64,000 nucleotides of DNA from contig NC_091473.1 in NCBI RefSeq assembly GCF_036971445.1, positions 183,892,001 to 183,956,000 of the forward strand, in the 5' to 3' direction. The first letter of the stretch is position 1; each line of letters opens with the position of its first letter. The notes beneath the pieces were generated by a model. The model ran no database searches. It saw only the letters and a program-made list of their open reading frames with translations, and was not told the DNA's origin. This DNA comes from Narcine bancroftii. Its lineage: Eukaryota. Positions 1 to 64,000 of the stretch are shown piece after piece. A program made the translations under genes and the position numbers.

Positions 1-115
1 GGTCTGGGACCCGGGTGGATTTTGACCAGCCCTGTCCCTGGGTCTTCGATCGAGTAAATTGCCTGGTTACAATTTGAAAAGGGCCTAAGTGTCTCCCCTA
101 AACCTTCCTCCCTTT

Positions 116-410
116 ACTTTGTACAGAGCACAAGATGAAGGAACTGAAGCAGGCCATTTGGCCTATCGAGTCTGCTCTGCGACTCTACACTATGTTCAAC
201 CATGCACACACCGAGTCCCAATTTTCGGCCTTTTTCCCCATATCCCTTGATACACTGACTAATTAGATACCTATCACTCTCCTGTTTAAGTTCTCCCAGT
301 AATCCAGCCTCCGCGCTGTGTGTGGCAGAGAGCTCCACAGATCCACGACCCTCTGACTAAAGAAGTTCTTCCTCCTCTCTGTTTTGAAGGGATAACTAAT
401 TTTAAGACTG
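116..410 (-). mobile_element. CR1-type LINE 3' end fragment
   Basis: Minus translation contains RRKNFFSQRVVDLWSSLP...K.ESDRYL, typical of the CR1 ORF2 C-terminus. Confidence 0.7.
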
Positions 411-769
411 TGCACCCCCCCCCCCCCCACATCCCCACCAAGGGAAACATAATTCGGCGTGAATTTGGAAACACAGTGTACAGGCGGGGCATCTCGTTTT
501 GAACACTGAGGAAGGCTGAAGCCATCGTCAGCATTTCTCTTGCCTGCTACAGGTCCACCATAATCCCATGTTCCTTCTGCTTCTCCTTCGTCGCGCTTCA
601 AATTATGTCACATCAGTGGGCGGGAGTACAGCTACACTGGACAGGAGACGGAGTGTGCTCCACCCCACTGCAGCCATCCCTTTCAGGTAGGCAGCACAGT
701 CCTTTCAGGGCTGCCACCTGAACGACAGCTCCAAAGCTCTGCATCCGCTTCTGCAGGAGCATTCTTGGC

Positions 770-1860
770 AGAGAATGCACCTGAAAATGGCTTAAGATGG
801 GGGCCAAAAACTGCGCAGAGTTCTCTAAATGAGGACTCACCAGTGCCCCATAGATCTTATCAACACCTCTCGACTCTTAAACACTATTCCTCTTGAAATG
901 AATGCCAACATAGCGTTGGCTTTCTTCACTACCAACCCCACCCAGTCATTATCTTTTAGGTTTCCCTGCACGAGGATCCCCTGGTCCCTTTGCACTCCCG
1001 AGGATTGAATTTTCTCTCCATCCAGATAGTATTCTGCTTGTTTGTTTCCACTGCCAAAATGTGGAACCGAACATTTCTCAAAGTTGTGTCTCATCTGCCA
1101 TATTTTTGCCCAGTCGCCTAATCTCTCAATATCCTTCTGCAACTTTACAATTTCTTCAACACTTGCTGCTCCACCACCTACCTTGGTGTCATCCGCAAAT
1201 TTGTCCACAAAAACTGTTCATTTCACAATCCAAATCATTAATATAAATTGTAAACAGCGGCGGCCCCAAAACCGCCCCTGCGAAAAGCCGCTTGTTCCAG
1301 GCAGCCGTCCAGAATGGGCTCCCTTAATTTCAACCCTTTGCTCCTGCTGATCAGCCAATTTTCTACCCAGTCTAATTTCGTCCCTGTAATTCCAGCCTCA
1401 CATGCGTCACCTTGTCGAAAGCCTTTCGAAAATCCAAATATACAACATCCACGGCCTCCCCTTTGTCGCTCCTACCTGAGATAGGATGGTCAGGCAAGAT
1501 CTACCCTTTAAAAATCCATGCTGACTTGCATCTGTCATGTATCTCCAGGTATTTCATAACCTCATCCTTGAGGATCAACTCTAATACCTTCCTGACCACC
1601 GACATCAGACTAATCGGCCTACAGTTCCCTTTTTGTCTGTCTCCCAGTGGAATCACATTCGCCACCTTCCAATCCCCTGGAATCACACCAGTGTCTATTG
1701 GTTTCTGGAAGATCGCCGCCAGTGGGTCCACAATCTCCAAAGCCACCTCTTTCAGAACCCACGGGTGCACCTCGTCCGGTCCGATCTTTAATCCATTCAA
1801 TTTTCCGAGCTCAATTTCTCTAGTAATCTTAATGGTATCCAACTCTACTCCTGCGTGCTT
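770..1860 (-). mobile_element. CR1 LINE ORF2 (RT) fragments, degenerate
   Basis: KFADDTKVGG, DWAKIWQM, GPDEVHPWVLKEVA, DWKVANVIP, RPISLMSVV motifs in broken frames. Confidence 0.85.
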
Positions 1861-2769
1861 TTTAGTACTTGCAATCCTGCTGCATTCCTCTGACTGGCTT
1901 GCTTTTCCCAGTCAACCTGAGCCAGTTCCTTCCTCTCACCACCGTAATTTCCTATACTCACCTGAAAAACTGACACATCCAGTAACGCTTTTTCTTTTCC
2001 TTTACAAATTTCAAATCGAATCCGACCACTGCTGCTTCCCTGACCTTTAGCTCCCTAATGGCCTCAGGTTCCTCGCATGTGGCCCGATCTGGATCTGCCA
2101 ATCCCCTGCCGGGCTTCTCCGCAATCCGCCTCTTTGGTTTTCGACACACTCTCTCTCCTGGGACTCAGGAATTTCCTGTCCTTTCCAATCCCCTGCCATG
2201 TTCAAATCCCCCTTAATTATTTTGATATGACGACCCCCCCCCCCCCCCCCCCCCCCGTGACATGCCCTTTTGTAGTTCCACTTCCCGGCTGCTGTTTTGG
2301 GGGGGGGGGCCTGTATATAACTGCTAATATGGTCTTTTTATCCTTGACATTTCAACCCATAATGATTCTACCACTTTAGACCCTACGTCCCTTCCCTCTA
2401 TTGTTTTAACGTCATTACTTACCATTGGAGCCACCCCTCCACCTCTACCCACCTATCTTTCGTATAGACTGTGATTCCTCGGATATCGAGCTCCCAACCG
2501 CACGCCTCATTGAGCCATGGTTCAGTATTGGCCACAATGTCCTATCTTCTCAGTGGAATTGGTGCGGCCAGGTTTTAGATGCTACATGCATTTAAGGACG
2601 GAACCCCGAGACCTGATACTGATATTGTTCATGCTGCCTTCCTGGCTGCTCACCTGCCTTACCTTTACATCACTTCTGACTAACTCTCTACTATTTACGG
2701 CTTTCCCCATCACTGTTCCCCGTCTCCAATTCAGGCCACATCCTGGCAAATCTCTGCATCCCCTCCAAA

Positions 2770-3475
2770 GCTTTCTCGTAGTGGGGCAATCAGAACCGAA
2801 CACAATTATCCCAACTGTGGTCTAAGCAGAGATCCGTGGGGCTGCAACGTCACCTCACGGCTCTTGAACTCAATCACCACACCACCACCCCCCTCAATTA
2901 ATGAAGCCCAGCGGCCTGCAGGCCTTCTTAACTACCCGATCAGCCTGAGTGCTGACCTTGAGGGATGTATGGATCCGGTCCCGCCTCCTGTTCCCCCACA
3001 CTGTGAAGTATCTGACCATTAACCTTTCTGGTTTGACCTTCCAAAATGTATCGCCTTTGAACTCCACCTGCCACTTTTTTGCCCAACTTTGCATCCTGTC
3101 TGGATCCACACAACACCTCCTACCTTCGTGTTCGCTTCACCCAGATTTATTTAATATCCAGGGAAGGTGTCCAGCTTCAGATTCCCAGAGAGCGGGCGGA
3201 CCGCCGGAAATCCCGGGAATGTGCCCACCATCGTTGGGTGCAACTTCAGGACGGATGGGCGTCAATTTCAAACAGAGGCGGGGAGAAATTTCTTCAGCCA
3301 GAGGGTCGGGGGAGGGGTCTGTGGAATGTTGGCTATGGGCGGCTGTGGGAGGGAGGTTACTGGGTGTATTTAAGGCAGCGATTGACAGGTATTTGATTAG
3401 TCAGGGGTTACCCCCAGATCAGATCATTAGAATGGTGGAAGAGACTGGATGAGCCAATGGGCCTACTTCTGCTCC
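2770..3475. mobile_element. CR1 LINE fragments (mixed orientation)
   Basis: WAKKWQVEF and QADRVVKKA on minus; RNFFSQRV and FKAAIDRYLISQG on plus. Confidence 0.6.
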
Positions 3476-3691
3476 GATAATCTTGTGAACTGTAGAGTGG
3501 ATCGCCAGAGTTCCAGGATTCTGAGAAAGCCTTGGGAGTCCTGGACTGACAAAATTTTTGGCAAGATATCCACCTTGAGAGACACGCAAAGCCGACCAGA
3601 ACAGTTGGAGGGTGTTGGGAGATGTTTGGAGAGCAGAGGGAAGTGGCGGGGACCAAGTGGCCTTTCGGGGGCTCCACGGAAGGAAACTCAC

Positions 3692-3923
3692 GGTCCACAC
3701 TGCTGCTGGGGGCGGATGACCCCATGCCCCGGTTCTGAATCTGGTAGACTGGCTGGGTGGGTCGCTGACCGTCCTTCTCGCCTTTCATCGGTGCGCCGGG
3801 GGCCGGGGAAGAGGGGTCTCCAGGCAGAACAGCCTTCCCCTCCTCCCGCGACTTCATCAGCACGATCGGCTTCTCTGTGGGGGGTGCTGGAACCGTGGGG
3901 GGCATGGGGGACGGCTTGTTGGG
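3692..3923 (-). CDS. SMG9: SMG9 coding exon (PNKPSPMPPTVPAPPTEKPIVLMKSREEGK...GQRPTQPVYQIQNRGMG...VD)
   Basis: EKPIVLMK.REEGK and GQRPTQPVYQIQNRGMG match human SMG9; acceptor ttacctcag, donor gtgagt; 232 nt, phase 0 to 1. Later exons were not found in 1-3691 and probably lie beyond the left edge. Confidence 0.93.
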
Positions 3924-3934
3924 CTGAGGTAAAG

Positions 3935-4870
3935 AGAGAGGGGGAGAGGGAGGGGAGAGAGGAAGGGGAGGGGAGAGAGGAAGGGGAGGGGAGAGAGGAA
4001 GGGGAGGGGAGAGAGGAAGGGGAGGGGAGAGAGGAAGGGGAGGGGAGAGAGGAAGGGGAGGGGAGAGAGGAAGGGAGGGGAGAGAGGAAGGGGGGGGAGA
4101 GAGGAAGGGGGGGGAGAGAGGAAGGGGGGGGGAGAGAGGAAGGGGAGGGGAGAGAGGAAGGGGAGGGGAGAGAGGAAGGGGAGGGGAGAGAGGAAGGGGA
4201 GGGGAGAGAGGAAGGGGAGGGCGAGGCGGGGAGGGCGCGGCGGGGAGGGCGCGGCGGGGAGGGCGCGGCGGGGAGGGCGCGGCGGGGAGGGCGAGGCGGG
4301 GAGGGCGAGGCGGGGAGGGCGAGGCGGGGAGGGCGTGGCGGGGAGGGCGTGGCGGGGAGGGCGAGGCGGGGAGGGGAGAGCGAGGCGGGGAGGGGAGAGC
4401 GAGGCGGGGAGGGGAGAGCGAGGCGGGGAGAGCGAGGCGGGGAGAGCGAGGCGGGGAGGGGAGAGCGAGGCGGGGAGGGGAGAGCGAGGCGGGGAGGGGA
4501 GAGCGAGGCGGGGAGGGGAGAGCGAGGCGGGGAGGGGAGAGCGAGGCGGGGAGGGGAGAGCGAGGCGGGGAGGGGAGAGCGAGGCGGGGAGGGGAGAGCG
4601 AGGCGGGGAGGGGAGAGCGAGGCGGGGAGGGGAGAGCGAGGCGGGGAGGGGAGAGCGAGGCGGGGAGGGGAGAGCGAGGCGGGGCGGGGAGAGCGAGGCG
4701 GGGAGGGGAGAGCGAGGCGGGGAGGGGAGAGCGAGGCGAGGCGGGGAGGGGAGAGCGAGGCGGGGAGGGGAGAGCGAGGCGGGGAGGGGAGAGCGAGGCG
4801 GGGAGGGGAGAGCGAGGCGGGGAGGGGAGAGCGAGGCGGGGAGGGGAGAGCGAGGCGGGGAGGGGAGAGA
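3935..4870. repeat. Compound G-rich minisatellite (18-, 14- and 19-bp units) in an SMG9 intron
   Basis: Units gggagagaggaaggggag, gcgcggcggggagg and gagcgaggcggggagggga seen directly. Confidence 0.95.
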
Positions 4871-5117
4871 GAATTCAGCAATTTCAACTCATTTCTCGCC
4901 CATCCCTCGGATCAGGGGGTGATCCCACCCCCCCCAACTTCTCCTTCCGTCTGATATGCAGAGTTTATGGGACAGACCTGCCAACCACACGGGGATGAGG
5001 GTGGAGGGGAAAATGTGGGTGGTGGTGCCCCTCATCCTTCAAGGTGGGTTGACGGGGCTGGGACAGTTGGATTGGGGGGGTGAGAATGGGGCGGGGGAAA
5101 GTGGCTCCAGCACTTAC

Positions 5118-5192
5118 CCTGTCGGTCGGAGGCTTGGCAAGAATAATCGGCGTCTTCTGCATGCTGGAACCTTCCGGTCCACCGACTGCTTC
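5118..5192 (-). CDS. SMG9: SMG9 coding exon (EAVGGPEGSSMQKTPIILAKPPTDR)
   Basis: Matches human MQKTPIILSKPPAER; 75 nt; acceptor cccaacag, donor gtaagt; phase 0/0. Confidence 0.92.
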
Positions 5193-5702
5193 CTGTTGGG
5201 AACGGAACAAGGTGATGAGAGGGTATCGTACGCAGGTGGGGTGGATCTGCCCGCTCAAACACGGACATGCTCCTGTTCCCACAAGCATACATGCACCAGC
5301 ACGCGTGCCCCCTGTGGAATTCAGGAGGACCAGGAGCGACTTCCCTCCGCTACACATCAACAACTTGGCAGTGGAGAGAGGGGAGACACCAAGTTCTTCG
5401 GAGTTCACTGAGCCAGTGACTTATCACGGTCACTCACAGACTTGCCCGATCAGGAGACAGTTAGCCTCCCTGGCAAATCATAACTAGATGGTTTGTCCCA
5501 CTAGTACAACTGGATGGTTTGCATCAGTATCATATAATCAGCAGACAGGATACTGTTCCAGGCAAGTAATGATGGCTGCTATTCCTAACTAATATAACCA
5601 AGAGAGGCTCTGTTCAAGCAAGAGATGGATGGATGTACAACGAGGAGCCGAGACGAATCACTAGTTTAACTGGGAGGCAGTTAGTGTGACCAGGAGCCGG
5701 TT

Positions 5703-6718
5703 TGTGACAGAGTATAAAATAGAAATATTTTTGGGAGATAAATTGGGAAAGGTTAGAGTAGGTTACATACAAACACTTTTAAATAAATCTTATTTGACAA
5801 TACTGGAGACTTCATGTCCACAGTGACTTTTCAGAAACTTTGAAGGAGGCCTATGGAGACTTCACAAGTAGGTGTTAATTGGACTGATGTTGTGGACACC
5901 TTGGCTTCTCACACCTTTTTTGCAGGAGCTTTGAAAAATGCTGGAGAGAGATCACTGCTGGGTTCTTGTATACCCAAAAGCAACAAATGCAAGAGCAGGC
6001 TGGTGCTCCATTGTCTACAGAAGACTTGCTGTTGTAAGGGGGTCACGTGGTTTTGGAAGCAGAAAAGAGTCAAACAGGCTGTCTCAGTCTCCAAGTGTGA
6101 GGGAGAGACAGCAGTGTCAAGCAGCAGACGTTGCTGGAACTGAAACAGAAGCTCCAGTGTGGAAGACGGCCTAGTCAGCCCTTGTAGCTCATACAAGAGG
6201 AGTGGACTGGCTGTCTAATGTAAATAAGTTGAACAGAAAGGAACTCTGTGATGACCTGAAAGAAAGGTTACCATCTGGAGATCCCTGATGGGACAAGTTG
6301 CGTCAGCAAGACTGATGGAAGTACATCAGTTGTGGATGTCCTGGAACAACACATCTCTCTCTGAAAACCGACGAGAACCTTCCTGAGCAGTCACCATTTT
6401 CTTTCGAGCACCAAAGCCTGGTGACCGTCATACATGTTAAATTCTGTGCACAGTATAAGAATTGCCTGCAACCAGTGAACATGGTGGAAGGAGAAGTGAG
6501 ATTGGACTGTGAACTAAAGAACTTTTCTGAACTTACACACATGTGCGTGAAGAATTAGAAGGGGGTTAAGTTAGGTTAGTTAAGTCAATAGTGCTAAGTT
6601 AAAGTTTGATTCTGCTTTCATGTTTAAAAATAATTAAAAGCAATTTTTGTTGAAGTAACCATTTGTCTTGGTGAATATCTATTGCTGCTGGGTTTTGGGG
6701 TCCTCTGGGCTTGTAACA
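5703..6718 (+). mobile_element. Solo LTR, ~1-kb family A, copy 1
   Basis: TGTGACA...TGTAACA termini, perfect 4-bp TSD GGTT; homologous to copies at 16.1, 28.7 and 52.1 kb. Confidence 0.85.
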
Positions 6719-6859
6719 GGTTAGTGACACCAGGAGCCGGTCAATGGGACCAGGAGCCGGTTACCATCACTAATATAACCAGGGAGTTAGTATTGCGGAG
6801 CCGAGGAATTGGGGACACTGGTTGGGGGACAGTTACCCCGAAACCACCATAACCAGCGC

Positions 6860-7125
6860 CGTAACCTGCTTTAACTAGTAATAACCCGCTCACCGCTCCC
6901 GGCCCGCTGCCGCCGTTCCAGCTCCTTCCGCCCGGACGGTCCGCGCCGCGTACCTGCCCCGCGCGATCGGCGCCGCCAGGAAATTCGTCCGGTCGGGGCG
7001 CCAGGTCCTGAACGATGGTTCCTCAATCCCTGGGTCCCCTGACCCTCCCTCTCAGCTCCCCGCTCTTGGTTTATTTTCAGCCGCGGTTCAGACGAGCGCA
7101 GGTTCAGGGGAAACTTCCACCATGT
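6860..7125. promoter_or_regulatory. CpG-rich segment, probable SMG9 promoter/first exon, possibly bidirectional
   Basis: High CpG density; minus-strand donors gtgagc (~6894) and gtacgc (~6953) directly upstream of the SMG9 exons. Confidence 0.6.
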
Positions 7126-10100
7126 ATGTCTTACAGTTAGAAAGAGGGAGGGAGGGAGGGAGGGAGATAGGGCTAGAAAGGAAGGGACCAAGGGGGTGAT
7201 GGGAAAAAAGGGAGGGAGGGAAAGAGGGGGTGATGGGAAAAAAGGGAGGGAGGGAAAGAGGGGGTGATGGGGAGGGGAGATAAAGGGAGAGGAGGCTGTA
7301 AAGGAGGGGAGAGAGGGGGTGATGGGGAGAAAGGGTGGGGAGAGAGGGAAAGGGAGAGAGATGGGGCTGTAAAAGAGAGGGTGATGGGGAGAAAGGCCGG
7401 GGAAGAGATATGGGGCTGGGAAGAAAGGGAGAGGGGGTGATCGGGAGAAAGGGTGAGAGATGGAGTGGGAAGGAGGGGCGAGAGGGGGTGATGGGATAAT
7501 GGGGAAAGAAGGAGGAGGGAGATGGAGAGGGAGATGGAGTGGGTAGGAGAGGGGAGAGAGGGTGTGATGGGGAAAGGAAGAAAGAAGGGAATTGGAGGGA
7601 GAGAGTAGAGGTATAGAGGGAGGGATATGGGGTGGGAATGAGGGGAGAGAGGGTGTGACGCGGAGAATGGGGAAATGAAAGAAAGAGGAGAAAGGGAGAG
7701 AGAGGGTGAAAGAAGGGGAGGGAAAGAAGGAGAGGAGAGTGAAATGGGGAGAAGGGAGGGGAGAGAGAGAGAAAGAGGAAAGAGTGAAGGGGAGGAGGGG
7801 TATAAGAAGGGGCCCCGAAGGGCTTCCTGATCGTGTCGGAGGTTCAGATCCGGAGCTCGGACGGACGAATCCACGGACACTCGGTGTCTCGGCGCTGGGC
7901 AACGTTGGTGGTAAATCTTTGTGTTACCGCCGACTAAGGCAATATTGTGTAATCTGGCACTTCTGTTTTAATACATGACAATAGTATTTGCTCTTTGGAT
8001 CGCAGAAGGATGAGAGAAGGCTTTTTTTAAATTTATTTTTCACACTACGAACCATACTGACCAGAGGAGGCTTAATAGGTGACGGCAAGATTATGAGAGT
8101 CACAGACAGGGCGGATGGCCAGCGCCCTTTACCCAAGACAGGAAGTGTACAAAGTGAAAGGAGGAACATTTGGGGGCGACATCAAGGAGAGTTTCTTTAC
8201 ACAGAGAGGTGTGGGGGCCGGGAATACCTTGCCAGGGGTGGGGGTGGGGTGGAGGCTGGAACATTAGGGGCATTTAGTATTAGACGGGCACGCGGATGGA
8301 AGGAAAATAGAGGGTAACGAGGAAGGGAGAGTCAGCACAGCCTGTATTGTGCTGTAGTGTCCTGCTTCTCAGAATGGGAGAATCTAAGGTGCAACTAGAA
8401 GGGGGGGGGGGGGAGGGGGTGCGGGATGTAGAAGGGAGGTGAGGGGGCAGCTCTTCGCTCAGAGGGTGGCTTGTCACTGGGAACGAGCTGCCAGACGAAG
8501 GTTTGCAGACTATGTGATTGTAGTTAATCCTTAAAGGTTCTGCAGGCAAAAGTACGCAGTATCACCGAGGGAGGGAGGTGTGGATGGAGTGGGGGTGTGT
8601 GGACGGAGTGGGAGGGAGGTGTGGGCGGATGGAGAGGGGGAGGGGGTTTGGGTCTCAGTCCCGGGTCAAGGTGCGAGCAAAAAGCAGGCGGGCGCCCGAA
8701 TAAAAAGACTGGGATGGGGAGGGAAGAAGGGGGAGGGTGGGGGAGCACAGGCCAACGGGCAAGAGGCTGTCAGTGGACATGGATAGGAGGGCAGGGTTAA
8801 TATTGATCGGGGGGGGGGGGAGTCACTCGGTGGATGCAGAGCTGGGGGGGAAGGAGACAGAGAGGGAGGGAGGGAGAGAGAGAAGGAAGGAGAAGGATGG
8901 CGAGGGTTGTGTCATTCAGGGGTTTAATAAACACCAGAAGGGTTTCCTCTGAACTTGCACTTTGCAGCAATATTCTTTAACCTTGAGAGGAAATTATCTA
9001 CTGTCAGGCTCTTGTTTTAATCCCTGGAACTCGTTTCGCTTTATTTTTCAAATATCCTTTCTGGATTATTTGCTTCCTCTTCAGCTAGTTCCGGTTATTG
9101 AACAGGTCTAGTCCTCGCTCGCCCGTCCAAGGAAGGTGGTAACGAAGTGGTAACGAACCTTCTCCTCTGGTGTCGCTCCCTTGAGGAAACGTTTGAATAT
9201 CAGGTTGCACGTCTGCCCAAACTTTTTGAAAGCTCTGTGACTTTGTTGTTGTTAGCAGAGGGTGCAAACAGTCGATGGAGGGGGATGGGGTGGGGCAGAA
9301 GGAGTGGATACAGGGGGAGGGAGGTGTGGATGGAGGGGGATGAGACCCTGAGATCTTAAGCCGGCCACACTCTTCACTGGGCGAATCAGGTGGGTCATGG
9401 AATGTAGGACAGGATTCCCCACGTCCTCACCCACCTGCCACCATGTCCAACACATCCTCTCCACCAGTTTTGCCTACCTTGCCCACTCCACCCTCCCCCC
9501 ATGACCACGGGAGATGCCCCACTTGCGCCCTCACCTCCTCCCTCATTGCCTTCCGGGTGAATCTGCAGGGGGTCTGGGCTCCCGTTGTGGTCTCCCCTAT
9601 GTCGCAGGCGCTGGGATGCAGGCCGGGAGATCGTTTCATGGACCACCTCGGCTCCGTCTGTCGCAGCAGCATGGATCTCCCAATAGCTGCCCATCTCAAT
9701 TCCCCGCTATATTCCCCTTGCTGACACGACTGTCCGTGGTCTCTTGCATGGCCCAATGGAGACCACCCGCAGACTGGAGGATCAACACCGTCTTCCATCT
9801 GGGCTCCCTCCAATCGGACGGGATGAACATCGACCTCTGGTTTCCATTATAACACCCCCACCTTTGTCTCCCTGTCTCCTCTCGTTCTCTCTCTCTCCCC
9901 CCCTCTGTCTCCTTTCCCAGAGCCAAAATCAGTTCTCACCCCTCCTTATCAGATCCAATTCATCCCTTTTATCTGGTGTCCTCTCCCTCCCAGTCTTTAA
10001 TTTTGATGCCTGTCTGTTCTTTGTTTATACCTCAAAGAAGGGCTCAAGCATCAGTCATTTATCTTCACCCACTCTGGTCCGGCTGAGTCCCCCCAGCATT

Positions 10101-11042
10101 TCTGCTCGTTTCACTCCGTGGGATATTCCAGCACTGTACAGGCCCTTCAGCCCACAATGTAAACCTACTCAACACTCTTAACACCTTCCCACCTCACACC
10201 AGTAATCTTTCATCCATGTGTCTGTCCAACAGCCTTTTAAATGTCCCTAATGTTCCAGCCTCCACCACCATGCCCAGCAACGCATTCTGGGCACCCGCTA
10301 TTCTCTGTGTAAAAATCTAACCCCGGAACTTCCCTCTCTTCCCTTTGGACAGACGTCCTCTGATATTTGCTACTGTCGACCTGAGAATGAGGATGCAGGC
10401 TGTATTCCCTGTCTGCGGCCCCTCGTAATCTGTACATCCCCATTTAGTCACCTCTCCTTCATCAATCAGCACCATGGGTTCCCCCCGGCCACTGATTCTT
10501 CCCTCAGATGGTGATCGTCTCAGCGCAAAAGCTCCTTTGTTTCACTAATGATGAGGTGGGGGGGGGGGAAGAGGGGGACAGGAGAAAGAGGGTGAGGGGG
10601 AGAGGGAGAGAAGGGGAGGGAGAGAAAGTTTGTGAGAAAGGGAGGGTGGGAGAGGGAGAGAGAAAGGGGGAAGGAGAGAAGGTTTGTGAGAAAGGGAGGG
10701 TGGGTGAGAGAGAGCAAAGGGGAGAAAGGGAGAAGGAGAGAAAGTTTGTGAGAAAGGGAGGGAGAGGGAGGGTGGGAGAGAGAGGATGGGGAGGGAGAGA
10801 AGGTTTGTGAGAAAGGGAGGGAGAGAAAGTTTGTGACAAAGGGAGGGGAGGGAGGGATGATGGAGCTGGGAGAGGGAGAAAGAGGGGAGGGGTGAGAGAG
10901 AGGGGAGAGGGAGCTGTCACCATCTTGGCACTGTGCCACAAGTCTCTAACTCTACTTCCTGTACCCTGTCATCACAACCTCCCAGAAACTGCGGTACCTC
11001 AGGAATGGAGTAACCATGGGATTTACGATGAGCAGGAAATGA
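7081..11042 (+). CDS. Candidate uncharacterised multi-exon gene (exons 7081-7123, 7848-7910, 9106-9203, 10508-10555, 10986-11042)
   Basis: Phase-compatible AG/GT-bounded islands of complex sequence joining to ...LVLARPSKEGGNEVVTNLLLWCRSLEETFEYQMVIVSAQKLLCFTNDEKLRYLRNGVTMGFTMSRK*; no homologue recognised. Confidence 0.3.
9400..9860 (+). mobile_element. Penelope-like element GIY-YIG endonuclease remnant
   Basis: RCPTC...RFMDHLGSVCR...DLPIAAHLNS translation; related to 29960-30230 and 38340-38690. Confidence 0.65.
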
Positions 11043-11773
11043 TTGTCGAGCAATTCTCTGGGCGACACCTGGGAACCTGCGTCATGAAGGAAGTGGGAGA
11101 TGAGTTTACTGCTGATTTTAATTTTCCAAAATGCCAAAAAGTGAGATTGGGAAACAGCACAATAGCTCGTTTATTACAAATGGAGAGAGAGAGAGAGGAG
11201 GAGGAGAGGGAGAGGGAGGGGGAGGGTGAGATGGAGAGGAAAGAGGAGGAGGAAGGAGGGAGGGGAAGGGGAGGGAGAGGAGGACCACAGAGCAGTCTGA
11301 AGAAGCTGGGGTTTAAGTGCGATACACAAGTGCACTGGAGAAAGTCAGGCAGGTCACACAGTGTCCATGGGGAGGAGAGAGAGAGATCAATCAATACACC
11401 ACCCCGGGCTCTTCACCAAGCAGGCAGCGGAGTATTAAAAGGGGGGTGGGTGAGGAGGGAGAGGAGGAGAGGAGAAGGGGGAACTGGAGAGAAGGGAGGG
11501 GAACATGGAAGATGGGAGAGGAAGATGGAGAGGGAGGTGGGAGAGGGGAAGGTGGAGAGGAAGGAAGGAAAGGGGGGGAGAGGAAGGGAAGGGGAGGAAG
11601 GAGGGGGAGATAGAAGGAAGAGGGAGGGTGAGATGGAGAGGAAGGGTGAGATGGAGAGGAAGGGTGAGATGGAGAGGAAGGAGGAGAAGGGGAGGAAGAA
11701 GGAGGGAGAAGAGGAGGAGGGAGGGAAGAGGGAGGAGGAGATGGGACAGGAGGGGAGGGGAGAGGATGTAGGG

Positions 11774-11905
11774 NNNNNNNNNNNNNNNNNNNNNNNNNNN
11801 NNNNNNNNNNNNNNNNNNNNNNNNNNNNNNNNNNNNNNNNNNNNNNNNNNNNNNNNNNNNNNNNNNNNNNNNNNNNNNNNNNNNNNNNNNNNNNNNNNNN
11901 NNNNN
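11774..11905. other. Assembly gap (132 N)
   Basis: Run of N within a purine-rich repeat. Confidence 1.
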
Positions 11906-12330
11906 GGGAAGCGGGAGGGAAGCGGGAGGGAGGGAGCGGGGAGGAGGGAAGCGGGAGGGAGGGAAGCGGGAGGGAGGGAAGCGGGAGGGAGGGAAGCGGG
12001 AGGGAGGGAAGCGGGGAGGGAGGGAAGCGGGAGGAGGGAAGCGGGAGGGAGGGAAGCGGGAGGGAGGGAAGCGGGAGGGAGGGAAGCGGGAGGAGGGAAG
12101 CGGGAGGGAGGGAAGCGGGAGGGAGGGAAGCGGGAGGGAGGGAAGCGGGAGGGAGGGAAGCGGGAGGGAGGGAAGCGGGAGGGAGGGAAGCGGGAGGAGG
12201 AAGCGGGAGGGAGGGAAGCGGGCGGGAGGAGGGAAGCGGGAGGGAGGGAAGAGGAAGCGGGAGGGAAGGGGAGGAAGAGGGAGGGAGGGAAGGGAAGAGG
12301 GAGGGAGGGAAGGGAAGAAGGGGAGATGGA
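11906..12330. repeat. 15-bp minisatellite (gggagggaagcggga)
   Basis: Direct tandem units. Confidence 0.9.
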
Positions 12331-12429
12331 GAGGAAGGAGAGGAGGGAAGGGGAAGGAGAGGACCACATAGCCTGACCCCCATGGGGTCCACAAGCTCTT
12401 CATACCACTCAGGGACTCAGAGCAAGAGG

Positions 12430-12612
12430 TCAGTGTTCGGGCTGGCTCCAGGGTCCAGCAGACTGGGTCAGAGTCTGGAACCTGTACCACGGGAGAGCAC
12501 AGACAGTTCCACCAACAGCAGTCCAGCTGGCGGTCAGGGCGTTCAGCCTGGAGTCCACCTGGAGGCTGGAGAGCTTCAGTTCCCTCTTCACATCCTGCAG
12601 GAGGAGGTGGGT
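12430..12612 (-). CDS. KCNN4: KCNN4-like exon 8 (C-terminal coiled coil, stop)
   Basis: Acceptor ccttgcag; THLLLQDVKRELKLSSLQVDSRLNAL aligns with KCNN4 [26 protein letters not shown]; TGA at 12430-12432. Confidence 0.75.
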   Translation of the reverse strand, partial: THLLLQDVKRELKLSSLQVDSRLNALTASWTAVGGTVCALPWYRFQTLTQSAGPWSQPEH

Positions 12613-13267
12613 CTGCAAGGAGGGGGAGTGCACACAGGTGAATGGAGTGGGCTGGGTGTGGGGGCACCTCTCCACAGACCCTCCTCCCCTTCACTCTTCA
12701 AGGACCCCCACCCTTGCCCTTTTCTCCCCGCAGACCCCCACCCCCTTCCCCTTCATTCCCCACGGACCCCACCCTATCCCTTTTGCTCCTGCGGACCCCA
12801 CCCCTTTCCTCATCCCCTTCATTCTCCACAAACCCCACCCCTTAATGGTCATTCCCCAAGGAACCTACCACTCCCATGGACCCCACCTCTTCTCCTTCTC
12901 TCCCCACAGACCCCAGCCATTTCTCTTCAATCCTTGAGGATCCCACCTCTTCACTCCCATGGACCCCACCCCGTCCCTCTCACTCCCACAGATCCCACCC
13001 CATCCCCACACACATGGACTTCACCTCTTAATGGTCACTCCTCACAGACCCTACCACTTCACTCCCCATGGACCCCACCCCTTCCCCTTCACTCCCACGG
13101 ACTCCACTCCTCTCCATTCACTCCCCACAGACCCCAGCCCTTCCCCTTCTCTCCCCCAGACCCCTGCCCTTCCCCCTTCTCTCCCCACGGACTCCACTCC
13201 TCTCCATTCACTCCCCACGGACCCCACCCCAACCTCCAGAGGAAATTCCCAAAGGAACTCCGTATAC

Positions 13268-13337
13268 CTTGGTGGATCTCATTGCGGCATTGACGTGATC
13301 CTGGTGTCTTCGTTGCTGCAGTTTAGCATTCCGGAAC
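13268..13337 (-). CDS. KCNN4: KCNN4-like exon 7
   Basis: FRNAKLQQRRHQDHVNAAMRSTK vs human [23 protein letters not shown]; 70 nt, phase 2 to 0. Confidence 0.85.
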
Positions 13338-14785
13338 CTGGGGAGATTGGATACTGAGACAACAGGAGACCAGCAGGAATACACTGCATTTACTGGATAA
13401 TGTAGTTCCCAATCTCCTGAACATCCCTCACAGGCCCAAAGAAGTGGGACAGCATAACATTGTGGGCCAAAGAGCCTGTAATGCTCTATGATAGGAAACC
13501 TTCTCGCAGTATCTAACATATTTACTTGTGTGATCGTTGATACCATGTAATAGTTGATGCCCACTTTAGGCCCGAAAATCGGGTGTTTATGGTTAACCCA
13601 TTGTAAACATCGACCCCCCCCCCCCCCCCCCCACCTCTATTTTTGGCCCATCTGAGGTCCCAATGCCTTGTCAGCAGATCTTCACTTGGCTGCCCGCCCA
13701 CAGGACTCCGGCTCCCAATGCCCCCAGCTGCCCTCCCGTCTGAGATCCCGATGCCCCAGCTGCCCTCTCGTCTGAGATCCCGATGCCCCCAGCCACCCTC
13801 CCGTCCGAGATCCCGACGCCCCTGGCCTTTTTGGCTGGAAAAATTGGTCCAAAAAAATGTGACGCTTACATGAGTCTATACGATGTAAATGGGGAGGGGC
13901 AGGGGAAGGGGGGTGAGTCCATGGCACAGCAGGATTCCACAAGGAACAAACAACATCCACCCATGACAAGAAACCAAAAATTATTACAGCACAGAAAACA
14001 CGCCTTTCTAGTCTGTGGCCATTACCACTGACCTACACACACCTATGCCATATCTCTCTCCATACCTCTCCCATCCATGGAATGGTCTTAAATCTTAAAA
14101 TTGAGCCCCCATTCACCACTTCAGCTGGTAGCTCGTTCCACACACCCCTCCTCCCCCCCCCCACCACTCTTGTTTGAAGAAGTTCCCCTTAACTTTTCCC
14201 CTTTCAACCTTAACCCATGTCCTCCTGGTTTGCATCTCACCTCCTCCCTCAGTGGGAAAAGCTGACCTACATTTACTCTGTCTCTCCCCCTCATCATTTA
14301 AATGTCAAATCTCCCCTCGAGGGAATAAAGTCCAAACCTATTTAACCTTTCCCTGCAACTCAGTTCCTGAAGTCAGGGCAACATCCCAGTAAATTCTGCC
14401 CTCTTTCTATCTTACTGAGATCTTTTCCTGTAGTTCAGTGACCTCACCCATGTCTTGTACAACTTCGCCATAACATCCCAACTCCTGTACTTCGATTTAG
14501 CTTGCAGAGGGATCTAGACCAGCTGTAAAAATGGTCTTTAAAACGGCCAATGGAATTTATGCAGACAAGTGTGAGGTGTTGCATTTTGGAAGGACAAACA
14601 AGAAAGGACATACCACAGTCAATGGTCGGGGCATTGAGGAGTGCGGTAGAGCAGAGGATCTAGGAATTCAGATACAGAATTAAAGTGGCATCGCAGGTGG
14701 ACAGGGTTGTAAAGAGAGCTTTTGGCACATTGGCCGTTATAAATCAGAGTATTGAGCACAGGAGTTTGGATGTTGTGGTGCTGAC

Positions 14786-14904
14786 CTGTGGACAGCAGAT
14801 GCCAGGTCCATCTGCCGCTGCTGGCACAAGTGGGATGGCGCTGAGGGTCCACGTTTGTGATGGAGCCAGGCTGTGCCGATGAGGTCTGCAGCAGCTTGTG
14901 TTAC
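14786..14904 (-). CDS. KCNN4: KCNN4-like exon 6 (calmodulin-binding region)
   Basis: VTQAAADLIGTAWLHHKR...LASAVHR; 119 nt, phase 0 to 2; AA..L..AW motif. Confidence 0.85.
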
Positions 14905-15209
14905 CTGTGGCGGGGTGGGAGGAAAGGGGTGGTCAGTCTGTGGTGACGGCATAGTGGGGAGGAAGTGCTCACCGATCCCCAAACCCTTCACCGATCCCCA
15001 ACCCCTCACTGATTCCCCAAACCCTTCACCGATTCCAAACCCCTCACCAATCCCCAAACCCTTCACCAGTCCCCAAACCACTCACTGATCTCCAATCCCA
15101 TCACTGAACCCCAAACCCCTCCAAATCTTAACCTCCAAATCAACACCAGTCTCCTTGGTGTTGATGAGTGCTGTTCAGGGGGAGTCTCCCCAGGGTGACT
15201 GGTGCTCAC

Positions 15210-15320
15210 CTCCTGACGTATCCACGCCTCCTGCATCAGGTTGTGGACGAGCTCCTGGTCTGGGCGAAGCTGCAGGGTCCGGGAGACAAGAGTGATGGAC
15301 AACACCAGGCAGCTGAGACC
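15210..15320 (-). CDS. KCNN4: KCNN4-like exon 5 (end of S6, start of CaM-binding region)
   Basis: GLSCLVLSITLVSRTLQLRPDQELVHNLMQEAWIRQE; 111 nt; VHN.M motif; canonical splice sites. Confidence 0.88.
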
Positions 15321-15666
15321 CTGCAGGGGCAGCACATTAGGGTTAGGGGTCAGTTCCCCCACACTGAGACCTATCACCACCCCCCTCAGCCCTCCCCACC
15401 AGGTTCCCACTCCCAGGACCCATCACCACCCCTCTCCCCTCACCCCTAGGATGCCTTACCACCCTAATCACCCCTCCTACAGGATCTCTCAGCCCCTCCC
15501 CCTCAACCCTGGGACCCCTCACCACCAACACTCACCCTTTCACCCCAAACCCTTCCCTCCTCACCGCCCCTCATTTTCACTTTCTCTCCCCTTCCCCTGT
15601 GCCCACCCCTTCCTCACTGCTCCACCCAAATCTCTGCTCCTCCCGCAGTGAGATGGGTGTTGTTAC

Positions 15667-15799
15667 CATGACACCGGTGAACAGACAGATGAATTTCCCA
15701 CAGTGGGTGATGGGGTAGAGGTCTCCATATCCGATGGTCAGAAACGTGATGGGGATCAGCCATATGGACTCCAGCATTGTGAGTCTGTGATTCCCGGAC
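15667..15799 (-). CDS. KCNN4: KCNN4-like exon 4 (pore helix, GYG filter, S6)
   Basis: [17 protein letters not shown]...[11 protein letters not shown], near-identical to KCNN4 [17 protein letters not shown]; 133 nt. Confidence 0.95.
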
Positions 15800-16105
15800 C
15801 TGGGTGGAGGTGGGGGGGGGGGGGGGGGAGAAGGTTCACACAGGGATGAGGGGAGAGATTGAGAGGGATGGGAGGGAAGGTGTGGAGAGGGGGAGTTGGG
15901 AGGGAGTGGTGCGAGTGGAGAGTGACAGCACATTAGTCTCCCTGAGGGAGCCTCAACTATATTGTGGGGGGGAACAGGGGAGTGAGAGGGGAGGGGGCAG
16001 AGAGAGAGAGAGGGAGAGAAAGGAGGAGAGAAGGGGAGAAAGAGGGGGAGGGGAGAGAGATCAGCACAACATTGAGGGCTGTGCTGCGTTGTTCTATGTT
16101 CACCA

Positions 16106-17082
16106 CTGACAGAGTATATAGATATGTTTTTGGGAGAGAAATCGGGAAAGGTTTGTTAGAGTAGGTGACAAACAAACACTTTAAAACAGATCTTATTTGA
16201 AATATTGGAGTTCTGTCCCATGCTAGACAAATCGGCTCCACAGCTTATGCAAGAGCTTTGAAGAGTGCGCAAGAAACTTCACTAATGGATTGTTGTTTAC
16301 AAAAGGCAACAGATGAAAGATCTTGCTGGTCCCTCCGATTGGAAGAGAACTTGTTGTTCTAAGAGGGTCATGTGATTTTGCAAGCAGAGAGAGTCAAACG
16401 GGCTTTCTCTCAGAGAGAAAGAGACACACACACAGAGATCACTTCAACAGTGTTACAGCCAGCAGTAGCAGATGGAACTGGAACAGGACAAGCTGGCAAG
16501 CTTGTGGAAAACCCCATTTGGAAGATAGGTTGTGAGTGCTTGGTTCAGCCTGGTCCAAGCCATTGTGGTTCATGCAAGAGGAGAGGACTGTCTGTCTAAT
16601 GTTTCACTTGGAATAAAAGAAACAAGAAGGAACTCTGTGGTGACCTGAAAAACAGAGGTTATCATCTGGAGAGCTCTGACGGGGCAAGTTTCTTTGGCAA
16701 GACACTGAAGTGGCTGATGAAAGTAAATGTACAACAAATCTCTCTCTGAAAACCAACAAGAACCTTCCTGAGTGGTAACCATTCGCCTTTCAAGCACCAA
16801 AGCCTGGTGAACTTTATAAATGTTAAATTCTGTGCACAGTATAAGAATTGCCTGCAACCAGTGAACTTGAGGGAATGAGAAGTGAAATTGGATTGTGAAC
16901 TTACATACATGTGCACTTAGAATTAGAAGGGGGTTAAGTTAGGTTAGTTAAGTCAATAGAGATAAGTTAAAGTTTGATTCTATTTTCATGTTTAAAGATA
17001 ATAGCAACTTTTGTTTAAGTAACCATTTGTCTTGGTGAATATCTATTGCTGCTGGGTTTTGGGGTCCCCTGGGCTTGTAACA
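16106..17082 (+). mobile_element. Solo LTR family A, copy 2 (KCNN4 intron 3)
   Basis: Homologous to 5703-6718; ends gggcttgtaaca; TSD unclear. Confidence 0.8.
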
Positions 17083-17341
17083 GCCACCTACTCCCCTCCT
17101 TCACATCTCCCACCTCTTCCCCTATGCTCCCACCCATGCCCCCTTCCTTCCCCCACCTTCCACTATCCTCCTCCTCTCACCTCCACCTTCCCCACCAACA
17201 CCCACCCCAGCCCCTTCCCCATCTCCATCTTCTCTTCCCCCTCTGTCCCTTTCCCCCCACCCCAGTCTTCCCATCCCCTTCTCTCTGCCCTTTTCCTTCC
17301 CACCATCCCTTCCCCCTTCCCCTCCGCACTCCCCCACTCAC

Positions 17342-17727
17342 CTTTCGCACACACTCACTGTCCAGGCAGCCAGCAGCCAGAAGCAGACAATGAAACTGAG
17401 GAGGCCGATTCCGGCTGAACCTGTCGCCAAGGCCCTTAGCACGAGGGAGGGGCTCAGGCACCGATGGCCCAGAGGCCCCAGGGCCTGGCCTGCTGGCCCC
17501 AGCACCTGGCTACCGACGTACATGGCCCTTGGCACCCAGTACAGCCGCAGGAACATGGGGGTAGACAGGAGGATCTCAGCGGTGGAGAAGAGGCCATCTC
17601 TCCCCAGGCAGCTGGTGAAGGGTAACGGGTGCAGGAGGCAGAGCAGAAACTCAAGGGCGAGGCAGACAACCCAGCATGGGCTCAGAGCCTCACGCCAGCT
17701 CGTCAGCCCCTTGTCCGTCATCTGGAG
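17342..17727 (-). CDS. KCNN4: KCNN4-like exon 3 (S3-S5)
   Basis: LQMTDKGLTSWREAL...LEFLLCLLHP...PMFLRLYWVPRA...WLLAAWTVSVCER; 386 nt, phase 0 to 2. Confidence 0.93.
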
Positions 17728-18776
17728 CTGCAGGTGGTGGGGAGAGAGGAGAAGGGGGAGAGGATGGGGAAGAGAAGAAAAATAGGGGGAGGAGAGGAAA
17801 GGGGAGAGAGGAGAAGGGGAGAGGAAAAAGAGGGACGAGAAAGGGGGAGGGGGTGGGAGAGAGGAGAAGGGGAGAGGAAAAAGGAGGAGGAGAAAGGGAG
17901 AAAGGTAGAGGGAGAGGAGGAAGAGGGTGGGAGAGAGGAGAAGGGGAGAGGAAAAAGAGGGGGAGGAGAAAGGGAGAGAGGGAGAGGAGGAAGAGGGGGA
18001 GATAAAGATGGGGAGGGAAGGTGGGGAGGGAAGGTGGGGAGAAGCAGGGAGGAGAGATGGAGGGGAAGAGGGAGTGGGAGAGGGTGAGGGAGGAAAAAGG
18101 GGAGAGAGATTGAGGGAGTGGGGTTAGAGAAAGGGGAGGAGGAGAGAGGGGGAGGGGAGAGAGGTAGACGGATTAGAGAGGGAGAGTGAGGGGGAGGGGA
18201 AAAGAGGGGGAGAGTGAGGGGAGGGGAAAAGAGGGGGAGGGAAGGAGGTGAAAGGAGTGGAGGGAGGGGAGAGAGAAGGGGTTATAGAGGGGGTGGGAGA
18301 GTGGGGGTGAGGTGAGAGAGAGGAGAGGTGGTAGAGAGGGGGGGTTAAACAGGAGGTAAGGAATACCTCAGCTCCTACTGCTGCATCCTTTCACACCCAA
18401 ACCATCCTCCTGGCTGCCCCCTCCCTTCTCATCTGATGCTCACCCTTCCCTGCCCCTCCAACCTCCCCATGCCCTCCCTCCTCATTGTCCTTCCCTCCCT
18501 CCTCTACTCGATTGGGTGGGATTTCTGATCAATCTCTGGGTTTACCTCAGTGACTCCTCTCAATCCAGTCTAACTACAATCTTCTGCAGAGGGACTTTAT
18601 TTAACTCAGGAGGGGTTCTGCGGATATCAGAAGTCTGCCACATTTCAGAGATAGACCAGATTACTTCATTGAACACTCAATGTAATCACACCAATCATTT
18701 TAGATAACCCGCTGCTCCCGTTCGTGACTCCGGATGCTCTCAATGTGGAACTAACGACTCAGAAAATTCTCCCTAT

Positions 18777-20448
18777 TGTCACATTTGTGGCCCGAAATGT
18801 GAAGTTAATGAAACATTAAACACAAGTTTTATCAGGTAAACTTCTCAGTGGCTTTTTATTTTCCCGTTTCCTTTGTTCTCCTGCTTGTGTTCTTATCTCT
18901 CTCTCTCATACCATGTGACTTCCGGAACATCTCATACATATTCATTATCATGACATCCCTCCTTTAATCAGAAATAAACTTTACCTTCACTTACCAATAT
19001 CCCTCGGAAACCTACAAACATCGTAACTAATGGTAATACTATAACTCAACTACATAAAATTTACTTCCTACAGCACTCATACATGCACTTTATGATATAA
19101 GATTAAATACTGTCCCAAAGTTCTTATTAAAACTATGGCACAAAGTCTTCGTATCGTTTGGGCACTTTCCGGTTTTGTTTCGGCCTGCCTGCGATATTGT
19201 CGTCGCTTCTTGATTGTTCACTCTCGGTGTCGGAAATACTGCTCGCAACGGTTTCGGGTGTTTCTGGCGCTCTAGTCACTTCATCAGGAGTGCTGGTAAC
19301 TGCCTCTGGAACATCATCAGGTCTCTCAGTTTCAGCATCTCGTATTGGCCTTTCAACCTCATCGCTCGATGTACCTCTGGACTGGTATCTTTTTACACCT
19401 GATACATTTCTCTTATACAGGACTCCAGTCGGAGACTTGACTGTCACCATACTGCCACTTCTGGATACGACAGTATAGGGTTGATGGTAATAAGGTGTGT
19501 CTAGCTTACCACCAGTTTCATGCCTCACTAGAACATTATCTCCTGGCATGATGTCTGAGTACTTGGCTCCACGTTTCGAATCTGTGTACAGCTTTGCTGC
19601 ACCTTTCTTTTCTGCATCGTGGTCCCTCATCTCCTGGTCATCTCGGATTTCCTTTATTTCTGGCATTTTTGTGCGGATTTTTCTCCCAAAAAATGCTTCT
19701 GCAGGACTTTTTCCAGTGGTTGCATGAGGCGTTGCTCGATAGACAGCCACATAATATAGCAATGCTTCTCGCCAATTTTGTCCTTCAGCGTGTGCAATCC
19801 TCAATCGTTTTTCAATGGACTGATTTTGTCTCTCTACTTCTCCGCTGGCTTGCGGCCATTTCGGAGTTACTTTATGATGGTGGATACCTGTGGTCCTCAT
19901 GTATTCCGCAAATGTCTCTGAAATGAATTGTGGACCATTGTCAGAGTATAATGTAACAGGTAATCCATATCTTGCGAATATCTCTGCTAATGCTTGTATT
20001 GTTTTTTCAGTGGTTGTGGACTTCAACACCACGTACTCATAGTATCTGCTGTGGTAATCTATCACTACCATAATTGATTCACCCGTCGGTAAAGGTCCAA
20101 GAAAATCAACAGCTACGTCGATCCATGGTCCTGTCGGGAGTTGCGTACTCCGGCTCAGTTCTGGCGGATTACTCCTACTTGTGATTTGACATCCGTGACA
20201 AGTTTTAACAAATTTCTCTGCGTCTTTATCACAACTTGGCCACCATACCTTGGTCCTGAGGTTTTGCTTGGTACCAACAATACCTAGGTGTCCTTCATGC
20301 GCTAAGGATATGATCTGCTGGCATAGACAATGATTCTTGGTCCTCCATCATGCATCTGGAGGGGGTGGGAGAGTGGGGGTACTCACCCCGCCCTGGTACT
20401 TGTGTTTAATGTTTCATTAACTTCACATTTCAGGCCACAAATGTGACA
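18777..20448 (-). mobile_element. Gypsy-derived integrase cassette: one ~178-bp LTR plus PPT, and an inverted 51-bp LTR end at the other side
   Basis: Open frame ~20340 to 19133 with HHCC zinc domain and D-D-E (VDFLGP, SDNGPQF, GEVER); PPT aaaggaggga at 18955-18964; 51-bp inverted termini; TSD CCTAT. Confidence 0.88.
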
Positions 20449-20586
20449 CCTATCTCTGGGTCAGACCACACCGGGAGCACCGTGTACAGTTACCGGTCTC
20501 TGTATCCCTGGGTCAGACCACACTGGGAGCACCGTGTACAGTTCCCGGTCTCTGTATCCCTGGGTCAGACCACACCGGGAGCACCA
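20449..20586. repeat. 52-bp tandem repeat (~2.6 copies)
   Basis: ctgggtcagaccacac recurs at 20456, 20508 and 20560. Confidence 0.9.
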
Positions 20587-20732
20587 TGCAAATTAGTGGG
20601 GAGGTGAGGGTTAGACTGTGAGCTGAAATGAAGAGGATGGGCTGAACAGCCTTGGTGCGTGTCAGAAGCAGAAGCCATGGAGGGGAGGGGAGGGGAAGTG
20701 GGGGGTGTTGCGGAAGGCATGGTGAAGTGTAC

Positions 20733-20822
20733 CTGCAGCGACACCCTGTGGTAGGCCAGGGTAATTGCGAGGAGAAGCATCGTTGACGCTGAGTTGCAGA
20801 TTCTCGTGGTCTCAATGATGTA
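20733..20822 (-). CDS. KCNN4: KCNN4-like exon 2 (S2)
   Basis: YIIETTRICNSASTMLLLAITLAYHRVSLQ vs human ...[23 protein letters not shown]; 90 nt, phase 0/0. Confidence 0.88.
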
Positions 20823-21389
20823 CTGAAAGGCGAACTTGGAGAGATCAATCCTGGAAGCCCCTCCCCCCTCATCTCCTCCCCTCCCCGCCGTCCCCTCCCA
20901 CCTCATCTCCTCCCTACTCCTCACCGTCCCTTCCCTCTCCATCTCCTCCCCACCCCTCACCACACTTTCTCTCCTCACCGCCCCCCTTCCTATTAAGGCA
21001 CCCCCCTCTTCTCTGTCCCTCCCTCTTCTCTGTCTCTCCCTCCTCACCGCCCCTTCACTCACCAACCCCTCCCACCCTCTGACAGCTCTTCCCACACCCC
21101 CAGGGCCCTCTAAGTAGAAATGTTACCCCCCCCTTCACCTTATCCCCTCCAGGTTTAGTCTCTCTAACGCCAGGGGTAAAAGACTGTGACAGTCCACCTT
21201 CTCCATACACCTCCTGCTTTTATAAACCTCTCAAGGTCCCCCCTCAGCCTTTCAGTCCAGGAAGCACTCCCACCCCTTTCAGGCCTCTCCTTATAACTCG
21301 AGCCCTCCCCAGTCTTGGGAACATCCCAGTGAATCTCTCCTGCACCCCTTGCCGGCTCACTGATATCCTTCCTGTAGCTGGGTGACTTG

Positions 21390-22195
21390 AACACACAGTC
21401 CATCTCCCCATACACCGTCCCATCTCTCCATACACCGTCCCATCTCTCCATACACCATCCCATCTCCCCGTACAGGGTCCCATCGCCCCGTTCAACATCC
21501 CATTTCCCCGTACACCATCCCATCTCTCTGTACACCGACCCATCTCCCCATCTACTGTCCAATTTCCCCATACACTGTCCCATCTCCCCATTTACATGTA
21601 CACTGTCCCATCTCCCCGTACACCGTCCCATCTCCCCATCAGTTGTCCCATCTCCCCGTACACCGCCCCATCTCCCTGTACACAGTCCCATCTCCCCATC
21701 TACCTGTACACCGTCCCATCTCCCCACCTACTGTCCAATTTCCCCATACACTGTCCCATTTCCCTGTATACTGTCCCAGCTCCCCATCTACCTGTACACT
21801 GTCCCATCTCCCGGAGTACCATTCCATCTCCCTGTCTACCATCCCATCTCCCCGTCTACCGTCCCATCTACCCATCTGTTGTCCCATCTCCCCGAGCACC
21901 ATTCCATCTCCCCATCTACTGTCCCATCTCCCTGTACACCATCCCATCTCCCTGTACACCATCCCATTTCCCCATCTACTGTCCCATTTCCTCATACACC
22001 ATCCCATCTCCCTATACACCATCACATCTCTCCGTACACCATCTCATCTCCCCATATACCATCCTATCTCCCCGTACACTGTCTCATCTTCCCAATACAA
22101 TATCCCATTCCCTATACACAGTTCCATCTCCCCGTACACCTTCCAATCTCCCCGTATGCCGTACCATTGTCCTGTACACCCAAGTATACCGTCCC
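21390..22195. repeat. Degenerate ~20-23-bp minisatellite (tacaccgtcccatctcccc) in KCNN4 intron 1
   Basis: Direct tandem units. Confidence 0.9.
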
Positions 22196-22306
22196 CGCAT
22201 CAAATGTGGCAAGGTTGAAGTGAATACGGACCTTTGCAAACTTCAATCTGCTCCCTCCTCCGGGGAACCTCACCCCGCCCTGGTACAGCAAGAGGCAGGT
22301 ACTCAC

Positions 22307-22567
22307 AATGGAGGACTGAGCCCAGATCAACTCAGTACTGGCGATCATCAGCCCGATCCCCACGCAGGACGTCAGCAGACCTGTATAGCACAGTCGCCTC
22401 ATCGTCCTCACCAGGTGCCGTCTGCGCTGTAGCCTGTGGGACCTCTGGTCCACGACCCTGGCAGGGTTTCGCTCAGGGGGTTGGTCCCTCTTCTCACCCG
22501 ACGGGTTGTGGGCTGGAACTGTGTGCCCTCCAATGGGAGAGGGACGCAGCTCCAATTCAATCATCAT
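22307..22567 (-). CDS. KCNN4: KCNN4-like exon 1 (N-terminus, S1)
   Basis: ATG at 22567; RLQRRRHL...VGIGLMIASTELIW vs human LRRRKRL...TGIGLMVLHAEMLW; donor gtgagt, phase 0. Confidence 0.88.
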
Positions 22568-25189
22568 CACGGGAAGTGCTCGAGGGAAGGAATCGGCTGG
22601 GAGAACAAGAGGAGGGAGGGAGGGCATGGGAGAGAGAGGGAGTGAGGGAGAGGGTGAGAGAGAGGGAGTGAGGGAGCAGGAGAGGGAGTGAGGGAGTGGA
22701 GAGTGAGGGAGGGGGTGAGAGAGGGGGTGAGAGGGAGTGAGGGAGTGGGCGTGAGGGAGGAGGAGAGAGAGGGAGTGAGGGAGGAGGAGAGGGGGAGAGA
22801 GAGGGGGAGAGAGAGGGGGGGAGAGAGAGGGGGAGAGGGGGAGAGAGAGAAGGGAGTGAGGCAAAGAGGGAGTGAGGGAGCAGGAGAAAGGGAATGTGGG
22901 AGAGGGGGAAAGAGGTGAGGGTGAGGGTGGGAGGGAGAGAGAGAGGAGAGAGAAAGATTGGGAAAGAGAGGGGGAGATGGAGGGAGGGAGGGAGAAGTAA
23001 AGGAGAGAGGGAGGGAGAGAAAACAGAGGGTGATAGAAAAATAGAGAGCGAGAAAGAGAGGGGGGTGAGAGAGAGAGATAGAAGAAGACAGAAAGGGGAG
23101 AGACAAAGATACAATTAGACAGTCACAGACAGACACACAGCTCGCTCACACTTTCCGCACACAACCCCACCCACAGAAATGCAGAAAAACACTCACACCC
23201 ACGCGCATAGATTTATCCAAAAGCGTGTGCACTCTCACACCCAGACCCACTCCCTGAGTCAGAGATGTGCACACGCACACACACAGGGACACACCCGAGT
23301 GCCCCACTCGAGGACTCAACCCAGGCAGAGGAAAGGTCCGTTTCCCTTCACAGCGGTCGGTTCTGAGAAGGGGTTGGACCAACAAACCCCTCCTCTCTCC
23401 TCACTGCCCCTCCCTCCTCACCTCCCCCTCCCTCCCTCACTGTCCCTCTCTCCTCACCGTCCCCTCCCCTCCTCTCCGCCCCTCCCTCCTCACTGCCCCC
23501 TCCCTCCGTGTCCCTTCCAAAGCTTGTTCCTTGATTCTGATGCGTGGTGCAGTCTACTTATGGTTCAGGGCCAGTTACATCCATCAGTGCCCCATTCATT
23601 AACTCCAACCTGATGCTAATCCTTACCTCACTGTCTGTTGGGCAAACTCAGGTGGTCATGCAGCATCCACAGGTAGAAAAAGGCAGCCCACATTTTGGGC
23701 CTGGGCCTGAGGGGCTCGGCTGCTGAAGGAGCCACACAGATTGCTGGAGACGCAGTCAACAGAACCACACTGAGCTGCGGTCTGGAGAGCAAGTCATGGG
23801 AACCAGGTATCAGAGCTGAGATTCAAGAGAGCGCCAAGGGCAAGAAGGGGCTCCTGAAGGGGCCTCGGGAGCTGAAAAGCTTCCTGATTGTATTGGTGGG
23901 ACAAGAAGCAGACGGCGTGAGTTCAGGGTGAAGGGGGGGGGGAACTTCTTCACGCAGTGAGCAGTGGGAGCGTGGGGCAAGCTGAGGTGGTGAGTGCAGG
24001 CTCAACGTGAACATTTAAGAAAAGTGTGGACATGTGCATGGACTGCTCAGTGGGTTAAGGCAGATTAATAGTTTGGCACATACTAGATGGGCTGAAGGGC
24101 CTGTTTACTGTTCTATGATATTCAGCCCCACACAACGCACAGCATTTTTGTCTTGCACTTGAAGTAAATGATCAATCCTCCATAATCTCTTCCTGAACTG
24201 GGAACATTTAATGGACATATTTGTAGTTTTTTTAAAAATGGTAAATGGTTTCACTGCAGCAAGTAAGAATATTGGTACATCTGTACATTAAGAATAAACT
24301 GATGATAGAACAGCCAAAAGAACAGGCCCTTCAGCCTTTGATATTGTGCTGTCCCATAAACATCTATTCCACCACAATCTCACCCTTCCCTCCTTCACAC
24401 CCATAACCTTCTATTTCTCGGCCACTGTCTGAAGGTCTTTTGAATGTCCCCCCCATTGTACGAGCCTCCACCACCCACTGCCGCCCATGCTCCCACCGGT
24501 CTCCCTGTACGGAAATGTACTCCTGTCATCGTGCCAAAATTCTCCAGCCCTCACCTTAAACAGAGGGAGACCAACTCACCGACGTGTTGGAGGAACAGGG
24601 CAGGTCACACAGCGTCTACTGGAAGTAAAAGGGAACAAATGTTTCGGGCCTGAACCCATCATCAAGGTATGAGCAATAAAGACAGTCTGAATAAAACGAC
24701 TGAGGAAGGGGCAGGGGGAGGAAGAGAGGAGGGAGGAAGGGGCAGGGGAGGAGGAGAGGAGGGAGGAAGGGGCAAGAGGAGGAGGGAGGAAGGGTCAGGG
24801 AGAGGAGAGGAGGAAGGGGCAGGGAGAGGAGAGGAGGAGGGAGGAAGGGGCAGGGGAGAAGAGGAGGAGGGGAGGAGCAGGCCAACAGTTGGTGGGAGGG
24901 TAGAAAAGATGGGGGAGACTGTAGCTCTCTGATAGGAGAGAGAAGGGAGTGGGGAGTGAGAGGAAAGAGAGGGAAGGAAAGGAATTTGGTGAGGGGGGGT
25001 TAACAGAAATTGGAGGTCGATGTTGATGCTGACTGGTTAGAGAGGCCCCAGATGGAATATAAGGTGTTATTCCTCCAATTTAAATTTAAATTTTACATTT
25101 TTAATTTAGACATGCAGCCCAGTAACAGGCCATCTCAGCTCAGGAGACCGTGCCGCCCAATTACACCCAACTAACCTTCAACCCCAAAT

Positions 25190-25340
25190 ACATTATGAAG
25201 GGTGGGAGGAAACAAGAGCTCCCCGGGGACAACCCATGTAGGCAGGGGGAGAATGTACAGACAGGCAGCGCAGGATTCAAACCCCAGTCCTGATCGCTGG
25301 CGCTGTAACGGCTTTGCACTAACTGTACTGCCCAGGAATC
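25190..25340 (-). mobile_element. tRNA-derived SINE remnant
   Basis: Minus-strand B-box-like GGTTTGAATCC; similar pieces at ~37270-37445 and ~55210-55380. Confidence 0.45.
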
Positions 25341-26214
25341 CATATCGGTGTGAGGATGGGGGGGGGGAGTGGGGTGGGGGGTGAAATGGAAATTATTGGC
25401 CACTGGGAGGTGGATAAAGGAAAGGTTCTCAATGAAATGATCTCTCCTTCCACGTCCCGTCTCTCTGACATAGAGGAAGCTGCTATCGTCACCCTGGCTG
25501 ACCATCTGAATAAAAACCCCTCGTAAACTTACAAACCTCATCCTTCATCCCTCTCAAGAGAACAGCTCGAGCTCTTTGATCCTGGTGAATCTCCTCTGCA
25601 CCCTCTCAAAACCTTCCTCATCCTGTAATGAGGTGACCAGAATTGAACGTATTATTCCGAGCGCAGTCTAAACAGAGTCTTGTAGAGCTGTAACATTACC
25701 TCACAGCTCTTGAACGCAATCCTCCAACCCCAGCCACCCTATCAGCCGCCATCTACAGACGCTAAACGCAGGCTGAGAGCTGTCATCTACTTGCGGCAGG
25801 AGGACTTACGCGGGCTGCAGGCGGCTCACGGGAGCAGGAATCTAGAGGAGGCTGAAGGGGCAAGAAGAGCTCCCAAGAGGGGGCCCTCAGATGTTACTGG
25901 TCATGTCGGAGGCTCAAGTCTGGAGCTTGGGTTGATCAGGGGTCCGTGCGGCTGCAGAGGCTGCAGGGGGAGGGGGGGATTCTGCGGATACTCGGTGACT
26001 CTGAAGGGGCTCTCTTTTGCGTATCTCGTATTGTTAGGGGCACCGGGCAATGCTCGTGGTGACTCTTTATTTGCCTACAATGGACAAAAATTTAACCGAT
26101 TATTACGTGACATTTTTAATATATTGCATGACAATAAAAAGAATATTTGACCTAGACCCCAAGATCTCCCTGACCCTTCACACTGCCATTGACCAAGCAC
26201 TCTGCCTTTATCAG

Positions 26215-27170
26215 GAAGAATAATCAATTCTGAACTTGGTTTCTAGAAATATCAGAGCCAGTACAACATCTCTTCCTCCCTGATGATCAACAAAGGTGCA
26301 CCTCAGTGATGCTTGGTCAGCCCACTGATCTATTCACTCTACACCCGTAACTGTGAGGCCAGGCACAATTCCAAAGCTATCCACAAATTTGCTGATGACA
26401 CCATAGTCGTCGGCAGAATCACAGATGGCAATGGGGAAGCGTACGGGAGGGAGGTCGATCAGCTCATTGAGTGGTGTCATGCCAAAAACCTTGCGCTCAA
26501 CGTCAGCAAAACCAATGGTGGACTTCAAGAGGAAACCAGAACGCAATACGCTCCTTGTCGAGGGCTTAGTGGGGGATGGAGTCAAGAACTTCAAATTCCT
26601 GGCTGTCAACATCTCCCAGGATGCGTCCTGGAGCCGCCAGGTCGATGCAATCTCGAAGAAGGTTCACCAGTGGCTAGACTTCGTGAGGTGTTTGAGGAGA
26701 TTTGTTAAGTCACCAAAGATTCTCAAAAACTTCTACAGGTGGACTGTGGAGAGGATTCTGGCATCAGTGTCTGGTACATACAATAAGAAAAATCACCAGA
26801 GGGTTGTTAACTCGGCCTACGATGTCACAGGCACCAGACTCCACTCCACCAAGGATATCGACAAGAGGTGGTGTCTTAAGAAAGCAGCCTCTATCCTCAA
26901 GGACCCCCACCAACTAGAACAACCCCTTTTCACTCTGCTACCATCGGGAAGGGTCCAGGAGCCTGAAGATGAGCCCTCAGGGGCACCAGGAGGGTTTCTT
27001 CCCCCCTCTGCCTCCAGATTCCTGAACAGACAATGAACCCCAGGACATGGCCTCGCCTAGACGTTTTCTTGCTCTATTTTCATTTATTTTGGAAGGTGGT
27101 TCATAGAAATGTTTTCACTGTGATGCCTGCTATAAGACGACGAGACTTATTCGTGACAATAAATCCTGAT
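26215..27170 (+). mobile_element. Rex1/Babar-type LINE 3' fragment
   Basis: SPLIYSLYT, KFADDTIVVG, LNVSKT, FKFL, LPSG motifs; aataaa tail. Confidence 0.8.
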
Positions 27171-28653
27171 TCTGGGTCCTGCCATGGTACCATCATATCA
27201 ATTCTAGTCCAAACCAGAGTTTGACTTTGTGGTGTTAACATTTGGTTGTTGTTTGACCCTCAGTGGTTTGGTCCTGTCTTTCACATCCCATTTTTATTGC
27301 TCACTTCCTAGTTCTCTATTTTTGGAAACTTCCCCCCACCACCCCACCCCCAACCCCATGTCCAAGGGTTTGAAGCCTGTCCAAAGAACCAATGCAGTTT
27401 CACAGGAACTGAACGTTGAGGATTTGAATACGTCCCTTCTTCCAGAGTTCCATCTCCCCTCCCCCCCCCCCCATCTCTGGAATATCAGGCTCTGCTCGCC
27501 GTTCCGACATTGAGCAGTCCGGAGATGGGAGGTTGGATTGAGCAGGGAAGAGGGTGTGTGACCAGTCACACGATGGGCTTCCTGGGAAGACCGAGGACGT
27601 TTGAAATGTCCCCCCTCTGCGTCTCTCAACCACTTCTACAGGGGACATCCTTCCCGGACACATCCCAGCAGTGGACGAGAACTGCTTCCAAGGTTGTGGG
27701 AGGCGATGAATGCCTCTCAGAGCATCGCACGGGCCTCTTCCCTCCCTCGGTCCCTACAACCTCCAGCTCCCTGGAAGAGGCAGATAAGAGACCGAAGGGC
27801 CCCACCCCACCCCTCTCCCGCACTGGACACCCTCTCTCCTCCCCATCAGGGGAGAAGGCTCGAGAGTGGGGGGGAGTCATAGCCCAGACGGGTTCTTCCC
27901 AGCAGCCATCAGACTCCTAAATGAGCCCCACCCTAGTGCTCTCCTGCTGCCCTTGCCCAGTACTGACCTGTCACTGTAAATTGTGCCCCTTTTGGAACAT
28001 AAAACATTCCAGCACAGTACAGGACCTTCAGCCCATGATGCTGGGCTACTCCGCCAAAACCTCACCCGTCCTTCCCTAACTCTCACAACCTCTTACATCC
28101 ATGTGCCTATCTAAAAGTCTTTTAAATGTCCCTATTCTACCAGCCTCCACCACCATCCCTGGCAATCCACCCACCACTCTCTATGTTAAAAACACCCTTC
28201 ATGCTTCCCCTAAACTTTCCTTCCCTCACCTTAAACCACTGTCCTCTGGTGTTTGATATTGGGGGAAAGGGAGGAGGGCCAGTGGGTGGGAGAAGGGGGG
28301 AGATGGAGGGGGAGGAAGAGAGAGGAAGGGGGTGGGGAGGGGTGGAGAGTGGGGTAGAGGTGGGAGGGGGGAGGTTGGAAGAGGGAGATGTGGGGAAGAA
28401 TGAGAGGAAGGAAGAGGGGAATGGGGAGAAGCAGGGGTAGGGGGGTGGGAGAGGAAAAGGTTTGGGGCAGGTTTCTTTATACAGGGAGCAGTGGGTGCCT
28501 GGAATGCATTTCCGGGGGTGGTGGTAGAGGCTGGTATAATAGTGACATACAAAAGATTCTAGGACAGGCACATGGATGTCTGAAAAATAGTGGGTTATGG
28601 GTATGGAAGGGAAGGATTAGATTGTTGGATAGGCTCACATAGATTGTCACAAC

Positions 28654-29649
28654 TGTGACAGAGTATATTGATGTTATTGGGAGATAAATTGAGGTAAGGT
28701 TTTGTTAGTGTAGGTCACATACAAACACTTTAAAACAGATCATTGAAAATACTGGAGCTCTGCTAATGTTAGACATGTCGGGGCCTCAGAGCCTTTGCAA
28801 CAGCTTTGAAGAGTGCCCAAGAGACTTCACTAATAGATTGTTGTTTACCAAAAGGTAGCAGATGAAAGAGCTTGTCGGAGCCACATATTGTCTGGAGTGG
28901 AGCTTGCTGTTCTAAGAGGGTCATGTGGTTTTGCAAGCAGAGAGAGTCAAACAGGCTTTCTCAGATAAAGAGAGAGAGAGAGAGAGTTCGACAGTGTTAT
29001 AATAAGCAACACCAGCTGAAACTGGAACAGAACAAGCTGGTAAACTTATGGAAACCCCCATTTGGAAGATGGGTTGTGAGTGCTTGGTTCAGCCTGGTCA
29101 AAGCCCTTGTGGTTCATGCAAGAGGAGAGGACCAGCTGTCTAATGTTTCACTTGGAATAAGTGAAACAACAAGGAACTCTGTGGTGACCTGAAAGAAAGA
29201 GGTTATCATCTGGAGAACCCTGATGGGGCAAGTTTCTTCAGCAAGACACTGAAGTGGCTGATGGAAGTAAATGTACAACAAATCTCTCTCTGAAAACTGA
29301 CAAGAACCTTCCTGAGTGGAAACCATTTATCTTTTGAGCACCAAAGCCCTGGTGAACTTCATACATGTTAAATTTTGTGCACAGTAGAAGAATTGCCTGC
29401 AACCAATGAACTTGGAGAAATGAGAAGTGAGATTGGACTGTGAACCAAAGAACTTTTCTGAACTTACACACACGCATGCTTAGAATTAGAAGGAGGTTAA
29501 GTTAGGTTAGTTAAGTCAATAGTGATAAGCTAAAGTGTGATTCTGTTTTCACGTTTAAAGATAATTAAAAGCAAATTTTGTTTAAGTAACCATTTGTCTT
29601 AGTGAATATCTATTGCTGTTGGGTTTTGGGGTCTTCTGGGCTCGTTACA
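28654..29649 (+). mobile_element. Solo LTR family A, copy 3
   Basis: TGTGACA...GTTACA termini, perfect TSD CAAC, inserted in a CR1 3' tail. Confidence 0.85.
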
Positions 29650-29689
29650 CAACATTCAGTGCTAAAGGGCCTGTACTGTGCTAATGTAA

Positions 29690-30325
29690 AAACACGACGC
29701 TGGAGAAACTCAGCAGGTCAAACAGTATACTTTATACAGCAAAGATACATCACCAACATTTCGGGCTTGAGCCCTTCATCATGGTGCGGAAAATGTCAGC
29801 AGGTGTCAGAATAAAATGGTAATGGGGAGGGGCAGGACCCACAGGCAGGAGGTAATAGGTGGATAAGGGAGGGAAGGTACACTGGGAGGAGGGGGGTGGC
29901 TCTGTGAATAGAGAGGGAAGGGGGTAGAGAGTTAAGGGAAAGGAGAGGGAGGGAAGAATGGAGACTGGGCTAGCAGAAACTGGACAGAAAGTCGAGTGCT
30001 GCTACTCCAATTTTACAGGTGGTCTTGGTGGGGCAGTACACGAGGCCGCATACGGACCTGTGAGCATGGAATTGAAGTGGTTGGCCCTGGGAGGTCCCTG
30101 TCACTGATGCGGATGGAGCAAAGGCGGTCAGCAAAGCCTTCTTCCAGTCTGCGCCCAGTCTCTGCGATGTGGAGAAGGCCACAAAGGGAGCACCGGGTGC
30201 AGTAGGTCACTTCCGCGGATACACAAGTGAAGGGCTCAAGCCCAGAACGCTGGTGATGTATATTTATCTTTGCTATATAAAGTCCACTGTTTGAACAGCT
30301 AAGTTTCTCCAGCATTGTTTTTATT
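29690..30325 (-). mobile_element. Penelope-like remnant flanked by ~90-bp inverted pseudo-LTR copies
   Basis: CTRCSLCGLLHIAETGRRL...DRLCSIR (GIY-YIG) on minus; 29695-29785 is an inverted copy of 30228-30320. Confidence 0.65.
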
Positions 30326-30629
30326 TCAACCACTGTGTCGGCAGACTTTTGCACTTTACTTTGGCCTATACTCTGCTGTAGTGTTCTATGATACAAGATC
30401 AAGATAGTATTAGGTCAAAGAAACGGGCAGATCATGTTCCCAAAATGTACAGTGGATTGGGAAAACGTGTAGGTGAAGAAGTGAAATATGAGACTGGTTC
30501 AATAAAATCAACAAAAAAGACCTAACAGCTGGCAGACAGAAGAAAAAGATCAACAGTTTGTCATCTTATTTTCCTTTCGAAAGATACTTCCTCAAACCCA
30601 TCGGTATAGCCAACCTCCTCGGGATGTTT

Positions 30630-31155
30630 AATATGACATCGGGAAACCCTGGCAAATTTCTACATATCTGTGGTGGAAAGTGCACTGACTGGCCAAATCA
30701 CTAGTATCCCTGAGTGGAGAGCCCTGCAGAAGGCTGTGGACACAGCCCAGGACATCACAGCGAAAGCCCTCCCCACCGTTGTGAGCACCTATGGGGATCA
30801 CTGCTGTCGGAGAGCAACAGCAACCATAAAAGGACACCCAGCGCACGCTCTGTTTGTGCCGCTGCCGTCAGGAAAGAGGTCTCAGTGCCACAAGACTCGC
30901 ACCCCCTAGGTTCTGGAACAGCTGCTCCCCCTCCACCATCAGATTCCTTGACAACCAACTCAATCAGGGGCTCTTGTAAGGACTCCAACTTTATTGTTTT
31001 TATTCTCTCTGTGTTGCACAGTTTATTTACATTATTTGTTTACATTGAGTACAGTGTTTTTGCACTGCCAATAAATGGTAATTCTGCCTCACCTGCAGGA
31101 ACAAAGAATCTCAGGGTTGTATGTGATGTCATGTATGTCCTCTGACAATAAATTT
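30630..31155 (+). mobile_element. Rex1/Babar LINE 3' fragment
   Basis: VESALTG, ALQKAVDTAQDIT, HALF.PLPSGKR motifs. Confidence 0.75.
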
Positions 31156-31699
31156 GTTTAATCCCATTTCAATTTCAAGTTCAAGTTTATTACCATCCAA
31201 TTACATTAGACATTTTTTTTTCTAAAAGGTTTGCTTCCTGACAGAATAATTGGGGATTATGATCGACAACTTCAAGCTAAACACAAAGATAATCTCAAAT
31301 GTATCATGTAGGAAGTTTGAGAATCATTGAATAAACTTTTATTAAATTTATTATGTTTAATCACAGAATGTACCTCTGAGTCAAGCTCTCAGGTTGACTG
31401 GAAAAGTGAGGAGCCCAGGGTTTGTCTTGGTCACCAATTTTACAACCTAAGTAGAGCTCATAGTCTTTCTTAATAAGTGCAGTCATGCTGTGTCTTTGAG
31501 CCTTAAGCGTATCCTTGCCACAAATGTAACAGAATATGTTGCAGCTGTTTTGACATTGATTTCAGCTGTACTGAATCTTCCTGAAGACAATAAATGCTAT
31601 TGTTAAGTACACTCACTATGCTATTGCCTGTAGAACATGTGCATCAACATGCATTCAATCTATACCAGCAGTTCTCAACCTTTTTCTTTCCACTCACAT

Positions 31700-31930
31700 T
31701 CTTTCTTTTCTTTGGCTTGGCTTCACGGACGAAGATTTATGGAGGGGTAAAGTCCACGTCAGCTGCAGGCTCGTTTGTGGCTGACAAGTCCGATGCGGGA
31801 CAGACGGACACGGTTGCAGCGGTTGCAAGGGAAAATTGGTTGGTTGGGGTTGGGTGTTGGGTTTTTCCTCCTTTGTCTTTTGACAGTGAGGTGGACTCTG
31901 CGGGTCTTCTTCAAAGGAGGTTGCTGCCCG
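31700..31930 (-). mobile_element. RTE LINE 3' fragment inserted into a hAT-type MITE
   Basis: Reverse complement of 51655-51878; flanks match the MITE at 63334. Confidence 0.85.
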
Positions 31931-34174
31931 CATTACTACTTTACATATTCCCTATGCCATAGGTGCTCCATGATTAGCAAACGATTGTGAATCTGAAGGG
32001 GTCACCTTGTGCTCCTGATTTGACCTCTACTACATCAGAAAGATGGGGTGCAGCTAGGGAGATCGTTACGCTACTTTCGCTCTGCTTGCTGCAACACCAG
32101 ACCTCCCAGTGACCAACCATTTAAATTCCACTCACATTTCCCATAATGACGTGTCTCTCCATGGCCTCGTGACTTGCCAAACAAAAGCTATAGGCAAATT
32201 GATGAACAACACCACAATTTCCTTCCTTTCCCTCTCCTACCAGAGAGACCAACCCTCTCCCCTTTCACATAAATGTTTTTCTCTTCTACCTTCCCATCTC
32301 AATCTATCGATGATCTCTAAGCCTGTGCTCCACATCTTCAAGTCACCTTTATTTATCGTTCATTCCATGCTCGCACGGTAGACAAGATAGCGTTTCTCCA
32401 GAACTACAGAGCTGTAAATGTAAATTAGAAGTTAAATAATACATATACTATAAGAGTCCACGGTACCATGGTCCTCTATCCCCCTATCTTCTGGAAATTC
32501 AGGAGTCTGATGGCCGGAGGGAAAAAACTGTTGCCCAATCTGGACATAAAGGGACCTAGTGCTGCAATACCTTCTACCAGATGACAGATGGGAGAACAGT
32601 TTACAGAAGGGGGGGTGTAGAGTCCTTCATAATGTTTATTGCCTTCCGCCTGCATCGAGTGTTCACGATGTCCTTCACGATAGGAAGAGAGCCCCCAGTG
32701 ATCTTTTCCGTTGACTTCATGATCCTCTGCAGGGTCTCGTGGTCCGAGGAGGTACAGCTACCAAACTAGGCGGTGATGCAGTTGCACAGGATGCTCTCGA
32801 TACATCCTCTGTAGGATGTAGTGGGGATGGGGGGGTGGATGAACTTTCCTAGGAAGTAGAGGCGCTGCTGGGCTTTCTTGACTATGGAGCTGGTGAGATT
32901 CTCCGCCAAGTGCACTCCAAGGAACTTGATACTCTTGACGACCTCAACAGTGCAGCCGTCAATGGTCAGCAGAGCATGGTCCCCCCTGGGCCATTCTGAA
33001 GTCGACAACCATCTCTTCTTTTTTGGTGTTTTCTTGCCCTCCCTCTTACTCAACCAACACCCCCCCCTTCCATTCCCACCTTTTTACTTAGGTGCCTGGC
33101 CTGCCCATTACTGCTGATACCTGACAAAGGGCCCAGGCCCCAGAACATTGGTCACTCTCTACTTCCCATGGAAGCTTGAGATTCTCCAGCATGTTTGTGC
33201 GTTGCCCCCATCCCTGCCTTACCAACTCATCCTCGACACGTGCATCAGTGGAGCTCAGGGAGAGCTAGACGAGACAGGAACCAGCATGTTCAGCACCCTG
33301 GAGGAAGTGACTAGTTCCTGGATGAACTTGTATAAGCCTGCATATACATTAGTGAAGCGTCACAAAAGCCTGAACACTTTTGAGTGAAACAAGACCATAA
33401 ATAATGAATGGCACAATTATCTTAAAAATATAATTGAATCGCATTTATTTAAATCACATTTTAACAACAGAGTAAATATTAACAGACTTAACCTGCAAAA
33501 TGTGGGTGCAGGTCCATCACTTTGCAGAGAAACATTTTACAGGCAATGAAGAATGACACAAATTAAATTTTGGCTTCAATCAATTTCGTGGATCAACACA
33601 TCCAATGTCTTAATTTTCAAATTCATATTCTGCTTGCATTTTTGATTAAATGTTGCAAACCCCAGTATCAGGAACCTCAAAGGAAGAAGTGACCCCTGAA
33701 GGGACATCTGCAGCTTGATCAATAGCCCAGGCCCGAAACATAGGACACCCTCAACTTCTGATGCATGGCCTGCTGAGTTTCTCCAGCAAGTTTGTGCATT
33801 GCAACTGGAGCAATGAGTCAGCAGCGCGGGTCGGTTCTCCCGAATGGGGCAACAATAAAAGTGGTCGCTTCGTCGATCACTGTTCATGAACTCAGTGTGA
33901 TCACAGCCAGTATACCTCAGTGGGGCAGTTTATCCCAGTCGGATGGATAGAGGGTTGGACACATGGTGATGATAACCACCCCTTGTCTCCAATTTTCACA
34001 GGGAGAGGGAACCACCAGAACACATCTTTGAAATTCAAAACATCTCCATAAAGAAAATGAAAGAAATGACAATGTTAATACAGTTTGAGAAAACAGATAT
34101 TCAAGGCTGTTCAGAAAGAAAGTATTTTGCAAATTTAATGCAATTTAAAACTGGTTACCGTGCTCTGTTATTGT

Positions 34175-34823
34175 TCAATGCATTCTCTCAGGTGAACTGA
34201 GATAGCTGCTTAATTCTTGAATTTTTTCCCCATACACACCACATGTTACAAGGCAAGTGTGAACTTTGTTCTGATAGAGATAAGCAAAGCTCTGACTGCA
34301 GTCTGAACATTTATACGGCCTCTCTCCCGTGTGGATCTGCAGGTGTCGATGGAGGGTCTCTGAGTATGTGAAACCCTTCCACAGAATAAACATTTATGTG
34401 GTCTCCCTCCCATGTGGATCCAATGGTGTTGATGGAGGTGCCCTGGTCATGTGAAACTCTTCCCACAGAGTGAACATTTATATGGTCTCTCTCCCGTGTG
34501 GATCCACTGATGTCGATGGAGGTGCCCTGGTCGTGTGAAACTCTTCCCGCAGTCTGAACATTCATGCACTCCCTTGTTTGTGAGTGTTTTATCACCATGT
34601 GTCTTTACAAATGCCCTTCTTCTGTCAGATGGTCTGAAGGGATCCTGCCCACGATTACATTGCAAGTCTAAGTTTCCAACAGCAAAAGAAGGCTGTGCCA
34701 TTGACGTTTGTCTGAATGCTTCAAGATGCTGCCTTAAATGCCTTTTAAGGATATCTGTGATGGTAAATGCAAAATTGCAATAAAGGCAAAGATTATAGTT
34801 GCCTTGAGTCACTCGATGTACTG
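34175..34823 (-). pseudogene. PRDM9: PRDM9-like last exon: proximal zinc finger plus disrupted C2H2 array
   Basis: [21 protein letters not shown], then 84-bp TGERPY-linked fingers; TGA at 34447-34449, 1-nt deletion near 34380, degenerate distal fingers. Confidence 0.8.
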
Positions 34824-35327
34824 CTGGAAAAGGAAGCACACTTTCAGTAAACAAAGTTCCCATACAGAAGTAAGAGTAGCAAAGGCTTCAGTATTGATGA
34901 GCTGGCTGGAGATGTTAATTGAAAGAATTAGGCGCTGGTCACCTAATTGCAGGAAGGATACAGATGCTTGATGGAGGATGCAGAGATTTACTGGGACTGG
35001 AGAACATCTCAAGTTGACAGAACTCAGGCTTTTCAGTTTGGAGTGATGGAGGCGATTTAATTGAGGTAAATAAGATTACGACAGGCACAATTAGGATGGA
35101 CAGCCAAAACCTTTTATCAGGGCAGCATTGGGCAATAGCAGGGGACATTTGTTTAAGGTGAGTCAAGGATAAACCTCAGAACTGTGATTTATTTACACAC
35201 AGAGTCATGGGGAGTGGAATGCACTGCCAGGGGTGGTGGTGGTGAAGGCTCGTTCAATAGGGACATTTAAAAGATACTGAGATAGGCAAATTTAAAAGAC
35301 ACTGAGAGACAATTTCGCTGTCAATAC

Positions 35328-35619
35328 TGTGGTGGTACACCACCGGCCTACTGCAGAGGGCAACCTCTGTACCTGCAGGAGTGTAAGGGAACAGGACAAC
35401 ACCTGGCCATCTGTCAATCAGTCAGCCTGAATGGATCAAGCCCCACCGGGTCGGGTGTCAATCACGCTCCGGTATATAAGCCTGTGCTGGCCTCCCGAGG
35501 CCTCACACAGAGTTGTTGGAGCCACAGCCAGCCTGGCTCTGTGGAAATCTTTGTGGATTAAAGGCTGTTGTACAGTCTTTACCTTGTGTGTGTCTGATTC
35601 TGTCTAACAGCGCACCACA
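35328..35619 (+). mobile_element. Short solo LTR (~290 bp), family C
   Basis: TGTGGTG...CACCACA termini, near-TSD aatac/gatac; second copy at 54901-55194. Confidence 0.7.
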
Positions 35620-36096
35620 GATACCACAGTAGTGGGTAGAGTCAGTATACAAGAGGGAAATTGAGAACTTGGCCAACAATAACCTTGCACTTAATGTCAC
35701 CAAAACCAAGGAGCTCAATGTTGACTTCCGGAAGGGAAAACCAGAAGTGTATGATCCAGTGATCAGAGGTAAAGAGAGTGAGCAAATTTAAGTTCTAGGA
35801 AGTCACTATCTCAGAGGATCTTTTCTGTACCCAACACTCAAATGGCATCGTGAAGAAAGCACGTTGGTGCCTCTACTTCCTCGGGAGTTTGTGGAGGTTT
35901 GGTATGACATCAGAGATCCTGGCAAATTTCTATGCATGTGTGGTGGAAAGTGTGCTGACTGGTTGCCCTCATGGTCTGGTATGGGGACCCCGAGTGGAAA
36001 GCCCTGCAAAAGGTGGTGGACACAGTCCAGGACATCACAGGCAAAACCCTCCCCGCCATTGAGAATATCTATGGGGAGAGCAGCAGCGATCATCAA

Positions 36097-36723
36097 TGTT
36101 AGAAACAGAAGTACCTTCACAGAAATTGCTCAAGACAAAAATTGAGAACAAAGAACATTTATTATACAACAATGCAAAGTTGGGTGCTTCCCCTTACCCT
36201 GGGAATACACACATACACTGGGGCTCACCCAACTTTTATACAGTTTATTTCAGTATAGAAGTACCCTCCCCCTTACATTCTTCTGCCTCCTGGATGAGTT
36301 TGGCATTAGGCAATCCTGTCTGCCTACGTACTGTTTCTGTGAACTTGGAGGACCAGGGGGCATCCTGTCAGTGTCCCATCATGTCATTGTCCTTATTCAC
36401 ACCTTCCTGACTCTCAGGGCTGACTAACTTCTTACATGCAGAACTTGCTAATTCTGTCTAAGGCTAGAAGACCCTTATCTTATTCAAACTAACTTTACTT
36501 CCTACATTCTATTATCTATTATCTATCCTTATCTTATTCATACAGTGAACTTGCTGATTCTGTCTAAAAGGCTAGAAGACCCTTATCTTATTCAGACTAA
36601 CTTTACTTCCTACATTCTAATATTTATTTTTATCCTATTCATACTGGCTTTATTCATTACACATATATCAAAACTAGTTTCCTCATCTTCATATTTTTAT
36701 ATCAGTTTTACTCATCTCTCACA
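36097..36723 (-). mobile_element. ERV solo LTR (family B) inserted in a Rex1 LINE
   Basis: Homologous to the proviral LTR at 41241; perfect TSD TCAA. Confidence 0.9.
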
Positions 36724-37606
36724 TCAAGGATCCACACCACCCAGCACACACTCTGTTCTCGCTAATTCCATCAGAAAGAGGTCGAGGTGCTACAAGACTC
36801 ACAACATCAGGTTCAGAAACAGCTGCTCCCCCTCCACCATCAGACTCCTCAACGACAAACTCAATCAGGGGCTCATTTAAGACTCTTACTTTTACACTTT
36901 GTTTATTTCTCTCTGTAATTACGCAGTTGTTTACATACATACAGTTACAGTATATTTTTGCACTACCAATAAGTGGCAATTTTGCCTGGCCCACAGGAAA
37001 AAGAATCTTAGGGTAGTATGTGGTTTCATGTATGTACTCTGACAATAAATCTGAAATCTGATAGGCACATGGATGGAAGAACATTTTAGGGCTGTGGACT
37101 GTGAGGTTGGGAAGGGTAAGATTTATGGTTGAATATGTTTATATAGTTCAACACAACGAGGACTGAAGAGGTTGTTCTATTTTTATTTAGTTTTAGAGAT
37201 ACAGTACAGTAGGAGGTCCTTCTGGCCCAGGTGCCTGCACTGCCCAAATACACCCAATGATCAATTCATCTAACGACCCTGTACCTTTGTTTTGGAGGCT
37301 GGGAGGCAACCAGGGCATCTGTCAAAAGCCCACACAGGCATGGGAAGACGTATGGTCTCCTCACCAACAGCTCCAGAATTGAACGCAGGCCTTTGGCGCT
37401 GGATTTGCATTGCGCTAACTGCTACTCTAACTGTGCCACCACACTGTGATCCAATTTGCTCTACGTTCCAACACAAAATTCTGCAGATGCTGTGATATGA
37501 AGTAAAAAGCACAGAAATGCTGGAGGAACTCAGCAAGTTTCGCAGCATCCATAGGTTGTACAGGTATAATACCGAAGCTTCAGGCCTGAGCTCTTCTTCA
37601 AGGCAT

Positions 37607-38160
37607 TGTGAGAGATGAGTAAAACTAATATAAAAATATGTGTAATGAATAAAGCCAGTATGAATAGGATAAGGGTAGATAATAGAATGTAGGAAGTAAA
37701 GTTAGTCTGAATAAGATAAGGGTCTTCTAGCCTTAGAGAGAGTCAGCAAGTTCCGCATATGTAATTAGTAAGCACTAGACAGAATTAGCAAGTTCTGCAT
37801 ATAAGAGTTAGTAAGTCCTGAGGGTTGGGAAGGTGTGAATAAGGACAAAGGCAGATGAATAAGGACAATGACATGATGGGACACAGACAGGATATCCCCT
37901 GATCCTCCAAGTTCACAGAAACAGCACGTAGGCAGACAGGATTGCCTAATGCCAAACTTATCCAGGAGGCAGAAGAATGTTGGGGGAGGAGGGTACCTCT
38001 ACACTGAAATGAACTGTATAAAAGATGGGTGAGCCCCAGTATGTGTGTGTATTCCCAGGGTAAGGGGAAGCACCCAACTTTGCATTGTTGTATAATAAAT
38101 GTTCTTTGTTCTCAATTTTTGTCTCGAGCAATTTCTGTGAAGGTACTTCTGTTTCTCACA
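37607..38160 (+). mobile_element. ERV solo LTR (family B)
   Basis: TGTGAGAG...TTCTCACA termini; TSD gcat/gtat; TATA-like box and AATAAA inside. Confidence 0.9.
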
Positions 38161-38339
38161 GTATTGAAAAAGCAGGCAGCGTCTGAGTAAAAGCAATGGT
38201 GGGGGAAGCGTTCAGACAAACAGGCAAAAGGTGATAATAGGACATGAAGAAGTGGCTAGGAGAGAGAAAAGTGAGAATTGATATGGGGAGGGGGTGAGCT
38301 CTTTGAATGCCAAGCTGGAGTAAAGGAGACAGACGGAAA

Positions 38340-38690
38340 AGAGAAGAGAGAGGGACCGAGCTGCAGGAAAGGTTCTCCTCCAACCACAGGAGGTGCTCCA
38401 CTTGCACCCACACTTCCTCCCTCACCACAGGGGTCGTGTACTGCATCTGGTGCTCCTGTTTTGATCTCTACATTGGAGAGAGTGGCCGTCGACAGGAAGA
38501 TCGCTTTGTTGAGCACCTCAGCCCTGTCTGCTGCAATAGCAGACATCTCCCAGTGGCCACCCATTTCAATTCCATGCCCCATTCCCTTGCCAACATGCAT
38601 TGCCAGGCTGAGACCACCTGCAAAGTGAAGGAATAACATCTCATCTTTGGTCTGGCACCCCCCAACCAGATGGCATTAGCATTAACTTAA
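38340..38690 (+). mobile_element. Penelope-like GIY-YIG remnant
   Basis: VVYCIWCSCFDLYIGESGRRQEDRFVEHL...PVATHFNS. Confidence 0.8.
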
Positions 38691-39335
38691 CACTGGCAGA
38701 CTGACCTCAGTCTGGCCAAAGCCAGATGATAGGTCTCAGACACCTCCACTTTTTTACCCCTCCAGCTGAACACCACCAAAACCACTTCCTATATCATGCA
38801 TTTTCTCTGAACTCATTACTTCCAGTCATCTCTGTGTTTATATACATTTACTTCTTTGTCTGGTGAAAGATTATGTCAGTCTTTAGAGAGTTTCAATAAA
38901 AATTCAATGTTGATGGAATTATTTCTCCTTCATGTGCCTAAGGAACAGGATAAGCATCAATAATGTTTTTAACAATCCTTCTAGCCAGGGTGATAACCTG
39001 CTGATAAATGGGCGAAGAGAAGCTAAGTGCACGGCAGATAAAATCTCAGGCTGGGAGTTGCTGGGGACAACAGCAGGGACAAAGCACAAAGGTGCAGAGT
39101 GGCTCACTCAATTGATTCAGCTCGAATTACTCCAAGACTATTAATAATGAATTCACTGCATCCACAGGGGGATTATGCTTTTAACAACTCTCACATCGTT
39201 CACTGTAATTCTCTGTGCTTTTATTTACCATCTGTACCACTGCCGCTTGGTTTTGGATAATAAGAAGGAATTCCTGGACACTGGCACAGATTTGTATTTC
39301 TTCCTTTGCAACTAGTGAGGTACCAAAGTCTGGAG

Positions 39336-40263
39336 CAGTGTTTCTCAACTAGGGTTCCTCAAGAGGTCGCTAGGGGTTCCACGAGAAACAGTGATAAATT
39401 GGCTAATTGAGTAATTTTGTTTAATTTTATATTCGTAATTTTACTATACACGGACGGCATATTGCTGGAATAAAGGTTTCAACCTCATATTATTTAAAAT
39501 TATAATAATCACAGGGAATGTACTTAGCGATGTCTATATGGCGCCAGTGTTAAACCACCTTCACTGGTTGGTGGTCAGGACCTGTACGTGGTGGATTCGT
39601 GTATCGTTGAGTGCTGCATTTTTCATCCTCTTGCATGTGTGAGCAAACCTTTTCTTATTTAACAAGCATCAAAAGCAGACAGAAATGGCCTCCTTTCAGT
39701 TGAAAATGAAATCCGTGTGTATTTATCTAAAATTCAATGAAGTATTTGTGTAGCAAAAGACAAGCACAGGTTTCACATTAGAGGAGCAAATCTCACTCTC
39801 TAAATCGGCTTTGAAAATAACATTTCCTTGGCGCATATATTTGTTCATTGGACATTGTACCTTGATTTATCCTTATGCCTTTTCAACATTGTCAATAAAT
39901 TATAAGTTACTGTAATAGTTATCTGCTTTCGTTCATGTGTTACACGCATGTCATATTGGTTATTGATGTTTATTTTTTCTCTGTGTGTTTACAGATTTTT
40001 TTTGAGAATGAAAACCTCGGAGTGAGGTCTCATAAACGAACAGTATTTTTTTGCATTGCCAATAAATTTGACAAAGAAAGGGGTCATTTTTCCTTCAACA
40101 AGTTATCCAAAAAAAATATACAATGCTTACCACGTGAACTACGATAAAAATATAAAAGAGATAGATATTAATAATGGTACATAAGAATTTTTATGCCGGG
40201 GTTCCCTGGGACATGAAAACTATTTCAAGAGTTCCACAAGGGTAAAAAGGTTTAGAAACGCTG
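39336..40263 (+). mobile_element. Non-autonomous hAT (Charlie-like) DNA transposon
   Basis: TIRs cagtgtttctcaac / gtttagaaacgctg; flanks gtctggag/gactagag (near NTCTAGAN); transposase tail LCSKRQAQVSH*. Confidence 0.75.
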
Positions 40264-40880
40264 GACTAGAGGGTGGCTGATGTACTTCAAAACTGCAGGA
40301 GCACGTCGGGGAAGTGCAGACCAGTGAGCTGAACATCTCAGTGGTGGGAACATTACTGGAGGGGATTCTGAGAGACAGGATCAAACTGTGGTTGAAAAGG
40401 CAAGGACCGATGAGGAAGTAGGGGATAGTCAACATGGCTTTGTGTGTGGGAATGTATGTATTGTGGACTTAACTGAGATTTTTTGAAAAGGTTTCAAAGA
40501 GGATGGAAAGAGGCAGGGCAATATATGTTATTTACTAGGATATTAGCAAGGTCCTGACTGTTAGGCTGGCCAGCATCAGCGAGTCCAGGGTGTGTTACCT
40601 AGTTGGATACAAAATTACCTGGGTGGAAGGAGTCAGAGGGTGGTAGTGGAGGTGTGTTTATTAGATTGTAGGCCCACAAACACCAGTGTGCCATAGAGAT
40701 TGAACCTGGGTCCCCTGTCATTTATCATGCCACATAAATGGTTTGGATGAGAACAGGCCCTGATTCTGTGTCACGGAACTCTCTGACTCTAAGATCCTAT
40801 GTGCCACTTTAAACAGCCGCATTTCTATTGTATAAAAACTAAGTTTGCCGGGAGTTTCCCGATTTGATTGGAATCCTCAC

Positions 40881-41072
40881 TTTTTGCTTCCTAACTTGAT
40901 ATCCACCCTGTGGTCCAATGTAATTCCAAGCTCCCTGGCATAGTCATCACTGTACCACACCCGCAACTTGCAGTGAGGAGGAACAGGCTTGCAGGTCCAG
41001 TAATAAATCTTTCCATGGTGCTGGAAGGTGACAAGGTTCTGCTCCTCCTCTTTCCTGGCACAATTCACAAAC
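40881..41072 (-). pseudogene. PRDM9: PRDM9-like PR/SET C-terminal exon
   Basis: [27 protein letters not shown]...[15 protein letters not shown] vs human [27 protein letters not shown]...LLVWYGDEYGQELGI. Confidence 0.9.
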
Positions 41073-41240
41073 CTGGAACACAAGCAAGCAAATATAAAGC
41101 AGACACTTAAAAATAGCAAGAGAATCCATATAACCATATAACCGTTTACAGCATGGAAACAGGCCGTGTCAGCCCTTCGAGTCCATGCCGGTTCACTTGA
41201 ACAACACCACTAGCTCCGCCGCCCTCCTGCTCTCTGCCCA

Positions 41241-44200
41241 TGTGAGAGATGAGTAAAACTAATATGAAAATATGTGTAATGCATAAAGTTAATCTGAATA
41301 AGATAAGGGTCTTCTAGCCTTAGAGAGAAGTCAGCAAATTCCGCATATGTAATTAGTTTAGACAGAATTAGCAAGTTCTGCATATAAGAGTTAGTAAGTC
41401 CTGAGGGTTGAGAAGGTGTGATTAAGGACAAAGGCAGGTTTAGGACAATAAGGACAATGACATGATGGGTCACAGCACAGACAGGATACCCCCTGGTCCT
41501 CCAAGTTCACAGAAACAGCACGTAGGCAGACAGGATTGCCTAATGCCAAACTTATCCAGGAGGCAGAAGAATGGTAGGGGGGGAGGGTACCTCTACACTG
41601 AAATGAACTGTATAAAAGTTGGGTGAGCCCCAGTGTATGTGTGTATTCCCAGGGTAAGGGGAAGCACCCAACTTTGCATTGTTGTATAATAAATGTTCTT
41701 TGTTCTCAATTTTTCTCTCGAGCAAATTCTGTGAAGGTCCTTCTGTTTCTCACAAATGGGGGCTCGTCCGGGATCCCACTCCCTCCACTGACAGAGTGCC
41801 TGACGACGAGGGTAGGTGCACCCCGGCTGATTCAGCTGGACTCACGGACGACGGGTGACTGGTCAGTGGATGAAGCGAGTGATATCCGAGAAGAGGCATT
41901 GAGAACAAACGACGGGAGGATGTTAAGGAAGCGCGCTAGGAATAGCTACTGGATCCCAGTGAGAGGAATTTTACTTACCTGTTAGTATGGGAGGTGTGAG
42001 TAGCAAGGAAAATAGTCCTAAGGAAGGACGGGACGATCAGATAACTAAGCAAAGTCCGTTAGGATTAATGTTATCTGATTGGGGTGCGGGGAGAACCCGC
42101 GGGAAAGACAAACAGACCATGGTCAGGTATTGCTGTCTGGAATGGGTTAAAACCCCGATAAAAGGGAATTCGGTATATTGGTCAAAGTTCGGATCCGATG
42201 AGGACTAACTGGATGTGTCAGGCATTGAACATCTGGCTCTATCAAAACCAAAGAGATAATATTGAGAGCAAAGAATATGCAGCCTGCTGGCTCAGTGGAT
42301 CGGTTGATCAACTGGGTTTGAATGTAAAGGAATGCAAGGACAAGAAGGATGAGGATGTCCCTGAAACACAAGGATGGGATGTGTTACATTCCCTTCCTCT
42401 ACCTTATGCCCCTCCTATGCCGGCTCCTATCTTTCCCCTCTCTCCTATGCTCTACCCTTCTTCACCTTCCCCTCCCCCCCACAGCTAAAGAAAGGAGAAG
42501 AAAGTAGGGGTGGTATGATGACCTGTTCACGAAGTACTAGATTACCACCTCAATTGACAAGAGAGGGAGGAGACTTTGATTCAAAACAGTGTGAGACCCT
42601 CCGGGAGGGAAGGGCAGAACCCTTTGATTCATTTCCCGGAGAGCAGGAATCTAGACATTATAAAGGAGAGGATAAGCCAGAAATTAACTGGATGAGACCT
42701 TTACGGGAAGTTCCCATGGGAGGGGGGGTCTCAGTTTCGTAAATGTGCCCCTGACTAGTAAGGAGGTGCATAATTTTAAGAGAGAATGCCCAATAAACAG
42801 AAAGGAAAGGCTAAGATTTTGATGCAGGCAGTCAAGGAAGTCGTGGAGGAACAGCAAGGAAAGGGTAGGGGCTGTGTGGCAGCTCTTGGACATTGGGAGG
42901 AGTTCCGGGAGTGGGAGAGTAGAGACTAGAGCAGGGGCAAGGGTAGAGGGGAATTCCGGGGATGACGACCGTTCCCGGGACCTCGTGGTAATCCAGGTAG
43001 GAATTGGGAAATAGGAGCATTAGTTTGCTACCATTGTAAAAAGGAGGGACATTTTAAGAGAGAATGCCCAATGCAAGCCAGGGAGACGTGATCTTACGCA
43101 CTGATGGAAGCAGATTATGAATAGGAGGGTCACAGTTCTCAGTCAATACACACTGTGGGGCTGCACGGAGAACCATTGGTAAATTTAAGCATAGAACCCC
43201 ATAGTGACAAGATGACCTTTTTAGTAGATTCTGGGGCAGCCCGGTCTAGTATTTTACAACCACCCGAGGGTGTTAAAATAGAAGGGACAGTGATGATTTC
43301 GGGAGTGGGAGGAACAGATTTTATGGTCCCTGTATTAAGGGATGTAAGAATAGAAATGGGAGAGAAGATAGTAACGGAGGACATTCTACTAGTTCCCCAA
43401 GCTGGAGTTTGTTTGTTAGGACGAGATTTACAGGACCAATTGGCTATCGGCACCAGACCACAGGAATCAGGTATTGGGGTTCAATTGTATGTATTAACCG
43501 AGGAGGATCGGGAACTAATAAATCCTGGAGTATGGGCAAAAAGAAGCAATAGAGGAGTGTTAGATATTCCTCCCCTGCAAGTTACTTTAAAAGATCCTGA
43601 GCAAGTAATTAGACGAAAGCAGTATCCAATTCTGATGGCTGGCCGAAAGGGGCTGCAGCCAGTAATTGACCAGTTGGTGAAAGATGGTATACTCGAACCT
43701 TGTATGTCACCTTTTAATACCCCTACCCCTGAGGCTAACGACTCAGAAAGGGACTTTCTGCCTCTCTATACGAATTAAAACGGAAGGGTTTATTAGCTCA
43801 AAACCCACCCCTGGAGCATCCTATTCATTTTATTAAATCTGTTGATTGGGTATATAAGCATGGCAAGATCACCAACTAAAACCTGTCTAGGACGGCCCCT
43901 ATTGTGTACTTTTGATTACAGACACTGCAGTGCGAATGAAAGAAAAGGGGTGGACTCACATAGAACGATTTAAACAAGCTGCTGATCCACGGACTAACGA
44001 CATTGATAATCTACCCTCCACCTGGTGTGCAGTCCTTCATCCTTCTGATCTGAAAGTTACACTACGCGGGGAAAAAGTGCTGTAATGCTATTTTTACGAT
44101 TTGTTGTTATGTTTACTTGTTGGTTCCCAATTTTTGGGAAATCACCAAATTGCTCATGATGTATTAAGTCCTCCTGGAACAGGGGCAGCAGAGGTGACAA

Positions 44201-45702
44201 TTATTTACCTTTAGAATGTAGACAGGGCACAGGTATAGAGTATAGTCATAGTGGGGTATGGGTTAATATAGGATCCCAACATGGACCAGGGGAACAGAAC
44301 GGCCCTAGGGGAGTAGATTTGATTTGTATTTCGGCCTCTACTGGTATTAAAATGAGGAGTTTTAAAGAGATAGCACAAAGAAGATGGTGGGACAATGACA
44401 GACAGAATGTTAGTCAGGATTGTACATGTAGCAGAGATAGAGTGAATACAGATGCTAATGTTCACAGACAGGCTGCAACTCACAGGTTCAGTGATACTTA
44501 TGCTAATGTTCGCAGACAAGCTGCAACTCACAGGTTAAGTGACAAGAAACACCCCTCCCCAACTTGGTCTCCTGTAAATCATCCTTTGGGTCACACAGAC
44601 ATTCGGAATGTTAAGAACCACCACTGTAAGGGGAGTTCCAGTTGTAAATGACGTAAGCTGCTCCAGAACACCACAACTGCTTGGCATTTAAATCGTTTAA
44701 TCAGACTCCAGCCTTGGAGATCATCACCGAACAGACAGTGATGGCCCTGAATTTATGGGCTGAAGAAAGACGACAGATACGGTCAGGCGGTTAAAGACAC
44801 TTCTTCAGGAGTTCGAAAATCTTCCCATGCCCAGGTTCAGACTTGGCAACCTTGGTCCGTCCGGTGTGGGATGGACTAGACTTTTTATTGGTAACTGGAG
44901 TCTGATACCCACAGCCCTTATAGCAGGTGGACTCACTATTCTGGCCATTATGGTGCTCCCCTGCCTAAAGACTTGTGTACAGTATTTAATTCAATGGACC
45001 CCTCGTCAGATCACTATAACCCAAAGGATGTATGTTTCCCAAATTCTGTCTGATGATGCTGAGACTGCAGTTCATTTACTGACTCGCTGGGAAAAAGACC
45101 AAGTTTACAAGTAATACATTCCAGTTGAGAATTCACGAAACGTAGCTAAAAGTAAAGTGAGGATTGTGAGAGATGAGTAAAACTAATATGAAAACATGAG
45201 AGATGAAGAAAGCTAGTATGGATATATGTATAATGAATAAAGCCAGTCTGAATAGGATAAGGGTAGAATGTAGGAAGTAAAGTTAGTCTGAATAAGATAA
45301 GGGTCTTCTAGCCTTAGAGAGTCAGCAAGTTCCGCATATGTAATTAGTAAGCCTTAGACAGAATTAGCAAGTTCTGCATATAAGAGTTTTTAGTAAGCCC
45401 TGAGTGTTGGGAAGGTGTGAATAAGGACAAAGGCAGGTTTGTGAATAAGGACAATGACAGGATACCCCCTGGTCCTCCAAGTTCACAGAAACAGCACGTA
45501 GGCAGACAGGATTGCCTAATGCCAAACTTATCCAGGAGGCAGAAGAATGGTGGGGGGGGGGGTACCTCTACACTGAAATGAACTAATGAACTGCATAAAA
45601 GTTGGGTGAGCCCCAGTATGTGTGTGTATTCCCAGGGTAAGGGGAAGCACCCAACTTTGCATTGTTGTATAATAAATGTTCTTTGTTCTCAATTTTTGTC
45701 TC
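41241..45702 (+). mobile_element. Internally deleted class I (gamma/epsilon-like) endogenous retrovirus, antisense in a PRDM9 intron
   Basis: 5' LTR 41241-41754; PBS TGGGGGCTCGTCCGGGAT (tRNA-Pro) 41757-41774; gag MG start 41987; CCHC knuckle ~43026; TAG at 43122 in frame with protease FLVDSGA; start of RT; env/TM-like remnant; 3' LTR from ~45165. Confidence 0.92.
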
Positions 45703-46129
45703 ATCCAACCCCCTCACATCCATGTACACATTCTTCTTTCTTCTTCTTCTTCTTCTTCTTCTTCTGTTTAACCTTCTGTTAAATGACAGAAGGGACCCTG
45801 CTGCAACTATCTCTTCTGGAAGATCATTCCTCCAGAATGTAAATCTCTCAGTGAGGTCTGCTAAAACTGGGGATGCCCCAGCCATGCCAAAATTTCAACC
45901 TTAAATATCAAATAAATTTGACCTAAACTCTGACTGTGTCTTTGAGTCAAACTTACTGGTGTTTCTCTTGCGACAGACATGACCTGTTCTGCTTAATGTT
46001 TCCAGCATTTACCATTTTGATTGTAGTTTACAAGCACCTGCAGTTTTGTTGATTTTCAACCTAAAATATGCTGGTCAGAGAGAGCAATGATGAAATCTCA
46101 CACAGGACAGATGCAGAAAATATTGGCTC

Positions 46130-46825
46130 TGTGAGAGATGAGAAAAACTGATATTGCAATATGAACATGAAGAAAATAAAATTGATACATAAGTAAATTA
46201 ATGAAGCCAGTACAAACAACATGAGACATGGATATTAGAAGGCAGGAAGCTGACACTGTCTGAGTAAGATAAGAATCTCCTAGAGAATCAGCAAGTTCAC
46301 TAACTGAAGGAGATAAGGACAGATAATTGATGATAGAAGTAGAGTTAGTCTGAACGAGATAAGGGTCTCCAAGCCCCAGATAGAATTAGCAAGGCTTGCG
46401 CATAAATAATTAGACAGTATTAGCCAGTTCTACATATATAATTAGTAAGCCATACACAGATTTATCAAGGGACTGTAGCTCTGAGAGTTGGATAGGTGTG
46501 AATGGGGACAAGGGCAAGGTTATGAATAAGGACAATGGGGATAATGACATGAGAAGACACCGACAGGAAACCCCCTGGTCCTCCAAGTGCACAGAAACAG
46601 CAGGTAGGCAGGCAGGATTGCCTAATGCCAAACCTCTCCAGCAGGAGGCAGAAGAATGTAAGGGGGCAGGGGTTATTCCTATACTGAGATAAACTGTATA
46701 AAAGTTGGGTGAGCCCCAGTGTATGTGTGTATTCCCAGGGTAAGGGGAAGCACCCAACTTTGCATTGTTGTATAATAAATGTTCTTTGTTCTCAATTTTT
46801 ATCTCGAGCAATTTCTTTAAAGGTA
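46130..46825 (+). mobile_element. ERV family B LTR, diverged or truncated
   Basis: tgtgagagatg start and conserved R/U5 block. Confidence 0.8.
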
Positions 46826-47216
46826 AGGGTTAGCTCCGTTGTTTACAGGGAGGTAAAGGAGAAAGGTGTGAGGCAACATGACGTGGTTAATTATATGTTC
46901 CATAGAATGATGTATTCACGTACGTCCCACAATGAGACCTAATTTTAATTGTGGCTTTGTTATTCCCAGCCACAGATCAATTCAGAACTGGCTAATTATT
47001 CGATGAGAGGTTTTGAGCATCAGGTAACATCCCAGGAACACGCAGTTTGAGATGGGAGTTGTGTATCATGGGGCGAGGTTGTCAAAACTTAGTATAGGCA
47101 GAGAAGGCATCTGCTGGATGGAGTACTGATTCTTTCTGGATCAATGATTTAAGACAGAACACTGATGGTCTCAATGTATCTTGCAATCCTGATCACCGGC
47201 ATTAATCTTTCCTTAC

Positions 47217-47284
47217 CTCATCCAGTTTGATTTAAATTTGTCCTGGGCATCAATGTATTCAATGTTGTTGTTTATCCTGTTGAT
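47217..47284 (-). pseudogene. PRDM9: PRDM9-like PR/SET 68-nt exon
   Basis: INRINNNIEYIDAQDKFKSNWMR vs human [23 protein letters not shown]; acceptor tctctag, donor gtaagg. Confidence 0.9.
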
Positions 47285-47933
47285 CTAGAGAAAGATTTCG
47301 AGATACAAACAAGATTAATAAAGTCAAGTTTATGGTCATCTGATTTTAAAATTACAACCTGATGAAATAACATTCTCTGGTCCTCAGCGCACAACACGCA
47401 GACAAACAACCAAACATAACATAAATGCAGACAAAGAATATATGTGCAGGACAAGCATTCATATACACAAAAAAAAATTTTTGTTTCATGAGTATGAGAA
47501 TCAGGGTTAACATGAGCAGCTCCTTTGGTCATTCAGCATTCTCACTGCCCATGAAAAGGAACAGTTCCTCAGTCTGGTGCTGGCTCTGATATTCCTCTAT
47601 CTCTTGGGAGCAGCTGAAAGATGCCATGTGGAGGGTTGAAGAGATCCTCAATGATTTTGCGTGCCCGCTTCAGATAACGCTCCCAGTAGATCACATCGAT
47701 GGGATGCGGGACTCCATTGATCCTCTCTGCCACTCTTATGGTCGTGTGGATTGACCTCTGATCCATTTCTCTGCAACAACTGTTACACACTGTAAAGCAG
47801 CCGGCCAGGAGACTTTCAATGGAGCTCCTGTAGGAGGATGACATGATGGTGGCTGGTAGCCTTGCTCATTTCAGTCTTCTCAGGAAATGCAGTGGCTGTT
47901 GCACCTTCCTTACAAGTGAGGAGATGTTGAGTG

Positions 47934-50900
47934 AGGCAGCCTCAGTCGAGTGAGGTAGGCGGAGGCCCCGGTCCGGGCAGGGAGTGGGAGGCGGCGGCCC
48001 CAGTCCGGGCACAGGGAGAGCAGCAGCGGCCCCGGCCCCGGTCCGGGCGAAGGGTAGGCGGCGGCGGCCCCGATCCGGGCAGGAGCAAGGGGGAGTCGGC
48101 GGCCCTGGCCTCGGTCGAGTGAGGCAGGCGGAGGCCCCGATCCGGGCAGGGAGTGGGAGGCGGCGGCCCCAGTCCGGGCACAGGGAGAGCAGCAGCGGCC
48201 CCGGCCCCGGTCCGGGCGAAGGGTAGGCGGCGGCGGCCCCGATCCGGGCAGGAGCAAGGGGGAGACGGCGGTCCCGGCCTCAGTCGAGTGAGGCAGGCGG
48301 AGGCCCCGATCCGGGCACAGGGAGAGCTGCGGCGGCCTCGGCCCCGGTCCGGGCAGTATGGACCGACCTAGGAGGGGAGGCAGACCCCTCCAGCCCGGGT
48401 AAGAAACCTGCATAGGACAAGGCCACTCCGATATAAAACCTACGACCCAAGGACCTCGCTGCCACGTCCCAGCTTGCTCGGCCACGGCACACGAACCATG
48501 GGTGTAAAGGGTGGGGCCAGTACTGCGCACACTGCACTCCACCTAAAAGCTCCTTTGCGCAGGCCCGAGGACAGGTCCACGTCCTCCCCCTCCACGTCCT
48601 CCCCCTCCACGTCCTCCCCCTCAAAAGATGCTCACAAACTCAAGCTAGCATGCTGGAACATCAGAACCATGCTAGACAAGGCTGACAGCCACCAACCTGA
48701 ACGTCGGTCTGCCCTCATCGCACATGAACTCCTCAGACTTGACATCGACATAGCCGCTCTCAGTGAAGTCCGCCTGGCAGATGTAGGCAGCCTCCAAGAA
48801 CGCGGCGCGGGCTACACACTCAACTGGTCTGGCAAGCCTTCGGATGAACGACACCTATCTGGTGTAGGCTTCATGGTCAAGAGCTTCATTGCCTCCAAAC
48901 TCGAAAACCTTCCGACAGGCCTCTCGGACCAAATCATGTCCATGCGACTCCCCCTTCAAAACAAGCGTCACATCACCCTCATCAGTGTCTATGCTCCAAC
49001 CCTCCAGGCGGAACCAGCAGAAAAGGACAAGTTCTACACCGACCTGCGCAACCTCATCCAACGCACCCCTACAGCCGACAAGGTTGTCAGCCTGGGCGAC
49101 TTCAACGCTCGTGTCGGCAAAGACTCAGAAACCTGGCCAGGAATCCTGGGCAAGCATGGCGTCGGCAAGTGCAACGACAATGGGCGCCTCCTGTTGGAGC
49201 TCTGCGCAGAACAGCGGCTTGTCATTACAAACACCCTTTTTCAGCAGAGGGACAGCCTTAAGACCACCTGGATGCATCCCCGATCCAAACACTGGCATCT
49301 CCTGGACTACATCCTGGTGCGAGAAAGTGACAAACGAGATGTGCTCCACACCAGGGTCATGCCTAGCGCGGAATGCCACACTGACCACCGGCTGGTTCGC
49401 TGCAAGCTCAACCTTCACTTCAAGCCAAAGCCCAGGAACAGTAAAGCCCCCAGAAAGAGGTTCAATGTTGGAAACCTGCAGTCAGACGAAGCGAGAGGAG
49501 ACTTCCAAGAAAACCTCAAAGCAAAGCTCGACGATGCAACCCGCCTCACGGACCCGTCCCCTGAAACCCTCTGGGATCAGTTGAAGACTACCATACTGCA
49601 ATCCACTGAAGAGGTACTGGGCTTCTCCTCCAGGAAAAACAAGGACTGGTTTGATGAAAACAGCCAGGAAATCCAGGAGCTGCTGGCAAAGAAGCGAGCT
49701 GCCCACCAGGCTCACCTTACAATGCCGTCCTGTCCAGAGAAGAAACAAGCCATCCATCGCGCATGCAGCCATCTTCAGCGCAAACTCCGGGAAATCCAAA
49801 ACGAGTGGTGGACTAGCCTCGCCAAACGAACCCAGCTCAGCGCGGACATTGGCGACTTCAGGGGTTTCTACGAGGCTCTAAAGGCTGTGTACGGCCCCTC
49901 ACCCCAAGTCCAAAGCCCGCTGCTCAGCTCAGATGGCAAAGTCCTCCTCAGCGACAAGATCTCCATCCTCAACCGATGGTCAGAACACTTCCAATCTCTT
50001 TTCAGTGCCAACCGCTCAGTCCAAGATTCCGTCCTGCTCCAGCTCCCTCAACAGCCCCTAAGGCTAGAGCTGGATGAGGTCCTCACCCTGGATGAGACAT
50101 ATAAGGCAATCGAACAACTGAAAAGTGGCAAAGCAGCTGGTATGGATGGAATCCCCCCAGAGGTCTGGAAGGCTGGCGGCAAAACTCTGCATGCCAAACT
50201 GCATGAGTTTTTCAAGCTTTGTTGGGACCAAGGAAAACTGCCTCAGGATCTTCGTGATGCCACCATCATCACCCTGTACAAAAACAAAGGCGAGAAATCA
50301 GACTGCTCAAACTACAGGGGAATCACGTTGCTCTCCATTGCAGGCAAAATCTTCGCTAGGATTCTACTAAATAGAATAATACCTAGTGTCGCCGAGAATA
50401 TTCTCCCAGAATCACAGTGCGGCTTTCGCGCAAACAGAGGAACTACTGACATGGTCTTTGCCCTCAGACAGCTCCAAGAAAAGTGCAGAGAACAAAACAA
50501 AGGACTCTACATCACCTTTGTTGACCTCACCAAAGCCTTCGACACCGTGAGCAGGAAAGGGCTTTGGCAAATACTAGAGCGCATCGGATACCCCCCAAAG
50601 TTCCTCAACATGATGATCCAACTGCACGAAAACCAACAAGGTCGGGTCAGATACAGCAATGAGCTCTCTGAACCCTTCTCCATTAACAATGGCGTGAAGC
50701 AAGACTGTGTTCTCGCACCAACCCTCTTTTCAATCTTCTTCAGCATGATGCTGAACCAAGCCATGAAAGACCCCAACAATGAAGACGCTGTTTACATCCG
50801 GTACCGCACGGATGGCAGTCTCTTCAATCTGAGGCGCCTGCAAGCTCACACCAAGACACAAGAGAAACTTGTCCGTGAACTACTCTTTGCAGACGATGCC

Positions 50901-51878
50901 GCTTTAGTTGCCCATTCAGAGACAGCTCTTCAGCGCTTGACATCCTGCTTTGCGGAAACTGCCAAAATGTTTGGCCTGGAAGTCAGCCTGAAGAAAACTG
51001 AGGTCCTCCATCAGCCAGCTCCCCACCATGACTACCAGCCCCCCCACATCTCCATCGGGCACACAAAACTCAAAACGGTCAACCAGCTTACCTATCTCGG
51101 CTGCACCATTTCATCAGATGCAAGGATCGACAATGAGATAGACAACAAACTCGCCAAGGCAAATAGTGCCTTTGGAAGACTACACAAAAGAGTCTGGAAA
51201 AACAACCAACTGAAAAACCTCACAAAGATAAGCGTATACAGAGCCGTTGTCATACCCACACTCCTGTTCGGCTCCGAATCATGGGTCCTCTACCGGCATC
51301 ACCTATGGCTCCTAGAACGCTTCCACCAGCGTTGTCTCCGCTCCATCCTCAACATCCATTGGAGCGCTTTCATCCCTAACGTCGAAGTACTCGAGATGGC
51401 AGAGGTCGACAGCATCGAGTCCACGCTGCTGAAGATCCAGCTGCCCTGGATGGGTCACGTCTCCAGAATGGAGGACCATCGCCTTCCCAAGATCGTGTTA
51501 TATGGCGAGCTCTCCACTGGCCACCGTGACAGAGGTGCACCAAAGAAAAGGTACAAGGACTGCCTAAAGAAATCTCTTGGTGCCTGCCACATTGACCACC
51601 GCCAGTGGGCTGATATCGCCTCAAACCGTGCATCTTGGCGCCTCACAGTTTGGCGGGCAGCAACCTCCTTTGAAGAAGACCACAGAGCCCACCTCACTGG
51701 CAAAAGGCAAAGGAGGAAAAACCCAACACCCAACCCCAACCAACCAATTTTCCCCTGCAGCCGCTGCAACCGTGTCTGCCTGTCCCGCATCGGACTTGTC
51801 AGCCACAAACGAGCCTGCAGCTGACGTGGACTTTTACCCCCTCCATAAATCTTTGTCCGCGAAGCCAAGCCAAAGAAG
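47934..51878 (+). mobile_element. Full-length RTE-clade LINE
   Basis: Flanking direct repeat acaagtgaggagatgttgagtg (47912-47933, 51879-51900); GC-rich 5' monomers; interrupts a Rex1 LINE. Confidence 0.95.
48474..51824 (+). CDS. RTE ORF: APE endonuclease + reverse transcriptase + C-terminal zinc finger
   Basis: 1116-aa open frame; WNIRT, GDFNA, TDH (APE); FVDLTKAFD, LFADD (RT); CxxC..H...C tail; first ATG ~48498. Confidence 0.95.
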   Translation: MLGHGTRTMGVKGGASTAHTALHLKAPLRRPEDRSTSSPSTSSPSTSSPSKDAHKLKLACWNIRTMLDKADSHQPERRSALIAHELLRLDIDIAALSEVRLADVGSLQERGAGYTLNWSGKPSDERHLSGVGFMVKSFIASKLENLPTGLSDQIMSMRLPLQNKRHITLISVYAPTLQAEPAEKDKFYTDLRNLIQRTPTADKVVSLGDFNARVGKDSETWPGILGKHGVGKCNDNGRLLLELCAEQRLVITNTLFQQRDSLKTTWMHPRSKHWHLLDYILVRESDKRDVLHTRVMPSAECHTDHRLVRCKLNLHFKPKPRNSKAPRKRFNVGNLQSDEARGDFQENLKAKLDDATRLTDPSPETLWDQLKTTILQSTEEVLGFSSRKNKDWFDENSQEIQELLAKKRAAHQAHLTMPSCPEKKQAIHRACSHLQRKLREIQNEWWTSLAKRTQLSADIGDFRGFYEALKAVYGPSPQVQSPLLSSDGKVLLSDKISILNRWSEHFQSLFSANRSVQDSVLLQLPQQPLRLELDEVLTLDETYKAIEQLKSGKAAGMDGIPPEVWKAGGKTLHAKLHEFFKLCWDQGKLPQDLRDATIITLYKNKGEKSDCSNYRGITLLSIAGKIFARILLNRIIPSVAENILPESQCGFRANRGTTDMVFALRQLQEKCREQNKGLYITFVDLTKAFDTVSRKGLWQILERIGYPPKFLNMMIQLHENQQGRVRYSNELSEPFSINNGVKQDCVLAPTLFSIFFSMMLNQAMKDPNNEDAVYIRYRTDGSLFNLRRLQAHTKTQEKLVRELLFADDAALVAHSETALQRLTSCFAETAKMFGLEVSLKKTEVLHQPAPHHDYQPPHISIGHTKLKTVNQLTYLGCTISSDARIDNEIDNKLAKANSAFGRLHKRVWKNNQLKNLTKISVYRAVVIPTLLFGSESWVLYRHHLWLLERFHQRCLRSILNIHWSAFIPNVEVLEMAEVDSIESTLLKIQLPWMGHVSRMEDHRLPKIVLYGELSTGHRDRGAPKKRYKDCLKKSLGACHIDHRQWADIASNRASWRLTVWRAATSFEEDHRAHLTGKRQRRKNPTPNPNQPIFPCSRCNRVCLSRIGLVSHKRACS

Positions 51879-52091
51879 ACAAGTGAGGAGATGTTGAGTG
51901 TCCACGATAGGTCACTAGTTAAGTGAACCTCAAGGTACTTGGTGCTCTCTACAACAGAGTTGTCGAGGGTGGTCATTCCTGGTCCTCTTGAAGTCCACGA
52001 TCATCTCCTTTATCTTATCCATATTGACTCAGGTTGTATTCTCGCACCGCACCATATCATGAGATTTTTCACCTCTTCTCTGCAGTCCAAC

Positions 52092-53112
52092 TGATATGAG
52101 CCCAAAGGACCCCAAAACCCAGCAGCAATAGACATTCACCAAGATAAGTTGTTTTTAATTATCTTTAAACATGAAAATAGAATCAAACTTTAACTTATCT
52201 CTATACTTAACTAACTCAAATTGACCCCCTTCTAATTCTAAGCACACGTGTATGTAATGTGTGTGTAAATTTAATAAAAGTTCTTTGGTTCACAGTTCAA
52301 TCTCATTTCTCCTTCTTTCAAGTTCTCTGGTTGCAGGCAATTCTTATGCTGTGCACAGAACTGAACATGTATAAAGTTCACCAGGCTTTGGTACTTGAAA
52401 GGTAAATGTTTACTGCTCAGGGTTTGCAGAGAGAGATGTGTTGTTCCAGGATTTCCACAACTGAGGTACCACCATTAATCACCTCAGGATCTTGCTGATG
52501 AAACTTGCCCGATCAGGGTTCTCCAGATGGTAACTTCTTTCTTTCAGGCCATCACAGGATGACAGATGAACAGAATCTGTTCCACTTATTCCAAGAGAAA
52601 CATCAGACTGGTAGCACTTCTAGCCATCTGCCTCTCTGGAGCTTTTCTGTTTCCCACCAGCTTCTCCTGGCTTGCACTGTTCAGCTGCTTTCAGTGTCAC
52701 ACACTGAGAGAGCTTGTGGAAGTCATCTTCTCTCTCTCTCTCTCTCTTTCTCCCTCTCCAACTGCCAACTGCCAGAAAGCCATGTGAATCTCTCACTTCC
52801 AAAAACCCCCACCTTCTTCAGCAAACCACAGGAGTTCTCCTCTCTTGGTCAAGTTGTTGTCTTAGATAAACAAAATCCAGGAGTGACCTTTCTGTAGGTA
52901 CTTTTAAACAGCCAGTTTGTCTCCTCCAAACAATGGTCTATTCATTTCAATGACATCATTTCAATGATCACCTACTTGTGAAATGTGCATAAAATTCTCC
53001 ATAGTTTTTGCAATGTTACTGAATATGAATTCTTCAGTATTTCAAATAAGACCTGTTTTAAAATGTATGCCCACTAATCTTACCAAATTCCTCCCAATAT
53101 TTATCCATTACA
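52092..53112 (-). mobile_element. Solo LTR family A, copy 4
   Basis: Reverse-oriented homologue; perfect TSD CAAC. Confidence 0.85.
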
Positions 53113-54599
53113 CAACTTATTGTTTTTGATATTGAGGCCAACTACTGATGTGTCTTCTGTTAAAGAAAATAAATATAAAGCTTGCACAGATTCTGGTTCA
53201 ATGTTTTAAACTAACCATTCCTTTACCAGTTTAACATGATTTTATTTTTATATTAGACCACTCCAACAGTGACATTTTTTGGCCAAATACAAGAGTTTGG
53301 AGAAACTCAGCAGGCCACAGGAAATAAAGTGTAACTAACATTTCATGCTTGGGCTCTTTGTCAGGTTTCAGGTAAAACAGCCACGCACCTAAATAAAAAG
53401 GTTGGGGGAGGGAGAGGGGAGGAGAAGAGGAGGGAGGAAGAGGCAAGGGGGCAAGCATAGGCTGACAGGCATACAGATGTGAGAGTAGAGAAGGAAACTG
53501 AGAAGTGATGTGCTTGGCAGCGTACCATGAGGAGCTGCAGACACCAGGGAAGCATCAGACTGGCCAGTGCTTGGAATAGAAATTGGAGAACATGACCACC
53601 ACCCCATTGAGAAGGATAACCATGGGAGATGACCCTACAGAGAAGGGGACCACAGCAGGGGACCAGGAAAGGGCATAGAGACTGAAGGACCCACACAAGC
53701 CGCAGGCTGCTGGTGACTTGCGGTTGAAGGAACCACACAGGCTGCAGACTGCTGGAGACTGGCTCATGGCTCAGAACTGGGATTGGAGAGGATGCTGAGT
53801 GCAGGAAGAGCTCAAGCGCTGAAGGCTTTCTGATCATATCAGAAGTTTGGATCTGGAGCTCAGGTTGCCAACGGTTTGAACGTGTGGCTGCAGGAGTGCT
53901 GGAAGCAAATCCACCAGCACTCAGTGGCTCTGAAGGGATCCTCCTTTGCTTCGCTTTCTCTAATAATTTCAGGTGCCCGTCAATGGTTAGGGCAATCCAT
54001 TGTTTGCCTTAGAGCAGATGAAAGTTGAGGTATATCATTTTTATGTATTACACGTGACAGTAAAAAATCTTAAAGCTTGTTGGGGTGCTCTATCAGCTTT
54101 TTCTTTCAGCGTTGAAAATGACCAGCTGTGAAGAACCTATTGGTAACATGGTGCTCTCACCGTTTTCTCTGTTTCATTTGGTTCAAGTCAGATTTTGTTG
54201 ACATTGACAAAATCTCAGTAATTTTGTGGCTGCTGTCTGGGAGAAACATATCACACAATCTCGTCTCAGTTTGTGAACATTTCTGGAAGGCGGCAAGTGA
54301 GAGGAAAAGGAGAGTGTCGCACAGCATAGAGCAAACGTCTTCAACCTCTGCCTGTTTACACCGATAGCCAACTGAGAAGGGAATTGTGATGGAGATTCAA
54401 GCTTGCAGAAAATCAATAGGTCTTGAATTTTCTCTTTATGGATCAGGAAGTTAATAAGCAAGAATGAAAAGAAAAAAAAAAATCACCCATTGAAAATCTG
54501 AAATATGAACATAAAATGTAGGAGATACTCGGTAGATTAAGCAGCAGTTGTGGAGAAAGAAAGACAGTTCATGACCCTTCCTCAGCAGATGGTGCCTAC

Positions 54600-54866
54600 T
54601 GGGCATTTTCTGTCCACTGCTGCTTTGTCATTGGAAACCTCACCTTCATAGGATCCAAAATGAACGCCTCTGGGAATAAGCTTCCCTTCATTCCAGATGC
54701 CAAGACCAGCTTTCTGAATTTTTGACACGGCGATGCTGAGACCCTCTAGAAGAGTTAAACTTGCTCTGTCTGGATGATCGAATTCCACATCGGTGTCCTT
54801 CATGAAGACGGGAGGGCCATGCACAGGGCATTCTTCAATAAAAAAATGTCTCACAATTTTCACAAA
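54600..54866 (-). pseudogene. PRDM9: PRDM9-like zinc-knuckle / PR-SET N-terminal exon (frameshifted)
   Basis: CENCETFF/IEECPVHGPPVFMKD...AGLGIWNE...GVHFGSYEG; 7-base homopolymer at 54840-54846 shifts the frame. Confidence 0.9.
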
Positions 54867-54900
54867 CTGAAACATAAAATAGGAAGAACTAATCAGAATC

Positions 54901-55194
54901 TGTGGTGCGCTATGGAACTGAAGCAAACACACAAAACATAAAGGTTGTACAACAGGCTTTATTCGATATAAACTTCTACGGAGCCAGCTGTGAGAAGTGC
55001 TGCTATGAGCTCTGAGAGTGTTTTTGAAGGGCCGGCTCTGGCTTATATCCTGGAGGGTGATTGACACCCAACTGGGAGGGGCTTGGTCCATTAAGGTCGG
55101 CTGATTGAGAGCTGGCCAGGTGTTGTCTTGTCCCCGTGCTCTTCTGCAGGTACAGAGGTTGTCTCCTGCAGTAGGCCAGTGGTGTACCACCACA
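54901..55194 (-). mobile_element. Short solo LTR family C, copy 2
   Basis: Reverse complement of 35328-35619. Confidence 0.7.
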
Positions 55195-55979
55195 GACCCA
55201 AATTAGGATGGCTCCTTTAGCGTAGCGGTTAGGGCAATGCTATTTCTGCACCAGTGACCCAGTTTGGAATTGAGTTTAGAGGTTCTCCACATGTCTGCGT
55301 AAGATTCCTCTGGATACTCCGGTTTTCACCCACATTTCAAAACGTACGGGTATTTTAGGTTAATTGGGTGAACTGGGCTGCATGAGCCAGAAATGCTGGT
55401 CTTGCTATATGTCTAATTAAAAAAAAAAATCAGTTGGTGTTACTGAAGGAGATGGGAGCTTATTTGATCCTATAACATGCAATTCAAAATATAATAATGC
55501 CACAATTCGACTGCTCTGCAGAACTGAAGATGTGTACCTTTTCAAAAATTGTAAGCTGTATGGGAAGGCAGTCCTACCATGAAAGATCAATAACGGCAGA
55601 CGTGTGAATTAACTGCAGTAGGTTATCAGTCAGTCACCATGAATATCTTGGGATAAGATGGGATGTTTTATGCAAAAGGGCGGGCAAATTTAGCTCAAAG
55701 GACATCGATCAACTTAAAGAGAAGAATTGCAACGATAAATTCGGTGCATTAATTGTGCAAACAGGATGAAATGCAGCAAATGGTTCACAGAGCAAGTGCT
55801 GTAGTGAGCTGAGGAGACTCAAAGGAAAGTGCTTTAAAGGATAGAAGTCAAAGCAAGCTATATGAACCAAATAAGTACTTGTAACAAGGCAAGTGAATTC
55901 AGACCATTCAAAGAGATCAGAGATTGAAGAAAGGGTCCACTGCAGAAAAGTAGTTGCAGGGTTTGTAACAAAGTGATTG

Positions 55980-56265
55980 TCCCCAGTGGGCTGATAACGC
56001 CTCAAACCGTGCATCTTGGCGCCTCACAGTTTGGCGGGCAGCAGCCTCCTTGGAAGAAGACCGCAGAGCCCACCTCACTGACAAAAGGCAAAGGAGGAAA
56101 AACCCAACACCCAACCCCAACCAACCAATTTTCCCTTGCAACCGCTGCAATCGTGTCTGCCTGTCCCGCATCGGACTGGTCAGCCACAAACGAGCCTGCA
56201 GCTGACGTGGACTTTTTACCCCCTCCATAAATCTTCGTCCGCGAAGCCAAGCCAAAGAAAGAAAA
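55980..56265 (+). mobile_element. RTE LINE 3' fragment
   Basis: Near-identical to 51600-51878. Confidence 0.9.
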
Positions 56266-56625
56266 CAAAGTGATACATTACCAAATGCACAATTTGCTCA
56301 AACAAAATAACTATTAGACAGAGGACCAATTTTGGCTTCAGAAATCATGAGATGAACGAAAGAGATCGAGAGAAGTGACACCAAGACAGAAGAAAACATG
56401 GCGCTATACAAAAGGGCAACTTTGATCTGAATTTGTGGACAAACAGAAACAACATTCTTTCTTCTTTTCACAATGTCTGAATTTATGCAGTGAATTGCAC
56501 TGCTCTTCTCTAAAAATAGGCACAAAAAGTTTACCATTCAATGTCAGATTCCCAGGTATTTTAAAAATTCAAGAAGGACCATCCAATTCTGAGGGAATAT
56601 ACATGTGATTTCTTGTATATTTCTT

Positions 56626-59198
56626 TTTTTTAAAAATTTTTTATTTTTCACACCATAAACCACATTAACCATGATACACACTTTTTCCTTTTCAAATATA
56701 TACAGTGCCATTTTCTCCCCTCCCTCCTCCCATCCCACCCTCCCTACCTCCCCCCTCCCGTCCATTTAAAGTACAAAATCTAGGATACATTAAACCAGTC
56801 AAACAATGTTGTCATTCAATAAAAATAAACAAGAAATTCCACTGAGTCAATTCTTTTCATTTCCTTCTCCTTTCGTTAATTTAGGTAGTGAATGTCCACA
56901 GTAGGATTTCTCTATTGTGTTTCATGTAAGGCTCCCATATTTGTTCAAATATTTCAATATTATTTCTTAAACTATATGTTATTTTTTCTAATGGAATACA
57001 TTTATTCATTTCTATATACCATTGTTGTATTTTCAAATTATCTTCCAATTTCCAGGTTGACATAATACATTTTTTTGCTACGGCTAGAGCTATCTTAACA
57101 AATCTTTTTTGTGCACCATCCAAATCAATTCCAAATTCTTTGTTTTTTATGTTACTTAGGAGGAAGATCTCTGCATTCTTTGGTATATAGTTTTCTGTAA
57201 TTTTATTTAATATGTGGTTTAGATCTTCCCAAAATTTTTCTACTTTCTCACACGTCCAGATTGCATGAATTGTTGTTCCCATTTCTTTTTTACATCGAAA
57301 ACATCTATCAGATACTGTTGGGTCCCATCTATTTAACTTTTGAGGTGTAATGTATAGCCTGTGTATCCAGTTATATTGTATCATACGTAACCTCGTATTT
57401 ATTGTATTTCTCATCGTTCCAGAACATAACTTCTCCCATGTTTCCTTTTTTATCTTTATATTTAAATCTTGTTCTCATTTTTGTTTAGTTTTACCATTTG
57501 TTTCCTCATTCTCCTTTTCTTGCAGTTTAATATACATATTTGTTATAAATCTTTTGATTATCATTGTATCTGTAATCACATATTCAAAGTTACTTCCGTC
57601 TGGTAAACTCAGACTGCTTCCTAATTTTTCCTTCAAGTAGGATCTCAATTGGTAATATGCCAACACTGTATCTTGAGTTATATTGTATTTATCTTTCATT
57701 TGTTCAAAGGATAAGAATCTATTTCCTGAAAAACAATTTTCTATTCTTTTGATCCCTTTTTTCTCCCATCTCTAAAGGAAAGGTTATCTATTGTAAAAGG
57801 GAGTAACTTATTTTGCGTCAAGATTAGTTTTGGTAATTGATAATTTGTTTTATTCCTTTCTACATGAATCTTCTTCCAAATATTGAGTAGATGATGTAAT
57901 ACTGGAGAACTTCTATGTTGTACCAATTTTTCATCCCATTTATATAATATGTGTTCAGGAATCTTTTCCCCTATTTTATCTAATTCTAATCTAGTCCAAT
58001 CTGGCTTTTCCCTTGTTTGGTAAAAATCTGATAGGTATCTTAATTGTGCGGCTCTATAATAATTTTTAAAGTTTGGCAGTTGTAAGCCTCCTTGTTTATA
58101 CCATTCTGTTAATTTATCTAGTGCTATCCTCGGTTTCCCCCCTTTCCATAAAAATTTCCTTATTATTTTCTTTAACTCCTTGAAGAATTTCTCTGTCAAG
58201 TGTATTGGCAATGCCTGAAATAGGTATAATATCCTTGGAAAAATGTTAATTTTAATACAGTTTATCCTTCCTATTAGTGTTAATGGTAAATCTTTCCAAT
58301 GCTCTAAATCGTCCTGTAATTTTTTCATTAGTGGATAATAATTGAGTGTATATAGTTGGCCGAGATTTTTATTTAATTGTATACCTAGGTATCTTATTGC
58401 TTGCATTTGCCATCTGAATGGTGATTCCTTCTTAAATTTTGAGAAATCCGCATTATTCATTGGCATTGCTTCACTTTTATTTACGTTAATCTTGTAATCC
58501 GACACTTCTCCATATTCTTTCAATTTCTTATATAATTCTTTTATTGATAGTTCTGGTTCTGTTAAGTATACTATAACATCATCCGCAAATAAACTGATTT
58601 TATATTCCTTGTCTTTTATTTTTATCCCTTTTATATTATTTTCTGTTCTTATCAATTCTGCTAGTGGTTCTATAGCTAACGCAAACAATAAAGGTGATAG
58701 TGGGCATCCCTGCCGTGTTGACCTGCTTAAGTTAAACTGCTTTGATATATATCCATTTACTGTCACTTTCGCCAATGGTCCCTTATATAATGCTTTAATC
58801 CAATTAATATACTTCTCCGGTAAACTGAATTTTTGCAATACTTTGAATAAATAATTCCATTCTACTCTGTCATAGGCCTTCTCTGCGTCTAAAGCAACTG
58901 CTACTGTTGGCGCTTTACTCCCTTCTACTGCATGAATTAAGTTAATAAATTTACAAATATTGTCTGTTGTGCGTCTTTTTTTAATAAATCCAGTTTGGTC
59001 TAGATTTACCATTTTCGGTACATACTCTGCTAATCTGTTTGCTAATAGTTTAGCTATTATCTTATAATCTGTGTTAAGTAATGATATTGGTCTATATGAT
59101 GCTGGTGCGAGTGGATCTTTCCCTTGCTTTAGTATTACTGTAATTATTGCTGTTTTACATGAATCTGGTAAGCTTTGTGTTTTATCAATCTGGTTGAT
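56626..59198 (-). mobile_element. 5'-truncated L1 LINE (ORF2 RT and C-terminal region)
   Basis: YRPISLLN, DAEKAYD, RQGCPLSP, LFADD; A-rich tail; 10-bp TSD TATATTTCTT; frameshift near 57770 and stop at 57475. Confidence 0.92.
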
Positions 59199-59346
59199 TA
59201 TATTTCTTAACATTTTTTTAAAAAATCATAGCCTGTGAGCAACTATAGGATTGCGATCTCAGTGGTCCTGCTACTGAGCCGTCACCACGATACTCTCAAA
59301 AAATTACGGCGGATCTGATGGGAATAGATGGGTGCTTTGGACATAC

Positions 59347-59484
59347 AAAAATAATCGTCGTCACGAAGCTCTTGTTCTTCCGTAAAAATTTTCCTCTCTT
59401 TATCTCTGAGATTATATCTTCTCTTCTCATTCTCTCGGATTGATTGGTCACTTGTTGATCCCAACATCTTTCTGCTGGAGACAG
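59347..59484 (-). pseudogene. PRDM9: PRDM9-like SSXRD exon
   Basis: RRYNLRDKERKIFTEEQELRDDDYF vs human [26 protein letters not shown]; donor gtatgt, phase 1. Confidence 0.85.
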
Positions 59485-60303
59485 CTGGATTCAATAAAAA
59501 CGATCAATAAAATTTCTATAAAGTTAACCCAAATAAATGATGTTGTAGTCAGTTTATTATCATTGCATCACCATCTAGAACATTACAGACAGTTGAAGAG
59601 AATGTAGGTACCTTTTTAGCAACTATTTTAAGCTTGATTTGCAATTTCCTGTTGCTCATTTAATGAAAACCAAGTCTTCTTTTGGTGAATTCAGCTTCTC
59701 AGTGAATCCTCCCTTTTGTCCTCTTCTGAATGGGATGTGACCTGCGATGAGACATTTTGGTGCAAAATGTGATGCTCAAGGAGTACTTCATAAGGATACG
59801 ACATTTTGCTTCTCGTTCCTTTCTGCTTGTGCTTTCCGAAGTACCCACCCAAGTAACTAAGTAACTGCCTCTCAGCAAGTTCAAAACTTTCATCGGTGAG
59901 GCCAGATTTGGTTTTGTTCACCTGACTAGAGGGGAGATATCAATAAAATCGAAAGAATGCAGAGAAGGTTCAAGAAAGAGTTAGATCGAGCTCTTAAAGG
60001 TAGCAGAGTCAAGGGATATGGGAAGAAGGCAGGAATGGGGTACTGACTATGAATCATCACAGTGAATGACAATGCTGGCTCGAAGGGGTGAAGGGCCTAC
60101 TCTTACACCTATTGTCCCTACATGGACCATGACAGCTAGCTGCTCATCCTCCCACCTGAGAATGCTGTGAAGTCGATCTGATATATCTTGGACCCTGGCA
60201 CAAGGGAGGCAACATTCCATCTGGGATTCTCAATGCCTTCCACAGAACCTATCTGTTTCCTTAACTATGGAGTCCCCTATCACTAAAGCTCACCTCTTCT
60301 CCC

Positions 60304-60493
60304 TGTACTGACAATAACCACACCAGCAGTTCGAGTATAAGAGAGCTACAATTTAATAAACTAATATGTACACTAAGAGGACATCTCTCTGCAAGACAAA
60401 CCTGAAGGCTAGACTGTAGCTCTGGACTGCTTTATATACAAGGTCACCGGGATGACCCCTGGTGACCTAGTGGTGTAATTACATATCACCACA
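60304..60493. mobile_element. 190-bp solo LTR-like insertion
   Basis: TGT...ACA termini, perfect 5-bp TSD CTCCC. Confidence 0.7.
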
Positions 60494-60814
60494 CTCCCTT
60501 CCCTTCTTAGCCAAAAGACCAGACTTTGTGCCAGAGACCTGATCGCCAAGGCTTGTCTCAGTTAGCTCATTTCCCTCCCCCAACAGAATCAAAAATAGTA
60601 TACTTGTTATTAAGGGAATGGCCACAGGGATGCCCTGCACTACCTGCCTGTTCCCTTTCCTGACTGTCACCCAACTTCCCACCTCCTTGGCGTGCTAACA
60701 TCCCTGTAACTCCTCTCTATCATCCTTGCTTTAATTTAAGGCATTAACGTCTAGATATTTTTGAAACCCATCTCAAATTGCTCCCCCAATGACATTTCTT
60801 AATGAATGCCATCT

Positions 60815-62380
60815 CACTGGCTCTGCACAAAGCCCTGGAACACTGGACAGCAAAGGTGTATACATTAGGATGCTCTATGTTAAATACAGTCCAGTATTTA
60901 ACACCATCATCCCCTCAGAATTGATCAGCAAACACCTGATTTACAACCACATCCCATTACTGCAATTTTTGGATTACCTATGATAGATTTGACTTATTTA
61001 TCTCTTCCTGCAGATCGTATGATTGCTTTTCTTACACTAATGGGTAGAAGATCTATACTATTGAATTGGAAAGAGGTTAATCCTCCCACTGTTTTCCAAT
61101 GGTTTACCCAAACTATACTATGTTTAAATTTAGAGAAAATTAGAAACTCTGTCTATGAATCCCCTTCTAAATTTGAGTTAACCTGGTGACCATTTATTCA
61201 ATATTTTCATTTGTGGTGAGTTGATCTGGCTCTGTTTTCTTTTTATGATTATGTATGATAATTGGGCTGTTAGATGAGATCGGAGTGATCGGCGTGATTT
61301 AGCTATATCGGTAGGTTTTTTTTAAAGTTTTTAATTCAGATTTGTTTTTTCTTCCTTTTTGGGGTTTTTTTTTCTCTCTTTTTTTTATATATTTTTATTA
61401 ATTATATCTTTTTTTAGAGATAGTTCATACTCTAAACTGATCTAAATTTTTTTTTAATGATATATTTTTATTCTGCAATATTATTGTTTAATATCTCTGT
61501 ATTAATTCATTATTTACTATGTATTTTTCATATCTCTTTGAACTGTATGTGTTTATAAATTATAATAATAATAAAAAGATTGGAAAAGAAAGAAAGAAAG
61601 CAAACACCAAGCTGGGACTCAACACCCCTCTATGTAATCAGATCCTGGATTTTCTCACCTCCGGACCACAATCAGTGAGGATTGGTAAGAACATCTCCTC
61701 CACAATCTCCATCACAATACTGCATTCTTAACTCCCCCCCCACCTCCCAGCTCTACTCCTACGACTTTGCGGCTCGGTATAACAAAGCCATCTACAAATT
61801 CGCTGACAATACGATGGTTGTGGGTGGTAGAAAAATGGGCAAGAGAAAGAACTTGGCTGAATGGGGCACCAACAACAACCTGGTACTCAGTGTCACCAAA
61901 ACCAAGGAACTGATTGTCGTAGAAGGGAAAAACAGAGGTGTAAAATCCAGTGATCATTGGGGGATCAGAGGTGGAGAGGGTGAGCAAATATAAGTTCTAG
62001 GGAGTTATTATTTGGAAGGATCTTTCCTGGACTCAAACCTCAAATGGCATCGTGAAGAAAGAACGTCAGCACCTCTACTTCCTCGGGAGTTTGCAGAGGT
62101 TGGTATGACACCAGAAACCCTGGCAAGTTTCTACAGATGTGTAGTGGAAAGTGTGCTGAGCAGCTACATCACAGTCTGGTGTGGGGTCACTAATTCCCCC
62201 TGAATATAAAGCTCTGCAAAAGGTAATGGACACAGCCCAGGCCATCACAGGCAAAACACTCCCCACCATCGAAAACGTCTACAGGGAACACTGCCGTCAA
62301 AGAGCAGCAGCAATCATTGAGGATAGACCCTGCCCGGCACATGCTCTATTCTCGCTGCTGCCATCAGGAAAGAGGTGTAG
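60815..62380 (+). mobile_element. Rex1/Babar LINE interrupted by an L1 3' fragment (~60935-61600)
   Basis: FNTIIPSELISK...KFADNT...LPSGKR; the insert has LLNWK...LEKIR and an A-rich tail. Confidence 0.7.
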
Positions 62381-64000
62381 GGGGGGATGTGGCAAGATGG
62401 CGTAGAGGGTAACGTGTGGTTCCACCCTTCCCCAGTTTAGACCATTAAATGTCTGATTTTAAAAGTTGTAAAAGTGATTAAAAATACTGTTTATAGACTT
62501 TGGAATAGTGGAGGATCGAAATGACTGCAAATGTGAAAAAATTGAAAACTCAGTTACAGAAGAAATGACCCTACAAAAGTGTTGAAGAATTGAGGCCTAC
62601 CTATCAAGTTGAAGCCACGGAGTCATTGACTGGAGTCCCCAAACCTCAGAGGATTCCTGCTCGGCTAAGTATTATGTCGGCGCCGCTTGTGCAATCGCAT
62701 GATGGCGCTGGCTCAGCAATGAGTTTGGCCGGGTCCGACTCATGCGCCCATGGGTACACGGGTGGGCCAGCCGAGCGAGGATAGACCTGCGAGCCTGCAG
62801 CATTGCCTGGTGGTCCAGGGGCGTGCAGTGTAGTGTCGGAAGACGCACGAGCGCGGTCGGTGGCCCTACCAGGGATGTGCGGTGCATCACGGGTCTGCAA
62901 ACTTTTGGAGAAAATGTGGGTTATGGGGGAGCCCGAGCGGCTGGGGGGGGGGTGCTGACGAGGTCGGCACGCCGTTGTCAGGGGTCCAGACCCGCAGCCG
63001 CACCGGAAGAGGACCCATTGCTTTGGAGGAAGAAGAGAGCTCAACTTTATTAGAATTTGAAGAACTGGGGACTGAGGCAAAAGAAGTTCGGCCTCAAAGG
63101 GAGGTGATGGATCCTGGACTGGATTCTGTGTTTACAATTCTGGAAGGGATTGCGCAGCAAATGGAACATATGTCAAATATGTCAATGCAGGTGACTAACC
63201 AGATGACTCAAGGATTTTTGGAAATGAAAACTAAAATGAACACTATGTGTGAAGAAATAACTTTTGTGAAGCAAGATATTAATGTAGTTAAGAGTGATAT
63301 TACTAGATGTATACGATCAGTGGATACTGTATACAGTGGTTCCCAACCTTTTTCTTTCCACTCACATACTACTTTAAGTATTCCCTATGCCATAAGTGCT
63401 CTGTGATTAGTAAGGGATTGCTTAAGGTGGTATGTGGGTGGAAAGAAAAAGGTTGAAAACCACTGTTTTAATTGTACCTAATTGACTCGTTATGTACACG
63501 GTTTCAGAACTCCAAAGGAAATGGGCCAATGACAATTTTTCTCAAGCAAAATATTTCAGTAACAATTGGGTCTAGAGCAGTGGTTCTCAACCTTCCCTTC
63601 CCACTCACATACAACCTTAAGCTACCCCTTACTAATCACAGAGCACCAATAGCATTGAGATTACTTAAAGTGGTATGTGAGTGGAAAGAAAAAGGTTGGG
63701 AACCACTGCGTGTACAAGATAACTTTAAAAAGATTGAAGAGGCTTTTCTTGAATGTAAGAATCATGGAATGTATTAGAGAAAAATGGAAAAAGTGGAAGA
63801 TTCTTCATAGATTGGGGATTCAGAAGAAGGACTTATTGAAGAAGATTGATTCATTAGAAAACCAAAGTCGTAGAAATAATGTTAAGATAGTAGGTCTTCT
63901 GGAAGATATGGAAGGTTTGGATTCGGTGAAGTTTTTTAAGAAATGGATCCCAGAAGTGTTGGGTAAGGAATTCTTTCCAGATGGTCTGGAATTAGACCGA
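62380..64000 (+). mobile_element. L1 5' end and degenerate ORF1 (runs off the window)
   Basis: gggg...caagatggcg start; coiled coil then KIDSLENQSRRNNVKIVGL (L1 ORF1 RRM start). Confidence 0.8.
63334..63708. mobile_element. hAT-type MITE inside L1 ORF1
   Basis: TIRs cagtggttcccaacc / ggttgggaaccactg with internal inverted duplications. Confidence 0.85.

What the first reader, a model, noticed from the sequence alone, without database searches (positions are those of the whole stretch)
34175..59484. PRDM9-like gene with conserved exon architecture but multiple inactivating lesions
Seen: SSXRD, zinc knuckle, three SET exons and the zinc-finger exon in human-like order and phase. Lesions: extra base in the homopolymer at 54840-54846, phase mismatch at the 40881 donor, CGA-to-TGA in finger 2 (34447), 1-nt deletion in finger 3, decayed distal fingers, and changes at conserved SET positions (FGPY to FGSY, YRT to YWT, WYG to WYS). 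The tyrosines equivalent to catalytic Y276/Y341/Y357 remain. Known: PRDM9 positions recombination hotspots and has been lost repeatedly in vertebrates. Inference: a recent loss of PRDM9 (or of one paralogue) in this lineage.
Basis: partly seen in the sequence, partly recalled or inferred. Interest (0 to 1): 0.72.

Follow-up and report, generated by a model that had tools for sequence, protein, structure and literature searches.

The report
Dead spare PRDM9 in electric ray
This is a broken second copy of the recombination-hotspot gene PRDM9 in what is very likely the electric ray Narcine bancroftii, whose annotated proteins include an intact PRDM9, so it is likely an ordinary decayed duplicate and not a loss of the gene.

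Summary
The PRDM9-like gene is there (minus strand, 59741-34168) and is a real pseudogene, with about 11 breaks: 4 stops, 5 frameshifts, a lost donor and the lost 3' end of the first SET exon. Perfect-match contigs bridge the four zinc-finger-exon breaks in two samples and the SET-exon TAG in two samples.

The "PRDM9 lost in this lineage" reading fails. The neighbouring KCNN4-like gene encodes a Narcine bancroftii protein letter for letter. That species has an annotated intact KRAB-SET-zinc-finger PRDM9 on a record of the same length, only 79% identical to the window in the first SET exon. It is this copy's sister in the tree (100/98), and a run of the window's organism holds its exon letters.

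Verdict: an old, redundant duplicate that decayed, as described in salmonids. Not tested: reads over the T7 run, the KRAB exons, ZCWPW1/2, synteny. Low interest.

The parts
59649..59741 (-).
59347..59484 (-). SSXRD-like exon, open frame, AG/GT intact; no Pfam SSXRD hit, as for the intact copy
   Evidence: 76% to P0001, E 9e-15
54612..54866 (-). Zinc knuckle and first SET exon: +1 in the T run 54840-54846, P>L and FGPY>FGSY changes, similarity ends at 54612 so the last six codons (with the conserved G-Y-x-W) are gone; a possible in-phase GT at 54599 would give a shorter, altered exon
   Evidence: not covered by the read check
47217..47284 (-). Second SET exon, open frame, AG/GT intact
40881..41072 (-). 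Third SET exon: A>T, R>W, E>K, L>R, G>S at otherwise invariant columns; extra T at 40917-40918; TAG at 40891-40893; normal phase-1 donor
   Evidence: TAG bridged by perfect contigs in X1 and X6
34168..34820 (-). Zinc-finger exon: post-SET finger, three array fingers (TGA 34447-34449 in the second, -1 at 34379-34380 in the third), two terminal atypical fingers (+1 at 34224-34233, TAA 34210-34212), natural stop 34168-34170
   Evidence: all four breaks bridged by perfect contigs in X1 and X5, two of them in X6
12433..22627 (-). Downstream neighbour, KCNN4-like potassium channel gene in eight coding exons; used here to place the window in a species
   Evidence: encodes N. bancroftii XP_069798534.1 (P0021, 470 aa) letter for letter within each exon
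57744..59225 (-). LINE reverse-transcriptase remnant in the intron between the SSXRD and first SET exons
   Evidence: Pfam RVT_1 E 1e-41

Best explanation
This is an unprocessed PRDM9 pseudogene with about 11 frame-breaking lesions, and it likely arose by a segmental duplication within the electric-ray lineage and then likely decayed because the other copy, which is annotated as intact, would still direct recombination hotspots. Shown: the lesions, the introns, the sister relation to the intact copy, excess change at conserved columns, and the intact copy's letters in a run of the same organism. Inferred: that the window is N. bancroftii, that duplication came before decay, that redundancy released selection, that the intact copy is active in meiosis, and that the decay is millions of generations old. 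No SET or zinc-finger protein can be made from this copy as assembled: two breaks lie upstream of the SET domain.
For: (1) Species: the KCNN4-like neighbour matches P0021 of N. bancroftii at 100% over the 129-aa query, the only hit of 1221 candidates, and within all eight exons. (2) Intact copy: P0001/P0016 (XP_069796035-39, four isoforms) lie on a record of the same length, 257,710,454, carry KRAB (30.4 bits, cut-off 20.4), PR/SET and six array fingers, and are 79% identical to the window's first SET exon, so they come from another locus. (3) Run X6 of the window's organism holds a contig whose six listed differences at 40949-40980 turn the window's residues into those of P0001. (4) Tree: window + intact Narcine copy form a clade at 100/98 in both trees (35 rows; 25 rows); placing the window outside all intact batoid copies is rejected, p-AU 0.019 (group named after seeing the first tree). 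(5) Relaxed selection: end branch 0.17 against 0.075; 13 of 101 columns invariant in 27 other chondrichthyan rows are changed in the window, 4 of 101 in the intact copy, Fisher p 0.04; leave-one-genus-out controls show 0-7 of 107-117. (6) Lesions are in the reads: contigs with 0 other letters and 0 gaps span 33775-35353 and 40630-40947 (X1), 33767-35019 (X5), 34228-34754 and 40223-40947 (X6).
Against: The intact copy is known from an annotation and a short stretch of one run, not from a genome search of my own (no genome held). X1 showed 0 depth of the intact copy's letters at 40949-40980; the tool warned that not all differences were counted for X1. The +1 T at 40917-18 has only 29 letters on one side, under the tool's 31-letter rule for bridging. 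X1 may be the source of the assembly, and whether S2 and S3 are other animals is unknown, so fixation in the species is not shown. Two intact-annotated Rhinoraja rows show 7 of 117 changes in the control, so the column test alone is modest. Activity of the intact copy in meiosis was not tested.
Confidence: 0.93

Rival explanations
1. Lineage-wide loss of PRDM9: this pseudogene is the only copy and the species has moved to promoter-directed recombination.
For: The copy is truly dead. Complete losses have happened at least 13 times in vertebrates (PMC8892340, passages).
Against: An intact KRAB-containing PRDM9 is annotated in the species that the neighbour gene matches, and its exon letters stand in run X6 of the window's organism. 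Its six fingers are near-identical and differ at contact positions -1 and +3, plus -2, as expected of an active PRDM9 array.
Confidence: 0.02
2. Assembly artefact: a live gene whose frameshifts are homopolymer errors.
Against: Four substitution stops, a 19-nt shortfall in one exon and a lost exon end are not homopolymer errors. Perfect contigs bridge TGA, -1, +1 and TAA in X1 and X5, and TAG in X1 and X6. All four S1 runs hold share 1.00 of 192 sampled words of 33450-35300.
Confidence: 0.01
3. A truncated paralogue or non-coding RNA kept for a new role, like the conserved truncated PRDM9 paralogues of teleosts and cnidarians.
For: The three catalytic tyrosines remain. Runs X5 and X6, guessed to be RNA, hold perfect contigs over the zinc-finger exon. 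Conserved truncated paralogues exist elsewhere (PMC11703093 and 10.64898/2026.09.07.749791, passages).
Against: Frameshifts lie before and after the SET core, the G-Y-x-W stretch is gone, and invariant columns changed about three times as often as in the intact copy. The perfect X5 and X6 contigs run into introns, and no joint between 40881 and 34820 is among the 15 joints shown (1761 were not shown). The runs' kind is only guessed.
Confidence: 0.04

Closest known systems
Pseudogenised PRDM9alpha paralogues of salmonids (PMC11703093, passages read)
   Same: One full-length copy kept per species beside duplicates with stops, frameshifts or missing exons; by that paper's rule this copy is 'likely non-functional'.
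   Different: No whole-genome duplication is involved here; one dead copy is seen, in a cartilaginous fish; whether it is a tandem copy was not determined.
N. bancroftii PRDM9-like XP_069796035-39 (P0001, P0015-P0017)
   Same: Sister sequence, same exon-level architecture from the linker exon to the terminal fingers, 80% identity over 211 columns.
   Different: It has open frames, KRAB, G-Y-S-W and six homogeneous fingers; the window copy has about 11 breaks and three array fingers (units 1 and 2 only 88% alike).
Canid PRDM9 pseudogene (PMC5519329 and PMC8892340, passages)
   Same: A recognisable PRDM9 locus disabled by stops and frameshifts.
   Different: Canids have no non-pseudogene copy; here an intact copy is annotated, so no switch of hotspot mechanism is implied.
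Birth-and-death of Prdm9 in cnidarians (bioRxiv 10.64898/2026.09.07.749791, passages)
   Same: Lineage-specific duplicates with short lives; in the long term one copy stays conserved.
   Different: That work stresses several coexisting full-length copies and old conserved truncated ones; this copy shows no sign of conservation.

Membership tests
PRDM9 orthology group (by descent) | PR/SET domain groups with vertebrate PRDM9 | tested here: met
   Nested in the batoid PRDM9 clade (100/99) as sister of the intact Narcine copy; best PDB matches are PRDM9 ahead of PRDM11 and PRDM4. No PRDM11 row was in the trees.
PRDM9 orthology group (by descent) | SSXRD on one exon, SET on three exons, zinc-finger array on one exon (PMC11703093 Fig 1 legend) | tested here: met
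Canonical functional PRDM9 | KRAB domain | not testable with these tools
   No KRAB match in the 4.2 kb upstream of the linker exon; the window ends at 64000 and no genome is held.
Canonical functional PRDM9 | SSXRD domain | tested here: inconclusive
   The exon is open and 76% like the intact copy, but Pfam finds no SSXRD in either; weak prediction in cartilaginous fish is reported in PMC5519329 (passage).
Canonical functional PRDM9 | Catalytic tyrosines Y276, Y341, Y357 | tested here: met
   TAT 54650, TAC 41002, TAC 40954 align to chain positions 82, 147, 163 of 4ijd_A.
Canonical functional PRDM9 | No frameshift or stop up to the first zinc finger; all SET exons complete | tested here: not met
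   Frameshifts at about 59706, 54840-46 and 40917-18; stops at 59656-58 and 40891-93; end of first SET exon lost.
Canonical functional PRDM9 | Homogeneous tandem zinc-finger array varying mainly at DNA-contact residues | tested here: not met
   Three array fingers, 83% matches by Tandem Repeats Finder, one with a stop and one with a frameshift.
Unprocessed duplicated pseudogene | Introns kept, disabling lesions, intact paralogue in the same species | tested here: met
Unprocessed duplicated pseudogene | Neutral evolution (dN/dS near 1) | tested here: inconclusive
   Only a protein-level proxy: 13 against 4 of 101 invariant columns changed, p 0.04; no DNA of the intact copy was available.
Lineage-wide PRDM9 loss (canid or bird type) | No intact PRDM9 anywhere in the genome | tested here: not met
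Lineage-wide PRDM9 loss (canid or bird type) | Coupled loss or relaxation of ZCWPW1 and ZCWPW2 | not tested

The most novel reading that the evidence does not exclude
PRDM9 turns over by repeated birth and death across sharks and rays, and this KCNN4-linked pseudogene is the ancestral locus, replaced by a relocated daughter. Its three fossil fingers would then preserve an extinct binding specificity, against which old hotspot-motif erosion could be tested in a slow-clock vertebrate. Support so far: several PRDM9-like proteins per species in Rhinoraja (13 listed), Cetorhinus (3), Heterodontus, Mobula hypostoma and Hemitrygon (2 each), mostly grouping by genus. Which Narcine locus is ancestral was not tested.
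Probability: 0.25. Interest if true: 0.4.

Novelty: new member of a known kind. Interest (0 to 1): 0.14.

Why it matters
A true loss of PRDM9 in a ray would have been the first in cartilaginous fish among the 13 losses listed in PMC8892340 (passage) and a new test case for promoter-directed recombination. That is not what this is. What remains is modest: a dead duplicate showing that PRDM9 duplication and decay, described in salmonids and cnidarians, also occurs in electric rays, and a caution that a PRDM9 pseudogene seen in one window says nothing about loss until paralogues are checked.

Tried and rejected
Whole-genome search for other copies and ZCWPW1/2: no genome is held for this window. 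KRAB and earlier exons: no match within the window, which says nothing about their presence beyond 64000. Displaced 3' end of the first SET exon: no G-Y-x-W or Y-S-W codon pattern on the minus strand of 47285-54611, and no useful repeat match for the DNA after the break. Expression: no RNA holder is listed as RNA on record; X5-X7 are only guessed RNA and are contigs, so depth was not used to rank the two copies; X5 has almost no depth over 40758-41018 and X7 has no perfect piece among those shown, neither of which is evidence. The 85% likeness setting flooded tables 3-5 and 7 with repeat copies (236 differences and 1761 joints not shown). The contact-position labels printed were off by one and were redone. 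A search for a paper on the role of the lost tryptophan gave only chance hits; the one read was a page number. Earlier findings of this scan: none by place, sequence or words. Literature: no paper on this pseudogene or on PRDM9 copy number in rays appeared in the listings; supplements of PMC5519329 and PMC8892340, which list species calls, were not opened and may bear on which cartilaginous fish were scored. Accession numbers of the KCNN4-like and intact PRDM9 proteins are about 2,500 apart; I considered this as a hint against a tandem pair and set it aside as unreliable.
Full report
Observation. The minus strand carries a PRDM9-like gene from 59741 to 34168. tblastn with the best homologue, N. 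bancroftii PRDM9-like P0001, finds six exons in order: a linker exon (59741-59649), the SSXRD-like exon (59484-59347), the knuckle/first SET exon (from 54866), two more SET exons (47284-47217, 41072-40881) and the zinc-finger exon (34820-34168). The three catalytic tyrosines are present: they align to positions 82, 147 and 163 of the human chain 4ijd_A, a spacing that fits Y276, Y341 and Y357 (my count).

Lesions. Reading codon by codon gives about 11 breaks. Linker exon: 93 nt against the 112 nt implied by P0001, a frameshift near 59706, TGA at 59656-58, and GA where the donor GT should be. First SET exon: one extra T at 54840-46, and similarity stops at 54612, so six codons including the G-Y-x-W found in all 34 other aligned rows are gone; no displaced copy of them was found in the intron. 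A GT at 54599 could serve as an in-phase donor but would not restore them. Finger exon: TGA at 34447-49, -1 at 34379-80, +1 at 34224-33, TAA at 34210-12. The two terminal atypical fingers also end intact shark and ray proteins, so only part of the 'distal decay' is decay.

Are the lesions real? One search found four runs of sample S1 with share 1.00 of 192 words of 33450-35300, and runs of two other samples at 0.91 and 0.40. Laid on 33450-41250, contigs with no other letters and no gaps span 33775-35353 and 40630-40947 in X1, 33767-35019 in X5, and 34228-34754 and 40223-40947 in X6. These bridge all four finger-exon breaks in X1 and X5, two of them in X6, and the TAG in X1 and X6; the +1 T has 29 letters on one side and is not counted as bridged. 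Either way that exon is broken: with the T the frame shifts, without it the TAG is in frame. S1 may be the assembly's source, and S2 and S3 may or may not be other animals. The three upstream exons, including the T7 run, lay outside the one stretch that could be laid.

Is it the only copy? The downstream neighbour, a KCNN4-like gene at 22627-12433, encodes N. bancroftii XP_069798534.1 letter for letter within its eight exons, on a record of 257,710,454 bases. A record of the same length carries PRDM9-like XP_069796035-39, which has KRAB above the Pfam cut-off, PR/SET and six array fingers. It is 79% identical to the window's first SET exon, so it is a different locus. Independently of the annotation, run X6 of the window's organism holds a contig whose six listed differences at 40949-40980 convert the window's residues into exactly those of P0001. 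Against this, X1 showed no depth for those letters; the tool warned that not all differences were counted for X1. The intact copy's fingers differ only at positions -2, -1 and +3, which fits an active PRDM9 array, though activity was not tested.

History. In a tree of 35 rows the window's read-through protein is sister to the intact Narcine copy (100/98) inside the batoid clade (100/99), with an end branch of 0.17 against 0.075. A second tree without ten distant or near-identical rows gives the same pair, and forcing the window outside all intact batoid copies is rejected (p-AU 0.019; the group was named after the first tree). So the duplication is younger than the split from the stingrays and skates sampled; no other electric ray was available. 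Of 101 columns invariant in 27 other chondrichthyan rows, the window changes 13 and the intact copy 4, one shared (Fisher p 0.04); control rows change 0-7 of 107-117. A rough hand estimate from 12 private changes in 100 columns is about 0.05 substitutions per site. At the epaulette shark rate of 7e-10 per generation (95% CI 1.4-14.1e-10; PMC10587355, passages) that is tens of millions of generations, and still millions at a rate ten times higher. This is an inference from another species' rate, but 'recent' does not fit.

Mechanism. The likely course is segmental duplication of the whole intron-bearing gene in the electric-ray lineage, release from selection because one full-length copy suffices, then accumulation of CpG-type stops (CGA to TGA twice, by comparison with neighbouring fingers and P0001), slippage indels and small deletions, and loss of array homogenisation. 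Shown steps: lesions, introns, sister relation, excess change. Inferred steps: order of events, redundancy as the cause, function of the intact copy.

Comparison. This matches the salmonid pattern of one full-length PRDM9 beside pseudogenised duplicates (PMC11703093, passages) and the birth-and-death pattern in cnidarians (10.64898/2026.09.07.749791, passages). Duplications in cartilaginous fish are already mentioned in PMC5519329 (passage). It is not a canid-type loss. None of the 13 losses listed in PMC8892340 is in cartilaginous fish (passage). PMC11600626 (passages) adds nothing on rays. No paper on this locus appeared in the listings; the library lacks most subscription journals.

Verdict. 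A real PRDM9 pseudogene, very likely a redundant duplicate in N. bancroftii: new member of a known kind, interest 0.14. The boldest reading left open is PRDM9 turnover across sharks and rays with this as the ancestral locus (probability 0.25, interest 0.4 if true).

Noticed in passing
proteins P0007, P0009-P0012, P0014, P0022-P0027, P0045: Rhinoraja longicauda has at least 13 listed PRDM9-like proteins, most on one 10.9-Mb record, several with full SET and finger arrays; six of them form one clade. Some may be isoforms or haplotype duplicates. Cetorhinus has 3 on one record; Heterodontus, Mobula hypostoma and Hemitrygon have 2 each.
   Followed up: partly
window 33450-35197: Run X5 (guessed RNA) has perfect contigs over the finger exon, its downstream flank and about 200 nt of intron, unspliced at the 34820 acceptor. 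It could be a non-coding or read-through transcript, or DNA; strand and kind are unknown.
   Followed up: partly
window 12433-22627, minus strand: The KCNN4-like channel is very divergent: its 129-aa exon found only its own protein among 1221 candidates. Its pore motif reads TIGYGD. Of possible interest in an electric ray.
   Followed up: no
window 19136-20347, minus strand: Open 404-aa retroelement integrase frame (Integrase_H2C2 and rve) inside an intron of the KCNN4-like gene.
   Followed up: no
window 11774-11905: A run of 132 N inside purine-rich tandem repeats just downstream of the KCNN4-like gene.
   Followed up: no
window 47939-48356: GC-rich, CpG-rich tandem array (period 169, 2.2 copies, 96% matches) in the intron between the first and second SET exons.
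   Followed up: no
protein P0018 (XP_062913384.1): A 1979-aa Mobula hypostoma protein named 'zinc finger protein 850-like' holds a full PRDM9 SET region; PRDM9 copies in rays can hide under generic names.
   Followed up: partly
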